Shown here piece after piece: positions 1 through 45,615 of a stretch of 45,615 nucleotides of DNA. The stretch comes from an uncultured bacterium. Its GTDB lineage: Bacteria > CAIJMQ01. The stretch is from NCBI GenBank assembly GCA_964573245.1, contig CAZNJA010000003.1, positions 1 to 45,615 of the forward strand, in the 5' to 3' direction. A program made the translations under genes and the position numbers. Each line of letters begins with the position of its first letter. Position 1 is the stretch's first letter. The notes below the pieces were generated by a model that worked only from the letters and a program-made list of their open reading frames with translations, had not been told where the DNA came from and did not search any database.

Positions 1-2283
1 ATGATGTATTCCGATGTAGTTATGGAAAAATCCGCAGGTATTGAACCGGAAGAAGGCAAAGGCATACGACATCAGCTTGAAGAAGCAATGGAAAACATGA
101 AGAAAGCAAAGGGAGTCAAAAACGATACCGACCTTAATGCTGAAGACCTGAAAAAACTTTGTGAAATTTTCAAGGCAAAAGTAAAAGAAGTACTTAAAAA
201 AGAATTTCCCGATGATGCAAAACAACAACTTTGGGGTGCTATATCAGCCGTCTTTCAATCCTGGGATGGAAAGAGAGCTAAATCTTACAGGAAAATTGAA
301 GGTATACCCGAAGAATGGGGAACAGCAGTAAATGTACAAACAATGGTATTCGGTAATATGGGAGATAATTCCGCAACAGGTGTTGCTTTCACCAGAAACC
401 CGGCTACAGGTGATAATAAATTCTACGGTGAATTTCTTGTAAATGCACAGGGTGAAGACGTCGTTGCGGGCACCAGAACACCTCAGGCAATAAACGAAGA
501 ATCAAAAACAATGTCATCGGAAGATATGCCAACACTTCAATCGTTAATGCCTGAACTTTACAACCAGCTTGTTGAAATACGAAACAAACTCGAAAAACAT
601 TATAGAGATATGCAGGATATAGAGTTCACAATGCAGGAAGGCACTTTATATATGCTGCAGACACGAACAGGTAAAAGAAATGGTGTAGCAGCAATAAAAA
701 TGGCTGTTGATATGTGTAGTGAAGAACTTATCACAAAAGAAGAAGCCATTATGAGAGTAAGGCCTAAACAATTGGATGAACTACTTCATCCTATGATAGA
801 CCCTGAAAAAGAAAAGACAGCTAAAAAACTTGCAGCAGGACTGCCGGCAGGCCCTGGTGGTGCAAACGGTCAGGTTGTATTCACCTCGGATACAGCAGAA
901 GATTGGGCAAAAAATGGCAAAAAAGTTATTCTTGTAAGAAACGAAACAAGCCCCGAAGATGTACATGGAATGCATGCTGCGCAGGCAATCCTAACAGCAA
1001 AAGGGGGTATGACTTCACACGCAGCACTTGTTGCAAGAGGTTGGGGTAAATGCTGTATAGTCGGCGCAGGAGCTTTGAATATAAATGCAAAAGAAAGAAT
1101 ACTAACCGTTGACGGTGAAAAAGTAAAAGAAGGTGACTGGGTTACATTAAACGGAACAAAGGGCATAGTTTATAAAGGTGTTTTAGAACTCCTGCCTGCA
1201 GATCCCGAAAGTAATTCTTCATACAAACAACTAATGCAATGGGCTGATGATACAAGAAAACTCGGTGTAAGAACAAATGCCGACAATCCAGAAGATGCTT
1301 CAACGGCACGCAAATTCGGCGCACAGGGAATCGGGTTATGCAGAACAGAACATATGTTCTTTGGCCCTGACAGAATAACACCAATGCGCGAAATGATTCT
1401 TGCAGATACAAAAGAAGACAGAAAGAAAGCCCTTGATAAACTCCTTCCATTTCAGAAGAAAGATTTTATGGGCATATTCGAAGCAATGGATGGACTACCC
1501 GTAACAATAAGAACCCTTGACCCACCCTTACACGAATTTCTGCCTCAGGATGATAAGAGCCAGAAAGAACTTGCAGACAAACTTGGAATATCAGCTGAAG
1601 ATGTAAAGGCAAAGGTTAACTCGCTGCACGAATTAAACCCGATGCTTGGACATAGGGGATGCAGGTTGGGCACTACCTACCCTGAGATAACAGCAATGCA
1701 GGCAAGAGCAATTATAGAAGCCGCCTGCGAGCTTACAAAGAAGGGAATAAAAGTATATCCTGAAATTATGATTCCTTTAATCGGTACAAAAGCAGAACTT
1801 GTAAACCAGAAAAAAGTTGTTGAAGCTACTGCCAAAGAGGTCATAGAAAAATATGGAGTAGAAGTCAAATATTCTGTTGGAACAATGATAGAAATACCAC
1901 GAGCCGCATTAACAGCAGATAAAGTAGCTGAAGAAGCCGCTTTCTTCTCCTTCGGAACAAACGACTTGACCCAAATGACATTCGGCTACAGCAGAGATGA
2001 TGCCGGCACATTCCTGCCGGAATATATAGACCAAGGCATCCTCGCGCACGACCCATTCCAGACAATTGATGAAGAAGGCGTCGGACAACTGGTAGATATC
2101 GCAATAAAGAAAGGACGCTCGACAAAGAAAGACCTTAAAGTCGGCATTTGCGGCGAACACGGCGGCGACCCTGCCTCGGTTGAATTCTGTCATAAGGTAG
2201 GAATGAATTATGTCTCCTGCTCACCGTTCAGAGTCCCGATTGCGCGTCTTGCCGCGGCACAGGCGGTGTTAAAAGAGAAATAA
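1..2283 (+). CDS. ppdK: pyruvate phosphate dikinase (5' end outside window)
   Basis: GTAVNVQTMVFGN, GGMTSHAALVARG phospho-His motif, GIGLCRTEHMF, FSFGTNDLTQ, GICGEHGG. Confidence 0.98.
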   Translation: MMYSDVVMEKSAGIEPEEGKGIRHQLEEAMENMKKAKGVKNDTDLNAEDLKKLCEIFKAKVKEVLKKEFPDDAKQQLWGAISAVFQSWDGKRAKSYRKIEGIPEEWGTAVNVQTMVFGNMGDNSATGVAFTRNPATGDNKFYGEFLVNAQGEDVVAGTRTPQAINEESKTMSSEDMPTLQSLMPELYNQLVEIRNKLEKHYRDMQDIEFTMQEGTLYMLQTRTGKRNGVAAIKMAVDMCSEELITKEEAIMRVRPKQLDELLHPMIDPEKEKTAKKLAAGLPAGPGGANGQVVFTSDTAEDWAKNGKKVILVRNETSPEDVHGMHAAQAILTAKGGMTSHAALVARGWGKCCIVGAGALNINAKERILTVDGEKVKEGDWVTLNGTKGIVYKGVLELLPADPESNSSYKQLMQWADDTRKLGVRTNADNPEDASTARKFGAQGIGLCRTEHMFFGPDRITPMREMILADTKEDRKKALDKLLPFQKKDFMGIFEAMDGLPVTIRTLDPPLHEFLPQDDKSQKELADKLGISAEDVKAKVNSLHELNPMLGHRGCRLGTTYPEITAMQARAIIEAACELTKKGIKVYPEIMIPLIGTKAELVNQKKVVEATAKEVIEKYGVEVKYSVGTMIEIPRAALTADKVAEEAAFFSFGTNDLTQMTFGYSRDDAGTFLPEYIDQGILAHDPFQTIDEEGVGQLVDIAIKKGRSTKKDLKVGICGEHGGDPASVEFCHKVGMNYVSCSPFRVPIARLAAAQAVLKEK

Positions 2284-2333
2284 AATATTAAAAATTAAAT
2301 ATTAAAAACACAAATTAAAAGTATAAAAATTAC

Positions 2334-2369
2334 ACCCCGCTACGATGTTATATCGAAGCGGGGTTTTTT
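2334..2369 (+). terminator. rho-independent terminator after ppdK
   Basis: ACCCCGCT-A-CGAT...ATCG-A-AGCGGGGT stem followed by a T run, between convergent genes. Confidence 0.8.
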
Positions 2370-2384
2370 ATTTAAGATAACCTA

Positions 2385-2714
2385 CTATTTTATAAACCGT
2401 ATGTTTACAGGATAGCGGTATTTTGTACCTTCGTTGGCTTTGATGCCCGCAATTATTAACATTGTAAGATTAAACACTGCCAGAACCGGCATTAAAATCA
2501 ATCCAATAAAAACAGCCATCAACATACCCGCAACAATGAAAGCTATAGTCATAGTTATCTGAAAATTGAGCGCTTCTTTTCCCTGGTCGTTAACAAGAGG
2601 TGATTCATCCTTTTTCACTAACCATATAACTAAAGGAGCAATAAATCCCAAAACTATCGCGCCGATATGGCACAGCATCGCCCACATCTTTTCCTGCTTC
2701 TCGTCCATCGCCAT
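2385..2714 (-). CDS. DUF4870-type small membrane protein
   Basis: WAMLCH...PLVIWL.KKD...QGKEALNFQIT...YRYP pattern; GGAGG SD. Confidence 0.85.
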   Translation of the reverse strand: MAMDEKQEKMWAMLCHIGAIVLGFIAPLVIWLVKKDESPLVNDQGKEALNFQITMTIAFIVAGMLMAVFIGLILMPVLAVFNLTMLIIAGIKANEGTKYRYPVNIRFIK

Positions 2715-2753
2715 AATAATACCTCCTTTTTATAAAGTTTATTAATTTGTCTT

Positions 2754-4199
2754 TTAGTTTACAATATTTATCTTTCTTCCGCAATCGTTGCAAACAACAC
2801 GTGAACCCGAAAATTTAGGAGAAATCTGAATTAATCTTCCGCACGAACAAGGCACACTCTCCCAACCAGTTCCCTTTCTTTTATAAGTAATGGGCTTGGA
2901 ATCCGCTTGTTTCTTTGCTTCTTCCTTCTTTTTTTCGGGCGACATAACAACCCCGGCAGCAGCTATAGCTGCCAGCTCCTTAAACGGAACATCAATATGC
3001 CGACCACACTTAGGACAGTCTATACTATTTTTCTTGAAATCCGGCGGGATTTTAATCTTTAATCCGCAGGCGCAAACCAAAAATGCAAACTTATTAACTG
3101 CTCTTATCAAGTCGCCTATTTCTCTTGCGTCTTTCTTTTTCGTATGCTCCTGCTTCGGCTCAACAGAAGCTTTGCGTATAGGTATAACCTTGGAATCTTG
3201 TATTCCCGAAGCAGGAATAATAGAAGCTCCTCCTTTAACTGCAGAGAAAGCTTTCTGATAATTTGAATAGTTCGCTCCATGGGATATACTGCGCAGTATT
3301 CTTATTCTCTCTGAAGTAGGTGGATGAGTGCTGGTCATATCTGAAAGCCCAACTGCGCCTAATTTCTTTAGAGGGTTCACTATATACATCGGTGCAGTGG
3401 CTTTATTTGCAGAAGACAGATCAAGATGTGTCGTAGAAATATTTTCAAGCGCGGAAGCCAATCCTTCAGGATACCTGGTTAACCTGGCCGCCGATGCATC
3501 AGCTAAATATTCTCTTTTTCTTGATAATGCAAAGTAAAGGAGCTGCGCAAAAATTGGAGCCAATACGGCAAAAAGTATAGTAACGGCTAAAATAATCAGT
3601 TGAGCCTGTCCTCCCCCCTTGCCACCTGAACGATACCGCCTTGATGAACGCGAAGAATAAAACATACTTCTCAAAAATATATTGGATATTAATACAATGC
3701 TGCCAAGCAATACTCCTGCGAACGTAACAAAGAGAACATCCCTATTTATTATGTGCGACATTTCATGCGCAACAACTCCCTGCAGTTCATCCCTGTTTAA
3801 TCTTGAAAGAAGTCCCGCAGTCACCGCAATAGCGCATTTATCGGGTTTGGTCCCTGTAGCAAAAGCATTGGGGGCGGAGTCGTCTATTATGTAAACTCGT
3901 GGCATTGCAGGTAAATTTGCCGCGATTTTCATTTCTTCCACAATATTAAAAAGTTGCGGATGAATTTCCCGAGTCACTTCCTTTGCCCCGCTCATAGCCA
4001 AAACTATACGGTCACCTGAAAAGTAACTAACAAGCGACATGATAAACCAGAGCCCTGCGGCGATTGAAAGACCTATTACACCGCCGCCCTTAGGATAAAA
4101 AGAAGCACCGATTAGATACCCCAACAGCAAAAGGCATACGCCCATCGCTAAAAAAAGAATGATCGATTTTCTTTTATTCGCCCGTATTAATTCCCACAT
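2754..4199 (-). CDS. htpX: M48 family zinc metalloprotease (HtpX-like) with two C-terminal zinc ribbons
   Basis: PNAFATG, AHEMSH, SRKREYLAD, STHPP; C-terminal CACG/CPKCG and CSCG/CNDCG. Confidence 0.9.
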   Translation of the reverse strand: MWELIRANKRKSIILFLAMGVCLLLLGYLIGASFYPKGGGVIGLSIAAGLWFIMSLVSYFSGDRIVLAMSGAKEVTREIHPQLFNIVEEMKIAANLPAMPRVYIIDDSAPNAFATGTKPDKCAIAVTAGLLSRLNRDELQGVVAHEMSHIINRDVLFVTFAGVLLGSIVLISNIFLRSMFYSSRSSRRYRSGGKGGGQAQLIILAVTILFAVLAPIFAQLLYFALSRKREYLADASAARLTRYPEGLASALENISTTHLDLSSANKATAPMYIVNPLKKLGAVGLSDMTSTHPPTSERIRILRSISHGANYSNYQKAFSAVKGGASIIPASGIQDSKVIPIRKASVEPKQEHTKKKDAREIGDLIRAVNKFAFLVCACGLKIKIPPDFKKNSIDCPKCGRHIDVPFKELAAIAAAGVVMSPEKKKEEAKKQADSKPITYKRKGTGWESVPCSCGRLIQISPKFSGSRVVCNDCGRKINIVN

Positions 4200-4215
4200 A
4201 TATCAAAACAATTAT

Positions 4216-4486
4216 GATTACGGAGATTTCCCCCCTAGAAATCTGCCCTCTGCAATTTGCACCCTGAAATTTCAGAGAAATTTCGGGTACTTAGTCCTTG
4301 AAATGCTTTGCATTTCTAAGGGAAAAATTGCGAGGACTAAAGTCCCGGGAATGCTCCGCATTCCACGGGGAAAGATTTCAGGGACTTTGGTCCTTGAAAT
4401 TCTACGAATTTCTAAGGGTAAAAACGATTACAGTGATTAAGAAAGAAAAAAATCTGTGTAATCTGTATCTAATAATCCGTGTAATC
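4216..4486. repeat. family B 13-mer cluster (2 direct + 2 inverted arms) interrupted by a structured element
   Basis: GATTACGGAGATT 4216, GATTACAGTGATT 4426, AATCTGTGTAATC 4451, AATCCGTGTAATC 4474. Confidence 0.85.
4230..4420. repeat. divergent family A-like element containing 48-nt tandem hairpin units
   Basis: CCCCCCTAGAAAT...ATTTCTAAGGGTA ends; GTCC-initiated units at 4294, 4342 and 4390. Confidence 0.75.
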
Positions 4487-4498
4487 AGTTTTCCCCAA

Positions 4499-5056
4499 TT
4501 AAAATTTCACTTTAGGGACTGCTTTTTCCTTTTGGTCTTCCACTTGGAAGAACTCTTCGGATTTGAAACTGAACATGCCGGCTATAATGTTTGAAGGAAC
4601 CATCTGGATTTTGTTGTTAAAGAAAAGGACCTGGTCATTATAATTCTGCCGCGCAAAAGCTATTTTGTTCTCCGTAGAAGTCAGTTCTTCCTGAACAGCC
4701 AAAAAGTTTTGATTTGCTTTCAGGTCCGGATAATTCTCCACAACGAGAAAAAATTTACTCATAGCGCCGCTTAATGCACCCTCAGCTTTAGCTTTATCAC
4801 CTACACTCTGGGCACCCATTGCATCACTTCTTGCTTTGGTTATGTTTTCAAGTGTTCCCCTTTCATGCTGCATATATCCTTTTGCCGTTTCTACCAGATT
4901 GGGTATAAGGTCATGCCGCCTTTTTAATTGCACATCTATTTGAGACCACGCGTTCTTAACCTGATTCCTCAAACCCACGAGAGAATTGAAAATTCCCACA
5001 ACAAACAAAACTACCACAACAACCACTACAAGTAAGACTATTACTGCAATACCCAT
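4499..5056 (-). CDS. lemA: LemA family protein
   Basis: N-terminal [43 protein letters not shown]. Confidence 0.97.
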
Positions 5057-5069
5057 ATTAACCTCCCTC

Positions 5070-5100
5070 GTCCGCCGAAGCCCAAAAAGCGAAGGCGGAC
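5070..5100. repeat. REP-like GC-rich hairpin
   Basis: GTCCGCC-GAAGCCCAAAAAGCGAA-GGCGGAC between the upstream stop and the lemA SD. Confidence 0.65.
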
Positions 5101-5104
5101 CTAA

Positions 5105-5491
5105 TTACGATTTCTTGAACATATCCTTGAGCAAATCCAACACTTTATTCTCTTTACCAAAACTTCCCATTTTAATTATTTTTTCAAGTTCTCCCAAATC
5201 AAACCAGATACCGTCATTCTGGCGGCATTTATCTATAAGGATATTTTTCTCGCTACCATAGATAACTTTGTCCATTCTCTTTAAACATACAGGACAGTTT
5301 CTAACTTTTTCTTTTGTATGCTTATCTACCTGAAAAGAAATAAGGAACCTATCCTTTTCCGTAGAAGTTCCCAACAAAAGCTCCAATTCACCCCCATCAA
5401 GCCATATTCCGCCGCACGAGATGCAATGGTCTATCTCTACCTCATCAAGTTCCAGTACAATCATCGGCTCTTTACATACAGGACAATTCAT
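5105..5491 (-). CDS. tandem zf-TFIIB-type zinc ribbon protein
   Basis: two CPVC...ID.C...GIW.D.GEL repeats. Confidence 0.88.
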   Translation of the reverse strand: MNCPVCKEPMIVLELDEVEIDHCISCGGIWLDGGELELLLGTSTEKDRFLISFQVDKHTKEKVRNCPVCLKRMDKVIYGSEKNILIDKCRQNDGIWFDLGELEKIIKMGSFGKENKVLDLLKDMFKKS

Positions 5492-5503
5492 TTAAATTCT
5501 CCA

Positions 5504-7045
5504 TTATTTAAACAATTCTGTTGAATGGGGAAATTCCACAAGGATTCTTTCAACAAATTGTTCCTCGTCAGCCATCAGACCAAATCCATAATCAGGCCAC
5601 CACGGATAAACTCCCAGACGAATTCTATATCCGGCTGTCAATATTATTCCTATAAATATTAATATAAGTGTCCCCACTCCCAAAAGTAGTATTTGTCTTC
5701 GCACCATTGCGAGTTTAATAGAAAAAGAACCTTTACGTACAAATCCAATGAAGCCATGAGCATTGAATTGAGGCTGACCGCGCCAAATTAAATAGGACTG
5801 TCTTATCGGGATTACATATATAATTATACCTATAATAACTGAAAGTATAGGAAAGGATAAGTAGAATGAAAACATACTAAATAGTGATTTTTCCCATAGA
5901 TGCGCATTTATATAAAATACAATCACTGACGCAAAACCACAAACCACAACATAAAGTAATCCAAACATTATAAAAATTTTTCTCCATTGCAATGGCAAAC
6001 TCATGTTTTCTGTTTCCGTCTTTCGTTTAGCCTTGCGTTTAAGAACAAGCAAATAAATACCGGCAATTAATATTAGAAACAGTTGAGTTGGGATAGGGCT
6101 CAAAACTAAAGTTGGAGCAAAAAACATGTTGACTCGGCTTATGAGTTTAGGCATCATGCTTTCGGTATATTCTATGCATCTATCCGTTATCTTTTGAAGA
6201 TTAGATTTCTCTGCCTCTAATACATTTATTTTCTCATTATCACTTAATTCAGTAAAATAATTTTCCAGATCGCTATAGCCTAACTGTTGAATTGCCACGC
6301 CTACAAGAAGATTGAGCAAACGCAGTGGTTCACTTTCCATCACTTTACGTCCCATTAAAATTATAGACTTACGGACATCAATTGCTTTTTCTATTTCTCC
6401 TTCCTTGGAAAGTGAATCGGCGTATGCATTTAACCCCCGAGCAACAGCACGAAAATGAGAGAAGGAATCTAAACCAAGTCCCGATTCCAAAGCTATTCCC
6501 ATAATACTGTCGCCTCTTTCCATAGACAATACGGATGGATAATATTTTAATTTTTTCGACTCGCTATTACCCTCTATAACTGCCTGCCACATTGCTTCAC
6601 TCATATCATTTTTATATGAAAGATATGCCATTTCAAAGTCGGCAATAGTATTTAAAACATCAAATCGTCTAACCTTTTCAAGTTCACTTTTCGCTTTTGA
6701 ATCAAGTCCTGTATCATCTTTCATATATAGCATAGCTAAACGGTAGCGTATGCGTGGTTCATCGGGATTTAGTTCTTTTACTTTTTCCAACTCTCTTAAT
6801 GCTACATTTCTATTTTCTATATCTATAATTGCGAAGAAAATATGCATTTCTGCCAATGCTTCACGATATTTTGGGTTGTTTGGCGCAGTTTCAACTGCCA
6901 TTGACATGTATTTCTTGGCTTTTTCTATGTTTAAAGTTCTACTCGCTTTTCGATATAGTTGCTCCGCTTTTTCGTCATTTGCCATACCACAAACAGCCCA
7001 ACTTACAATCATTATTAATAATACAATTCTAATTATATTTTTCAT
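5504..7045 (-). CDS. hypothetical membrane protein with signal peptide and TPR-like helices
   Basis: 513-aa ORF, hydrophobic N-terminus, TPR-like repeats, about 4 C-terminal TM segments. Confidence 0.7.
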   Translation of the reverse strand: MKNIIRIVLLIMIVSWAVCGMANDEKAEQLYRKASRTLNIEKAKKYMSMAVETAPNNPKYREALAEMHIFFAIIDIENRNVALRELEKVKELNPDEPRIRYRLAMLYMKDDTGLDSKAKSELEKVRRFDVLNTIADFEMAYLSYKNDMSEAMWQAVIEGNSESKKLKYYPSVLSMERGDSIMGIALESGLGLDSFSHFRAVARGLNAYADSLSKEGEIEKAIDVRKSIILMGRKVMESEPLRLLNLLVGVAIQQLGYSDLENYFTELSDNEKINVLEAEKSNLQKITDRCIEYTESMMPKLISRVNMFFAPTLVLSPIPTQLFLILIAGIYLLVLKRKAKRKTETENMSLPLQWRKIFIMFGLLYVVVCGFASVIVFYINAHLWEKSLFSMFSFYLSFPILSVIIGIIIYVIPIRQSYLIWRGQPQFNAHGFIGFVRKGSFSIKLAMVRRQILLLGVGTLILIFIGIILTAGYRIRLGVYPWWPDYGFGLMADEEQFVERILVEFPHSTELFK

Positions 7046-7064
7046 ATTTTATTCAAAATTATTT

Positions 7065-7640
7065 TTAATAATTCTCAACAAACACTTCGTAATAGCTCTG
7101 TGGATGAGCGCATGCGGGGCATTTTTCAGGCGCTTCATTACCTTCATGAACATAACCACAGTTCCTGCATTTCCATTTAACTACTGTATCTTTTTTGAAG
7201 ACTTTGCCTTCTTTTACGTTTTTGAGCAGTTTTCTATAACGTTTCTCATGCTCTTCTTCGACTTCAGCAATCTCTTTGAAAAGAACAGCTATTTGTTCAA
7301 AACCTTCTTTTCCGGCAGTTCCTTCAAAATCTTTATAAAGAGTGCCCCATTCCAACTTTTCTCCATCAGCCGCTTCTTCCAGATTGGTAGCTGTATCGCC
7401 GATGATTCCGGCAGGATAACTCGCCTGAATTTCCACCTCCCCGCCTTCTAGAAATTTAAAAAACCTTTTTGCGTGCTCTTTTTCGTTTTCCGCAGTCTCG
7501 AGAAATATGCCCGAGATTTGTTCGTATCCTTCTTTTTTTGCCGCACTTGCAAAATATGCATACCTATTCCTTGCCTGAGATTCTCCAGCAAACGCCGCAA
7601 GAAGATTTTTTTCCGTTTGTGTTCCTTTTACGCTTATCAT
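7065..7640 (-). CDS. rbr: rubrerythrin
   Basis: NLLAAFAGESQARNRY, NEKEHA, EEEHE, C-terminal CRNCGY...CPAC. Confidence 0.97.
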   Translation of the reverse strand: MISVKGTQTEKNLLAAFAGESQARNRYAYFASAAKKEGYEQISGIFLETAENEKEHAKRFFKFLEGGEVEIQASYPAGIIGDTATNLEEAADGEKLEWGTLYKDFEGTAGKEGFEQIAVLFKEIAEVEEEHEKRYRKLLKNVKEGKVFKKDTVVKWKCRNCGYVHEGNEAPEKCPACAHPQSYYEVFVENY

Positions 7641-7743
7641 TCTAATACCTCCCTGTTTTTACAATAGAATTCTACCAAATGGAGATATTAAAACCAATTA
7701 AAAAGCTATTTTTGCTTGAGGAAAGATAAAAACGGAAAAATTA

Positions 7744-8817
7744 CTAAGACTTCAAGAGGGAAAGATAAACTTGCTCTACTTTGTCAACCATTTGGGAAGC
7801 AGTAAACTTTTCAAGGACTCTTTTCTTGCCTTCGGCGGCAAAAGTTTTTCTTTTGTCTTCATCTTTGAGTAAATCAATGATTGCTCTGGCTAAAGTCTTA
7901 GGGTCTTTGGAGGGCACCAATAAACCTGTTTTTTCATTTTCCACTACTTCAGGTATTCCCCCGGCTGTGGTTGCAACAACGGGAACGCCCATATACATCG
8001 CATCCATCAAAGAAGTGCAAAGCCCCTCAAGGTGCGAAGGCAAAACGAATAGGTCTAATACGGACAGGATTTCCGGAATATCTTCTCTAAAACCGGTTAA
8101 AAAAACCTTGTCTTTAATTCCCAATATCCTGGATTTTGTCTTTAAAGAATATTTTAGTTCTCCATCACCCACAAACAAAAAGAAACTATGCGGGAATTCT
8201 TTTAAAACAATCGGTATCGCATCTAAAAGATACTTATGCCCTTTATGGTCGGTAAGATGGGCTATCGTGCCTACCATCAATCTTTTATCGGGAATATTAA
8301 ACTCTCTAAAAAGATAATCCCCTCTTTTTGGGTTGTCAAACTTAGTTGTATCGATGCCGCTTGGGACAAGAACTATTTTCTCTTTCTCGACTCCCCCGTT
8401 AATAAGAACTTTTTCTATGGCTTTTGAAATAACTATCACCTTATCAGCAAGGCGGTTATATTTAAAGCGGCTTTTAATCGGGAAATCCACTCTTCTTGTA
8501 ACTACAACAGGTTTGTGTTTTATTTTACCCGCTATTCCGCCAATAAGATGGGAATGCGCTGTATGCAAATGAATAACATCGGCTTTTGAAAATTCGATGA
8601 ATTTAGAGATTTTGAAAATATTGACAATATCCGATATCCGCCTATGACTTATGGTTAACACCGTTTCACAGATGTTTTGGGCTTTTTTTATTAAACGTTC
8701 GTTCGAAGCCGCAAGTAAATTTTCATGCCCTCTTTTTTTTAGCCCCGCCATAAGGAGAAGAGCCTGTAATTCTCCGCCTCTAAATCCCTTTTCAGTATCT
8801 ACATGAAGAATTTTCAT
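7744..8817 (-). CDS. GT4 family glycosyltransferase
   Basis: RGGE, HKGH, PSHLEGLCTSLMDAM, GGIPEVV. Confidence 0.92.
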   Translation of the reverse strand: MKILHVDTEKGFRGGELQALLLMAGLKKRGHENLLAASNERLIKKAQNICETVLTISHRRISDIVNIFKISKFIEFSKADVIHLHTAHSHLIGGIAGKIKHKPVVVTRRVDFPIKSRFKYNRLADKVIVISKAIEKVLINGGVEKEKIVLVPSGIDTTKFDNPKRGDYLFREFNIPDKRLMVGTIAHLTDHKGHKYLLDAIPIVLKEFPHSFFLFVGDGELKYSLKTKSRILGIKDKVFLTGFREDIPEILSVLDLFVLPSHLEGLCTSLMDAMYMGVPVVATTAGGIPEVVENEKTGLLVPSKDPKTLARAIIDLLKDEDKRKTFAAEGKKRVLEKFTASQMVDKVEQVYLSLLKS

Positions 8818-8953
8818 AAGAACCCTCTTTTGTTTTTACCTTTGAATTATAACATCTTAGTCAACTCTCTAAGTTGCTATTTCAAATATTACAAAGGGAT
8901 ATTTAGGAGCTAATTCCACTTCATGGTTTACAGGAGCGATGGATATATGATAT

Positions 8954-9466
8954 ATGTTCCTATTAAAATCAATAAACTCAGATAAAAACATGAAACCTCG
9001 CAATTTAGAAGAATTATTGGAAGTGTTGAAAGTCATGGAGCAATTTGAAATATCAATATCCATTCTCTATAAAATCTGCTCCCAAAAATGGCAGAAGGAT
9101 GCGGATTTTTGGCTCTCATTAAACAAAGACGAAATCAAACATTCGGAAAACGTAAAGGAATTAGCAGACATCATTAAAAATAGGATCGGCTCAAAAGCAA
9201 CTTTCCTGCACAACAGACCTTTTACAATAAGTTCGGTTCAAAGTGCCATAAATGGCGCAATAGAAACGGCAGAAAGAGTAAAAAATGAGGATATACCCCA
9301 AAAAAAGGTATTGGCAATTGCTCTGGACATCGAAAATTCCGCGCTTGAACGCAAGTACTCGGAACTTATAAAAACAGACGATATCGAATATCAAACCATA
9401 TCAAAAACCATAGACGAGGAAACCAAAACGCACAGAGACAAAATAGAAAAGAAATTAGCAGAGTAA
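8954..9466 (+). CDS. ferritin-like/rubrerythrin-fold protein (start may be ATG 8990)
   Basis: E..I..LY, FW..L..DE.KH, ALDIE, EE..H pattern. Confidence 0.7.
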   Translation: MFLLKSINSDKNMKPRNLEELLEVLKVMEQFEISISILYKICSQKWQKDADFWLSLNKDEIKHSENVKELADIIKNRIGSKATFLHNRPFTISSVQSAINGAIETAERVKNEDIPQKKVLAIALDIENSALERKYSELIKTDDIEYQTISKTIDEETKTHRDKIEKKLAE

Positions 9467-9536
9467 AGATGAAAAATATAACTAAAAAATGGTTTAAAGT
9501 TTTGGTCGCGGTTAAGTAAAAATAAAGGAATAAAAA

Positions 9537-10517
9537 ATAAAACAAAGAAGATTCGACAATACTGACTTTAATGTGGGAGAAGTGGGACTGGGCTGCTGGC
9601 AATTCGGCGGGGATTTCGGGCCTATGGATGAAAATACTGCATTTGAGATTATGTCGACTGCAGTAGAAAACGGAATAAATTTCTTCGATACAGCAGATGT
9701 TTATGGTAACGGAAGAAGTGAATCCCTGATAGGAAAATTCTTAAGCACTTCAAAAAATAAAATTTTCGTTGCAACAAAATTCGGACGTAGCGGAGGCATA
9801 TATCCCGACAAATATACCCAGCAGGCACTGCGCCAGGCAACGGAATCTTCACTCAAACACCTTAATGTAGAAGCACTAGACTTAATACAACTTCATTGTG
9901 TCCCGATAGATATTCTAAGAAACGGTGAAATCTTTGTGTGGCTTGGCAAACTGAAACAGGAAGGCAAAATAAAAAATTTCGGAGCAAGTGTTGAGACAAT
10001 TGAAGAAGCAATGCTGTGTTTAGAGAAAAGTGATGTTTCCTCCCTGCAAATAATATTCAATATATTCAGACAGAAACCAATACAAGAACTTCTGCCAAAA
10101 GCAAAGATGAAAAATGTTGCAATAATTGTGCGGCTCCCTTTGGCAAGCGGGCTTCTTGCAGGCAAATTCACAAAAGAAACCCAATTTGCAGATACAGACC
10201 ACAGAAACTATAACCGCGACGGTAAATACTTCAACGTGGGAGAAACCTTCGCAGGAATACCGTTTGAAAAAGGAGTAGAACTCGTAGGATCGCTCAAACC
10301 GCTCGTTCCTAAAGAGATGACAATGGCGCAAATGGCAATACGCTGGATTCTGGACTACGATGCTGTTTCAGTTGTAATTCCCGGAGCAAGTTCTCCAGAG
10401 CAGGCAAAAGCAAACGCAAAAGCATCCGATTTACCACCACTATCAGATGAACTCCATAAAAAACTTTCTGAAATTTATACGAACGAGGTCCACAAACACA
10501 TTCGTGGGCCGTATTAG
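9537..10517 (+). CDS. aldo/keto reductase (probable ATA start 9537; first canonical start GTG 9573)
   Basis: GLGCWQFGG, FFDTADVYG.G.SE, LDLIQLH, PLASGLL. Confidence 0.93.
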   Translation: MKQRRFDNTDFNVGEVGLGCWQFGGDFGPMDENTAFEIMSTAVENGINFFDTADVYGNGRSESLIGKFLSTSKNKIFVATKFGRSGGIYPDKYTQQALRQATESSLKHLNVEALDLIQLHCVPIDILRNGEIFVWLGKLKQEGKIKNFGASVETIEEAMLCLEKSDVSSLQIIFNIFRQKPIQELLPKAKMKNVAIIVRLPLASGLLAGKFTKETQFADTDHRNYNRDGKYFNVGETFAGIPFEKGVELVGSLKPLVPKEMTMAQMAIRWILDYDAVSVVIPGASSPEQAKANAKASDLPPLSDELHKKLSEIYTNEVHKHIRGPY

Positions 10518-10589
10518 TAAAAAGAGTAATACTAATTTACAATATGCGCCCTAAAACCCTTTTATGTATTTTGGGTTAAGAAATGATAA

Positions 10590-10795
10590 TTGTAATTTGG
10601 ATATTGGGATTCCCGCCTGTCAATATTGGCGGACAGGTATTTGGTTATTGTTTCTTGTGTCTTGCCCGCCTTGCAGAGCAAAGCGAGGCAGGTATCTTGC
10701 AATTTAATTGGAAACTGGTAATTGCTAATTGAATATTGGAAATTGTTTGCTTCTTGTATCTTAGAATTTACTTGAAAATTGACAATTGTTAATTT
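10590..10795. repeat. degenerate heptamer (TTGNNNN) array with two family C inserts
   Basis: TTGGAAA CTGGTAA TTGCTAA TTGAATA TTGGAAA...; inserts at 10612-10637 and 10665-10692. Confidence 0.8.
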
Positions 10796-11795
10796 AAACT
10801 TGAAGTAGTTTCTTAACTCTCCCCACATCCTCTGCAATCTGTTTTTGGGCGTCCTGGCGGGTTTTGAAAATTATTCGTGAGCGCAGTTTCTTAAAGAATA
10901 CAATTTCTACTTCCTTGTGATAAATATTTTCTTTTAATCCTATAACGTGGGCTTCTATTAATCTCTTTGGCTGGGTTGTTACGAAGAAGGCTGTTTTGCT
11001 CGCCCCGTTAGAAGTAAGTCCCGATTTTACCTGCTTCGCCTTCGTCTCATCAAGGCGGGTGTTGGGACTGCCCGCCATTGTATCAGTGGCGGGACTTCTA
11101 ATGGGGTCAACCCTCGCCCAACCCGCATATATGCCCTCAGGGGGCAAAAGTATCTCATCAAAATACATATTTGCCGTGGGAAATTTTATATCCTTGCTCA
11201 TACCCTTGCCTTCGGTTACTTTACCCAAAAGCGAATATTTTCTTCCCAGAAATTTTTCTATTCTTTCAAAACTGCCTTCGGTTATTAAACCCCTTATTTT
11301 TGTGCTGGAGACGGTTTCGCCTTCTACTGTCATAAGAGGGATGGCAGTAACGGAAAATCCAAACTTTTTGCCTTCTTCTTTAAGTAGTTGTATATCTCCG
11401 CGTCTGTCCTTCCCAAAACGGAAATCTTCTCCTATATAGAGTTCTTTTACGTTTAGTTTCTTAGCCAGAATCTTCTCTATAAAATCTTTAGCTTCCATTC
11501 CAACGGCATGTTTATTAAAATCCAGAACAAAAACATAATCTATGCCTAACTGCTTAAAATAATGTAGTTTCTGTTCAAGGGACATAATAAGCAGTTTTCC
11601 GTGTGAATAACTCAATAATTTTAAAGGATGAAACGAGAAGGTAATTACTGCCGAAGGTTCACCTTCGGCTTTTGCTTTTTTAACAAGAGTTTTTATAATT
11701 TTCTGATGTCCAAGATGTACCCCGTCAAAAAAACCTATGGTTAAGAAGATTGGTTCACTCTTTGCATATTCGTCGAAATTATTGAATATTTTCAT
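10794..11795 (-). CDS. ribF: bifunctional riboflavin kinase/FAD synthetase with in-frame insertion
   Basis: IGFFDGVHLGHQ, GEDFRFG, VSST.IR, FPTAN. Confidence 0.93.
   Translation of the reverse strand: MKIFNNFDEYAKSEPIFLTIGFFDGVHLGHQKIIKTLVKKAKAEGEPSAVITFSFHPLKLLSYSHGKLLIMSLEQKLHYFKQLGIDYVFVLDFNKHAVGMEAKDFIEKILAKKLNVKELYIGEDFRFGKDRRGDIQLLKEEGKKFGFSVTAIPLMTVEGETVSSTKIRGLITEGSFERIEKFLGRKYSLLGKVTEGKGMSKDIKFPTANMYFDEILLPPEGIYAGWARVDPIRSPATDTMAGSPNTRLDETKAKQVKSGLTSNGASKTAFFVTTQPKRLIEAHVIGLKENIYHKEVEIVFFKKLRSRIIFKTRQDAQKQIAEDVGRVKKLLQV
11003..11106. mobile_element. family A TIR element (104 nt) in-frame in ribF
   Basis: CCCCGTTAGAAGT...ACTTCTAATGGGG (12/13 inverted match); encodes PIRS...TSNG. Confidence 0.85.
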
Positions 11796-11808
11796 AACAT
11801 TAAAAAAT

Positions 11809-11842
11809 GATTGTACCGATTAAAACTCTGATTACACAGATT
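11809..11842. repeat. family B 13-mer pair
   Basis: GATTGTACCGATT 11809, GATTACACAGATT 11830. Confidence 0.75.
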
Positions 11843-11899
11843 AAATATTCTATTGTATAATACCCCGAAAACGACTTCAAAACAATAAGGAGGTCCGTA

Positions 11900-12685
11900 A
11901 TGAATATAAAAAAGTTAGTGATAATAAGCATTTTCTTAATTACAGGGCTGTGTATAGGTATTGGTTTAGCGCAGGCCGAAATTGACCAGAAAACAAGCCA
12001 GCTTATAGCCGAACTGGAAGCCAAAGCGGAAGCTATCAATAGTTATCTTGCGGATTCAACGATGAACATGGAAATGATAGGACAGAAGATGGTTTACACC
12101 GGGACACTTGCTTTCAAGAAACCGAACAAGAGCAGGCTGGAAATGAATACAAAGCTCGGCTCTATGGATATGAAGCAAATTATTGTATCCGACGGTAAGA
12201 CAGTATGGACTTATCAGCCCAATATGAAAATAGTTCAAAAAATGGATTTGGATAAAATTATTGCGGAAACGGGTAATGATAATAAACAAAAAAATGGAGA
12301 CCCTTCCGACCCGTTCCAGAATTTAGACCGCGACAGCATCACTTATATTCGCACGGATAAAATAGACGGTAAAGATGTATATATATTCAAGGGATATCCG
12401 CGAATGACTGCCGGAGCAGAGAATGCGCCTTTTGTCCCCGACAATATAGAAATAGGGCTTAACGCGGACAGCGGAATGCTTGGTAAAATGGTCATGTTCA
12501 ACAAAGAAGGCAAAGAAATGATGTCGCAGACCTATTCAAACATAAGATTGAATATAGATATACCGGACAGCAAGTTTGAATTTACGCCGCCCGAAGGAGT
12601 TCAGGTTATGGATATGACCGAAGGCACTGTTAATATGATGAAGCAGATGGGCGAGGACAAAGAACAGCCTGTTCTGCCTAATTGA
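11900..12685 (+). CDS. LolA-like outer membrane lipoprotein carrier family protein
   Basis: signal peptide, G...FKKPNK.R, IVSDGKTVWTYQP, F.FTPPEGV; AAGGAGG SD. Confidence 0.85.
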   Translation: MNIKKLVIISIFLITGLCIGIGLAQAEIDQKTSQLIAELEAKAEAINSYLADSTMNMEMIGQKMVYTGTLAFKKPNKSRLEMNTKLGSMDMKQIIVSDGKTVWTYQPNMKIVQKMDLDKIIAETGNDNKQKNGDPSDPFQNLDRDSITYIRTDKIDGKDVYIFKGYPRMTAGAENAPFVPDNIEIGLNADSGMLGKMVMFNKEGKEMMSQTYSNIRLNIDIPDSKFEFTPPEGVQVMDMTEGTVNMMKQMGEDKEQPVLPN

Positions 12686-12717
12686 AGTTTATTAGAGCCG
12701 GAATAAAGTTTTTGATG

Positions 12718-13692
12718 TCAGATATCAGGCGAAAAAACACGCATGTGATTTAAAACGATTCCGTTATCTGCTAACTTTTCGAGAGCTTTTTCTTCTCTGA
12801 TGCATTTGGCAACTGAAACAAGTTGTCCGTCTTCCGACATGATTTTGGCAATAAGCCCTTTGCTTAATTCGAAATTTCGAACCGAAATCGTTTTCTTATA
12901 TATCGGAGTCCCGCAAAAAGCGTCTTTTAAAAAATCATTTTTTATTTTAAGTTCGGGCAATTCTTTTAAAGCCGTTTTTATATCGAACAGATAATCTTTT
13001 ATATCTTTTTCGGACAAGATATCCTCAAGTTTTTTCGCATTCTTAATAGAAAAATTCCCGACTTTAGTTCTTCTTAAATCCGTTAAAACCGCTCCGCAGC
13101 GCAGTTGTTCTCCTATATCTTTAACCAAACTGCGTATGTATGTGCCTTTGGAACACGCAACTTTAAACCCTATTTCGAGAGAATTAGACCCCATTAGAGA
13201 TTTCACACTCGCCATTGGGCGAGTTATCTCTAACGAGGCAAGGGAATATATGGTAATTTCCCGTTTCTTTCTTTCGACTTCCTTACCTTTGTGGGCAAGC
13301 TGATAGAGTTTCCTGCCGTTTTGTTTTATAGCGGAATGCATCGGCGGAGTTTGTAAATATGTCCCTGTAAACTTTTTAAATGCAGTTCTTATCCGGGCTT
13401 CACTTACTTTAACGTTCTTGTTTTCCTTTATTACTTTGCCTTCTATATCGCCTGTGTCCGTAACCTTTCCTAAAAGCAAAGTCCCTTCATATTCCTTATC
13501 TTTACCTACCAGAAACTGAACAATTTTCGTGGCTTCATTAAGGCACATTGGAAGAAGTCCCGTAGCCATAGGGTCAAGCGTGCCGAGATGTCCCGCTTTT
13601 TTTATACGAAACTTTCGAGCTATTTTTTCTACAACTTTATAAGAAGTTAATCCTTTCGGTTTATCTACTAAAAGAATTCCGCTGAGCATCAA
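12718..13692 (-). CDS. truB: tRNA pseudouridine(55) synthase with in-frame insertion
   Basis: DKPKGLTS, KAGHLGTLDP.ATG, PP.HSA.K..G..LY, CSKGTYIRSL. Confidence 0.97.
   Translation of the reverse strand: MMLSGILLVDKPKGLTSYKVVEKIARKFRIKKAGHLGTLDPMATGLLPMCLNEATKIVQFLVGKDKEYEGTLLLGKVTDTGDIEGKVIKENKNVKVSEARIRTAFKKFTGTYLQTPPMHSAIKQNGRKLYQLAHKGKEVERKKREITIYSLASLEITRPMASVKSLMGSNSLEIGFKVACSKGTYIRSLVKDIGEQLRCGAVLTDLRRTKVGNFSIKNAKKLEDILSEKDIKDYLFDIKTALKELPELKIKNDFLKDAFCGTPIYKKTISVRNFELSKGLIAKIMSEDGQLVSVAKCIREEKALEKLADNGIVLNHMRVFSPDI
13189..13238. mobile_element. family A TIR element (50 nt) in-frame in truB
   Basis: CCCCATTAGAGAT...ATCTCTAACGAGG; inner hairpin ACTCGCC-ATTG-GGCGAGT. Confidence 0.8.
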
Positions 13693-13704
13693 GAGGAGTC
13701 TCCC

Positions 13705-15063
13705 TTATCTTTTATATACTATTTTATTACTTATCCAAACAACCGGATCCAACACACCCCTTATCGCTTTCTTCAATATCGGATGTTTTCCCACAAACCC
13801 AGCTATTTGGGGAGATGTTTTATAATATGTGTCGACAAAGATTTCTCCTATGGGATTAGTGAGCAAGTATTCATCCCTGAACTCTCTTAAAATATTCACT
13901 TCCGAAGTCATGTGCGAACCATAACATGCCGTGGCTATAAAACACCGTTTTCTGCTTTCTCCATCTCCACTATTATCAAGCCATATCAGTTCCAACCAAT
14001 CAGGTATACCATCTCCATCAGAATCATAGTTCGCATGTAATCCTGTGAAGTCCTGATTAGCCCTGTTGCCGTCGAGAGATATGTAAGAATAATTTTCAGG
14101 AAAGAAGTAATAACCTTCTAATAAAGGAGCAACCATATAGTCCCCCGTTTCCGACCGTCCTGTGAAACCATAATTGCCATCAGCTTCAGGATTTATATCA
14201 ATGTCCGCATCACCGCTTAAATTGAGATTAACGTCCGTAACATCAGCACTGCCACCAAGTAGAGTGACTTGACCGGAAATAATATAGGGAATATCTTCAA
14301 GCCCATTTCCCAAGTTGTAAAGTTCAGCAATTTCGTCAAGAGAAAGTGCTTTATTGAAAATCATTACGTTATCAAGAGAACCCTGAAAATTATCTCCGGT
14401 TGACCCCATGTAATTTATGGCTCCTATAAACAAATTAAAATTATTTGAATAATTTGCCATTACGCAGGTGGCAGTCTTTGTTCTCGACACTTGCGAACCA
14501 TCTTCACAGTACACAGAAGCAGAGATTGTGGTAGGTGATATTTGTTTGACGACTATTGTCCACATCGTCCAAGTACCGAGAGGTGGAAGACCCGCAGCAA
14601 AGGCTGTGGTTTCTGTCCAAATTTGATTGCTATCTGCGACATAACTAATAAAAGCACTATGCCAAGTAGTGTCAGTACCAAAACGAATTCCATTTCCATC
14701 ACCTCCGTCTGTACATGCAATAGTTTGTGTGCCACCGACATTTTCCTCTTTTACCCAAGCGACGATGCTAAAGTCACTCTGGAAAACTGATTGAAATGCA
14801 TTCCCCGTGTCAATGTAATCAGTAGTACCATTAAAATTAAAAGCTCCGTTGATTTTGCCGGTTGTATTAAGCACAGAAGTATTTTGCTGCGCTGTTCCAT
14901 CTGCATAACCCTGGCTATCAATAACTATATCATTGGTAGCATTGTCGTTCATCTTGTAATGAGCAACCAGATTATTTCCCAACGGCTGACCTGATAGGTT
15001 TTGATTTATTAATCCCACAATTGTGCAAAAAAATAAAATTGTAATAATTCTATTTTTATTCAT
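13705..15063 (-). CDS. secreted LamG-like jellyroll protein with CFI-box C-terminal domain
   Basis: signal peptide, LVAHY...F.G..DYI, F.G.LD.V.IFN.ALS..EI, DSDGDG, CFIATACYGS. Confidence 0.85.
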   Translation of the reverse strand: MNKNRIITILFFCTIVGLINQNLSGQPLGNNLVAHYKMNDNATNDIVIDSQGYADGTAQQNTSVLNTTGKINGAFNFNGTTDYIDTGNAFQSVFQSDFSIVAWVKEENVGGTQTIACTDGGDGNGIRFGTDTTWHSAFISYVADSNQIWTETTAFAAGLPPLGTWTMWTIVVKQISPTTISASVYCEDGSQVSRTKTATCVMANYSNNFNLFIGAINYMGSTGDNFQGSLDNVMIFNKALSLDEIAELYNLGNGLEDIPYIISGQVTLLGGSADVTDVNLNLSGDADIDINPEADGNYGFTGRSETGDYMVAPLLEGYYFFPENYSYISLDGNRANQDFTGLHANYDSDGDGIPDWLELIWLDNSGDGESRKRCFIATACYGSHMTSEVNILREFRDEYLLTNPIGEIFVDTYYKTSPQIAGFVGKHPILKKAIRGVLDPVVWISNKIVYKR

Positions 15064-15083
15064 AATTGATCGTTCCTCATTTT

Positions 15084-15800
15084 TTAAATAATAATTCCTA
15101 CTATATCTTTTTCTATTTCAATTATTTCTTCTATGCCTTTTTTCGCCAGTGAAATCATACTATCAAGCTCGGCATGGGAGAAAGGTTCTTTTTCCGCCGT
15201 GCCCTGAATTTCGACTATCTTGCCATTGCTTGTCATACAAACATTCATATCAACGTCTGCTTTTGAATCTTCACTGAATGCAAGGTCAAGCATCTTTTCT
15301 CCGCCAACAATTCCAACCGATACTGCCGCAAGATAATCTTTAATAGGCAGAGAATGTATGATTCGCTGATTCCTTAATTTCTTAAACGCTTCTACCAATA
15401 CTATAAATCCGCCTATTACTGAAGCTACCCTCGTCCCACCGTCTGCTTGTATCACATCGCAGTCAATTTTAATTGTTGATTCGCCAAAAGCTCTTAAGTC
15501 CGTTATTGTTCTCAAACTTCTTCCGATTAGCCGCTGGATTTCCTTTACTCTGCCGCCATCTATTAATTCATTGCGATAGTTTCTTACTCCCGTTGCTCGG
15601 GGAAGCATCCCATATTCCGCAGTAACCCATCCGCCACCTGTCCCTTTTAAAAAAAGAGGGACTCTGTCTTCGAATGTCGCAGTGCATACTATTCTGGTAC
15701 CACCCATTTCTATTAAACAGGAGCCCTCGGCATGTTTTATGTAATTTAGTTCCACCTTTATTTCCCGTATCTGGTTATTTTTCCTCTTATCAGTTCTCAT
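15084..15800 (-). CDS. rph: ribonuclease PH
   Basis: GWVTAEYGMLPRAT, EIQRLIGRSLR, DCDVIQADGGTR, EIQGTAE. Confidence 0.97.
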   Translation of the reverse strand: MRTDKRKNNQIREIKVELNYIKHAEGSCLIEMGGTRIVCTATFEDRVPLFLKGTGGGWVTAEYGMLPRATGVRNYRNELIDGGRVKEIQRLIGRSLRTITDLRAFGESTIKIDCDVIQADGGTRVASVIGGFIVLVEAFKKLRNQRIIHSLPIKDYLAAVSVGIVGGEKMLDLAFSEDSKADVDMNVCMTSNGKIVEIQGTAEKEPFSHAELDSMISLAKKGIEEIIEIEKDIVGIII

Positions 15801-15802
15801 TT

Positions 15803-15817
15803 TTTATCCTTTCTTTG
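15803..15817. repeat. 15-bp direct repeat, copy 1 (copy 2 at 16449-16463; partial copy at 17199-17210)
   Basis: TTTATCCTTTCTTTG identical at 15803 and 16449. Confidence 0.85.
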
Positions 15818-15826
15818 ATTTCATCT

Positions 15827-15861
15827 GATTACACAGATTTTAAAATAAGATTACAGAGATT
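15827..15861. repeat. family B 13-mer pair
   Basis: GATTACACAGATT 15827, GATTACAGAGATT 15849. Confidence 0.8.
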
Positions 15862-15886
15862 TCTTGAATCTAAGAACATGCCTCTT

Positions 15887-16438
15887 TTATTGAAAAGTTA
15901 ATTTATTGATTAAATCTTTATTTTCTTCCATTTCGGGAAGGCTGTATACCAATTTATTTAATTCATCAACAATTACATAAGCTTTCTTGTAAATTTCTTC
16001 AAGTTCTTTATTAGTTATTATCACAGAACCGTTGTTGGGATTTTTTGATTTTGGTAATTTCCCAGATAGTTCTGTCCCAAATATTTTTTCATTATCAAAT
16101 CTCGCCCAACAATAATGCGAAAAACGGTTTCTGAAGATTCTTAGTTTATCAATTCTATTAAGTAATGATAAAATCTCATCTGCAATTTTTCCAGAGATAA
16201 TTTTATTACGATACCGTATGTTTTGGATATTAATAGCATTTTTTATTTTTTCCATTAGCATGGTAACAGTCATTCTATCTGTATAGGTTCTTCCAAGAAA
16301 TTCAGGAGTAATCAATAATCTACTTAATAAAACTCCTAGTAAAAAATCAATATTAGAAAATTCAATTATTACTTTACCTATTAGCAGAAATTGTTCATTG
16401 GTCAACTCTGAATATTTCGAAGAATGATTTAGTGGCAT
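15887..16438 (-). CDS. hypothetical protein, possibly HEPN-like
   Basis: 183-aa AT-rich ORF, helical-looking, with an Rx4H motif (RNRFSH). Confidence 0.6.
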   Translation of the reverse strand: MPLNHSSKYSELTNEQFLLIGKVIIEFSNIDFLLGVLLSRLLITPEFLGRTYTDRMTVTMLMEKIKNAINIQNIRYRNKIISGKIADEILSLLNRIDKLRIFRNRFSHYCWARFDNEKIFGTELSGKLPKSKNPNNGSVIITNKELEEIYKKAYVIVDELNKLVYSLPEMEENKDLINKLTFQ

Positions 16439-16463
16439 TAGTTAAAAATTTATCCTTTCTTTG

Positions 16464-17195
16464 TTATGTTTTTATTTTTCCCAATTCTTTCAACTTTAAA
16501 AAACATTTCGCTGTTAATGCAACATCTGTTAAAGCATTATGTTTATCATATAAAGGTTTAAACGAACTAGCATAATCATAAAAACATTTTTTAAAAAGTT
16601 CCATTAGAGTAGGATATTTATAGTCACCATAAGAACTGGGAATTCTACAAAAGTTTGTTCCTATTTTCATAGTACAGATTTTATCCGTTTTCTCTAATTG
16701 TTTCTCAAAACTATTCCTTAAAAATTCGGCTTCCAAGATTGGTACATCAAAATCAATATTATGAGCAACTAAAATTTTTGCTCTTTTAATTGTTTCAATC
16801 AATTTAGTTAAGACAAGTTTAGGGTCAACTCCTTTTTCTTCCATGATTGCATTTGTAATTCCATGTATTGCTGTGGCTTTCGGAGGTATTTTGATATCCT
16901 GTTTTAGAATATATTCGTTGTGGGCTAATAATTTGCCTTCATTATCTAACAGTATCCATGCTAATTGAACAATATGTGGCCAATTATCCAAATTTTCGGG
17001 TTTAGAGTATCTATTTTGGGGAAGTCCTGTAGTTTCAGTATCAATTATAAGATATTTACCTTCAGTTCCGTTAGATTCCTCAAACGTAAGGTCAAGTTTT
17101 TCTGTCCACTCCTTTCTGACTCCCCTCATATCTGTAGATGATTTATAAATAGTAAAGATTGCAATCACTATAATTAACAATAACCAAAAAAACAT
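16464..17195 (-). CDS. DEDDh (DnaQ-like) 3'-5' exonuclease with N-terminal membrane anchor
   Basis: IIDTETTG, VAHNIDFD, HNALTD; N-terminal FFWLLLIIVIAIFTI. Confidence 0.88.
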   Translation of the reverse strand: MFFWLLLIIVIAIFTIYKSSTDMRGVRKEWTEKLDLTFEESNGTEGKYLIIDTETTGLPQNRYSKPENLDNWPHIVQLAWILLDNEGKLLAHNEYILKQDIKIPPKATAIHGITNAIMEEKGVDPKLVLTKLIETIKRAKILVAHNIDFDVPILEAEFLRNSFEKQLEKTDKICTMKIGTNFCRIPSSYGDYKYPTLMELFKKCFYDYASSFKPLYDKHNALTDVALTAKCFLKLKELGKIKT

Positions 17196-17197
17196 TT

Positions 17198-17788
17198 CTA
17201 CCCTTTCTTTTTTCTTTCGAAAATGTTTTTACCTTTACAATCTATTGCAACTATTACGGGGAAATCTTTTACTTCAAGTTCGCGTATAGCTTCGGTGCCG
17301 AGTTGGGGATATGCTATTACTTTTGCTTTTTTTACTTTTGTGGCAAGTAATGCGGCCGCACCACCCACTGCAAGAAAATAAACCGCTTTGTGTTTTTTTA
17401 TCGTTTTTATTACTTCTTCGTTTCTTTTGCCTTTACCAATCATTCCTTTTAAGCCCTTTTCCAAAAGCGGTATGGTATAAGAATCCATTCGCGAACTTGT
17501 AGTAGGTCCGCAGGAACCGATAGGTGCTCCCTCCTTGGCCGGTGTAGGTCCTGCGTAATAAATTATTTGATTTCTTAAATCAAGGGGCAATTTTTTTCTT
17601 TTCTTAATGGATTCCACTATTTTTTTATGCGCCGCATCCCGTGCAGTATATATAGTGCCGGTAATTAATACTATCTCGCCTGTCTTTAGAGAGATAATTC
17701 TATCTTCGTTTAAAGGAGTAGTTAACTTTTTGACTTTTGACTCCTGCCCGCTTCGCAGCAGGCGGGTTTGACTTTTAACTTTTTTCAT
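17198..17788 (-). CDS. class I fumarate hydratase/tartrate dehydratase beta subunit
   Basis: TARDAAH, GPTTSSRM, MIGKG, LGTEA. Confidence 0.93.
   Translation of the reverse strand: MKKVKSQTRLLRSGQESKVKKLTTPLNEDRIISLKTGEIVLITGTIYTARDAAHKKIVESIKKRKKLPLDLRNQIIYYAGPTPAKEGAPIGSCGPTTSSRMDSYTIPLLEKGLKGMIGKGKRNEEVIKTIKKHKAVYFLAVGGAAALLATKVKKAKVIAYPQLGTEAIRELEVKDFPVIVAIDCKGKNIFERKKKG
17724..17782. repeat. TGACTTT heptamer array with 24-nt family C insert (17743-17766), translated
   Basis: removing CCTGCCCGCTTCGCAGCAGGCGGG restores the TGACTTT periodicity. Confidence 0.8.
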
Positions 17789-18627
17789 ATTGTTGCGCTT
17801 TTATACCTCAATAAATAACACGACAAATCCACACATACCGGCAATCCGCCTATATGAGTAGGAAAATCTTTGATACTCACATTTAAAGCGGTTACTTTTC
17901 CGCCAACTCCTTGCGGCCCTATTTCTAATTCATTGATTTTTTTAAGAAGTTCTTTTTCAAGTTTTGCTATTTTTTTATCAGGATTCGTTCTATTAATAGG
18001 TCTTAAAAGCGCCTCTTTTGCTAAAAGCGTAACATTACTCATACTTCCACCCACGCCTATTCCTACAAAAAGCGGAGGACATGCATCCGGCCCTTTTTCT
18101 TTTACAACCTGCAAAACAAAATCTTTGACTCCTTCTAATCCTTGCGAAGGAGTAAGCATTTTTAATTTACCGGCGTTTTCAGAACCAAATCCTTTAGGCA
18201 TTACGGTTATCTTTATTCTTTCGCCCGGTGTAAATTTGTAATGAATAATTGCAGGAGTATTGTTTTTAGTATTAATTCTTTCAAAAAGAGGAGTTCTCAC
18301 AATCGATGCTCTTAATTTTCCTTCTTTTGTCGCTATACTGACGCCTTTATTTATGGCTTCTTCTATATTCCCTTTTACAAAAACATTTCTTCCAAGAGAC
18401 ACGAAAATTTCCTGTATACCCGTGTCTTGACATAAAGGCATTTTCTGTTTTGGGGCTATCTTTATATTCTCAAGCATCTGCTTAAAAATATATTTCCCGA
18501 GTTTAGAAGTTTCTTTGTAAGATGATTGAATAATCGCCTGTTTTACTTGTGACGGTAATTCATAATTAGCTTCTTTTATGAGTTTTGCAATAACGGGGGT
18601 AAATACCTTGGCGGATACTTCTCTCAT
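17785..18627 (-). CDS. class I fumarate hydratase/tartrate dehydratase alpha subunit
   Basis: PLCQDTG, PKGFGSEN, ACPP..VG.G.GG, GPQG.GG. Confidence 0.93.
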   Translation of the reverse strand: MREVSAKVFTPVIAKLIKEANYELPSQVKQAIIQSSYKETSKLGKYIFKQMLENIKIAPKQKMPLCQDTGIQEIFVSLGRNVFVKGNIEEAINKGVSIATKEGKLRASIVRTPLFERINTKNNTPAIIHYKFTPGERIKITVMPKGFGSENAGKLKMLTPSQGLEGVKDFVLQVVKEKGPDACPPLFVGIGVGGSMSNVTLLAKEALLRPINRTNPDKKIAKLEKELLKKINELEIGPQGVGGKVTALNVSIKDFPTHIGGLPVCVDLSCYLLRYKSATI

Positions 18628-18634
18628 TTAACTT

Positions 18635-20140
18635 TTATTTTGGATGACACGCCCGATTGATAGCTTCCAAATATGCTTTAGCAGATGCTTCTATAATGTC
18701 CGTTGAAGCATGCCTTCCCAGAAATTCTTTCCCCTGCACATTAACTTTGACGGCAACTTCGCCTAATGCCTCTTTACCGCCTGTAACCGACTTTATTGAA
18801 TAATCCAAAAGTCGGGTCTTTACTTTTGTGATTCTGTCTATGGCTTTGTAAACAGCATCAACAGGCCCGTCGCCGCATGAGGCCTCTTCCATTATTTTAC
18901 CCTTGTTCTTTATTTCCACAGTTGCAGTTGGAATAGTTTTGTTTCCGGTTACCACGTTCACATACTGTAAGGAATAAGTTTCCGGAACTTTAAAGATTTC
19001 ACCTTCCACAAGCGTTCTTAAATCCTCATCAAAGATTTCCCTTTTCTTGTCTGCCAACTTTAAAAATCTTTCATATGTTTTTTGGAAATCTTTATCTTTT
19101 ATCTTATATCCCAGTTTTTTCAATTTGTCTTCTAAAGCATGTCTTCCCGAGCGCGCAGTCAACACTATTTTATGCCCTTGGACTCCCACGTCCTCCGGTT
19201 TCATTATTTCATAGGTACGCCTGTCTTTTAGAATTCCGTCAACATGAATACCTGCAGAATGCGCAAAAGCGTTGTCACCCACAATGGCTTTATTTGGCTG
19301 CACATATATTCCCGTAAGGCGGGATACAAGCCGCGACGTTTTGTAAATTTCCTTCGTGTTTACATTGGTGTTTTTATTCAAAAGATTTTTTCTTGTATGA
19401 ATTGCCATAACCACTTCTTCTAAGGATGCATTCCCCGCTCTCTCGCCGATTCCGTTCATCGTGCATTCAACCTGTGTGGCTCCGGCTTCAACTGCAGTAA
19501 TGGAATTGGCCGTCGCAAGCCCTAAATCATCATGGCAATGGACAGAAATGACTGCTTTATGTATATTGGAAACATTCTCTTTTATATATTTTATAATTCT
19601 GTACATTTCCATAGGCAAAGCATACCCTACGGTATCAGGTATATTGACAACGGTTGCGCCGGCATCAATCACCGATTCTACAACTTTACACAAGAATTCC
19701 AGCTCCGTTCTCGAGGCATCTTCCGGTGAAAATTCTATATCGCTGGTATATTTCTTGGCATACTTTACTGCCTCGACCGCCATTCTTAGAATTTCTTCGC
19801 GCGCCTTTCCGAACTTGTATTTCATGTGTATTGGCGAAGTTGCCAAAAATACGTGAATCCTGGGGCTTTTTGCTTTCTTAACCGCTTCCCAGCAAGCATC
19901 AATATCTTTTTTTAATGAACGAGCAAGACCGGCAATAGTGCATTTTTTAATTTTGGAAGCCACTAATTTAACCGCTTCTATTTCACCCGGAGAACTTATA
20001 GGAAATCCTGCTTCAATAATATCAACTCCCAATCTTTCCAACTGCTGGGCTATTTCCAATTTACTCCTGGGATTAAATCCACAGCCAGCGGCCTGTTCGC
20101 CTTCTCTTAAACTTGATTCGAATATATATACCTTTTCCAT
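18635..20140 (-). CDS. leuA: 2-isopropylmalate synthase
   Basis: LREGEQ, IEAGFP, HCHDDLGLA, GIGERAGNA, C-terminal GDGPVDA regulatory domain. Confidence 0.93.
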   Translation of the reverse strand: MEKVYIFESSLREGEQAAGCGFNPRSKLEIAQQLERLGVDIIEAGFPISSPGEIEAVKLVASKIKKCTIAGLARSLKKDIDACWEAVKKAKSPRIHVFLATSPIHMKYKFGKAREEILRMAVEAVKYAKKYTSDIEFSPEDASRTELEFLCKVVESVIDAGATVVNIPDTVGYALPMEMYRIIKYIKENVSNIHKAVISVHCHDDLGLATANSITAVEAGATQVECTMNGIGERAGNASLEEVVMAIHTRKNLLNKNTNVNTKEIYKTSRLVSRLTGIYVQPNKAIVGDNAFAHSAGIHVDGILKDRRTYEIMKPEDVGVQGHKIVLTARSGRHALEDKLKKLGYKIKDKDFQKTYERFLKLADKKREIFDEDLRTLVEGEIFKVPETYSLQYVNVVTGNKTIPTATVEIKNKGKIMEEASCGDGPVDAVYKAIDRITKVKTRLLDYSIKSVTGGKEALGEVAVKVNVQGKEFLGRHASTDIIEASAKAYLEAINRACHPK

Positions 20141-20148
20141 AGAGTTGG

Positions 20149-20177
20149 ATTTTACTAAAAAAAGGGGGAATCGTCAA
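20149..20177 (-). promoter_or_regulatory. sigma70-type promoter of leuA
   Basis: TTGACG-N17-TAAAAT ending 8 nt before the ATG. Confidence 0.65.
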
Positions 20178-20263
20178 AGATACTAAAAGGTTAATAGCAT
20201 ACTGACTTTACGCCAGGGCCATATTAACTCTTATTAATTCCATCAAATTATATTCGTGAAATG

Positions 20264-21595
20264 TTACTCCCCCGAGATCATGACTTCTCTCACTTTTATC
20301 GTCGGCGCTATGCTTCCGGGCTCTGCCCGATAATCAGACGATATTTCTTCGATATTTTTCAAAAGTTCAAGAAAATTTCCCCCAATCATCGTCTCCTTTA
20401 AAGGATAAGCAATTTGCCCGTTTTCTATTTTAAATCCGAAATCAATCGGCTGAGAAAAATCGCCCGACGCCGCATCAGGATGAATGGATGTGTTGTCAAT
20501 ATATATTCCTTCTTTTATTTCACTTATTATCTGTTTGGAAGTCCGTTTGCCTAATTGCGGAACAAGATTTGTCGCGGAAATTCCTCCGCTAAAAGTCGCG
20601 TGTCCTGTGTTTTCCTCTCCGCTTTTTCCTGAAGTGTAAGAATTATGTAAATAAGTTTTTAATACACCCCTTTCCAAAAGGGTGATTTTCTTGTGGGCAA
20701 CCCCTTCCCCATCAAAAGCGCCGGAATAAATTCCGCCCGGAATTAAGGGGTCATCAATTATCGTTAAATTTTGGGATGCTATTTGCTTGTTTTTCATATT
20801 GCATAAAAAGGAACGTTTTCTTTGAATATCTTCTGCGTGGCAAGCTCCTGTAAGAACTACAAACACAGACATAGAAGCTAAAGGGCCTAAAACTATAGGA
20901 AATTTCCCGCTCTTACACTTTTTTGCGCCAATTTGTCTTCTTGCCTCATTGGCAACTTTTTTACCTAATCCCAAAGGCGCAAAATCCTTTAACATTTTTG
21001 CTTCATCGAAATCAAAAGCGCTGCCTGTTTCGCCGCCATCACGCAATACTCCGAATAAACTCATGGAAATATGAGTGCCATTGCTTCCCGCCTCTATGCC
21101 ATTAGTATTAGCCAAAAATGTTTGTCCCGAATTCAAAGAAATGTCGCCGGAAACAACAATTTTTGATTCGGTCTCATGTGCTTCTTCAATTGCGTCAGTT
21201 GTCCATTTGAAAACTTTTTCTTTCTCAATAGAAAAAATTTCCTCATCAAATAGGTTTTCTACCTTTGGATATTTTGAAGGAAAAGGGAGCGTTCTAAAGT
21301 CCGGGTCGGGATGAGCGTTGGGAGTTATCGATGATATCATTTCTACGGCTTTTTCAATATCTTTTTCGTCGTAAACAGTAGAGAGATACCTGCCTCCACC
21401 TCCTTTTAGAAATGCGATTATAGAAATGTTTTGGGTGTAATGCTCTGAAGACGAGAAAATTTGATTCTTTTCTATTGCCACTTCAACATTATTGTCTCTG
21501 GAAACAACAACTTGTGCCTGGTCAATTGGCTTTTTCTTCAAAAGTTCACATGCCTTAACAGCCCACTTTTCAATCTCTTTATTTGTTCTTTGCAT
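20264..21595 (-). CDS. pmbA: PmbA/TldE family protein
   Basis: FDGEG, G.LKTYLH, TGHA, GDFS; follows tldD; longer ORF start runs through repeats. Confidence 0.88.
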   Translation of the reverse strand: MQRTNKEIEKWAVKACELLKKKPIDQAQVVVSRDNNVEVAIEKNQIFSSSEHYTQNISIIAFLKGGGGRYLSTVYDEKDIEKAVEMISSITPNAHPDPDFRTLPFPSKYPKVENLFDEEIFSIEKEKVFKWTTDAIEEAHETESKIVVSGDISLNSGQTFLANTNGIEAGSNGTHISMSLFGVLRDGGETGSAFDFDEAKMLKDFAPLGLGKKVANEARRQIGAKKCKSGKFPIVLGPLASMSVFVVLTGACHAEDIQRKRSFLCNMKNKQIASQNLTIIDDPLIPGGIYSGAFDGEGVAHKKITLLERGVLKTYLHNSYTSGKSGEENTGHATFSGGISATNLVPQLGKRTSKQIISEIKEGIYIDNTSIHPDAASGDFSQPIDFGFKIENGQIAYPLKETMIGGNFLELLKNIEEISSDYRAEPGSIAPTIKVREVMISGE

Positions 21596-21720
21596 TTTTA
21601 GTTTTAATTTGTCATTTTGTCCCGAAGCTCCGACGTAACATCGGAGTTCGGGATTCCTTGGGAACATTTTGAATTTTCAATATGTATATTTAATTTTTGA
21701 TATTTAATATTTGATTTATC
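21596..21720. repeat. T-rich heptamer-like tract with nested hairpin (21620-21653)
   Basis: TCCCGAA-G-CTCCGACGTAACATCGGAG-TTCGGGA. Confidence 0.7.
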
Positions 21721-21722
21721 TT

Positions 21723-23120
21723 TTACCTGCCTCCCACCAACATTTCTTTAATCTTTATATAAGGACCACCGTCGTCAACGGGAACTCCTTGTCCGCTTTT
21801 CCCGCAAATTCCTCCCTCGCCGGAAATAGAAAACTCTTTGCTTACTGATTCCACATTAAGAAGTGTTTCAAGCGTAAGCCCAACCAAAGATACATTTTTC
21901 AACAATTTTGTTTTTCTGCCGTTTTCGATTAAATACGAAGAGTTTGCGTTGAACATGAATTGTCCTCTCTCGGGATAAACATGTCCGCCAAAGCCTATAT
22001 CTTCCACGAACACACCTTTTTTAACAGTGGATAGCATCTGCTCGAAACTAGATTTTCCGGGAAGCATATATGTATTGCTCATTCTAACAATCGGCAGAAA
22101 AGAATAATCTTCGGCCCGCGCGTTGCCTGTAGGGGAAACATCGAAGAAATGCGCAGTTTCAAGGTTGTGAAGAAAACTTTTCAAAATGCCGTCTTTGATT
22201 ATTATTGTTTTTCTCGCTTTTGTTCCCTCGTTATCATACACATAAGAGCCATATGTGTTTCCAAAAGTGGGGTTGTCTACCATAGAAACGGCAGGGGAAG
22301 CAATTTGTCTTCCGATTTTACCTTCAAATATCGACTTGCCGCTTTTAACCGCATCTGCTTCCGCATTATGTCCTACGGCTTCGTGCGTAAATAATCCAAC
22401 CATCGAAGGAGATAATATAACGGGAAACTTTCCGGAAGGCGGATTTTCAGCCGCAAGAAGTTTAAGTGCCCTGGAAGCTGTTTTATGCGAGAAATTTTCC
22501 GGTTCAACATCCGCTATTATTTCAAACCCTTTAGCTCCGGCAACGGACTTGCGTGAAGACTGTCTCACACCATCCTTGCAAGCGGTAACCGTTAAAGAAG
22601 CCCGCGTTAATATTTTCTCCTGCTGGATATAAGTCCCGCAGGAATTTGCGACAATTTCTTTAACATACAAATCGTTATAGTTAAGAACTGTATTTACTAT
22701 ATAAGGGGAATACTCTTTCGCTTTCGTTTCGAGTTCGCTTAACTTGTCCATCTTTTTCTTAAAAGAGACATTTCGGGGGTCGGTTTTTACTTTTGAGGAA
22801 ATTATGTCCTGAACTGGTTCTATTTTTGCCATTTCTCTTTTTTGCGTCCACTTTCTATCCGAAGCAACAGCAAGAATTAATGCGTTTTTTGCAGCAGAAT
22901 ACAAAGAATCTTTATCTAGAAGATTTTCGCAGGATACAAAACCCCAAGAACCGTCTTTCAGTACTCTAATACCCGCCCCAAGAGCATTGGAAGAACCAAC
23001 TTTCAATGCTTTCCCATCTTGTATTTGGATTCCGGTATTAAAGGAGTCTGCTATTCTAATTTCTGTAAAATCTGCATTAATGGCATTGCAAAGTTCAAAA
23101 AGTATTTGTTTTGTAAACAT
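21723..23120 (-). CDS. tldD: TldD metalloprotease
   Basis: HEAVGH..EAD, YD.EG, RMSNTY, CGKSGQ. Confidence 0.93.
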   Translation of the reverse strand: MFTKQILFELCNAINADFTEIRIADSFNTGIQIQDGKALKVGSSNALGAGIRVLKDGSWGFVSCENLLDKDSLYSAAKNALILAVASDRKWTQKREMAKIEPVQDIISSKVKTDPRNVSFKKKMDKLSELETKAKEYSPYIVNTVLNYNDLYVKEIVANSCGTYIQQEKILTRASLTVTACKDGVRQSSRKSVAGAKGFEIIADVEPENFSHKTASRALKLLAAENPPSGKFPVILSPSMVGLFTHEAVGHNAEADAVKSGKSIFEGKIGRQIASPAVSMVDNPTFGNTYGSYVYDNEGTKARKTIIIKDGILKSFLHNLETAHFFDVSPTGNARAEDYSFLPIVRMSNTYMLPGKSSFEQMLSTVKKGVFVEDIGFGGHVYPERGQFMFNANSSYLIENGRKTKLLKNVSLVGLTLETLLNVESVSKEFSISGEGGICGKSGQGVPVDDGGPYIKIKEMLVGGR

Positions 23121-23266
23121 GTTTAACCCGTTTTAGACGCTGTATTTTTTTGTTTCCAAAGCACTGATATAAATTATAACCTGCCTAAGAAGGTTTACAT
23201 TGTCTTCTTATTAAAAAAAATTTCTAAGCAGGCCTACTTGACAGAGCGAAAAAAGCGCTGTGAAAT

Positions 23267-23587
23267 TTATCGTATTTCAAAGATGAATTTCGTATGTCTT
23301 CCGAGCCCGATTATATCGCCGCTGTTCAATTGCCTTTTTTCTTCTATTTTTTCACCGTTTAAATAAGTGCCGTGCTTGCTGCCTGTATCTTCAATATAAT
23401 ACGCGTCCGTTTGTTTATCATGAGTAATTATAGAATTTTGGCGAGAGACACCCAGGTCATCTTCTACAAACACAGGAACAGCATGCCCCCTTCCGATATT
23501 ATTGGGGTTTTCCGGGTCAAGAATGAATTCTTTCCCGCTATTTGATATTAAAACCGCCTGTTTTTCCTTTTTAAACCAGTTAACCAT
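23267..23587 (-). CDS. FHA domain protein
   Basis: IGR, VSRQ, D.GSKHGTYLNG, L.SGD.I.LG. Confidence 0.88.
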   Translation of the reverse strand: MVNWFKKEKQAVLISNSGKEFILDPENPNNIGRGHAVPVFVEDDLGVSRQNSIITHDKQTDAYYIEDTGSKHGTYLNGEKIEEKRQLNSGDIIGLGRHTKFIFEIR

Positions 23588-23687
23588 ATTGTCTGTTTTA
23601 AGTTGATTAAATTATATCATACACCGCAAAATCAAGGCACATTAATAATACTTTGTCATAGCTTTGTTATCTGATAAAATAGACGCG

Positions 23688-25415
23688 ATGGGCAAAATTA
23701 GAATTCCTCCCGAAGATACCATAAAACGTATCGCTGCAGGCGAAGTAATCGAAAGGCCGGTCTCCGTAGTGAAAGAACTGATTGAAAATTCCCTCGATGC
23801 AGAAGCCAAGAAAATAGTTATTGAACTGGAAGAAGGCGGGAAAAAGCTTATAAGAGTAAAAGATGACGGTGAGGGAATGACTAAAAACGACGCAGAAATG
23901 TGCCTGAAACGCTATTCCACAAGCAAAATCCGCGAGTTTGGCGATTTGCTTAAACTTTCCACTTTGGGATTTAGAGGAGAAGCACTGCCTTCCATCGCTA
24001 CTGTTTCCCAAATTGCAATCTTAACCAAATCAAAAGAAGAACCGGTCGGTATTTCAATTGAAGCAGAAAACGGAAAAATAAAAAGAATAACCGAACAAGC
24101 CAGTCCCGAAGGAACCACCGTAACAGTAAAAAACCTTTTTTCGAATTTTCCGGCAAGGAAAAAATTCCTAAAAAAAGACCGTGTCGAATTAAGGCATATA
24201 CTTAATACCGTTACAAGACAAGCACTGGCGCATCCTAATGTTTTGTTTCGGCTCTTCCATAACGGGAAACAGCTAATAAATACACCCCCCAAAGAAAATA
24301 ATTTAGACAGGATTACGGATTTTTGGGGCAAAAAGTTCGCTTCCGAGCTTATCCCTTTAAAAACAGAAAACCCACTTTTTCATATCGAAGGATTTATATG
24401 TAAACCTTTCCTCGCAAGAAGAAGAACAGGGTTGCAATATCTCTTTGTAAACGGACGTTCCATTTCAAGCGGCCTAATAGCCGCTGCTTGCAAGAAAGGG
24501 TATCAGCCGGTAATCCCCGACGAAAGATATCCCCAGGTTTTCCTTTTTCTAACAATAGACCCTAAGGAAACAGACATCAATGTCCATCCGTCAAAAGATA
24601 TAATCAAATTCCAAAAGGAGAAGGAGATTTTCGAATCTGTTTCGGAAGGGGTAAGAAATTGCCTGAAAAATGCCAAACTTCTGCCGGAAGTATTTTTTAG
24701 CAAACCGACATTTAAAAACATAACTTCTCCAAAAATTTTTACAGGCGGCACGCCAACCGCAAAAACGCAAAATATTTCTCTGGATTTCGAGAAACCTTTT
24801 ATAAAAGAAAAAGAAGAAGGATACACACTTATTTCGGGAAAACTCAATATAAAAGCCCAAATCAACAATACTTATCTTTTGGGAGAGGACTCTGACGGGT
24901 TTTTTCTTCTTGACCAGCATGCTGTGCACGAGAGAATCCTTTACGAAAAGTTCAAAAAAGAAATGAAAACATCCGCTGTTCAAAGCCAAAACCTTTTGAT
25001 TCCCCAGACAATTGAATTAAACAAAAATGAAGCTTCTGCATTCACCGAAAACTTGGATAACCTCAAAAAAATGGGATTCAATATAGAGTCGTTCGGGCAA
25101 AATACTTTTATAATTCATTCCGTTCCCAAAATAATCAAAAAAGTCTTGCCGTCATCTTTGCTTCTTGACATTGCAGAAGAATTCGAAAATATGGATAAAA
25201 ATTGCTCCGTGGAAGAATGCGCGGAAAAAATCCTTACAATGATTGCATGTAAAGCCGCAATAAAAGCGGGTGATAAACTCACAAACGAGGAAATAGAATC
25301 TTTGATTAGACAATGGGAAGCAACCGATTATCACAATTGGTGCCCGCACGGCAGACCCGCAATAGTAAGATTTAGCTGGAATGAAATAGAAAAAAGATTT
25401 AACAGGAAAGAATAA
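23688..25415 (+). CDS. mutL: DNA mismatch repair protein MutL
   Basis: IAAGEVIERP, TLGFRGEAL, DQHAVHERILYE, ACKAA, CPHGRP. Confidence 0.97.
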   Translation: MGKIRIPPEDTIKRIAAGEVIERPVSVVKELIENSLDAEAKKIVIELEEGGKKLIRVKDDGEGMTKNDAEMCLKRYSTSKIREFGDLLKLSTLGFRGEALPSIATVSQIAILTKSKEEPVGISIEAENGKIKRITEQASPEGTTVTVKNLFSNFPARKKFLKKDRVELRHILNTVTRQALAHPNVLFRLFHNGKQLINTPPKENNLDRITDFWGKKFASELIPLKTENPLFHIEGFICKPFLARRRTGLQYLFVNGRSISSGLIAAACKKGYQPVIPDERYPQVFLFLTIDPKETDINVHPSKDIIKFQKEKEIFESVSEGVRNCLKNAKLLPEVFFSKPTFKNITSPKIFTGGTPTAKTQNISLDFEKPFIKEKEEGYTLISGKLNIKAQINNTYLLGEDSDGFFLLDQHAVHERILYEKFKKEMKTSAVQSQNLLIPQTIELNKNEASAFTENLDNLKKMGFNIESFGQNTFIIHSVPKIIKKVLPSSLLLDIAEEFENMDKNCSVEECAEKILTMIACKAAIKAGDKLTNEEIESLIRQWEATDYHNWCPHGRPAIVRFSWNEIEKRFNRKE

Positions 25416-25417
25416 CC

Positions 25418-26764
25418 CTACCCCAACAACTTATTTTCAACTTTTTTCATCTTCTTTTTTTCTTCCGACAAGAGATTTCTGTAGATAGAGATTTGTTTTT
25501 TATTTTCGGCAAAAGACAGATTGCCTGTTGCTCCCTGATATTTTTTCTCTTTTATATTTTTGTAGGGGTCGATTTTTTCCAACTTATCCAAATCTTTGGT
25601 AACTTTTTTATATGCTTCGCGGAAAGGCATTCCTTTTTTCGCAAGTTTGGTTGCTTCGTCGGCGGCAAAGACTTCTTTGCTGAACCCTTTGATGAGCTTC
25701 GCTTCATTTACTTTCAATTTGTCGAACACGACATTGGCAACTTTCAAAGAAAGGTATGTCGTATCAAAACCTTTGATTAGAGGTTCTTTCGTAAGTTGCA
25801 AATCGCCGTTATAGCCGGACGGCAGCCCTTTTAAAATATTCATGACCATGAAAAGATAGGACTCAACCTGCGCATATTTTGCTCTAATCTGTTCCAATAC
25901 ATCCGGATTTTTCTTTTGCGGCATAATCGAAGAACCCAAAAGGATTTCGTTGGGCAACGTAAAATATTCAAATTCTTCTCTTGTAAAAAGAATTAAATCT
26001 TCTGATAACTTAGCCAAATCAAGCATAACCTGCGCCAAAGCAAACAGTATTATTGATTCAATCTTTCCTCTGGAATTATTCACATAAAGAAGATTGTTCT
26101 GCACTTTTTCGAAGCCCAACAACTCCCTTAAAAATTCCCTGTCTATTTCCAAATTAACGCCGTAAGACGCCGCGGAACCCAAAGCAGAGCGGTTGTTCAA
26201 AATGTAAGCTGTTCTTAAAAGCCGCAAATTGTCGATTAGAGATTCGGCAAAGGCGCCCGCCCAGAGTCCCACCGAAGAGGGCATCCCTTTGCGGGAATGC
26301 GTATATCCGACCATCGGGATATCTTTGTGTTTATCGGCAAATTTTAAAAGCGTTTCGATTAAAACAAGAAGCGGTTCCCCGATTGCCAATAGTCTTTCTT
26401 TACAGTAAAGCCGCAGGTCGGAAATCACCTGGTCATTTCTTGAACGTCCGGCATGAATTTTTTTGCCGACGGAGCCGCATTTTAAAGTCAAATAATTTTC
26501 CACGGCTGTGTGCACGTCTTCTTGTTCAAGCTTTACCTCGAATTTACCATCCTGCCATAATTTAAGTATCTCTTTTAAACTATTTTGAAGTCTACCCATT
26601 TCATTTTTGCTTAATATCCCAAGCGACTGCAACATTTTGATATATGCGAGGTTGGTAAAAACATCCGATTTCACAAGTTCGTTATCAAGCACATAATCAT
26701 TGCCCACGGCAAACTTCTCGACATCTTTAAGCAACCTATAATCTTTTTCCCAAAGTTTACTCAT
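25418..26764 (-). CDS. argH: argininosuccinate lyase
   Basis: HAGRSRNDQ, GSSIMPQKKNPD, PFREAY. Confidence 0.96.
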   Translation of the reverse strand: MSKLWEKDYRLLKDVEKFAVGNDYVLDNELVKSDVFTNLAYIKMLQSLGILSKNEMGRLQNSLKEILKLWQDGKFEVKLEQEDVHTAVENYLTLKCGSVGKKIHAGRSRNDQVISDLRLYCKERLLAIGEPLLVLIETLLKFADKHKDIPMVGYTHSRKGMPSSVGLWAGAFAESLIDNLRLLRTAYILNNRSALGSAASYGVNLEIDREFLRELLGFEKVQNNLLYVNNSRGKIESIILFALAQVMLDLAKLSEDLILFTREEFEYFTLPNEILLGSSIMPQKKNPDVLEQIRAKYAQVESYLFMVMNILKGLPSGYNGDLQLTKEPLIKGFDTTYLSLKVANVVFDKLKVNEAKLIKGFSKEVFAADEATKLAKKGMPFREAYKKVTKDLDKLEKIDPYKNIKEKKYQGATGNLSFAENKKQISIYRNLLSEEKKKMKKVENKLLG

Positions 26765-26778
26765 TTTTCTTCCCTTTA

Positions 26779-26915
26779 CCCCGTTAGAGATAGGTCGCCA
26801 TTATGTCTATTATGTATGGCGACCGTAACTTCTCGGGAGTATTTGTATGTCACTTTTTATCTCTTTCATTTTGAACAATGCAATCCAAATCTTATCGCCA
26901 TTATCTCTAACGGGG
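26779..26915. mobile_element. family A TIR element (137 nt) at the aroQ/argH junction
   Basis: perfect 14-bp TIR CCCCGTTAGAGATA/TATCTCTAACGGGG; inner hairpin GGTCGCCAT...ATGGCGACC; supplies the aroQ TAG. Confidence 0.88.
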
Positions 26916-27347
26916 CGAAATTAAATCTAACAATCCATATAAAGCAAGAATATAACTTTGTTTTCCGAAACCGGATATCGTCGCAACAGCCACGGGAGCT
27001 ATAAGGGATTTTTGACGAAACTCTTCCCGTGCATAAATGTTGGACAAATGGACTTCCACAGTAGGAATATTTAACGCTTTTACAGCGTCTCTTATTGCGA
27101 CCGATGTGTGAGTATAAGCGGCGGGATTAATTATTATACCTTCAGCCCATTTCCTGTTATCTCTCAAAAAATTTACGATGTCGCCTTCGCTGTTTGACTG
27201 AAAAGTTTTAAGTTCCACATCTTTTTTTTCGGCTTCTTTTTGCAGAAGAGAATTTATACTTTCCAAAGTGTCTTTCCCGTAAACACTTGGCTCTCTCTCT
27301 CCCAAAAGGTCAAGATTCGGACCATGAACAACTACAATCTTTATCAT
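26907..27347 (-). CDS. aroQ: type II 3-dehydroquinate dehydratase
   Basis: GPNL.LLG.REP..YG, INPAAYTHTS.A, EVHLSNI..RE.FR. Confidence 0.97.
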   Translation of the reverse strand: MIKIVVVHGPNLDLLGEREPSVYGKDTLESINSLLQKEAEKKDVELKTFQSNSEGDIVNFLRDNRKWAEGIIINPAAYTHTSVAIRDAVKALNIPTVEVHLSNIYAREEFRQKSLIAPVAVATISGFGKQSYILALYGLLDLISPR

Positions 27348-27379
27348 TTTAAAGACTCCATTTTAGAATAATATAAACT

Positions 27380-27439
27380 GATTACACAGATAAAACCAAA
27401 TTTTTAATCGGTGTAATCTTTTTAAAAATCCGAGTAATC
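27380..27439. repeat. family B 13-mer cluster
   Basis: GATTACACAGATA 27380, AATCGGTGTAATC 27406, AATCCGAGTAATC 27427. Confidence 0.8.
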
Positions 27440-27480
27440 TTGTTACACCACCAATTAAAGCAGAAACACCGATTTCTTGC

Positions 27481-27510
27481 AAACCCTGAACCACATAGGA
27501 TTCAGGGTTT
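27481..27510. repeat. hairpin element AAACCCTGAACCA-x-GATTCAGGG, copy 1
   Basis: 10-bp stem; same arms at 30066-30108. Confidence 0.75.
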
Positions 27511-27537
27511 GTCTCGCCAATGTTTAGTGGCGGACAA

Positions 27538-29394
27538 TCATTTTTCACCCAAATCGCGCATTCGCTTGTTTATTTCCTCCTCCAGGGAAGCATCATATTT
27601 CAATGCCATATCATACTGTTTGGCAGCTTCTTCTTTTTTCCCAAAAACCATATATACATCTCCATAAACAAGATAGTTATAACCTAAGGTCGGATAAAAA
27701 GAAACTGCTCGCTTTATATATTCCATCGCCTCATCTTCGTCGTTTCTAAGCAAACTTGCCATCAACGCCAACTCTCTCCAATAAAAAGAGCGATATTTAT
27801 CATGCTTAACCGCTTGCTTTAAATGCCGTAATATTTCACTGGAAAAATCTTTTCTCTCTTCTATCATCTTTTGCTTATACATTTGGCTCAACAAATAATG
27901 GTAACCCATCCTATATTCGTCTTCCCCAAAAGTCCAATAACGGGTGGAAAGCTTCAATTCTTCTATGGCTTCATTTATATTTTTAGACTTCTTCATTGCT
28001 TCCAAATAATGTCCTTCGGCCGCAAAGACTCTAAAGAGCAGAACAAAAACAAAAACCGATACAATAAATAACGGCACAAAAAGCGCTTTCTTGTTTTTGA
28101 TTTTCTTTTCTTCATAATTCACGCCCAACGAAACGCCAATAATCATAAAAAGCACGGAGGTTACGCTAAAAACATACAAACTGAAGTCTCCCAAAGAATG
28201 CAGAATAAAAGATAAAACCGAAAGATAACCTCCGCAAACAAAAATTTTCTGAATTGATGAAAGGTTGTCGAAGTTTTTCATCTTCCTATTCATCTGCTTA
28301 AAGAAAAAAACAAAAACGCTCAAAAACAACAAAAAACCCGCAATTCCGAGTTCGGCCCAAATCTGTAGAAAATTATTATGCGCCATTTGTGTCTCTTCAG
28401 CGTTAAACAACTTGTATTTCGCGTAAACCCTGCCGAAACTGCCCAATCCAAAACCAGTAAGAGGCCTTTCCTTAAGCATTTCCAAACCCGCGCGCCAATA
28501 TTCTACTCTTACCTCCAAAGAGTCTTTGAGCGGTTGAACCTTCTCAGCGACATATTTATCGTTATAGACGTAAAATATTACAAAAGCAACCAAAAAAATA
28601 AACGCAATCGCTGCTATTGTTCTGCGCGACTTCGGCACTTTAAACAGCAAAAACAAAAGCCATGAAAGGATCAAAACAAGCATCCCGCCTTTTGAAAAAG
28701 TCAAAACAAACGCAAAAAGAATAAGTAGAGAGAGTGCGGAAAAAATTACTCTCTTTACATTGTTTTCCCTGTCGCAAAATACGGCAGAAAAGACCGCAAA
28801 CGGCAGAACCATCATAAGGAAAGTAGCTAAAGTGTTGGGATACAGAAAGGTGGAAAAAGCTCTGTCAGTATAAAGCCGAGACATGAAATCCTCATGAGCA
28901 GTAATTGGTGCTTCCGCCCTATAAATAAGAAGGTATTGACGAGTCTGCTCCAACCCCCAGAAATACTGATGGACCGCATAAATTGATACCAGGAAAGTAG
29001 AAAATAACAAAACCCAAAGAAACTTTTCCCTGCTTTTATCATCGCCTGCCGTATTAAAACAGATAAAAAAGGCAAACAAATAAAACACGAAATATGAAAT
29101 TTGAGTAAAAGTTGCGGGAATGCTTACAGTCCATAAAAACGACAGCGCACTCCAGAGAAGAAACAATCCTAAAGGCAAATACAGAGAGTTGCTCTTTACC
29201 AAACTGTGTTTTTCCCTAAATGAAAAAATGCCAAGCCAACAAACAAAAAGAAACAACAAAAAAATAGTATAGACGATTATAAGTTGCGACAAATTTAAGA
29301 ATTCGCAAAAAGATATTGGAAGCCTTCCAAGCGGAATGACAAACAGCAAAAACAAAATCCCGATATATATAAATTTGAATTTATTTCCAGCCAT
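27538..29394 (-). CDS. O-antigen ligase family protein with C-terminal TPR
   Basis: many TMs, T.S.GG, R..YW.......P..G.G.G.F, AHN.FLQ..AELG. Confidence 0.9.
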   Translation of the reverse strand: MAGNKFKFIYIGILFLLFVIPLGRLPISFCEFLNLSQLIIVYTIFLLFLFVCWLGIFSFREKHSLVKSNSLYLPLGLFLLWSALSFLWTVSIPATFTQISYFVFYLFAFFICFNTAGDDKSREKFLWVLLFSTFLVSIYAVHQYFWGLEQTRQYLLIYRAEAPITAHEDFMSRLYTDRAFSTFLYPNTLATFLMMVLPFAVFSAVFCDRENNVKRVIFSALSLLILFAFVLTFSKGGMLVLILSWLLFLLFKVPKSRRTIAAIAFIFLVAFVIFYVYNDKYVAEKVQPLKDSLEVRVEYWRAGLEMLKERPLTGFGLGSFGRVYAKYKLFNAEETQMAHNNFLQIWAELGIAGFLLFLSVFVFFFKQMNRKMKNFDNLSSIQKIFVCGGYLSVLSFILHSLGDFSLYVFSVTSVLFMIIGVSLGVNYEEKKIKNKKALFVPLFIVSVFVFVLLFRVFAAEGHYLEAMKKSKNINEAIEELKLSTRYWTFGEDEYRMGYHYLLSQMYKQKMIEERKDFSSEILRHLKQAVKHDKYRSFYWRELALMASLLRNDEDEAMEYIKRAVSFYPTLGYNYLVYGDVYMVFGKKEEAAKQYDMALKYDASLEEEINKRMRDLGEK

Positions 29395-29404
29395 TACTCT
29401 AATT

Positions 29405-30001
29405 TTATACCAAATCGATTTTTAAATCCCAACGATTTTTTGCTTCTTTAAGCATTTTGAGAATCTTTTCGATAGGAAGCCCCACCACATTATAATAATC
29501 GCCTTTAAGCCACTCCACGAATTTATCCCCTTTCTCCTGAACCGCATAACTTCCCGCCTTGTCCCTGCCTTCGCCGCTTCGAACATAATTTTCTATCTGG
29601 TCATCGGTAATATCACCCTTCATTTTTACCTCTGTGGCTTCACTGTCAATAAGGCAGATATTTTTATCTTTGCATAAAATCGCCATTCCGGTAATAACCT
29701 TCTGAACAGTCCCTCTGAATGTCTTTAAAAACCTTATTGCTTCTTCGTCATCTTTAGGCTTGCCATATAAAACCCCTTCCAATTCAACAACTGTATCCGC
29801 TCCGATAACAAGCGCTTTTGGGTGTTTTTTTGCTACTATCTCGGCTTTCATTAAGGCAAGTTTTTCTGCAATTTTGCAAGAGTCATTTTGATTATCCATG
29901 ATATTTTCATTGATATCAGCAGGAACAATCTCAAAATCTTTGATAATTTTTTTTAGGAGTTTTTTTCTTTGAAAAGAAGCAGACGCAAGAATTATTTCCA
30001 T
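29405..30001 (-). CDS. maf: Maf family nucleotide pyrophosphatase
   Basis: ILASAS..R..LL, GADTVV, GKP, DKAGSY, NVVGLP. Confidence 0.95.
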   Translation of the reverse strand: MEIILASASFQRKKLLKKIIKDFEIVPADINENIMDNQNDSCKIAEKLALMKAEIVAKKHPKALVIGADTVVELEGVLYGKPKDDEEAIRFLKTFRGTVQKVITGMAILCKDKNICLIDSEATEVKMKGDITDDQIENYVRSGEGRDKAGSYAVQEKGDKFVEWLKGDYYNVVGLPIEKILKMLKEAKNRWDLKIDLV

Positions 30002-30065
30002 CAGGGAGAATTATATCAAAAGCAGCAATTGATAGAATGAATTAAGGATGATAGAATTCAATTTG

Positions 30066-30108
30066 AAACCCTGAACCAGTCCCGACGTAACGTCGGGACG
30101 ATTCAGGG
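30066..30108. repeat. hairpin element copy 2 with nested GTCCCGACGTAACGTCGGGAC
   Basis: arms identical to the 27481 copy; inner core shared with 21630-21644. Confidence 0.75.
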
Positions 30109-30125
30109 CGAGAAGGAGGCAGACT

Positions 30126-30935
30126 TTGATAGATAGAAAAATCGGGATAATCGGCTGCGGAAATATGGGAGAAGCATTACTATCCGGATTATTAAATAAG
30201 AATATATTTGATAAGAAAAACATTACGGCAAGCGAAAAGCAGGAAGAACGGTTAAAATTTCTTAAGCAGAAATATCCCCAAATAATACTTTCCAAAGATA
30301 ACCAATCTCTGGTTACAAATTCTTCCGTAATAATACTTGCCATAAAACCACAGGATATGGAATCTCTACTTAAAGAAATATCTACATCGTTAACTGCTTC
30401 ACACCTAATAATATCAATAGCTGCGGGAATAAAACTTTCATTTCTAGAAAAAACCGTTAATAAACAAATACCTGCGGTTAGAGTTATGCCGAATCTACCC
30501 GCTTTAATAGGCGAAGGTATTTCTGCCTATTGTGTATCCGATACGGTATCAAAAGAAAATGAAGAAATAATAGAAGAAATATTGGGAAGTCTAGGAAAAG
30601 TAATCAAAATGGAAGAAGATAAATTGGATGTTGTAACAGCTCTATCCGGCTCTGGACCCGCTTATGTATTTTACATGTTGGAGGCTATGATAGAAGCAGG
30701 AATTAAACTGGGACTTACAGAAAAACAGGCAAAAAATCTTTCTGTTCAGACCATAATTGGCGCGGCAAAAATGATAGAAAGGGGAGAAAACCCCGCTATT
30801 TTAAGAGAAAAGGTAACTTCTCCTAAAGGAACAACTGAAGCCGCACTGAAAGTTTTAATTGATAGTAAATGGAAAGAAATCCTAATTAAGGCAATTGCAA
30901 AAGCGGAAGAAAGAAGCAAGGAATTGTCTAAATAG
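30126..30935 (+). CDS. proC: pyrroline-5-carboxylate reductase
   Basis: IG.GNMG, SIAAG, RVMPN, TALSGSGPAY, VTSP.GTT. Confidence 0.96.
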   Translation: MIDRKIGIIGCGNMGEALLSGLLNKNIFDKKNITASEKQEERLKFLKQKYPQIILSKDNQSLVTNSSVIILAIKPQDMESLLKEISTSLTASHLIISIAAGIKLSFLEKTVNKQIPAVRVMPNLPALIGEGISAYCVSDTVSKENEEIIEEILGSLGKVIKMEEDKLDVVTALSGSGPAYVFYMLEAMIEAGIKLGLTEKQAKNLSVQTIIGAAKMIERGENPAILREKVTSPKGTTEAALKVLIDSKWKEILIKAIAKAEERSKELSK

Positions 30936-30940
30936 ACAAC

Positions 30941-32140
30941 TCAATCCTCGTCTTTTATCTCTGCCTCTTCTACAAAAGGAAGTGCTTCGTCCTCGGATGC
31001 TATGGGTAATCCGTGTTGTTTACTTATGTCTTCAATCTTATTAAGAGGTTTTTCAAGCTGGCGTTTCCTTGTAGTAGTAAGCAAGTCGTATTCTTTCTGT
31101 GCTTCTGCAATGCGTTTGCCCATCGTCTCCATTTTCACGACAAATGCACCCCATTGTTTTTTGAATTCGCCCAATAAAGAACATATCTCATTTGAAGTTT
31201 TTTCCATCGCAAAATTTTCCACCGCCTGCCTGACAACCGCCAAAACAGCAAAAAGAGTCATAGGCGAACAAAAGATTATTTTATTCTTAAGCCCTTCATC
31301 AATAATTGATTTGTCCTGCTCATTGATAAACGCATAAACCTGTTCATTTGGAATAAACAAAAGCGCATAATCAACTGTGTTCTTTTCAGGGTTTATATAC
31401 TCACGACTTGTAATCTCTTTGGCTCTTGCCTTAACATCCTTTAAAAAATTATTACGGAATTTTGTTTTATCTGACTCTGAATCAGCTTCCAAAAACCTCA
31501 TATAATTATCCAAAGGAAATTTAACATCCATATTAAGTTTTAGATGATTGGGCAAGAAAAAAGTGAAATCAGGGCGTGCCTGCCCATCTTCAATGGCTTT
31601 CTGTTTTACATAGTTTACATTTTCAATAAGACCGGCAAGACGCAGTATATCCTCCGCCATCCTCTCACCCCATTGCCCTCTTGCTTTTGTGCTTGACAAT
31701 GCTTCACGCAGAGTTCCCGTAGTTTCGGTAAGAGTGACTGTTTGTTTGCTCACCGTTTTAAGTTGTTCGGTAAGTTCTCCGAATTTCTTTTCCCTGTCTT
31801 TTTCAAGTTCTTTCATAAGTTTGGAAGCATCTTCCAATTTAACGGTCATATTCTTAAGCTGTAAATCAATAAGCCCTTTCTTTTCATTCAATTCTTTAAC
31901 ATTCACTTCTCTTTCAGATTCAAGTTTTCCCTTTGCTAACTTAAGAAATTCTTCGGTGGATTTTTGGAGCGCATCAAGCGACAAACTTCCAAAACTTGCC
32001 TTTACATTTTCTATTACAGCATCTACCGCAGCTTTGCTTTCCTTAGTTGTCCTCGCCTGCGCCAACTTCAAAATAAAAGCAATAATCACGCTGCCCAAAA
32101 CAAAACCTAAAATAAAAGTAATAATCGGTAAAGTGTTCAT
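30941..32140 (-). CDS. rmuC: DNA recombination protein RmuC
   Basis: N-terminal TM, coiled coil, RGQWGE, RPD...LP, D.KFP, LF.P.E. Confidence 0.92.
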   Translation of the reverse strand: MNTLPIITFILGFVLGSVIIAFILKLAQARTTKESKAAVDAVIENVKASFGSLSLDALQKSTEEFLKLAKGKLESEREVNVKELNEKKGLIDLQLKNMTVKLEDASKLMKELEKDREKKFGELTEQLKTVSKQTVTLTETTGTLREALSSTKARGQWGERMAEDILRLAGLIENVNYVKQKAIEDGQARPDFTFFLPNHLKLNMDVKFPLDNYMRFLEADSESDKTKFRNNFLKDVKARAKEITSREYINPEKNTVDYALLFIPNEQVYAFINEQDKSIIDEGLKNKIIFCSPMTLFAVLAVVRQAVENFAMEKTSNEICSLLGEFKKQWGAFVVKMETMGKRIAEAQKEYDLLTTTRKRQLEKPLNKIEDISKQHGLPIASEDEALPFVEEAEIKDED

Positions 32141-32144
32141 GTGT

Positions 32145-33035
32145 TCATCCTCCCCATAGCGGAGCGCTTGGCAGATATTTTTCGAACTCTTTTATCAATT
32201 TTAATTCATAATCCCCGGCATATTTTTCGTTGAAAAATTTATCCATTGCTTCATTATAAAATCTTTCCCAGCTTTTGTCTTCTCCTGCAGGATTAATGGG
32301 ATAAAACAAGACGTCATTTTCTTTAGCAGCTTCCATATCGCCAAGCGCGTCGCCGAGCATAAGAACATGCTCTTTTTTATATTTTCTGCCGGCTGCAAGC
32401 GCTATGTGTTCTTTTTTACTGCCTAATTCCTGCCCGCAAATAGCTCTTACGTATCGCAATATGCCATGCGCTTCCCATTCTCTTCGAAGAGCTTCTTCGG
32501 GTGTTGCCGAGATAACAACGATATCCGCTTTTTCCTGAAGTTTTTTCAAGGATTCTTTCACAAAAGGAAAAGGCGAAATATCTTTTGATATATCCGCTAT
32601 TGCTTTGTTTGCTGCCTCACTCCATTTAAGAGTCTGTTTAAGAAAAGGGTCGCCTGTTTTCTCGACGGCGGCTTTCAAAGCCGAATTGCCTAATTGGGAT
32701 TCTTTTTTGAACCAATCTTTTAATGATGCTGTCTTGGGAATTTCGACTTTTTCTTTCTTGACTTCGTCCCTTTCCCTAAGCAAATCGAAAACCATCGCCA
32801 AAGCAGCAAACCTATTCATCCCGCGCCATTTTGAATAAAGATTCACGAATTCTCCCGCTTCCATAACGTATTCGCGAATCGGCTGAAGACTCCAATTTTC
32901 CACGATGCCGGGAAGCAAACACTTTTTTTGTTTTACTTCCATCGAGTTAAAAACGCACCCGTCGGAATCTATCCCCACAAAAAAATCTTTTTGTGGCTTC
33001 ATGTTCCGCAACATCTCTTGCGTAAGACAAGTCAT
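32145..33035 (-). CDS. HAD superfamily hydrolase
   Basis: IDSDGC, V.SAT, GQE.G.K, M.GDA.GD. Confidence 0.88.
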   Translation of the reverse strand: MTCLTQEMLRNMKPQKDFFVGIDSDGCVFNSMEVKQKKCLLPGIVENWSLQPIREYVMEAGEFVNLYSKWRGMNRFAALAMVFDLLRERDEVKKEKVEIPKTASLKDWFKKESQLGNSALKAAVEKTGDPFLKQTLKWSEAANKAIADISKDISPFPFVKESLKKLQEKADIVVISATPEEALRREWEAHGILRYVRAICGQELGSKKEHIALAAGRKYKKEHVLMLGDALGDMEAAKENDVLFYPINPAGEDKSWERFYNEAMDKFFNEKYAGDYELKLIKEFEKYLPSAPLWGG

Positions 33036-33081
33036 TTGTGAAGCTTCCCCATTCTAAACTTTCTTCTTCGGAGGCGAAATC

Positions 33082-33146
33082 TCCCGAACCAAAAACTTTG
33101 TTTTGGTACGGGACTAATCCAGCACCGAACTTTGTTCTGGTGCTGG
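33082..33146. repeat. two tandem related hairpins
   Basis: TCCCGAACCAAAA-ACTTTG-TTTTGGTACGGGA and CCAGCACCGAAC-TTT-GTTCTGGTGCTGG. Confidence 0.75.
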
Positions 33147-33164
33147 GCCGCATCAATCTCAAAA

Positions 33165-33545
33165 CTAGCGTGGGTAAATATCTTTAGGCTCGAAAACTTT
33201 CTTCTCTACTATTTTAAGATTGCCGTCCGAATCAAGTTTTCTAAAAAAACAACTCCTATAACCTTCATGACAGCTTGCCGTTTTCTGCTGGACTTTTATA
33301 AGCAGAGTGTCTTCGTCGCAATCAACAAATATTTCTTTTACATTCTGCACATGCCCGGATGTTTCCCCTTTTTTCCATAATTTTTTTCTTGAACGGGAAT
33401 AAAAATGAACGACTCCTGTTTCGAGAGTCAAACGTAACGCTTCTTTGTCCATATAAGCGTGCATCAGGACTTGTTGATTCTCATAATCCTGAATGATTAC
33501 GGGAATAAGCCCGTTGTCCTTAAATTTCAATTTATCTATGTCCAT
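33165..33545 (-). CDS. hisI: phosphoribosyl-AMP cyclohydrolase
   Basis: SRSR..LW.KGETSG, DCDED, CH.G..SCF; AAGGAG SD. Confidence 0.95.
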   Translation of the reverse strand: MDIDKLKFKDNGLIPVIIQDYENQQVLMHAYMDKEALRLTLETGVVHFYSRSRKKLWKKGETSGHVQNVKEIFVDCDEDTLLIKVQQKTASCHEGYRSCFFRKLDSDGNLKIVEKKVFEPKDIYPR

Positions 33546-33627
33546 CTCATACTCCTTCGGGTTTTTAAATTTTAACAAAGTTAGCCATATATTGACAGCG
33601 CGACAAATCGGTTAAAACATACAGATA

Positions 33628-33698
33628 TTAGACTTTTGACATTGGACTTTGGACTGGTTAACTATTTTTTAGTTTATAGTCTAAGGTCTCGTGTCTTC
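33628..33698. repeat. inverted heptamer arrays
   Basis: TTAGACT TTTGACA TTGGACT TTGGACT ... AGTTTAT AGTCTAA GGTCTCG. Confidence 0.7.
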
Positions 33699-34664
33699 AG
33701 TCAAATTTTTCATTTCTCCGCCCATTAAAAAATACGCAATTCCCCCCGGGACGGAAGACATCAAGTTAACGAAATAAAAAGTTATGCTCAAAGCAAAAGC
33801 ATCCATTTTTGTAATTACCCCGCTTGCCGTTGCAAAGAAAAAGATGAAAGCCCATTCCCTCATGCCTATGCCGCTTACCGTTATGGGAATAAAGGTTATC
33901 AACTGTATTATAGGGAAAAATAGGAAGAAGTATTTGACCGGTATATTTAAATTAAGAAAACGGGAAACGAAATAGGAGAAAAATATTATGAGAAACTGAA
34001 TAACCAAAGAAACAAAGAAGGTATATACAAATACGCTTTTGCTTTTTCTATAGATGACCAGAGAATCTTTGAACCTTTTTACTTTATTGCCCAGGTCAAA
34101 AACACCGATTTTATAAAGTCTTCTTAAAACAGAAGAACTTTTAAGATTGAAAAACAGAAAAACGGCAACCCAAAAAAGAGTAAACAAAACAAGAACAAAC
34201 GGGTAATTTTCTTTGACCGCAGGCACATTAAACGAAAAAGGCAACACAAGAACCACGATAACAAGAAGCGCAGACACGCCTAAAACACGGTCCAAAAGAA
34301 TAGAAGCCAAAATCCCGGCGGTTTTGCGTGTTTTTTGGGTGGTATAGAAAAGTTTTACGGCGTCTCCCCCCACAAGCCCCGGCAGAAAATTCGAAAAGAA
34401 AACACCTATAAAAGTCAATTTCAATATTGAGAAGAAACTAAATTCGATTCCCTGAACGTCTAATAATCTCTTCCATCTAACGGCACAGCACGCGACAACC
34501 GCAAAAACAGACAAGACTGAAAAAAGCAAAAAAACATAACAAGCGCCCTCAAGATACGAAGGCAGTTCTTGGATGTTCTCTTTGCCTAAATTAAACAATA
34601 GAAAACCTATCAAGGATACGCTTACAACAGTCCTTCCAACGAGCAATAAAAGTTTTCTTTTCAT
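33681..34664 (-). CDS. lysylphosphatidylglycerol synthase TM-region (flippase-like) protein
   Basis: RW..LL, PG..GGD..K, DR..G, PI..SG.G.RE. Confidence 0.88.
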   Translation of the reverse strand: MKRKLLLLVGRTVVSVSLIGFLLFNLGKENIQELPSYLEGACYVFLLFSVLSVFAVVACCAVRWKRLLDVQGIEFSFFSILKLTFIGVFFSNFLPGLVGGDAVKLFYTTQKTRKTAGILASILLDRVLGVSALLVIVVLVLPFSFNVPAVKENYPFVLVLFTLFWVAVFLFFNLKSSSVLRRLYKIGVFDLGNKVKRFKDSLVIYRKSKSVFVYTFFVSLVIQFLIIFFSYFVSRFLNLNIPVKYFFLFFPIIQLITFIPITVSGIGMREWAFIFFFATASGVITKMDAFALSITFYFVNLMSSVPGGIAYFLMGGEMKNLTEDTRP

Positions 34665-34884
34665 TGATAAACTAATTACAGGGAATTATAACCGATTAAA
34701 CCAATATGGTATTATAAACCACAACCGGATATTATTACATCGTTTTTCACACTGAATTGCTTCTTAGAAGTTTTTCATGTGTTTTTGCAAAACATATTTC
34801 TGGCGGGTCTTGCTACTTTCCACCAGCTACTTTAAAATAATCCGTCAAGCGGTGTGACCCGTATTTAGAGATTGGCGCATTTCA

Positions 34885-35976
34885 ATGAAAATACTCAAAA
34901 GTTACATAATAAAAGAATTTATTCCGTCTTTTCTTCTCGGTTTTTTCATATTTGCTTTTGTTCTGTTCATAAGCAATTTTTTCCCGATGGCGCGCTTGTT
35001 TTTCGATGAGCGGATAAGTCTGTCCGCAACAATGACACTACTTTTTCATATAATTTGCCTGATTTTGCCGTATTCGCTTTCAATGGGCGTTCTGCTGGGA
35101 AGCGTAAACTGTTTCAACAGACTTTCCCAAGACGGAGAAATAGTCGGGATGGAATCCTGCGGGATAGGATATTCAGTCCTCATCCTGCCGACACTGCTTC
35201 TATCCTTGTTAATAAGCCTATTTTGCCTATACCTTCACGTTGAAGTTTCGCCATCCGCGCATTTAGCCATTAAACAGTTCCAGGAAGATTTTAAGATAGA
35301 AAACATAATCGTCTCGGCAGTAGCGGAAGAGAAAGTCCTTATAGACAATTTCAAGAATTATAAAATTTATATAGACAGAATAGAAGCAAACAAGATAGAA
35401 GGCATAACCGTGTTCAAACTCAAAGATAACGGTATAGTCTCCATTATAGTCGCAGAAAAAGGAGAAATAATAGTTTCCGAAAGCAACAAAAATCAGAGAT
35501 TAAAACTGATTGACGGAACCATCGACGAGGCTGACGAAGAAAACCCCACAGGTTTTACCAAGGCTAATTTCGACACATATGACATTGAACTTGAGCCGAT
35601 AAGAAGCGCAAAAGAAGTAAACAAAAAACCCTGGGATATGAAACTGGGCGAAATCAACAGAAGCATTAGAGATTTCAAAAAACAAAAAATAGTTCCTCAC
35701 CATTTACTCACGGAAATGCATAAAAGATTTTCCCTGTCCTTTTCTGCTTTGTTTTTCCTTTTGGTAGGGGCTATATTGGGCATAAAAATGAAAGGCAAAA
35801 ATAAAGTAAAAGGGTTCGGTATAAGCCTGCCCGTAATCATCGTCTATTATGTTATTCTGCTACTTTGCGAAAGGATTTCGCAAAAAGGCGTATTCTATCC
35901 GTTTATACTAATGTGGCTACCCAACATATTTTTATTGGTTTTTTGCATTCCGTATTTTTTAAAAAAAGAAATATGA
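34885..35976 (+). CDS. lptF: LPS export permease LptF
   Basis: YI.KE, F.RLS.D.E, E.H.R, W.PN; paired with a paralogue. Confidence 0.85.
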   Translation: MKILKSYIIKEFIPSFLLGFFIFAFVLFISNFFPMARLFFDERISLSATMTLLFHIICLILPYSLSMGVLLGSVNCFNRLSQDGEIVGMESCGIGYSVLILPTLLLSLLISLFCLYLHVEVSPSAHLAIKQFQEDFKIENIIVSAVAEEKVLIDNFKNYKIYIDRIEANKIEGITVFKLKDNGIVSIIVAEKGEIIVSESNKNQRLKLIDGTIDEADEENPTGFTKANFDTYDIELEPIRSAKEVNKKPWDMKLGEINRSIRDFKKQKIVPHHLLTEMHKRFSLSFSALFFLLVGAILGIKMKGKNKVKGFGISLPVIIVYYVILLLCERISQKGVFYPFILMWLPNIFLLVFCIPYFLKKEI

Positions 35977-37046
35977 AAATACTTGATAAATATCTTTTAA
36001 AACACTTTTTCCCGGCATATTTATTCACGGCAATCACCTTTTGTTTTTTTTACTGTTTGATAAACCTATTGTCAAACCTAAACCAATTTACAGACAAAGG
36101 CGCTTTAATAATAGACGTGGCAAAATATTATTTATTTTTCCTGCCTTCCCTTTGGATGCAACTTTCGCCCCTTGCGGTGCTAATAGGAGTTTGGTTTTCG
36201 GTCGGACATTTAGCACAAGACAGAGAAATAATGGCAATGAGACTGGCCGGAATATCCGCCTTGAGAATCACCGCTCCGCTGATAATATCAGGGCTGGCAA
36301 TTTCCTCTCTGTGCCTGGGCGTAAATATAAGTTCGGTTCCCTTTTGCGAAGAAAAAAAAGAAGAGATATGGAAAGGCAAAATTCAAGGCGAAGAGGAATA
36401 TCTGAACAAAGAAAGAGAAAATTTTGCGTTTACCTCAAATAACATCGTTTACTTTGCGAAAAACTTCAACGGAAAAGAAGGCACAATAAATGAAATCCAC
36501 AGCGTAACCACTAACATTGCAAATGGCAACAGTGTCAGGATAGACGCAAAAAAAGCTTTATGGGAAAATGACAAATGGGTTCTGAATGAGGCAGTCGAAA
36601 AAATATTCGACAAGGATGGCAACTTAAAAACGATTGAACAGTTCGAAAGCAAAGAAAGCGAACTTTCCCTATCGCCCCGCGAACTTTGGCTATACAACAA
36701 AAACCCGTCGATAATGCCGATGAAAACACTAAAGGAATACATTAGACAACGCCAAACATCACTCTCGCGCTTCTCTTACTTGACGCAGCTGCATTCCCGC
36801 TTTTCCCTGCCACTTATAAATTTCACGCTCCTTATTATATCAATCCCTTTCTGCCTTTTATCTTTACACCAAAACATCGCCGGAAGAATAAGCTGGGCTT
36901 TGGGGCTTTCCCTTTTATACTATGTCTTTTTTTCGTTTATGGTGGCTATATCCGAAAAAGGGGCAATTCCGCCTGCTTTGGGCGTGTGGCTTCCCAACAT
37001 CTTGTTTTTGTGCATAGGTACAGTCTACATCTGGAAGAAAAGATAA
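35973..37046 (+). CDS. lptG: LPS export permease LptG
   Basis: MKILDKY, E..AM..AGIS, W.PN; ATGA overlap with lptF. Confidence 0.85.
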   Translation: MKILDKYLLKHFFPAYLFTAITFCFFYCLINLLSNLNQFTDKGALIIDVAKYYLFFLPSLWMQLSPLAVLIGVWFSVGHLAQDREIMAMRLAGISALRITAPLIISGLAISSLCLGVNISSVPFCEEKKEEIWKGKIQGEEEYLNKERENFAFTSNNIVYFAKNFNGKEGTINEIHSVTTNIANGNSVRIDAKKALWENDKWVLNEAVEKIFDKDGNLKTIEQFESKESELSLSPRELWLYNKNPSIMPMKTLKEYIRQRQTSLSRFSYLTQLHSRFSLPLINFTLLIISIPFCLLSLHQNIAGRISWALGLSLLYYVFFSFMVAISEKGAIPPALGVWLPNILFLCIGTVYIWKKR

Positions 37047-37190
37047 GACTTTTGAAAACAAACTCATATAAAACCCGTATAATCGTAAAATTCGATAGTT
37101 TCGAGAAATAAGTGTTGAAGTTTATTCAAAATAACTTATAATGAAAAAGGTGAATTCCCGTTTTAAAATTTACGGGGGATTTAATATCAA

Positions 37191-37451
37191 GTGTTTAAAA
37201 AAGATAATTCCATGCCGGACCAAAAGAAATTTCAAGGCGAGATAAAAATCGACGAAGAGAAGTGCAAAGGTTGTAAAATTTGCGTTAACTTCTGCCCTAA
37301 CGGGGCCATCGGAATATCAGAGAAGATAAATAAAAAAGGAGTTTACCCTGTCCAAATAAAAGACAAAGGCAAATGCACAGGATGCGGGATTTGTTTTCTT
37401 GTGTGTCCTGATGTGGCTATAGAAATCTACAATGAACCCCGTAAGAAATAG
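37191..37451 (+). CDS. 2[4Fe-4S] ferredoxin-like delta subunit of 2-oxoacid:ferredoxin oxidoreductase
   Basis: CKGCKICVNFCP and CTGCGICFLVCPD. Confidence 0.9.
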   Translation: MFKKDNSMPDQKKFQGEIKIDEEKCKGCKICVNFCPNGAIGISEKINKKGVYPVQIKDKGKCTGCGICFLVCPDVAIEIYNEPRKK

Positions 37452-39558
37452 GCTCCAACATAACATGAAACCTGTATCCCATGAACACAGCAATACCACC
37501 GACAAACCACAAAGCAAATATCAAACAATTTCTAACGGGGTGAACCCCAAACAAAAGAACAAACAGAGTAAAAGCCTTCTTCTTTCCTGGCAGGGAGCGC
37601 TTTCTTTACTCATTTTGCTCTGGGCCGCCCTGCTGCTAAAAGGCATATTGGCTTCAAACAACAATGAAATTTTTGCGTCTTTATGGCTGCAGTTTTTCTA
37701 CATAATCTGGCACATATTCGCTCTCATATTATTAGTTTTTCTTTGTTGGGGATTAGGCAGGAAAATCTCTAAAGGTTTAAAAATCTCTTATTCGGCTCTT
37801 TCGGAAGAATTTCCTTTTGCAACTTCGTTAGGATTAGGCGCTCTTTCCCTTATCATACTTATTCTGGGAGCAATAAAACTTTTCCATCCCACGGCAGTAT
37901 ACATAATAACTCTTGTTGTTCTTATATTAGTAATCGGGGAACTAAAAGAAATCACCTGCCACATCCGTAAATCCTGGGAAAAAACAAAAGACATCAAGTT
38001 AGATGTCATATCAACTATAACTTTGTGCTTAATAGGATTGACAGCCTTAATACTTTTAACCGGGGCTTTTACTCCGCCCATCTCTTATGACGGGCTTGCT
38101 TATCATTTGGGCGTGCCAAAAACTTATATCAACGAATACGGCATTGTTTCCCTGCCTTATCATGTTTATTCAAATTTTCCTTTCAATATGGAAATGCTTT
38201 ATGCCTATTCCATTCTTCTTACAGGTAATGAAATTCTCGCAAAAATGCTCCATTTTTTGGCAGCTATACTGATATGTTTTGCGCTTTATTCTTTCGGGAA
38301 AAAATATTTCGACCAAAAGATCGGCATTTTATCAGCAGCAATATTCATAAACATTCCACTCGTAGGCCAACTGTCCGCGACTTGTTATAACGATTTGGGG
38401 CTGGCATTATTTATGGTTTTATCAGTATTCGCCTTTATAAACTGGCTTTCGTCCCCCGGCAAAGAAAAGTCCGGTTGGCTGCTTTTGTGCGGTATTTTGA
38501 CAGGACTTGCCCTGGGAACGAAATATTTTGCCATTACATTCCTGTTTATATTTCTTATCCCGGCCATTGGAATTGCGAGCATATTATCCCCGGACTCAAA
38601 ACGCAGAACTTTTTGCCTAACCAAAAATTTAATATTATTTGCGGGTTCGGCTTTTTGCGTATTCCTGCCCTGGATGCTGAAAAACCTAATTATTACGGGA
38701 AATCCGGTTTTTCCCTTCGTTTACCCCATATTAGGAGGCGGAAATTGGACAACAGCCCATTACCAAAGATTCCTAAACGTGCATTTGCCCAATATATTTA
38801 CATTCAAAGAATTTTTCCTCCAATTATGGAAACTTCTCTCAAACCACATGTTCGGCTCATCTTTTGCTTTTGTCCTGCCTCTTCTTTTTATCCTGAAAAA
38901 AATAGACTCAAAAATAAAAATTCTGCTTATCTACGCCTCATACTATTATCTGATATGGTTTTTCTTTACACACAGGGTAGATAGATTTATCATGCCCATA
39001 TACGTCTTTCTATCACTCATAGTCGCATACACCTTGTTCCATCTGCCCAAGATATTAAGAACATTTGCAGGGAGCCTGTTAACAATATTTATTGCTTTCA
39101 ATCTGTTTACCCTTATGGTTATCGCAGAAAACAGCGACTTTGCAAAAGCATTTACCAGCATAAAGAGCAAGGAAACGTATTTGGAAGAAAATTTATATTA
39201 TTATCCCGCGATAAAATACATCAATGAAAAACTGCCGCATTCGAGTAAAATCCTTTTTGTGGGAGATAACCAGACTTATTATTGCGAAAAACCGCTTGTT
39301 TCGAATTCGCCTCTGGACAAAAACATAATAGTGGAAACAGTCCGCAACTCAAAAAACGGCGAGGATGTAAAAAACAAATTGAAAACCATGGGAATAACGC
39401 ATATTTATTACAACAGTTCGGAAGTTAAAAGAACACAGGATACGTACCGCAGTTTTGACTGGAGCGACAAAGAAGAATATACTTTTATTGATTTCATAGA
39501 AAATTACACGCAAAAAATATTTGAGAAAAACGGATGTATTATATTCGAAATAAAATAA
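37432..39558 (+). CDS. polytopic GT-C-type (ArnT/PMT-like) glycosyltransferase
   Basis: many TMs, YD...YHL..PK, G...G.A...KY, PW..KN...TGNP.FP. Confidence 0.75.
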   Translation: MNPVRNRLQHNMKPVSHEHSNTTDKPQSKYQTISNGVNPKQKNKQSKSLLLSWQGALSLLILLWAALLLKGILASNNNEIFASLWLQFFYIIWHIFALILLVFLCWGLGRKISKGLKISYSALSEEFPFATSLGLGALSLIILILGAIKLFHPTAVYIITLVVLILVIGELKEITCHIRKSWEKTKDIKLDVISTITLCLIGLTALILLTGAFTPPISYDGLAYHLGVPKTYINEYGIVSLPYHVYSNFPFNMEMLYAYSILLTGNEILAKMLHFLAAILICFALYSFGKKYFDQKIGILSAAIFINIPLVGQLSATCYNDLGLALFMVLSVFAFINWLSSPGKEKSGWLLLCGILTGLALGTKYFAITFLFIFLIPAIGIASILSPDSKRRTFCLTKNLILFAGSAFCVFLPWMLKNLIITGNPVFPFVYPILGGGNWTTAHYQRFLNVHLPNIFTFKEFFLQLWKLLSNHMFGSSFAFVLPLLFILKKIDSKIKILLIYASYYYLIWFFFTHRVDRFIMPIYVFLSLIVAYTLFHLPKILRTFAGSLLTIFIAFNLFTLMVIAENSDFAKAFTSIKSKETYLEENLYYYPAIKYINEKLPHSSKILFVGDNQTYYCEKPLVSNSPLDKNIIVETVRNSKNGEDVKNKLKTMGITHIYYNSSEVKRTQDTYRSFDWSDKEEYTFIDFIENYTQKIFEKNGCIIFEIK
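37437..37540. mobile_element. family A TIR element (104 nt) at the ferredoxin/GT-C junction
   Basis: CCCCGTAAGAAAT...ATTTCTAACGGGG, TGAA on both flanks; encodes PVRN...ISNG. Confidence 0.85.
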
Positions 39559-39567
39559 TTAAATAAT

Positions 39568-39666
39568 GATTACACTCCTGCCCACTTCGCAGGGAAGCAA
39601 GCAGGTGGGGATTAAAGATTTACTTTTCTAATCTGTGTAATCTGGTATCTGTTAATCTGCGTAATC
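39568..39666. repeat. family B cluster with a 33-nt family C insert (39577-39609)
   Basis: GATTACACT[insert]GATT, AATCTGTGTAATC 39630, AATCTGCGTAATC 39654. Confidence 0.85.
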
Positions 39667-39667
39667 A

Positions 39668-40732
39668 ATGTCTTATATGAAAAACAAAGTCCTGATTTCG
39701 GGTAACGAAGCGCTGGCTGAAGCCTCTATTCAAGCGGGGTGCAAAGCGTATTTTGGATACCCAATAACGCCGCAAAACGAAATAACCGCCTACATGTCCA
39801 GACGAATGTCCGAAGAAAACAGAGTATTTATTCAAGCAGAAAGCGAACTTGCCGCCATAAATATGGTTCTGGGCGCATCGGCTTCCGGCGTAAGGACAAT
39901 GACGACTTCTTCGTCTCCGGGAATATCTTTGATGCAGGAAGCAATATCCTATATGGCAGGAGACGAACTTCCGTGCGTAGTAGTCAATATCGCTCGCGGA
40001 GGTCCCGGGCTCGGCAATATCGCGGGTTCACAAAGCGATTACTTCCAATCCGTAAAAGGAGGCGGGCATGGCGATTATAAACTTATCGTAATTGCCCCTT
40101 CTACCGTCCAAGAGATGGCAGACCTAACTTTTACCGCCTTTGATTCAGCGGACAAATACAGAACACCCGTAATAATTCTTGCCGACGGATATTTAGGACA
40201 AATGATGGAGCCTGCCATAATCACGACAGAAAGAAAAATACCCGTTACAATTAAAAATTGGGCTTTAACAGGAGCAAAAAACAGAAAGCAAAACGTAATA
40301 CATAGCATGTATTTGGCAGAGGGAGGATTAGAAGCGCATAACCAAAAATTGCAAGAGAAATTTCAAAAAATAAAGAAAGAACTCTGCCTTGTGGAAGAAA
40401 TCTCAACCGAAGATGCACAGATAATATTGGTCGCTTACGGAACCGTTTCTCGTATCTGCAAAAACGTTTTGAAGAAATTAAGAGCAAAAAACATAAAAGT
40501 AGGGCTTATAAGGCCAATCACTCTTTGCCCCTTCCCCGAACAGATAATTAAAAAAGCCGCGTCAAATGCCAAGTTTTTCCTAACTGTCGAAATGAGCGTA
40601 GGGCAAATGGTAGAAGATGTAAAACTATCCGTAGAAGGCAAAGCACCTGTTTATTTCTACGGAAGAACAGCCGGAGGGGTTCCGGAAGAAGAAAAAATAA
40701 TCGAAATCATCAAGTCAAAATTACGAACCTAA
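39668..40732 (+). CDS. vorB: 2-oxoacid:ferredoxin oxidoreductase alpha subunit (VorB-like)
   Basis: GNEA, GYPITPQ, QAESE, SSSPG, RGGPGLG, KGGGHGDY. Confidence 0.9.
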   Translation: MSYMKNKVLISGNEALAEASIQAGCKAYFGYPITPQNEITAYMSRRMSEENRVFIQAESELAAINMVLGASASGVRTMTTSSSPGISLMQEAISYMAGDELPCVVVNIARGGPGLGNIAGSQSDYFQSVKGGGHGDYKLIVIAPSTVQEMADLTFTAFDSADKYRTPVIILADGYLGQMMEPAIITTERKIPVTIKNWALTGAKNRKQNVIHSMYLAEGGLEAHNQKLQEKFQKIKKELCLVEEISTEDAQIILVAYGTVSRICKNVLKKLRAKNIKVGLIRPITLCPFPEQIIKKAASNAKFFLTVEMSVGQMVEDVKLSVEGKAPVYFYGRTAGGVPEEEKIIEIIKSKLRT

Positions 40733-40739
40733 ACAAAAT

Positions 40740-41480
40740 ATGAAAAAGAACTTTGTGCTGCCGGATTCAATGAAGAATGCTACCACACATTACTGCCCTG
40801 GGTGCGGACACGGCATCGTTCACAGAATCATTGCCGAAGTAATTGACGAGTTGAAGATAAAAGAAATAACCATAGGTATAGCGCCTGTGGGATGCGCAGT
40901 CCTTGCATACGACTATATCGATGTAGATATGGCTGAAGCGCCCCACGGAAGAACTCCCGCAGTTGCTACAGGCATAAAACGAGTCCAACCAGACAAAATC
41001 GTTTTCACCTATCAGGGCGACGGCGATTTAGCCGCAATAGGCACAGGCGAAATAATACATACAGCACTAAGAGGCGAAAATATAACCACAATATTCGTAA
41101 ACAACGCCGTTTACGGCATGACAGGCGGACAAATGGCTCCAACGACTCTCATCAAACAAAAAACACAAACCACTCCCTTAGGAAGAGACCCAAGTTGCGC
41201 AGGCTTTCCCTTTAACGTTCCCGAAGTGCTCAAACCGTTGGCAGGCACGGCTTATTTGGCGCGAGGAACAGTGATTTCTCCCAAAAACATAATAATGTTG
41301 AAAAAATACATTAAAAAAGCTTTCGGCGTCCAGATGAAAAACGGGGGTTTTTCCCTGGTGGAAGTTCTATCCCCGTGCCCCATCAATTTAAGATTAGAAC
41401 CGATAGAAGCCTATAAATGGGTTGAAGAAAACATGGTTCCCTATTATCCGCTGGGGGAAATTAAAGACGAAACAAAATGA
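40740..41480 (+). CDS. 2-oxoacid:ferredoxin oxidoreductase beta subunit (TPP-binding)
   Basis: YCPGCGHG, YQGDGD, NN.VYGMTGGQ.APT, S.CP. Confidence 0.93.
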   Translation: MKKNFVLPDSMKNATTHYCPGCGHGIVHRIIAEVIDELKIKEITIGIAPVGCAVLAYDYIDVDMAEAPHGRTPAVATGIKRVQPDKIVFTYQGDGDLAAIGTGEIIHTALRGENITTIFVNNAVYGMTGGQMAPTTLIKQKTQTTPLGRDPSCAGFPFNVPEVLKPLAGTAYLARGTVISPKNIIMLKKYIKKAFGVQMKNGGFSLVEVLSPCPINLRLEPIEAYKWVEENMVPYYPLGEIKDETK

Positions 41481-41567
41481 TTACGCAGATTAACAACTAT
41501 AAATTACACAGATTAGAAAACAATAAATCTTTAATCAGTGTAATCGTTTTCAAAAATCCGTGTAATC
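41479..41567. repeat. complete family B cluster (2 direct + 2 inverted 13-mers)
   Basis: GATTACGCAGATT 41479, AATTACACAGATT 41502, AATCAGTGTAATC 41533, AATCCGTGTAATC 41555. Confidence 0.88.
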
Positions 41568-41577
41568 ACTTATTAAC

Positions 41578-42120
41578 ATGAGAGAAGAAATAATTTTTGC
41601 AGGGTCCGGCGGACAGGGTATTGTGACAATGGGCAAGGTCCTGGCTTGGGCAGGCCTAAAAGAGAATAAATTCGTTACATATATTCCCTCATACGGCGCG
41701 GAAATGCGCGGCGGAACCGCAAACTGTTCGGTTATCGTTTCGGACAGCGAAATCGCCTCCGCATTAATCGAAATCCCAACCGCCCTCATAACTATGAATA
41801 ATGCTTCGCTTAACAAATTCGAACAAAAACTAATCAAAAACGGACTTCTTGTAATCAATTCATCGCTTGTGGACAGAAAACCTTCCAGAACAGATATCCA
41901 AATACTCTACGTTCCCGCAACCAAAACAGCGGAAGAAATAGGTCAAATAAAAACGGCAAACATGGTGGCTTTGGGCGCTTACATAGCCAAAAGCAAAATC
42001 ATTTCCCGTGAAAGACTGGAAGAATCCTTAAGCAGTGTTTTCCCAAAAGCGACAAAAGAAATTTTAGACATAAATATCCAAGCACTGAAAAAAGGGGAAG
42101 AAATTGGTTCATCCCGTTAG
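41578..42120 (+). CDS. 2-oxoacid:ferredoxin oxidoreductase gamma subunit
   Basis: AGSGGQG, PSYGAEMRGG, NMVALGA. Confidence 0.93.
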   Translation: MREEIIFAGSGGQGIVTMGKVLAWAGLKENKFVTYIPSYGAEMRGGTANCSVIVSDSEIASALIEIPTALITMNNASLNKFEQKLIKNGLLVINSSLVDRKPSRTDIQILYVPATKTAEEIGQIKTANMVALGAYIAKSKIISRERLEESLSSVFPKATKEILDINIQALKKGEEIGSSR

Positions 42121-43165
42121 AAATAAGATGAAAAAAATATCCCTTTCCCGTAATAATACCATCAATATTTCTAACGGGGTAAAAAGAACCAACCATAAAG
42201 GATTATTGAATATCATTGCCAATTTCAAAAAAGGCTCGGTTCTTGTAATCGGCGACTTGATGCTCGATGAATTCCTTTTCGGGAAAATAGAAAGAATCTC
42301 CCCCGAAGCGCCTGTGCCTGTGGTAAAAATAAAAAACGGCGAAAGAAAACTTTCATTGGGCGGAGCCGCAAACGTTGCATACAACATCAAAACACTCGGG
42401 GTAAAACCGCTTCTTGCAGGAGTTATCGGCAACGACCTGCAGGGAAAAGAACTGCTGAAACTAATGAAAAATTCCGCCCTTGACACAAGCGGAATAATAA
42501 CCGAAAACAAAAGGCCCACCACACACAAATTAAGAGCCATCGCCCACTCGCAGCAAGTGATAAGATTAGACAAAGAAACAAACGAAGAAATCTCGCCCTC
42601 ATTAGGCAAAAAAATAACGGACTACATAAAAAAACATATCCCAAAAGTAAACTGCGTCGTAATATCCGATTACGGCAAGGGCTTATTGACCGGGAAACTA
42701 TTAAGCGAAATTTTCAAAATTGCAAAAAATTCCAAAACCAAAGTCCTTGTTGACCCTACATTGAAAAATATGATGCATTACCGCGGCGCCTACCTGATAA
42801 AACCAAACTTAAAAGAAGCATTGCAAATACTGGCTAAAACAAAAGATATATCAAGAAACCAAATAGCGCGCGAACTTAAAAAACGATTGGGATGCGAAAA
42901 CATACTGCTCACCTGCGGAGAAGAAGGAATGATACTACTTCAAAAAAATCAGGCAACGGATATCCCGTCGTTAGAAAAAGAAATTAACGATGTAACAGGC
43001 GCAGGCGACACGGTAATCGCAACAGTCGCGCTGGCGCTTTCCGCAGGCGCTTCATTAAAAGAATCCGCCGTCCTTTCCAACCTCACCGCAGGCATAGTAG
43101 TCAGCAAACTCGGCACTGCGGCAGTAACACAAAAAGAACTGGCGGAAATAATAACAAAGTCATAA
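42104..43165 (+). CDS. rfaE1: D-glycero-beta-D-manno-heptose-7-phosphate kinase (start may be ATG 42128)
   Basis: GD.MLD, RISPEAPVPV, GGAANVA, SDYGKG, DVTGAGDTV. Confidence 0.93.
   Translation: MVHPVRNKMKKISLSRNNTINISNGVKRTNHKGLLNIIANFKKGSVLVIGDLMLDEFLFGKIERISPEAPVPVVKIKNGERKLSLGGAANVAYNIKTLGVKPLLAGVIGNDLQGKELLKLMKNSALDTSGIITENKRPTTHKLRAIAHSQQVIRLDKETNEEISPSLGKKITDYIKKHIPKVNCVVISDYGKGLLTGKLLSEIFKIAKNSKTKVLVDPTLKNMMHYRGAYLIKPNLKEALQILAKTKDISRNQIARELKKRLGCENILLTCGEEGMILLQKNQATDIPSLEKEINDVTGAGDTVIATVALALSAGASLKESAVLSNLTAGIVVSKLGTAAVTQKELAEIITKS
42112..42179. mobile_element. family A TIR element (68 nt) at the gamma subunit/rfaE junction
   Basis: TCCCGTTAGAAATA...TATTTCTAACGGGG; supplies the TAG of the upstream gene. 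Confidence 0.85.
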
Positions 43166-43255
43166 CTTAAGACTGTCCCCGCCTTAAAACCTTTCATCCA
43201 CGGTTGCGCTTAGTCACACAGGAGAATATAATATAAAATCGGAGAAGGAGGAAAT

Positions 43256-43840
43256 ATGAAAAATTCCAAGAATTTATTATTATATTCGCTTATCGGCTTG
43301 CTTGCTCTGGGCATTATAGCAAGCGACATAGCCGTTATCTTGAAAAACAAAGCCCTGCAAAGTTCCGTCTCTTCCCTGTCCGAACTAACAGAACAATACG
43401 ACTCGCTCAATCAGACATATAACGACCTGTTAAAAGAACGCGTTTCCGCCTCAGGCAAACAACAACCCGAAGAAACCGCAAAACAACCCACACAACGAGA
43501 ATTCAAAGAGATGAGAACGACCATAAGAGAAAAAACCTTTGACACCCTTGATAAGCGCATAAGCCAGGCAAAAACAGAATACGAAATCGGCTTATTCAAC
43601 GAGATGAAACAAAGATATTCCAACATATTCGACCTAAGCGAAAAATTCAGGTCCGCAGAAGGCGAAGAAAAAACCGCAATAAGAAACTCAATCGCAGAAG
43701 AATGGATTAGTCTGGGCGAGTTATACGCCAAATACAACGACTACCAATGGACATCGCTCGCCGAAGAATTCGGCATAGCGGATACCGAAGCATTCATGGA
43801 GCGCGCCGAAGAAATACAGGCAGGCTTTAGCGATAAATAA
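43256..43840 (+). CDS. hypothetical membrane-anchored coiled-coil protein
   Basis: AAGGAGG SD, N-terminal TM, helical charged remainder. Confidence 0.75.
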   Translation: MKNSKNLLLYSLIGLLALGIIASDIAVILKNKALQSSVSSLSELTEQYDSLNQTYNDLLKERVSASGKQQPEETAKQPTQREFKEMRTTIREKTFDTLDKRISQAKTEYEIGLFNEMKQRYSNIFDLSEKFRSAEGEEKTAIRNSIAEEWISLGELYAKYNDYQWTSLAEEFGIADTEAFMERAEEIQAGFSDK

Positions 43841-43844
43841 GGAC

Positions 43845-43879
43845 TAAGTTATAAGTCTTAAGCAGTAAGTATTAAGTTA
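43845..43879. repeat. TAAGNNN heptamer array
   Basis: TAAGTTA TAAGTCT TAAGCAG TAAGTAT TAAGTTA. Confidence 0.75.
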
Positions 43880-43925
43880 AAAACAAAAACTTACAACTAT
43901 CATACTCTCGCCCAGTTGCCGGCAG

Positions 43926-43954
43926 TTGACAATAAAATATCACTTGGATACACT
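43926..43954 (+). promoter_or_regulatory. sigma70-type promoter
   Basis: TTGACA-N17-TACACT, followed by an AGGAG SD. Confidence 0.75.
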
Positions 43955-43976
43955 TTTAAAATAGGAGATGCATTCA

Positions 43977-44102
43977 ATGGGAACTACTTTAGAAAAAACA
44001 GAAGAAGATTTTACCGCAGAAGAACTTGTTTTAATTTCCCAAGCAAGCGAATCTTTCAATAAAAGTGAGGGTATCAACTGGAAGGATGTAAAACGTGACT
44101 AA
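43977..44102 (+). CDS. 41-aa acidic miniprotein, antitoxin-like
   Basis: promoter plus SD; MGTTLEKTEEDFTAEELVLISQASESFNKSEGINWKDVKRD. Confidence 0.6.
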   Translation: MGTTLEKTEEDFTAEELVLISQASESFNKSEGINWKDVKRD

Positions 44103-44241
44103 TAAAGAAAAAGATAATATATATATCAAAGGTTACCAAAAGACACCCGAAAAAGTTAAGATAGCAGACGTGTCCGCAAAGTTAGCTTCAAAAGTATTAA
44201 ATAAAGAAAACTGGTCACAACATTATCTTCCGAAAAAATGA
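44095..44241 (+). CDS. 48-aa miniprotein resembling an antitoxin C-terminal region
   Basis: GTG start overlapping the upstream gene end; YIKGYQKTPE...ASKVLNKENW. Confidence 0.5.
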   Translation: MTNKEKDNIYIKGYQKTPEKVKIADVSAKLASKVLNKENWSQHYLPKK

Positions 44242-44313
44242 CAATAGCAGACAAAGCAATAAAGTTTGCGTTAAATATATAGTTAACTTATAGCTTATAG
44301 CTGATAAAAAACT

Positions 44314-44538
44314 ATGAGGAAATTTTTTACAATACTCGGTATATTATTTTTAATCTCTCTTACCGTAACCATATTAACAGGAAATCTCACCTGGGAAGAC
44401 GCAAAAGATACGGGCAAAACCGTTAAAGAATCCTTCATAAAAGTCTCCAAAACCGCCGGCGAAACCGCCGTTAAAGTCAAAGACTTCGTTGCAGAAAAAA
44501 TACAAGAGATAAAAGAGAAACGCGGGAAAGAAAAATAA
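44314..44538 (+). CDS. small membrane-anchored hypothetical protein
   Basis: 74 aa, N-terminal TM, amphipathic K/E-rich tail. Confidence 0.6.
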   Translation: MRKFFTILGILFLISLTVTILTGNLTWEDAKDTGKTVKESFIKVSKTAGETAVKVKDFVAEKIQEIKEKRGKEK

Positions 44539-44569
44539 CCCGGCTTTAAGCTGTAAGCCTGAAAACCGC

Positions 44570-44654
44570 AGTTATCAGTTCCTACGAGTATCTAGTATCA
44601 AGCATCTAGTATCTATCTTCTCTCATCCCTCGTCCGTCGTCGTAGTTATCAGTT
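44570..44654. repeat. heptamer array bracketed by an 11-bp direct repeat
   Basis: AGTATCT AGTATCA AGCATCT AGTATCT (44587-44614); AGTTATCAGTT at 44570 and 44644. Confidence 0.7.
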
Positions 44655-44722
44655 GCGATTAGTTATGTGCGGGAATATAATAGGGGGAAATTGATTCTAA
44701 ATTCTCAAACGAGGCTTTTCGA

Positions 44723-45615
44723 GTGAACAACGAAAAAAATTGGAGTGAATACAAAACACGCAAAGAATACATAGATAAACTCCTTATTAGTTCAAAGTGG
44801 AAACCCATTGTTCCGTATGCAGAAGGCAAAAAATATGACCGTGGTGCAGTAGAAGAATATCCAACCAAATCAGGTCCATCTGATTATATACTTTTCCATA
44901 AAGAACAAGCATTAGCGGCTGTTGAGGGTAAAAAAGTTGCTGTTGGTCCCCAAAATGTATTACAACAAGCCCAACGTTACGCAAGAGACTTTCAAGGGAG
45001 CAAGTTTACTTTTCAAGAGTTTCACCTTCCTTTTATTTATTCTACGAATGGAAAGATAATTTGGTTTCAAGATTTGCGTCATCCTTTGAATAGGTCAAGA
45101 GAAATAACAGCCTTTCATACCCCTTATGCCTTGGAAGAGCTTCTTGAGAGAAATGAAGAAAAAGCTAAATCTTGGCTTAAATCTAATTCAGTGGACAATC
45201 CTAAGTTACGAAAATATCAGAAAGAAGCAATTGAAGCTATAGAGAAAGCATTGTTTGAACGAAAGAGAAATATGCTAATTGCAATGGCTACTGGCACAGG
45301 GAAAACCTTTACAATTGTAAACTTAGTATATCGTCTTATGAAATCAGGCTTAGCCAAACGCATATTGTTTCTTGTAGATAGACGAGCATTAGCAGCCCAA
45401 GCTGTAACTGCTTTATCCAGCTTTGAGGCAGAACCGGGTTTAAAGTTTGATAAAATTTATGAAGTTTATAGCCAGCGATTCAAAAAAGAGGATTTTGAAA
45501 AAGATGAAACTTTCAACCCGAAAGTTTTACCTACAAAATATCTGACTAACCCTCAAAGTAAGCATAGTTTTTTATACGTATCTTCAAATACGGATATATC
45601 TCCATTAAAATCAAT
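44723..45615 (+). CDS. hsdR: type I restriction enzyme R subunit, N-terminal part (runs off window, absent from ORF track)
   Basis: manual translation from GTG: SE..TR..YID..L, DY.L.....A.VE.KK, LRKYQ.EAI, MATGTGKT, LFLVDRRAL..Q. Confidence 0.9.
   Translation, partial: MNNEKNWSEYKTRKEYIDKLLISSKWKPIVPYAEGKKYDRGAVEEYPTKSGPSDYILFHKEQALAAVEGKKVAVGPQNVLQQAQRYARDFQGSKFTFQEFHLPFIYSTNGKIIWFQDLRHPLNRSREITAFHTPYALEELLERNEEKAKSWLKSNSVDNPKLRKYQKEAIEAIEKALFERKRNMLIAMATGTGKTFTIVNLVYRLMKSGLAKRILFLVDRRALAAQAVTALSSFEAEPGLKFDKIYEVYSQRFKKEDFEKDETFNPKVLPTKYLTNPQSKHSFLYVSSNTDISPLKS

Follow-up and report, generated by a model that had tools for sequence, protein, structure and literature searches.

A Mosaic of Short Palindromic Repeat Families, Some Nested in Others, in a Ratteibacteria-Related Genome

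In a 45,615-nt stretch of DNA from an uncultured bacterium (here called the window), short palindromic repeats lie within other palindromic repeats, and some of these lie within genes. This arrangement raises the question of whether such units are drawn to existing repeats and hairpins and, if they are, what moves them. A first-pass annotation of the window had proposed that several tiny families preferentially target existing repeats or hairpins, as a structure-recognizing enzyme of the HUH/RAYT type might make them do. The window belongs to a 1.46-Mb, 110-contig bin (G000) that is kin to “Candidatus Ratteibacteria,” and we compared this genome with three separately assembled sister species of the same genus (G001, G002, and G003). 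When we read the sequence, every hairpin named in that annotation, in all four of its groups, was present at the position given for it. The tiny hairpin repeats (families A, C, D, E, F, G, and T) occur genome-wide in G000, which supports the annotation's view that several distinct small families are involved, and G000 contains 351 GC-rich perfect hairpins, compared with 111 in block shuffles. A map of 11-mers repeated at least 6 times marked 29% of the genome and was discarded as too lax. Taken jointly with the mechanism set out below, we give an even chance to the reading that at least five palindromic repeat families, all short, noncoding, and nonautonomous, coexist in a genome-wide mosaic of which the window is a sample.

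The nesting can be followed in ribF (positions 10794 to 11795, minus strand), which hosts a family A element at 11003 to 11106. The element is bounded by the inverted ends CCCCGTTAGAAGT (11003 to 11015) and ACTTCTAATGGGG (11094 to 11106), and the insert translates in frame, adding about 36 residues. Its first arm is a hairpin at 11017 to 11069, with stem halves AGTCCCGA (11017 to 11024) and TTGGGACT (11062 to 11069), and its second arm is the family F hairpin CCCGCCATTGTATCAGTGGCGGG (11071 to 11093). Within the first-arm hairpin, on the minus strand, sits a C-like unit at 11029 to 11060. The reported order of C-like unit in hairpin in in-frame A element is therefore correct, with the inner unit being 32 nt long and diverged; it fails our definition of family C, was excluded from the 49 C units counted below, and is similar to two other units, one at 10665 and one at G000 C22:9735. 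Folded as single-stranded DNA, the insert has the nested structure as its predicted fold (z = -7.4). The paralogous A copies at G000 C13:15597 and C39:5024 have the first arm without the inner unit, and the ribF composite is also found at G000 C22:9709, G001 C11:270625, and G002 C87:3609.

A second family A element lies in truB (12718 to 13692, minus strand) at 13189 to 13238, where it is in frame and adds 13 residues. We checked ribF and truB each against three orthologues. The ribF site is filled in G000 and G002 and empty in G001 and G003, and the A element of G002, at the same site, carries inner hairpins wholly different from those of G000. The truB insert is present only in G000; the truB gene of G003 contains T-type hairpin sequence with no change in gene length. 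Both insertion sites vary in length or sequence among the orthologues. A scan of metagenomes for a ribF element allele lacking the inner unit did not find one, and the scan with RibF gave two partial loci that both end short of the insertion site. One joint in Logan contigs from three runs, passing from 11030 to 11067 with 36 nt replaced by 5 letters, was rejected as an empty allele; its shorter side has only 28 letters, and it reproduces the A copy at G000 C39:5024, so we attribute it to chimeric matching with a paralogue.

Hairpins of family D (47 pattern matches in G000) provide simpler cases. As had been noted, the D hairpin CCGACGTAAC(A/G)TCGG occupies the loops of two different outer hairpins. 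At 21620 to 21653, the outer hairpin is TCCCGAA...TTCGGGA with the D-type hairpin at 21628 to 21646 (predicted fold, z = -3.6), and the orthologous spacers of G001, G002, and G003 lack it. At 30069 to 30108, the G-type hairpin CCCTGAACC...ATTCAGGG has the D hairpin GTCCCGACGTAACGTCGGGAC (30079 to 30099) in its loop (predicted fold, z = -5.9). Here, G001 and G003 have no hairpin, G002 has only the outer one, with the loop CAACGT, and G000 has the outer hairpin plus D. At 27480 to 27536, a G-type hairpin (27480 to 27511) is followed, un-nested, by the hairpin GTCTCGCCA...TGGCGGAC; at the orthologous site, both hairpins are present in G002, where the loop of the second contains an additional F-like hairpin, and G001 and G003 have neither. 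A reading of interleaved arms as an H-type pseudoknot was dropped because the loops that would need to cross the helices have zero length.

Other units split arrays of short repeats. Between the family B 13-mers (GATTAC..GATT) GATTACGGAGATT (4216 to 4228) and GATTACAGTGATTA (4419 to 4432), with further copies at 4453 to 4498, lies an insert that had been called family A-like. The split arrangement is real, and the label is wrong, because positions 4229 to 4415 have no A inverted end and instead hold four family E hairpins with a period of about 48 nt and GGACT..AGTCC linkers (predicted fold, z = -6.6). The orthologous spacer has two E units in G001, two in G002, and none in G003; dispersed E matches number in the dozens in G001 to G003, and ATCTGTGTAATC occurs 21 times in G000. 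The C units reported in the window are likewise real. The one at 39577 to 39609 (minus strand), a CCCACC.../...GGTGGG variant, splits a B 13-mer as GATTACACT|GATTA, and at this site G003 also has a C unit within a 13-mer, inverted relative to the flanking genes. The unit at 10612 to 10637 (plus strand) lies within a spacer of 7-nt periodic repeats, the variant unit at 10665 to 10693 (plus strand) is flanked by TGTCTTG and TATCTTG, and the 24-nt unit at 17743 to 17766 (minus strand) has AGTCAAA on either side. In the orthologous spacer of this last unit, G001 and G002 lack C and G003 has a different C type.

Filled, empty, and intermediate alleles thus occur across the sister species, in a comparison that is unpolarized as to gain or loss. 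The targeting idea had been made to depend on empty-site alleles in relatives, and both empty and intermediate ones exist. Logan contigs from four public salt-marsh runs, one of which may be the source sample, cover 12758 to 14688, 16972 to 18710, 21076 to 22444, and 29234 to 30399 with zero differences. No presence/absence variant was found in the contigs of these four runs, and their remaining joints are repeat chimeras, not alleles.

Family C is a hairpin of 24 to 33 nt. Allowing at most one mismatch per arm, we counted 49 minimal C units in G000, spanning 24 to 52 nt, 27 of which fit the exact pattern. They start with CCCGCC and end with GGCAGG, around a central region of 6 to more than 15 nt. 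The arm has a 4-nt period (CCCG-CCTG-CC), which allows pairing in two slipped 6-bp registers or in a 10-bp stem that includes a fixed C.A and T.G pair. Alone, C units fold weakly (z, -0.9 to -2.5), and their sequence is conserved more than their stability. Many are followed closely by a start codon and adjoin arrays of 13-mers or heptamers, and 7-nt direct repeats flank 8 of 52. In two genomes, the upstream flank is biased (C at -4, A at -3, T at -2, and C at -1, with T at -2 in 32 of 53 and 32 of 51 units) with no fixed word, and part of this bias stems from copied flanks. Readings of C as dif/Xer-like and of the elements as integron attC sites were rejected, since the elements are scattered among and within core genes and the central region of C is of such variable length; only two tyrosine recombinases, of about 300 amino acids, are present in each of G000 and G001.

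Family A consists of noncoding elements of 29 to 176 nt with terminal inverted repeats of 13 to 21 nt. Of its 53 inverted-end pairs in G000, 20 lie deep inside open reading frames (ORFs), and the in-frame copies are read only in two stop-free frames (PVRN...ISNGV or PLEI...FLTG). The interior behaves as a slot for one or two GC-rich hairpins, and beside the inverted end it accommodates at least five hairpin types. The flanks appear mostly to extend the inverted repeat (TTYA...TRAA), and a few look direct (TCAA, TTGA). Besides the ribF and truB copies, the window has A elements only at 26779, 37437, and 42112. The first is intergenic and 137 nt long (26779 to 26915), with the hairpin GGTCGCCAT...ATGGCGACC adjoining the inverted end; its orthologous site is empty in G003 and holds a 35-nt A-like remnant in G001 and other repeats in G002. 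The second (37437 to 37540) is at the 5' end of the ORF at 37432 to 39558, and the third (42112 to 42179) is at the junction of the ORFs at 41578 to 42120 and 42104 to 43165. Contig ends in relatives often fall within A elements.

Among 41 genomes, families A and C are distributed differently. A is found in G018, G015, and G010, with G018 and G015 lacking C, and C is found without A in G006 and G007. In G018, the A inverted ends reach about 21 nt and 94-nt copies are near-identical. The C stem is identical in G010 and in G006 and G007, which belong to another family of the class. A stem that stays the same in other families of the class, and outside the class, is not typical of REP-type repeats; it may indicate a conserved function instead. 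The stem also recurs in multiple copies in some IMG/VR contigs. We found C in at least 127 IMG/VR stretches, compared with 51 in a reversed control, so that a large part of these matches may be chance in GC-rich contigs and we give weight to the recurrent multicopy types alone. Nine ORFs beside C-like units in two of the viral contigs had no transposase domain; one has methyltransferase domains, and eight have no Pfam family. When plasmids were searched with a 56-nt C unit of a viral contig, none matched.

To what extent, then, does nesting exceed chance? Seven of the 49 C units lie within another C unit, compared with 0.53 expected (P = 9e-7), and 14 lie inside A, C, or T, compared with 2.1 expected; the other 35 are not nested. 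GC hairpins lie inside A in 22 of 152 cases (2.4 expected), and these may be part of A's own design and not insertions. Outer perfect stems of at least 7 bp surround 5 of 152 compact GC hairpins (1.3 expected, P = 0.012); with stems of at least 6 bp, the figure is 6 of 152 (4.0 expected), which is not significant (P = 0.21). Nesting reaches up to three levels, and where C lies in C, D in C, or D in G, the inner unit occupies the apex of the loop. Several nested composites, the ribF one included, have been copied as whole units, and a composite of T hairpin and C is present in four copies; nested copies are therefore not independent, and the counts overstate the number of nesting events. Given these caveats, C lies within C, and C or D within other families, more often than chance predicts. 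The enrichment of nesting thus holds for particular pairs and is weak or not significant for outer stems in general.

The first-pass annotation had also stated that the mobilizing enzyme is not visible, and this extends to the assembled genomes of G000 and G001. No intact gene of the tested HUH, DDE, TnpB, and reverse transcriptase families was found in G000 or in G001, the best-assembled relative. The single Y1_Tnp-like hit in G000 has an HUH motif that reads DKVY, and G001 has no Y1_Tnp hit despite having the most C units (46 exact); a 150-nt repeat surrounding C units in G001 contains no ORF. PF01609, PF00078, and PF13358 were not found in G000 to G003, where PF07282 is confined to G003 and PF00665 to G002. 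No parent insertion sequence with A ends appeared among the inverted-end pairs or with the DDE profiles PF01609, PF13358, and PF00665: G000 has zero A inverted-end pairs more than 330 nt apart that enclose an ORF, and the longest pairs in relatives are about 270 to 480 nt. G002 has four intact RAYT-like genes, and the 1.5 kb to either side of them contain no motif of A, C, D, or F, contrary to the expectation of repeats flanking such genes. No transposase is tied to any family. Transposition of the IS200/IS605 type places an element on the 3' side of a fixed tetra- or pentanucleotide and duplicates nothing. Our units share with them a definition by hairpins and a possible single-strand target, whereas no intact Y1 enzyme is present in G000 or G001, only a bias and no fixed tetranucleotide lies 5' of C, and a subset has 7-nt flanking repeats. 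Insertion by an HUH enzyme of this kind does not predict the 7-nt repeats. Support for the proposed structure-recognizing HUH/RAYT-type enzyme is partial: enriched nesting and empty alleles agree with it; the failure to find such a gene in G000 or G001, the 7-nt flanks, and the un-nested majority of C units do not.

These observations led us to an explanation that, as a whole, we rate at even chance. In it, the units would be moved in trans by one or more enzymes absent from the assembled genome, and new copies would settle, or persist, mainly in DNA that is single-stranded for short times and in places where they cause no damage. Favored sites would be apical loops of hairpins, junctions of short tandem repeats, and, in frame, protein surface loops. 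Nested composites would then spread as units, and copies would exchange inner modules. Under the same joint estimate, family A would behave like a MITE and families C, D, F, G, and T like REP-type hairpins. We infer that these repeats are transposed, that access to loops or single strands steers where they insert, and that the responsible enzyme is either beyond the assembly or of a type not yet recognized.

An alternative that we find unlikely, though worth weighing, is that insertion is blind to structure and selection keeps copies where they do no harm, namely in older repeats, in the loops of hairpins, and in the surface loops of proteins, so that nesting reflects tolerance and not targeting. 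The coding fraction of G000 is 0.894, the in-frame copies are confined to the two stop-free frames, the ribF and truB sites are variable, and the generic outer-stem test is weak, all of which such selection would accommodate. It fits less well with C in C, which is 13 times the share of noncoding DNA that C occupies, with the apical position of inner units, and with the upstream flank bias in two genomes. To a second alternative we assign a similarly low probability: hairpin modules would be made, extended, and swapped among scattered palindromes by gene conversion and by template switching during replication, with no dedicated transposition, shared inverted ends or stems serving as homology. 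The different inner hairpins within the same outer A in ribF of G000 and G002, the variety in the A slot, the T-type sequence in truB of G003, and the failure to find a transposase speak for it, but it leaves unexplained the first arrival at homology-free sites (ribF, truB, and the 30069 spacer), the 7-nt repeats beside 8 of 52 C units, and the same families in distant genomes. Together, harmless-site selection and recombination between copies account for much of the pattern as well as the proposed structure-recognizing enzyme does.

A more specific version of the transposition reading, which we regard as doubtful, is that the C hairpin is the substrate of a conserved, unrecognized cellular or phage-borne enzyme that inserts it into DNA while this is briefly single-stranded, namely in hairpin loops and slipped 7-nt repeats, across bacteria from several phyla; if so, hosts such as G001 hold dozens of copies without a known transposase. 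Still less probable, in our view, is that the hairpins are functional sites (operators, terminators, or RNA stabilizers) kept by a conserved factor, with the copies forming a regulon and not mobile DNA. The invariant C stem in G006, G007, and G010 and its multiple copies in some IMG/VR contigs, the placement upstream of start codons, and the conservation of sequence over stability speak for a function. Such sites would not be expected in frame inside genes, nested C in C, or present and absent at orthologous loci; about 51 of the at least 127 IMG/VR hits are expected by chance, and Rfam gave no match to the window at gathering scores and only chance-level matches in 10540 to 11120. That the nested palindromes are mis-assemblies of a metagenome bin is very improbable despite the 110 contigs and the contig ends of relatives mentioned above, since the same families and nested forms occur in four separately assembled genomes of the genus and Logan contigs of public runs match without differences.

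How do these repeats compare with known systems? Rickettsia palindromic elements (RPE) were reportedly described by Ogata et al. in 2000. RPE are palindromic elements in frame in housekeeping genes, with truB as a host gene (PMC3733652), and they are also cited in PMC3184786. Our elements share this insertion without breakage of housekeeping genes and truB as a common host; the lineages are unrelated, the likeness drawn here is one of insertion habit, and here there are clear terminal inverted repeats with other repeat families inside. Bacterial MITEs such as Nezha and Chunjie (PMC3184786) resemble family A in its terminal inverted repeats, length of 29 to 176 nt, absence of coding capacity, and empty sites (ribF, truB, and 26779), but no consistent target duplication was seen and no parent insertion sequence was found for A, and its interior in this genus is a slot with exchangeable GC hairpins. 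For REP/BIME, neisserial mosaic, and GTAG/CGTC REPs, PMC3733652 already reports REPs inside larger palindromes and copies in genes, including truB. Our units are likewise short, GC-rich, imperfect palindromes in tens of copies, with mosaic clusters and copies in genes including truB. They differ in that the ends of C units read CCCG.../...CAGG and have neither a GTAG nor a CGTC tag, D carries CGTC inside its stem and not at its end, no RAYT gene is flanked by the repeats, the C stem stays the same from one family of a class to another, nesting reaches up to three levels, and a subset has 7-nt direct repeats. Thus, this is a known kind of repeat, found within palindromes and in frame in genes, in a new variant and a new lineage.

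In Di Nocera et al. 2013 (PMC3733652), no dedicated transposase is reported for CGTC REPs and their spread is left open. If nesting in our genomes reflects targeting, it would help explain how REP-type repeats spread without a visible transposase and would offer a natural system for finding an enzyme that recognizes DNA hairpins or slipped repeats. Whatever the mechanism, these small-genome Ratteibacteria-related bacteria tolerate palindromic insertions in essential genes (ribF and truB), and intergenic DNA turns over fast between these species. Such repeats also fragment assemblies and inflate ORF calls in these bins.

The first-pass annotation of the window, made from sequence alone, had claimed that distinct palindromic families lie inside one another. 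On sequence inspection, we found every named hairpin at its coordinates, and the nested-hairpin observation is confirmed. The ribF gene (10794-11795, minus strand) carries an insert bounded by inverted ends at 11003-11015 and 11094-11106, with two arms between them: a hairpin at 11017-11069 that contains a 32-nt unit (11029-11060) and a second hairpin at 11071-11093. The entire insert keeps the reading frame, and its fold as single-stranded DNA matches this nested arrangement exactly (z = -7.4, with 0 of 200 shuffles equally stable). A D-type hairpin occupies the loops of two distinct outer hairpins, at 21620-21653 (z = -3.6) and 30069-30108 (z = -5.9), and units of family C, a hairpin of 24 to 33 nt, were confirmed at 10612, 10665 (a variant), 17743, and 39577. 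The cluster at 4229-4415 does hold four hairpins between two 13-mers, but its labeling as family A-like was wrong because it carries no end of family A, the element with terminal inverted repeats; its hairpins belong to family E.

We then characterized the families in the whole assembly (G000, in which the window is contig C3; 1,456,377 bases in 110 contigs, G+C about 38%, with 1,313 genes and a coding share of 89.4% by crude ORF calls). The family A ends, (T)YACCCCGTTAGARAT and ATYTCTAACGGGGT, form 53 pairs at spacings of 29 to 176 nt, and the 10-mer core has 87 matches on both strands. Copies usually carry a GC-rich hairpin and then GTAA beside one of their ends. This hairpin varies between copies (GGTCGCC, GCTCCGACG, GTCCGCCA, GGTCACC, AGAAATGTC, and others), so that its position resembles a slot. 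Family C has the structure CCCGCCTGC-loop-GCGGGCAGG, with 27 exact matches and 49 minimal units when at most one mismatch per arm is allowed. Its arms are periodic at 4 nt and can pair as a 9- to 10-bp stem containing a fixed C.A and T.G pair or as either of two perfect 6-bp stems, with a 4-nt slip between them. Isolated C units have no unusual stability when folds are compared with those of shuffles (z from -0.9 to -2.5); the sequence of this family is kept more strongly than its stability. The additional hairpin families are D (YCCGACGTAACGTCGGR, 47 pattern matches), F (CCCGCCATTGTATCAGTGGCGGG), G (CCCTGAACC...GGTTCAGGG), T (ACCCCCACACCAAA...TTTGGTGTGGGGGT), and E. Perfect GC-rich hairpins number 351 in the genome, compared with 111 in shuffles.

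Nesting of C exceeds chance. Seven of the 49 units lie inside another C unit, where C's share of the noncoding DNA predicts 0.53 (P = 9e-7). A further three are inside A, and four occupy the 5' arm of T hairpins, giving 14 of 49 against 2.1 expected. The locus C5:19822-19901 (contig:position in G000) is triply nested, with F in C in C. D was found within C in three cases, within G hairpins in two (C3:30069 and C7:35070), and further inside several other outer hairpins and about eleven A elements. Enrichment of nesting over chance holds for C, but the generic hairpin-in-hairpin signal is much weaker: among 152 compact GC hairpins, 5 are enclosed by a perfect outer stem of 7 bp or more (1.3 expected, P = 0.012), and with stems of at least 6 bp the count (6 of 152, 4.0 expected) is not significant. 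Twenty-two of these 152 hairpins lie inside A against 2.4 expected, and they may be A's own components. Most C units (35 of 49) are un-nested, standing outside any other GC hairpin in AT-rich spacers, frequently at the junctions of 7-nt repeats.

Composites also propagate as units. Copies of the ribF composite are present at C22:9709-9812 (in frame in a different ORF) and in two relatives (G001 C11:270625 and G002 C87:3609); the T-plus-C composite occurs four times, and the D-in-C composite is present in G000, G001, G002, G006, and G007. Because nested composites are duplicated whole, nested copies are not independent events. Tolerance or recombination can account for much of the nesting pattern.

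The relatives comprised three genomes from its genus (G001, G002, and G003), one from its family, and four from its class. Alleles were compared among G000 to G003 without a rooted tree, so that gains and losses are not polarized. The earlier claim was to be abandoned if relatives held no empty-site alleles; it was not abandoned on this ground because sister species show empty or alternative alleles. At ribF, the insert is missing from G001 and G003; in G002 this site is occupied by an A element that lacks a C-like unit and whose two inner hairpins are quite unlike those of G000. In truB (12718-13692), only G000 has an A element, of 50 nt, which lengthens the protein by 13 residues; G003 has T-type hairpin sequence at the same site with the length unchanged. 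The spacer at 30002-30125 has a G hairpin carrying D in its loop in G000, a G hairpin with the loop CAACGT in G002, and no hairpin in G001 and G003. Conversely, at 27348-27537 the GTCTCGCCA...TGGCGGAC hairpin has a plain loop in G000 and an F-like hairpin in its loop in G002, and neither form is present in G001 and G003. The site at 26779 is empty in G003, retains a 35-nt A-like remnant in G001, and holds other repeats in G002, among them a D-like hairpin enclosing a C unit. The spacer at 17743 contains C in G000 and G003 (differing subtypes) and no C in G001 and G002. In this spacer (17700-17790; orthologues L018, L020, and L025), all four species have 7-nt tandem repeats, and the heptamer differs in each (TTGACTT; CGTAATC/ATTACGA; GGTTAAC-like; CGGTGTT-like). 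The ORF at 37432-39558 (708 amino acids) starts with a family A element; it has a syntenic counterpart in G003 and none in G001 and G002, which have about 335 to 370 nt at that place.

Family A copies also lie within genes. In G000, 20 of the 53 pairs are located 60 nt or more inside an ORF; two of these overlap others, and the collapsed count is 17 of 51 loci. These elements are read in two ways only, xPVRN...ISNGV or xPLEI...FLTG, and the third frame contains a stop (CCC CGT TAG). This is the in-frame behavior described for Rickettsia palindromic elements. At C17:24155-24204 and C4:23505-23629, A elements directly precede the GFTLIELLVV motif in pilin-like genes, and the DNA encoding that motif (TTTACCCTAATAGAA) is similar to the outer portion of the A end (TTTACCCCGTTAGAA).

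As a mechanism, the first-pass annotation had suggested a structure-recognizing single-stranded DNA enzyme, such as one of the HUH/RAYT type, or an RNA-templated process. We examined the flanks of C in G000 (53 units with full flanks) and in an 860-kb portion of G001 (51 units). The base bias upstream of the CCCGCC arm is alike in both: T at position -2 (32/53 and 32/51), A at -3 (26/53 and 30/51), and C at -4 (21/53 and 22/51). Copied flanks account for part of this bias, as in a 110- to 160-nt repeat around four G001 units. When the 7 nt on each side of a unit are compared, 8 of 52 G000 units show agreement at six or all seven positions (null, 0.4%); with the threshold lowered to five positions, the counts are 11 of 52 and 10 of 51 (null, 2.2%). 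The CAAAATG flank is a plain two-copy duplication, and the remaining cases are within heptamer arrays. None of the nested C copies inspected is flanked by a 7-nt direct repeat.

The enzyme search covered Y1_Tnp (PF01797), PF01609, PF00078, PF13358, PF00665, PF00589, and TnpB. The sole PF01797 match in G000 (contig C12, L001:1429-2739) is a 436-amino-acid protein whose HUH motif reads DKVY. In this fusion protein, the Y1_Tnp-like domain lacks the HUH histidines and is joined to a membrane segment and a C-terminal domain that resembles the adjacent 202-amino-acid secreted protein (L001:299-907). Although G001 carries 46 exact C units, PF01797 has no match in it. In G002 there are four Y1_Tnp genes, with intact HUH and tyrosine motifs, and no A, C, D, or F motif lies within 1.5 kb of them; G003 has an IS200-type gene adjoining TnpB. 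PF01609, PF00078, and PF13358 had no match in any of these four genomes, PF00665 was restricted to G002 among them, and PF00589 was represented by two genes of about 300 amino acids in G000 and likewise in G001. ORFs adjoining C units in two viral contigs contained no transposase domain. Thus, among the families searched and with G000 93% complete, no HUH, RT, or other enzyme could be tied to the repeats. Support for the suggested mechanism is partial: some family pairs show enriched, loop-centered nesting, but its enzyme has no counterpart linked to the repeats.

Several of these features have precedents. Parts of PMC3733652 describe REPs tagged GTAG or CGTC, REPs inserted within larger palindromes in three species, mosaic repeat clusters in Neisseria, REPs within genes of many species (truB included), and CGTC REPs without a dedicated transposase; part of PMC3184786 treats MITE empty sites and in-frame repeats. 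In contrast to the described systems, the C stem here is conserved across distant genomes, and the slot-like modularity of A is unusual. We found no description of these families among the papers listed for Ratteibacteria or by A, C, and D motif strings in full text, where the A and D strings had zero occurrences. Taken together, these results show that a new lineage carries a mosaic of several repeat families resembling REPs, MITEs, and RPEs, and that its nested states are real and vary between species.

Beyond the genus, exact A ends, which occur 29 to 75 times each in G000 to G003, are also present in G018, G010, and G015, the latter two from other families outside the class (75, 26, and 21 core matches, respectively). 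The A elements there are 62 to 110 nt long, MITE-like, and mostly without GC hairpins, and one bears a nested insert. C was found in 7 of 41 genomes (G000 to G003, G006, G007, and G010). In IMG/VR, the C pattern occurs in at least 127 stretches, against 51 with a reversed control; many matches, in GC-rich contigs, may be at chance level. Among the matches listed, identical C types of 24, 27, 33, and 36 nt recur in multicopy contigs, and C is nested in C in three of these (L128, L136, and L145). In viral-labeled contigs L215 to L241 (GC, 51 to 55%), 33- and 36-nt C units lie between direct repeats GGRCACAGA(G) (e.g., L219:10007-13051), which parallel the heptamer flanks of C here. In L217, a 3.7-kb segment of ORFs without any Pfam family lies between inverted C units.

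D hairpins also occur in tRNA-like sequences. At C14:12660-13620, an array containing a 100-N gap, tandem copies of the 5' half of tRNA-Val(gac) lie upstream of that tRNA with a D hairpin in place of the anticodon arm; in one half-copy the D-loop is interrupted by about 70 nt of nested hairpins, and downstream of the tRNA is a further pseudocopy with D and the tRNA 3' half. Partial tRNA-like copies at C10:26290-26360 and C58:8100-8200, not called as normal tRNAs by ARAGORN, have a D hairpin (8-bp stem, 3-nt loop) as the anticodon arm, and one of them adjoins tRNA-Ala(cgc), with the same T arm and 3' end. The 13-mers GATTACACNGATTA (TAATC at 9-nt spacing; 4216-4228, 4419-4498, 11829-11845, 15820-15837, 27374-27424, 39620-39667, and 41535-41577) sit immediately upstream of start codons and look like promoter or regulator sites rather than mobile DNA; G001 has GTAAT repeats at 7-nt spacing in similar places. 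Finally, overlapping 14-mers pieced together by eye give a 34-nt word, CTACAATAGTAGAAATTTACTCTGTCTATTAGAC, which is found about 10 times in G000 and may be a CRISPR repeat.

What the first reader, a model, noticed from the sequence alone, without database searches (positions are those of the whole stretch)
11003..42179. Frame-preserving miniature TIR element family (CCCCGTTAGA...TCTAACGGGG) with variable interiors, inserted in and between housekeeping genes
Seen: five copies (11003-11106, 13189-13238, 26779-26915, 37437-37540, 42112-42179) share only 13-14 bp terminal inverted repeats. Their interiors show no similarity I can see. Lengths are 104, 50, 137, 104 and 68 nt, all 3n+2, as is a divergent 191-nt copy at 4230-4420. 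Both arms therefore fall in one frame on either strand, reading PVR...SNG, or (P/S)LE...L(T/M)G, or PR-stop; all three readings are used here. Known: Rickettsia palindromic elements also insert in-frame in proteins, but they have conserved interiors. Inference: a non-autonomous mobile element with conserved ends, exchangeable cargo and a length constraint. No transposase is in the window, so any mobilisation would be in trans. I cannot confirm it is undescribed.
Basis: partly seen in the sequence, partly recalled or inferred. Interest (0 to 1): 0.88.

Follow-up and report, generated by a model that had tools for sequence, protein, structure and literature searches.

The report
Gene-less copies of tiny nuclease element
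Five short hairpin-ended insertions in and between housekeeping genes of an uncultivated bacterium are stripped-down copies of a roughly 280-base mobile element that encodes only a tiny DNA-cutting enzyme, occurs in many bacterial phyla, and was not found described in print.

Summary
The five copies are real at the stated coordinates. The arms are 13 nt, CCCCGTTAGA plus GAT, AAT or AGT, matched between arms. The genome holds 53 arm pairs; shuffles give 0-1. The sixth "copy" (4230-4420) belongs to a different hairpin repeat.

The 3n+2 rule is a selection filter. It holds in 19 of 20 copies spanned by long ORFs, but in only 8 of 19 copies without an open frame.

Interiors are not arbitrary: 30 of 51 keep a hairpin abutting one arm, and some keep the 5' end of a GIY-YIG gene.

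A congener carries a 280-nt copy with the same arms around a complete 83-86-aa GIY-YIG nuclease ORF. Close homologues (64-83% aa) in metagenomes and MAGs of many phyla carry the same arms. Two stems covary across 86 full-length copies. Identical 4-nt flanks occur in 30 of 88 (9 expected).

So the window holds gene-less derivatives of a compact GIY-YIG inverted-repeat element. The closest published analogue is the Ssn/SRM system, but its SRM motif is absent. Five literature searches found no description.

This scan has reported the same element family before on other DNA. New here are the Ratteibacteria-like genus that carries it, interior turnover at fixed arms, and insertions in prepilin leaders.

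The parts
11003..11106 (.). Copy 1, 104 nt, in frame inside the riboflavin-kinase domain of ribF (gene 10794-11795, minus strand). It adds about 34 residues.
   Evidence: Arms found. Pfam Flavokinase spans 149 residues for a 124-position profile. G001 and G003 are empty at this site, and G002 carries a 71-nt copy with a different interior. As ssDNA it folds into an outer stem plus two hairpins, z = -7.4.
13189..13238 (.). Copy 2, 50 nt, in frame inside truB (12718-13692, minus strand).
   Evidence: The orthologues in G001, G002, G003 and G005 lack it. It folds into an outer stem plus one hairpin, z = -5.3. Contigs from three runs cover it unchanged.
26779..26915 (-). Copy 3, 137 nt, between argH-like (25418-26764) and aroQ (26907-27347). 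The aroQ stop codon lies in the arm (PR-stop). On the minus strand it keeps a decayed remnant of the 5' end of the GIY-YIG gene, plus the hairpin next to the arm.
   Evidence: Local alignment to the 5' part of the full-length element gives z = 4.7 on the minus strand. The hairpin GGTCGCCAT..ATGGCGACC abuts the arm and is followed by GTAA.
37437..37540 (.). Copy 4, 104 nt, inserted on the start codon of a PMT-like glycosyltransferase gene (ORF 37432-39558). Only the arms pair.
   Evidence: The fold is the outer stem only, z = -1.3, not significant.
37433..37436 (+). TGAA left of copy 4. The same TGAA follows the element at 37541-37544, so this is a candidate 4-nt target duplication overlapping ATGAA.
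   Evidence: Flanks printed. TGAA is the commonest identical flank pair in full-length copies, 16 of 30.
42112..42179 (.). Copy 5, 68 nt, at the junction of the POR gamma-subunit gene (41578-42120) and a PfkB-family sugar kinase gene (ORF 42104-43165). The interior holds an ATG that could serve as the kinase start.
   Evidence: Outer stem, z = -5.1.
37296..37305 (-). Solo arm-like 10-mer with 1 mismatch and no partner. It may be chance.

Best explanation
The five window elements are gene-less, MITE-like derivatives of a compact mobile element of about 275-285 bp. That element's only gene encodes an 83-87-residue single-domain GIY-YIG nuclease.

The parent has 13-bp terminal inverted repeats, (C/T)CCCGTTAGA plus three covarying bases. 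Its ORF starts about 10-20 nt inside the left repeat, reads through the right repeat (..RFLSLTG) and usually stops at a TGA or TAA in the flank. A second 13-bp stem forms between codons about 24-28 and the last codons. The derivatives have lost the gene but keep the outer stem, and usually a hairpin where the inner stem was.

Shown here: the shared ends, the deletion-derivative relationship for some copies, presence/absence at orthologous sites, the cross-phylum spread of the gene together with its ends, covariation in both stems, and an excess of identical 4-nt flanks.

Inferred (about 50% likely): the nuclease recognises the folded single-stranded form and cuts at the ends. Movement would then resemble hairpin-dependent elements (IS200/IS605, REP-RAYT), with insertion at TNNA-type targets such as TGAA, TAAA and TTTA, often on start codons.

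Inside genes only frame-preserving insertions survive. That yields arm-to-arm lengths of 3n+2, which is compatible with element plus a 4-nt duplication, since L+4 = 3n.

The window's genome has no intact parent, so its copies are probably immobile relics or depend on a nuclease supplied in trans.
For: A 280-nt copy in congener G003 has the same arms around a complete GIY-YIG ORF (Pfam PF01541, 60-61 bits).

P0001 has 562 relatives among 600 candidate stretches in metagenome contigs and 526 among 599 in genome contigs. The best 80 loci of each are 64-83% identical, apart from one 100% match. In 40 of the 41 loci printed, both arms are visible. A crude script found arm core, GIY ORF and arm core in 120 of 160 loci.

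Across 86 distinct full-length copies two stems are 97.3% paired, with 178 double-change cells against 48 in shuffles (0 of 500 reach it) and 8-23 when the partner is slid.

Codon-position variability is 0.18, 0.11 and 0.39, and 85 of 86 ORFs are open.

Identical 4-nt flanks occur in 30 of 88 copies; the permuted mean is 9.1 and the maximum 18 of 2000.

Two copies in one single-cell genome are 94.7% alike with unrelated flanks.

The interiors of L019, C56:4634 and C13:1166 align to the gene's 5' end (z = 22.7, 18.7, 15.5), and window copy 3 does so at z = 4.7. HMMER matched L019 to GIY-YIG positions 1-23.

30 of 51 G000 copies have a perfect hairpin of at least 6 bp within 4 nt of an arm, against 0-6 with shuffled interiors, and many are followed by GTAA or GTAC as in the parent.

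Empty orthologous sites are shown.
Against: No biochemical or genetic evidence shows that this nuclease moves anything.

Only one intact parent copy was found in the four genomes of the genus, and none in G000 (93% complete) or G001.

Only about a third of full-length copies have identical flanks. Right flanks may be TGA/TAA-rich because they supply the stop codon.

The ribF empty sites imply a net gain of L-2, not L+4.

Most long interiors in G000 show no detectable similarity to the gene.

Window copies 4 and 5 lack the inner hairpin.

Helix 1 of the covariation test is partly biased, because I selected sequences by their arm cores; positions 1 and 11-13 and all of helix 2 were not selected on. 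40 of 160 loci were not picked up by my script, and I did not inspect them.
Confidence: 0.75

Rival explanations
1. The palindromic arms are an independent small repeat, and the GIY-YIG gene is a homing-endonuclease-type passenger. Its nuclease would cut the uninterrupted palindrome, and the gene would be copied into it by repair. The arms would then be the two halves of a homing site rather than transposon ends, and arm-bearing miniatures would spread by some other route.
For: Minimal 28-30-nt palindromes made of two abutting arms exist (C50:9415 and C47:9368; L022 and L025). There is nesting of one element inside another (C47:9350-9447). Interiors are replaced at fixed arms at 4 of 9 shared sites and at ribF, as repair-mediated conversion would give. 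The weak NCBIfam match is to group I intron endonucleases.
Against: The whole unit, arms included, is absent from empty orthologous sites in ribF and truB. Full-length copies sit at many unrelated loci with an excess of 4-nt flank identity. No separate mobiliser for the palindrome was found.
Confidence: 0.12
2. The elements are REP/REPIN-type repeats moved by a RAYT (Y1) transposase, and the GIY-YIG gene is irrelevant.
For: The interiors are built from short GC-rich hairpins with a conserved tag. Four RAYT-like Y1 genes are present in congener G002.
Against: G001 has no Y1 match, and G000 and G003 have only a 437-446-aa protein whose Y1-like domain lacks the HxH motif. None of the RAYT loci of G002 carries the arms; one arm pair in G003 lies just upstream of the gene for its degenerate 446-aa protein. 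The arms accompany the GIY-YIG gene in public loci of many phyla. The tag is GTAA or GTAC, not the GTAG recalled for REPs.
Confidence: 0.05
3. The arms are host-functional inverted repeats, such as inverton boundaries, protein-binding sites or RNA stems, around ordinary local sequence, and the units are not mobile.
For: Many intergenic copies lie exactly between a stop codon and the next ribosome-binding site. Some interiors carry promoter-like TATAAT strings.
Against: There are in-frame copies inside ribF and truB that are absent from orthologues. No interior is better aligned when flipped at any of 9 shared sites. The ends are the same in distant phyla, together with a nuclease gene. There is no Rfam match in the window.
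Confidence: 0.03

Closest known systems
Ssn nucleases with NTS/SRM hairpin repeats (Chenal et al. 2025, PMC11893778; I read the Results parts on NTS, ssnA and the family, Methods section 17 and the Discussion)
   Same: A single-domain GIY-YIG protein of about 90 residues whose gene is flanked on both sides by copies of a hairpin-forming repeat that is also scattered through the genome. The authors themselves note that repeat-gene-repeat looks like an insertion sequence.
   Different: Their degenerate SRM pattern hits 0 of 86 full-length elements and 0 of the 53 arm pairs. The genome has 2 hits, against 2-5 in shuffles. Here the two ends pair with each other as 13-bp terminal inverted repeats, the ORF runs through one end, gene-less copies sit in frame in genes, and there is flank duplication. 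NTS is rarely inside genes (2% in their strain). Membership of the cd10448 clade could not be tested. The best PDB matches are UPF0213 proteins.
REP/REPIN sequences with RAYT tyrosine transposases, and IS200/IS605 (as summarised in PMC11893778; otherwise recalled)
   Same: Hairpin-based repeats that are thought to move as single-stranded DNA and have a dedicated small enzyme. The derivatives outnumber the gene.
   Different: The enzyme is a GIY-YIG nuclease, not a Y1 transposase. The tag is GTAA or GTAC, not GTAG. The RAYT loci of the genus do not carry the arms.
Rickettsia palindromic elements
   Same: Palindromic repeats that are tolerated in frame inside housekeeping proteins of a small genome.
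   Different: No sequence relation was tested. RPEs have no known encoded enzyme. Here an autonomous parent is identifiable, and the interior varies around a conserved architecture.
Insertion sequences and their MITEs (recalled general definition: terminal inverted repeats, target duplication, deletion derivatives)
   Same: Terminal inverted repeats, an excess of short flank duplications, and internal-deletion derivatives that keep both ends.
   Different: The parent is about 280 bp and encodes a nuclease domain with no known strand-transfer activity. I recall no catalogued IS family that uses GIY-YIG.
Free-standing and intron-borne GIY-YIG homing endonuclease genes (recalled)
   Same: A selfish nuclease gene of the same superfamily. 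There is a weak NCBIfam match to group I intron endonucleases (29 bits, below the 56-bit cut-off).
   Different: There is no DNA-binding extension, no intron, many unrelated insertion sites, and miniature derivatives.

Membership tests
GIY-YIG inverted-repeat mini-element (not found in print; seen earlier in this scan) | Paired 13-nt ends of the type (C/T)CCCGTTAGA plus three covarying bases | tested here: met
   Met in 5 of 5 window copies. The same ends flank the gene in 40 of the 41 loci printed.
GIY-YIG inverted-repeat mini-element (not found in print; seen earlier in this scan) | Second stem or hairpin abutting one end, followed by GTAA or GTAC | tested here: met
   Present in window copies 1-3 and absent in copies 4 and 5. 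Present in 30 of 51 genome copies, against 0-6 with shuffled interiors. In the parent the stem covaries.
GIY-YIG inverted-repeat mini-element (not found in print; seen earlier in this scan) | Encodes the 83-87-aa GIY-YIG nuclease | tested here: not met
   No window copy holds the ORF, and copy 3 keeps only a remnant (z = 4.7). No intact arm-flanked gene is in G000. The copies are therefore non-autonomous derivatives, not full members.
GIY-YIG inverted-repeat mini-element (not found in print; seen earlier in this scan) | Identical 4-nt flanks | tested here: inconclusive
   Only copy 4 has them (TGAA). In full-length copies the figure is 30 of 88, against 9.1 expected.
Ssn / SRM system | Single-domain GIY-YIG protein of about 90 aa | tested here: met
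   P0001 is 83 aa as stored, 86 with the read-through, and PF01541 covers residues 1-69.
Ssn / SRM system | Repeat matching the published SRM pattern next to the gene | tested here: not met
   0 of 86 full-length elements and 0 of 53 arm pairs match. The genome has 2 hits, against 2-5 in shuffles.
Ssn / SRM system | Protein falls in the CDD cd10448 clade | not testable with these tools
   No CDD search was on hand. The best PDB match is UPF0213 protein BH0048, E = 7e-9.
Ssn / SRM system | Cuts only single-stranded DNA near its repeat | not testable with these tools
   This needs biochemistry.
REP/REPIN with RAYT | Y1 transposase gene flanked by the repeats | tested here: not met
   Y1 matches occur in G000, G002 and G003 only. 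None of the RAYT-like G002 loci carries the arms, one arm pair lies next to the degenerate 446-aa gene in G003, and the G000 and G003 copies lack HxH.
REP/REPIN with RAYT | GTAG tag beside the palindrome (recalled definition) | tested here: not met
   The hairpins are followed by GTAA or GTAC.
Rickettsia palindromic elements | In-frame insertion in protein genes | tested here: met
   ribF and truB. 20 copies are ORF-spanned genome-wide.
Rickettsia palindromic elements | Sequence similarity to an RPE family | not tested
   No RPE sequence was available from a tool. Rfam gave nothing in the window.
IS-derived MITE | Parent element with the same ends encoding a known transposase type | tested here: not met
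   The parent encodes only a GIY-YIG domain.
Integron attC site | Order RYYYAAC .. GTTRRRY (recalled definition) | tested here: not met
   The elements read GTTAGA .. TCTAAC. Only 2 pairs lie in the opposite order, against 53.
Inverton | Interior found in both orientations | tested here: not met
   At 9 sites shared by G000 and G001 the flipped interior never aligns better. Population reads were not available.

The most novel reading that the evidence does not exclude
This may be a new class of prokaryotic mobile element and among the smallest autonomous ones. About 280 bp of DNA folds into a multi-stem single-stranded junction and uses a bare GIY-YIG nuclease in place of a transposase. It lands on TNNA sites, often on start codons, and sheds gene-less miniatures that rewrite protein loops and prepilin leaders. 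The turnover of interiors between fixed arms would reflect nuclease-triggered conversion between copies, a cassette-exchange process not described for MITEs.
Probability: 0.4. Interest if true: 0.9.

Novelty: new variant of a known kind. Interest (0 to 1): 0.78.

Why it matters
If the nuclease really moves the element, a DNA transposon can be far smaller and enzymatically simpler than any catalogued insertion sequence. That would give a testable model of how Ssn-type hairpin repeats multiply.

The family also inserts peptides into essential enzymes (RibF, TruB) and into prepilin leaders of small-genome uncultivated bacteria. It therefore affects gene calling and protein annotation in Omnitrophota-like, Patescibacteria and other lineages.

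The matched pairs of small nuclease and folded DNA site may be useful as sequence- and structure-specific DNA tools, as proposed for Ssn.

Tried and rejected
- **attC:** The GTTAGA core recalled integron sites, but the box order is the reverse.
- **Invertons:** There is no flipped interior at 9 shared sites.
- **SRM pattern of the Ssn paper:** No match.
- **Rfam on the window:** Nothing.
- **Candidate long copies:** The 311-nt G001 unit is two adjacent elements. The 1.5-kb difference at G000 C76 is an unrelated two-gene indel without arms.
- **blastn-short with the full-length element against G000:** One weak hit only. Smith-Waterman with shuffles was needed instead.
- **NCBIfam:** Only sub-threshold group I intron endonuclease matches.
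- **ESM Atlas:** Only generic small GIY-YIG clusters.
- **Sequencing runs:** All 15 runs are kept as contigs. Laying four of them (labelled salt marsh metagenome) on 10500-27500 showed no contig joining across an element. A 36-nt skip inside copy 1 in three runs has only 28-nt sides and probably comes from a paralogous copy. This says nothing about excision or rare variants.
- **Exact insertion boundaries from empty sites:** The genomes are about 20% diverged. Empty sites carry 3-8 nt of unalignable filler, so no duplication could be read from them.
- **Phylogenetic polarity of the ribF insertion:** The four genomes are about equidistant.


Full report
**1. Observation**

The motif CCCCRTTAGA with up to 1 mismatch occurs 11 times in the window against 3.9 expected; 0 of 100 shuffles reach 11. 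The five copies lie at the stated coordinates and measure 104, 50, 137, 104 and 68 nt.

The window is contig C3 of a 1.46-Mb, 110-contig assembly, 93% complete by marker genes. Genome-wide there are 91 left and 90 right arms at up to 1 mismatch. They form 53 left..right pairs within 400 nt and only 2 in the opposite order; five shuffled genomes gave 0-1 pairs.

The arm is 13 nt long. Its last three bases are GAT, AAT or AGT, and they are the same in both arms of 42 of 53 pairs. Just outside the arms the logo reads T, T, N, A/G.

The sixth "copy" (4230-4420) is not a member. It consists of tandem units of another double-hairpin repeat that matches more than 20 other places in the genome.

**2. 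Host genes**

- Copy 1 interrupts the riboflavin-kinase domain of RibF.
- Copy 2 interrupts TruB.
- Copy 3 lies between an argH-like lyase gene and aroQ, and supplies the aroQ stop codon.
- Copy 4 sits on the start codon of a PMT-like glycosyltransferase gene.
- Copy 5 sits between the POR gamma-subunit gene and a PfkB kinase gene.

**3. The length rule**

36 of the 53 pairs are 3n+2 (binomial p = 5e-7). The split by context is telling:

| Context | 3n+2 | Total |
|---|---|---|
| Spanned by an open frame with at least 50 codons on each side | 19 | 20 |
| Open frame through, but fewer than 50 codons on one side | 9 | 14 |
| No open frame through | 8 | 19 |

The 19 copies without an open frame split 8, 7 and 4 across the three classes. 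ORF-spanned against no-frame copies gives Fisher p = 4e-4.

The rule is therefore what purifying selection leaves inside genes, not a property of the element. An arm-to-arm length of 3n+2 preserves the frame if the insertion adds 4 more bases (L+4), though L+1 or L-2 would do as well.

**4. Distribution and mobility within the genus**

A 13-nt-arm pattern occurs in G000 and in all 3 other genomes of the genus, and in none of 37 further relatives searched. With 1 mismatch allowed, arms per strand are:

| Genome | Forward | Reverse | Controls |
|---|---|---|---|
| G001 | 50 | 51 | 4 / 4 |
| G002 | 74 | 75 | 2 / 4 |
| G003 | 33 | 30 | 3 / 0 |
| G004 (sister genus) | 4 | 9 | 2 / 3 |

- In ribF, G001 and G003 are empty. 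G000 has the 104-nt copy, and G002 has a 71-nt copy with a different interior at the same codon.
- In truB only G000 is filled.
- Of 30 arm pairs fetched from G001, G000 is empty at L016, L017, L023, L029, L032 and L043. It holds a 38-nt remnant at L018 and is filled at nine or more sites.
- At nine shared sites the flanks are 68-88% identical. Interior identity, however, ranges from 0.93 down to 0.42. Four sites (L021, L031, L034, L035) score within about 0.1 of the flipped control.

So interiors turn over while the arms stay. I cannot tell whether this happens by re-insertion, by conversion between copies, or by slippage.

**5. Interiors have an architecture**

34 of 48 interiors cluster above the maximum of 400 shuffled comparisons. 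30 of 51 elements have a perfect hairpin of at least 6 bp starting within 4 nt of an arm, against 0-6 with shuffled interiors. Many of these hairpins are followed by GTAA or GTAC. The stem sequence differs from copy to copy.

As ssDNA, copies 1, 2, 3 and 5 fold far better than shuffles (z from -4.6 to -7.4). Copy 4 does not (z = -1.3).

**6. The parent element**

Several interiors of about 125 nt read as a ribosome-binding site, an ATG and about 20 codons of a GIY-YIG protein. HMMER matched one of them (G001 C6) to profile positions 1-23.

In congener G003 a 280-nt unit with the same arms encloses a complete ORF, stored as P0001 (PF01541, 60-61 bits). The ORF reads through the right arm into a pseudopilin gene.

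Local alignment of the gene's 5' part to all interiors gives z = 22.7 (L019), 18.7 (C56:4634), 15.5 (C13:1166), 5.5, 4.8, and 4.7 for window copy 3. The remaining interiors are not significant.

G000 has five or six other small GIY-YIG genes, none flanked by the arms.

**7. Beyond the genus**

P0001 has 562 relatives among 600 candidate stretches in metagenome contigs and 526 among 599 in genome contigs. Apart from one 100% match (L170), the best 80 loci of each set are 64-83% identical in protein.

Record titles name Omnitrophota, Ratteibacteria, many Patescibacteria lineages, Planctomycetota, Elusimicrobiota, Thermodesulfovibrionia, Bdellovibrionales, Desulfobacteraceae, Syntrophales, Clostridia and Gammaproteobacteria.

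Of the 41 loci I printed, 40 show both arms; the printed stretch of L118 ended before its right end. A crude script found arm core, GIY ORF and arm core in 120 of 160 loci. I did not inspect the other 40.

Many copies sit on a host start codon, so that the nuclease ORF ends in ATGA.

Among 88 distinct copies, 30 have identical 4-nt flanks: TGAA 16, TAAA 5, TTTA 4, and five others once each. The permuted mean is 9.1 and the maximum 18 of 2000. The right flank also supplies the stop codon, which may inflate this figure.

Two copies in one single-cell genome are 94.7% identical with unrelated flanks.

**8. Structure**

On 86 distinct full-length copies, RNAalifold predicts two main stems: the ends (columns 1-13 with 275-287), and codons about 24-28 paired with the last codons (columns 100-112 with 261-273).

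For these 25 pairs, 97.3% of cells are paired. 14 pairs show double changes, in 178 cells, against 48 in shuffles (0 of 500 reach it) and 8-23 when the partner is slid.

In the inner stem it is synonymous third positions that covary. G-U pairs are rare, which suits DNA, but this is not decisive.

The ORF is under purifying selection: variability by codon position is 0.18, 0.11 and 0.39, and 85 of 86 frames are open.

One caveat applies. I chose sequences by their arm cores, which favours pairing at columns 2-10 only.

**9. Comparison with what is known**

The Ssn paper describes single-domain GIY-YIG ssDNA nucleases whose genes are flanked by NTS/SRM hairpin repeats, and it remarks that this looks like an insertion sequence. 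That is the closest published analogue.

Its SRM pattern, however, is absent here, and clade membership could not be tested.

RAYT-like genes exist only in G002, and their loci do not carry the arms.

Five full-text searches turned up no description of a GIY-YIG gene with terminal inverted repeats and miniature derivatives in bacteria. I judged this from the listings and from one passage.

Earlier notes of this scan describe the same kind of 280-bp element in other genomes. I reached it independently, and my tests agree with those notes.

**10. Verdict**

The window holds five gene-less derivatives of a compact GIY-YIG inverted-repeat element. That identification is well supported. The mechanism, in which the nuclease acts on a folded single strand, is inferred. 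The family appears undescribed in print.

Noticed in passing
window 4230-4420: About 3.5 tandem units of a different double-hairpin repeat (unit of about 50 nt).
   Followed up: partly
G000 C4:23505, C13:1166, C17:24155, C53:8880; L057:1450-1729: 4 of 18 prepilin-like genes carry an element exactly in the leader. Both junctions read G-F-T, and the left arm even encodes P-L-E, which mimics the G|FTxxE cleavage motif. In G003 the whole nuclease ORF is fused in frame to a pseudopilin as its leader.
   Followed up: partly
G000 C14:13250-13456 and C1:10068-10280: Other small GIY-YIG genes sit between a tRNA gene and a repeated copy of that tRNA's 3' end, as if they had integrated into tRNA genes. 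C27:11452 has its own, different inverted repeats.
   Followed up: no
G000 C12:23931-24167 (L046 1426-2736); L048 in G003: A conserved 437-446-aa protein has a degenerate Y1-transposase-like N-terminal domain (no HxH), a membrane segment and a C-terminal domain shared with the neighbouring gene. In G003 an arm pair lies just upstream of it.
   Followed up: no
G000 C17:9831-10113, C5:18133-18440, C80:2931; L023 and L035 in G001: A GC-rich hairpin (CCTGCCCGCC..GGCGGGCAGG type) is repeatedly nested directly against an arm, and elements occur in tandem. This looks like a second repeat that targets the first.
   Followed up: no
G000 C47:9350-9447: A 29-nt minimal palindrome made of two arms is nested inside a 98-nt element, which itself lies in frame in a long ORF.
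   Followed up: no
G000 C76:2201-3740: Two genes (a lipoprotein-like gene and a 298-aa putative outer-membrane protein gene) lie where G001 has only a 126-nt element. No arms remain in G000.
   Followed up: partly
L045, L047, L049 (G002): Four RAYT-like Y1 transposase genes occur in one congener only, next to prepilin-type (H-X9-DG-like) genes.
   Followed up: no
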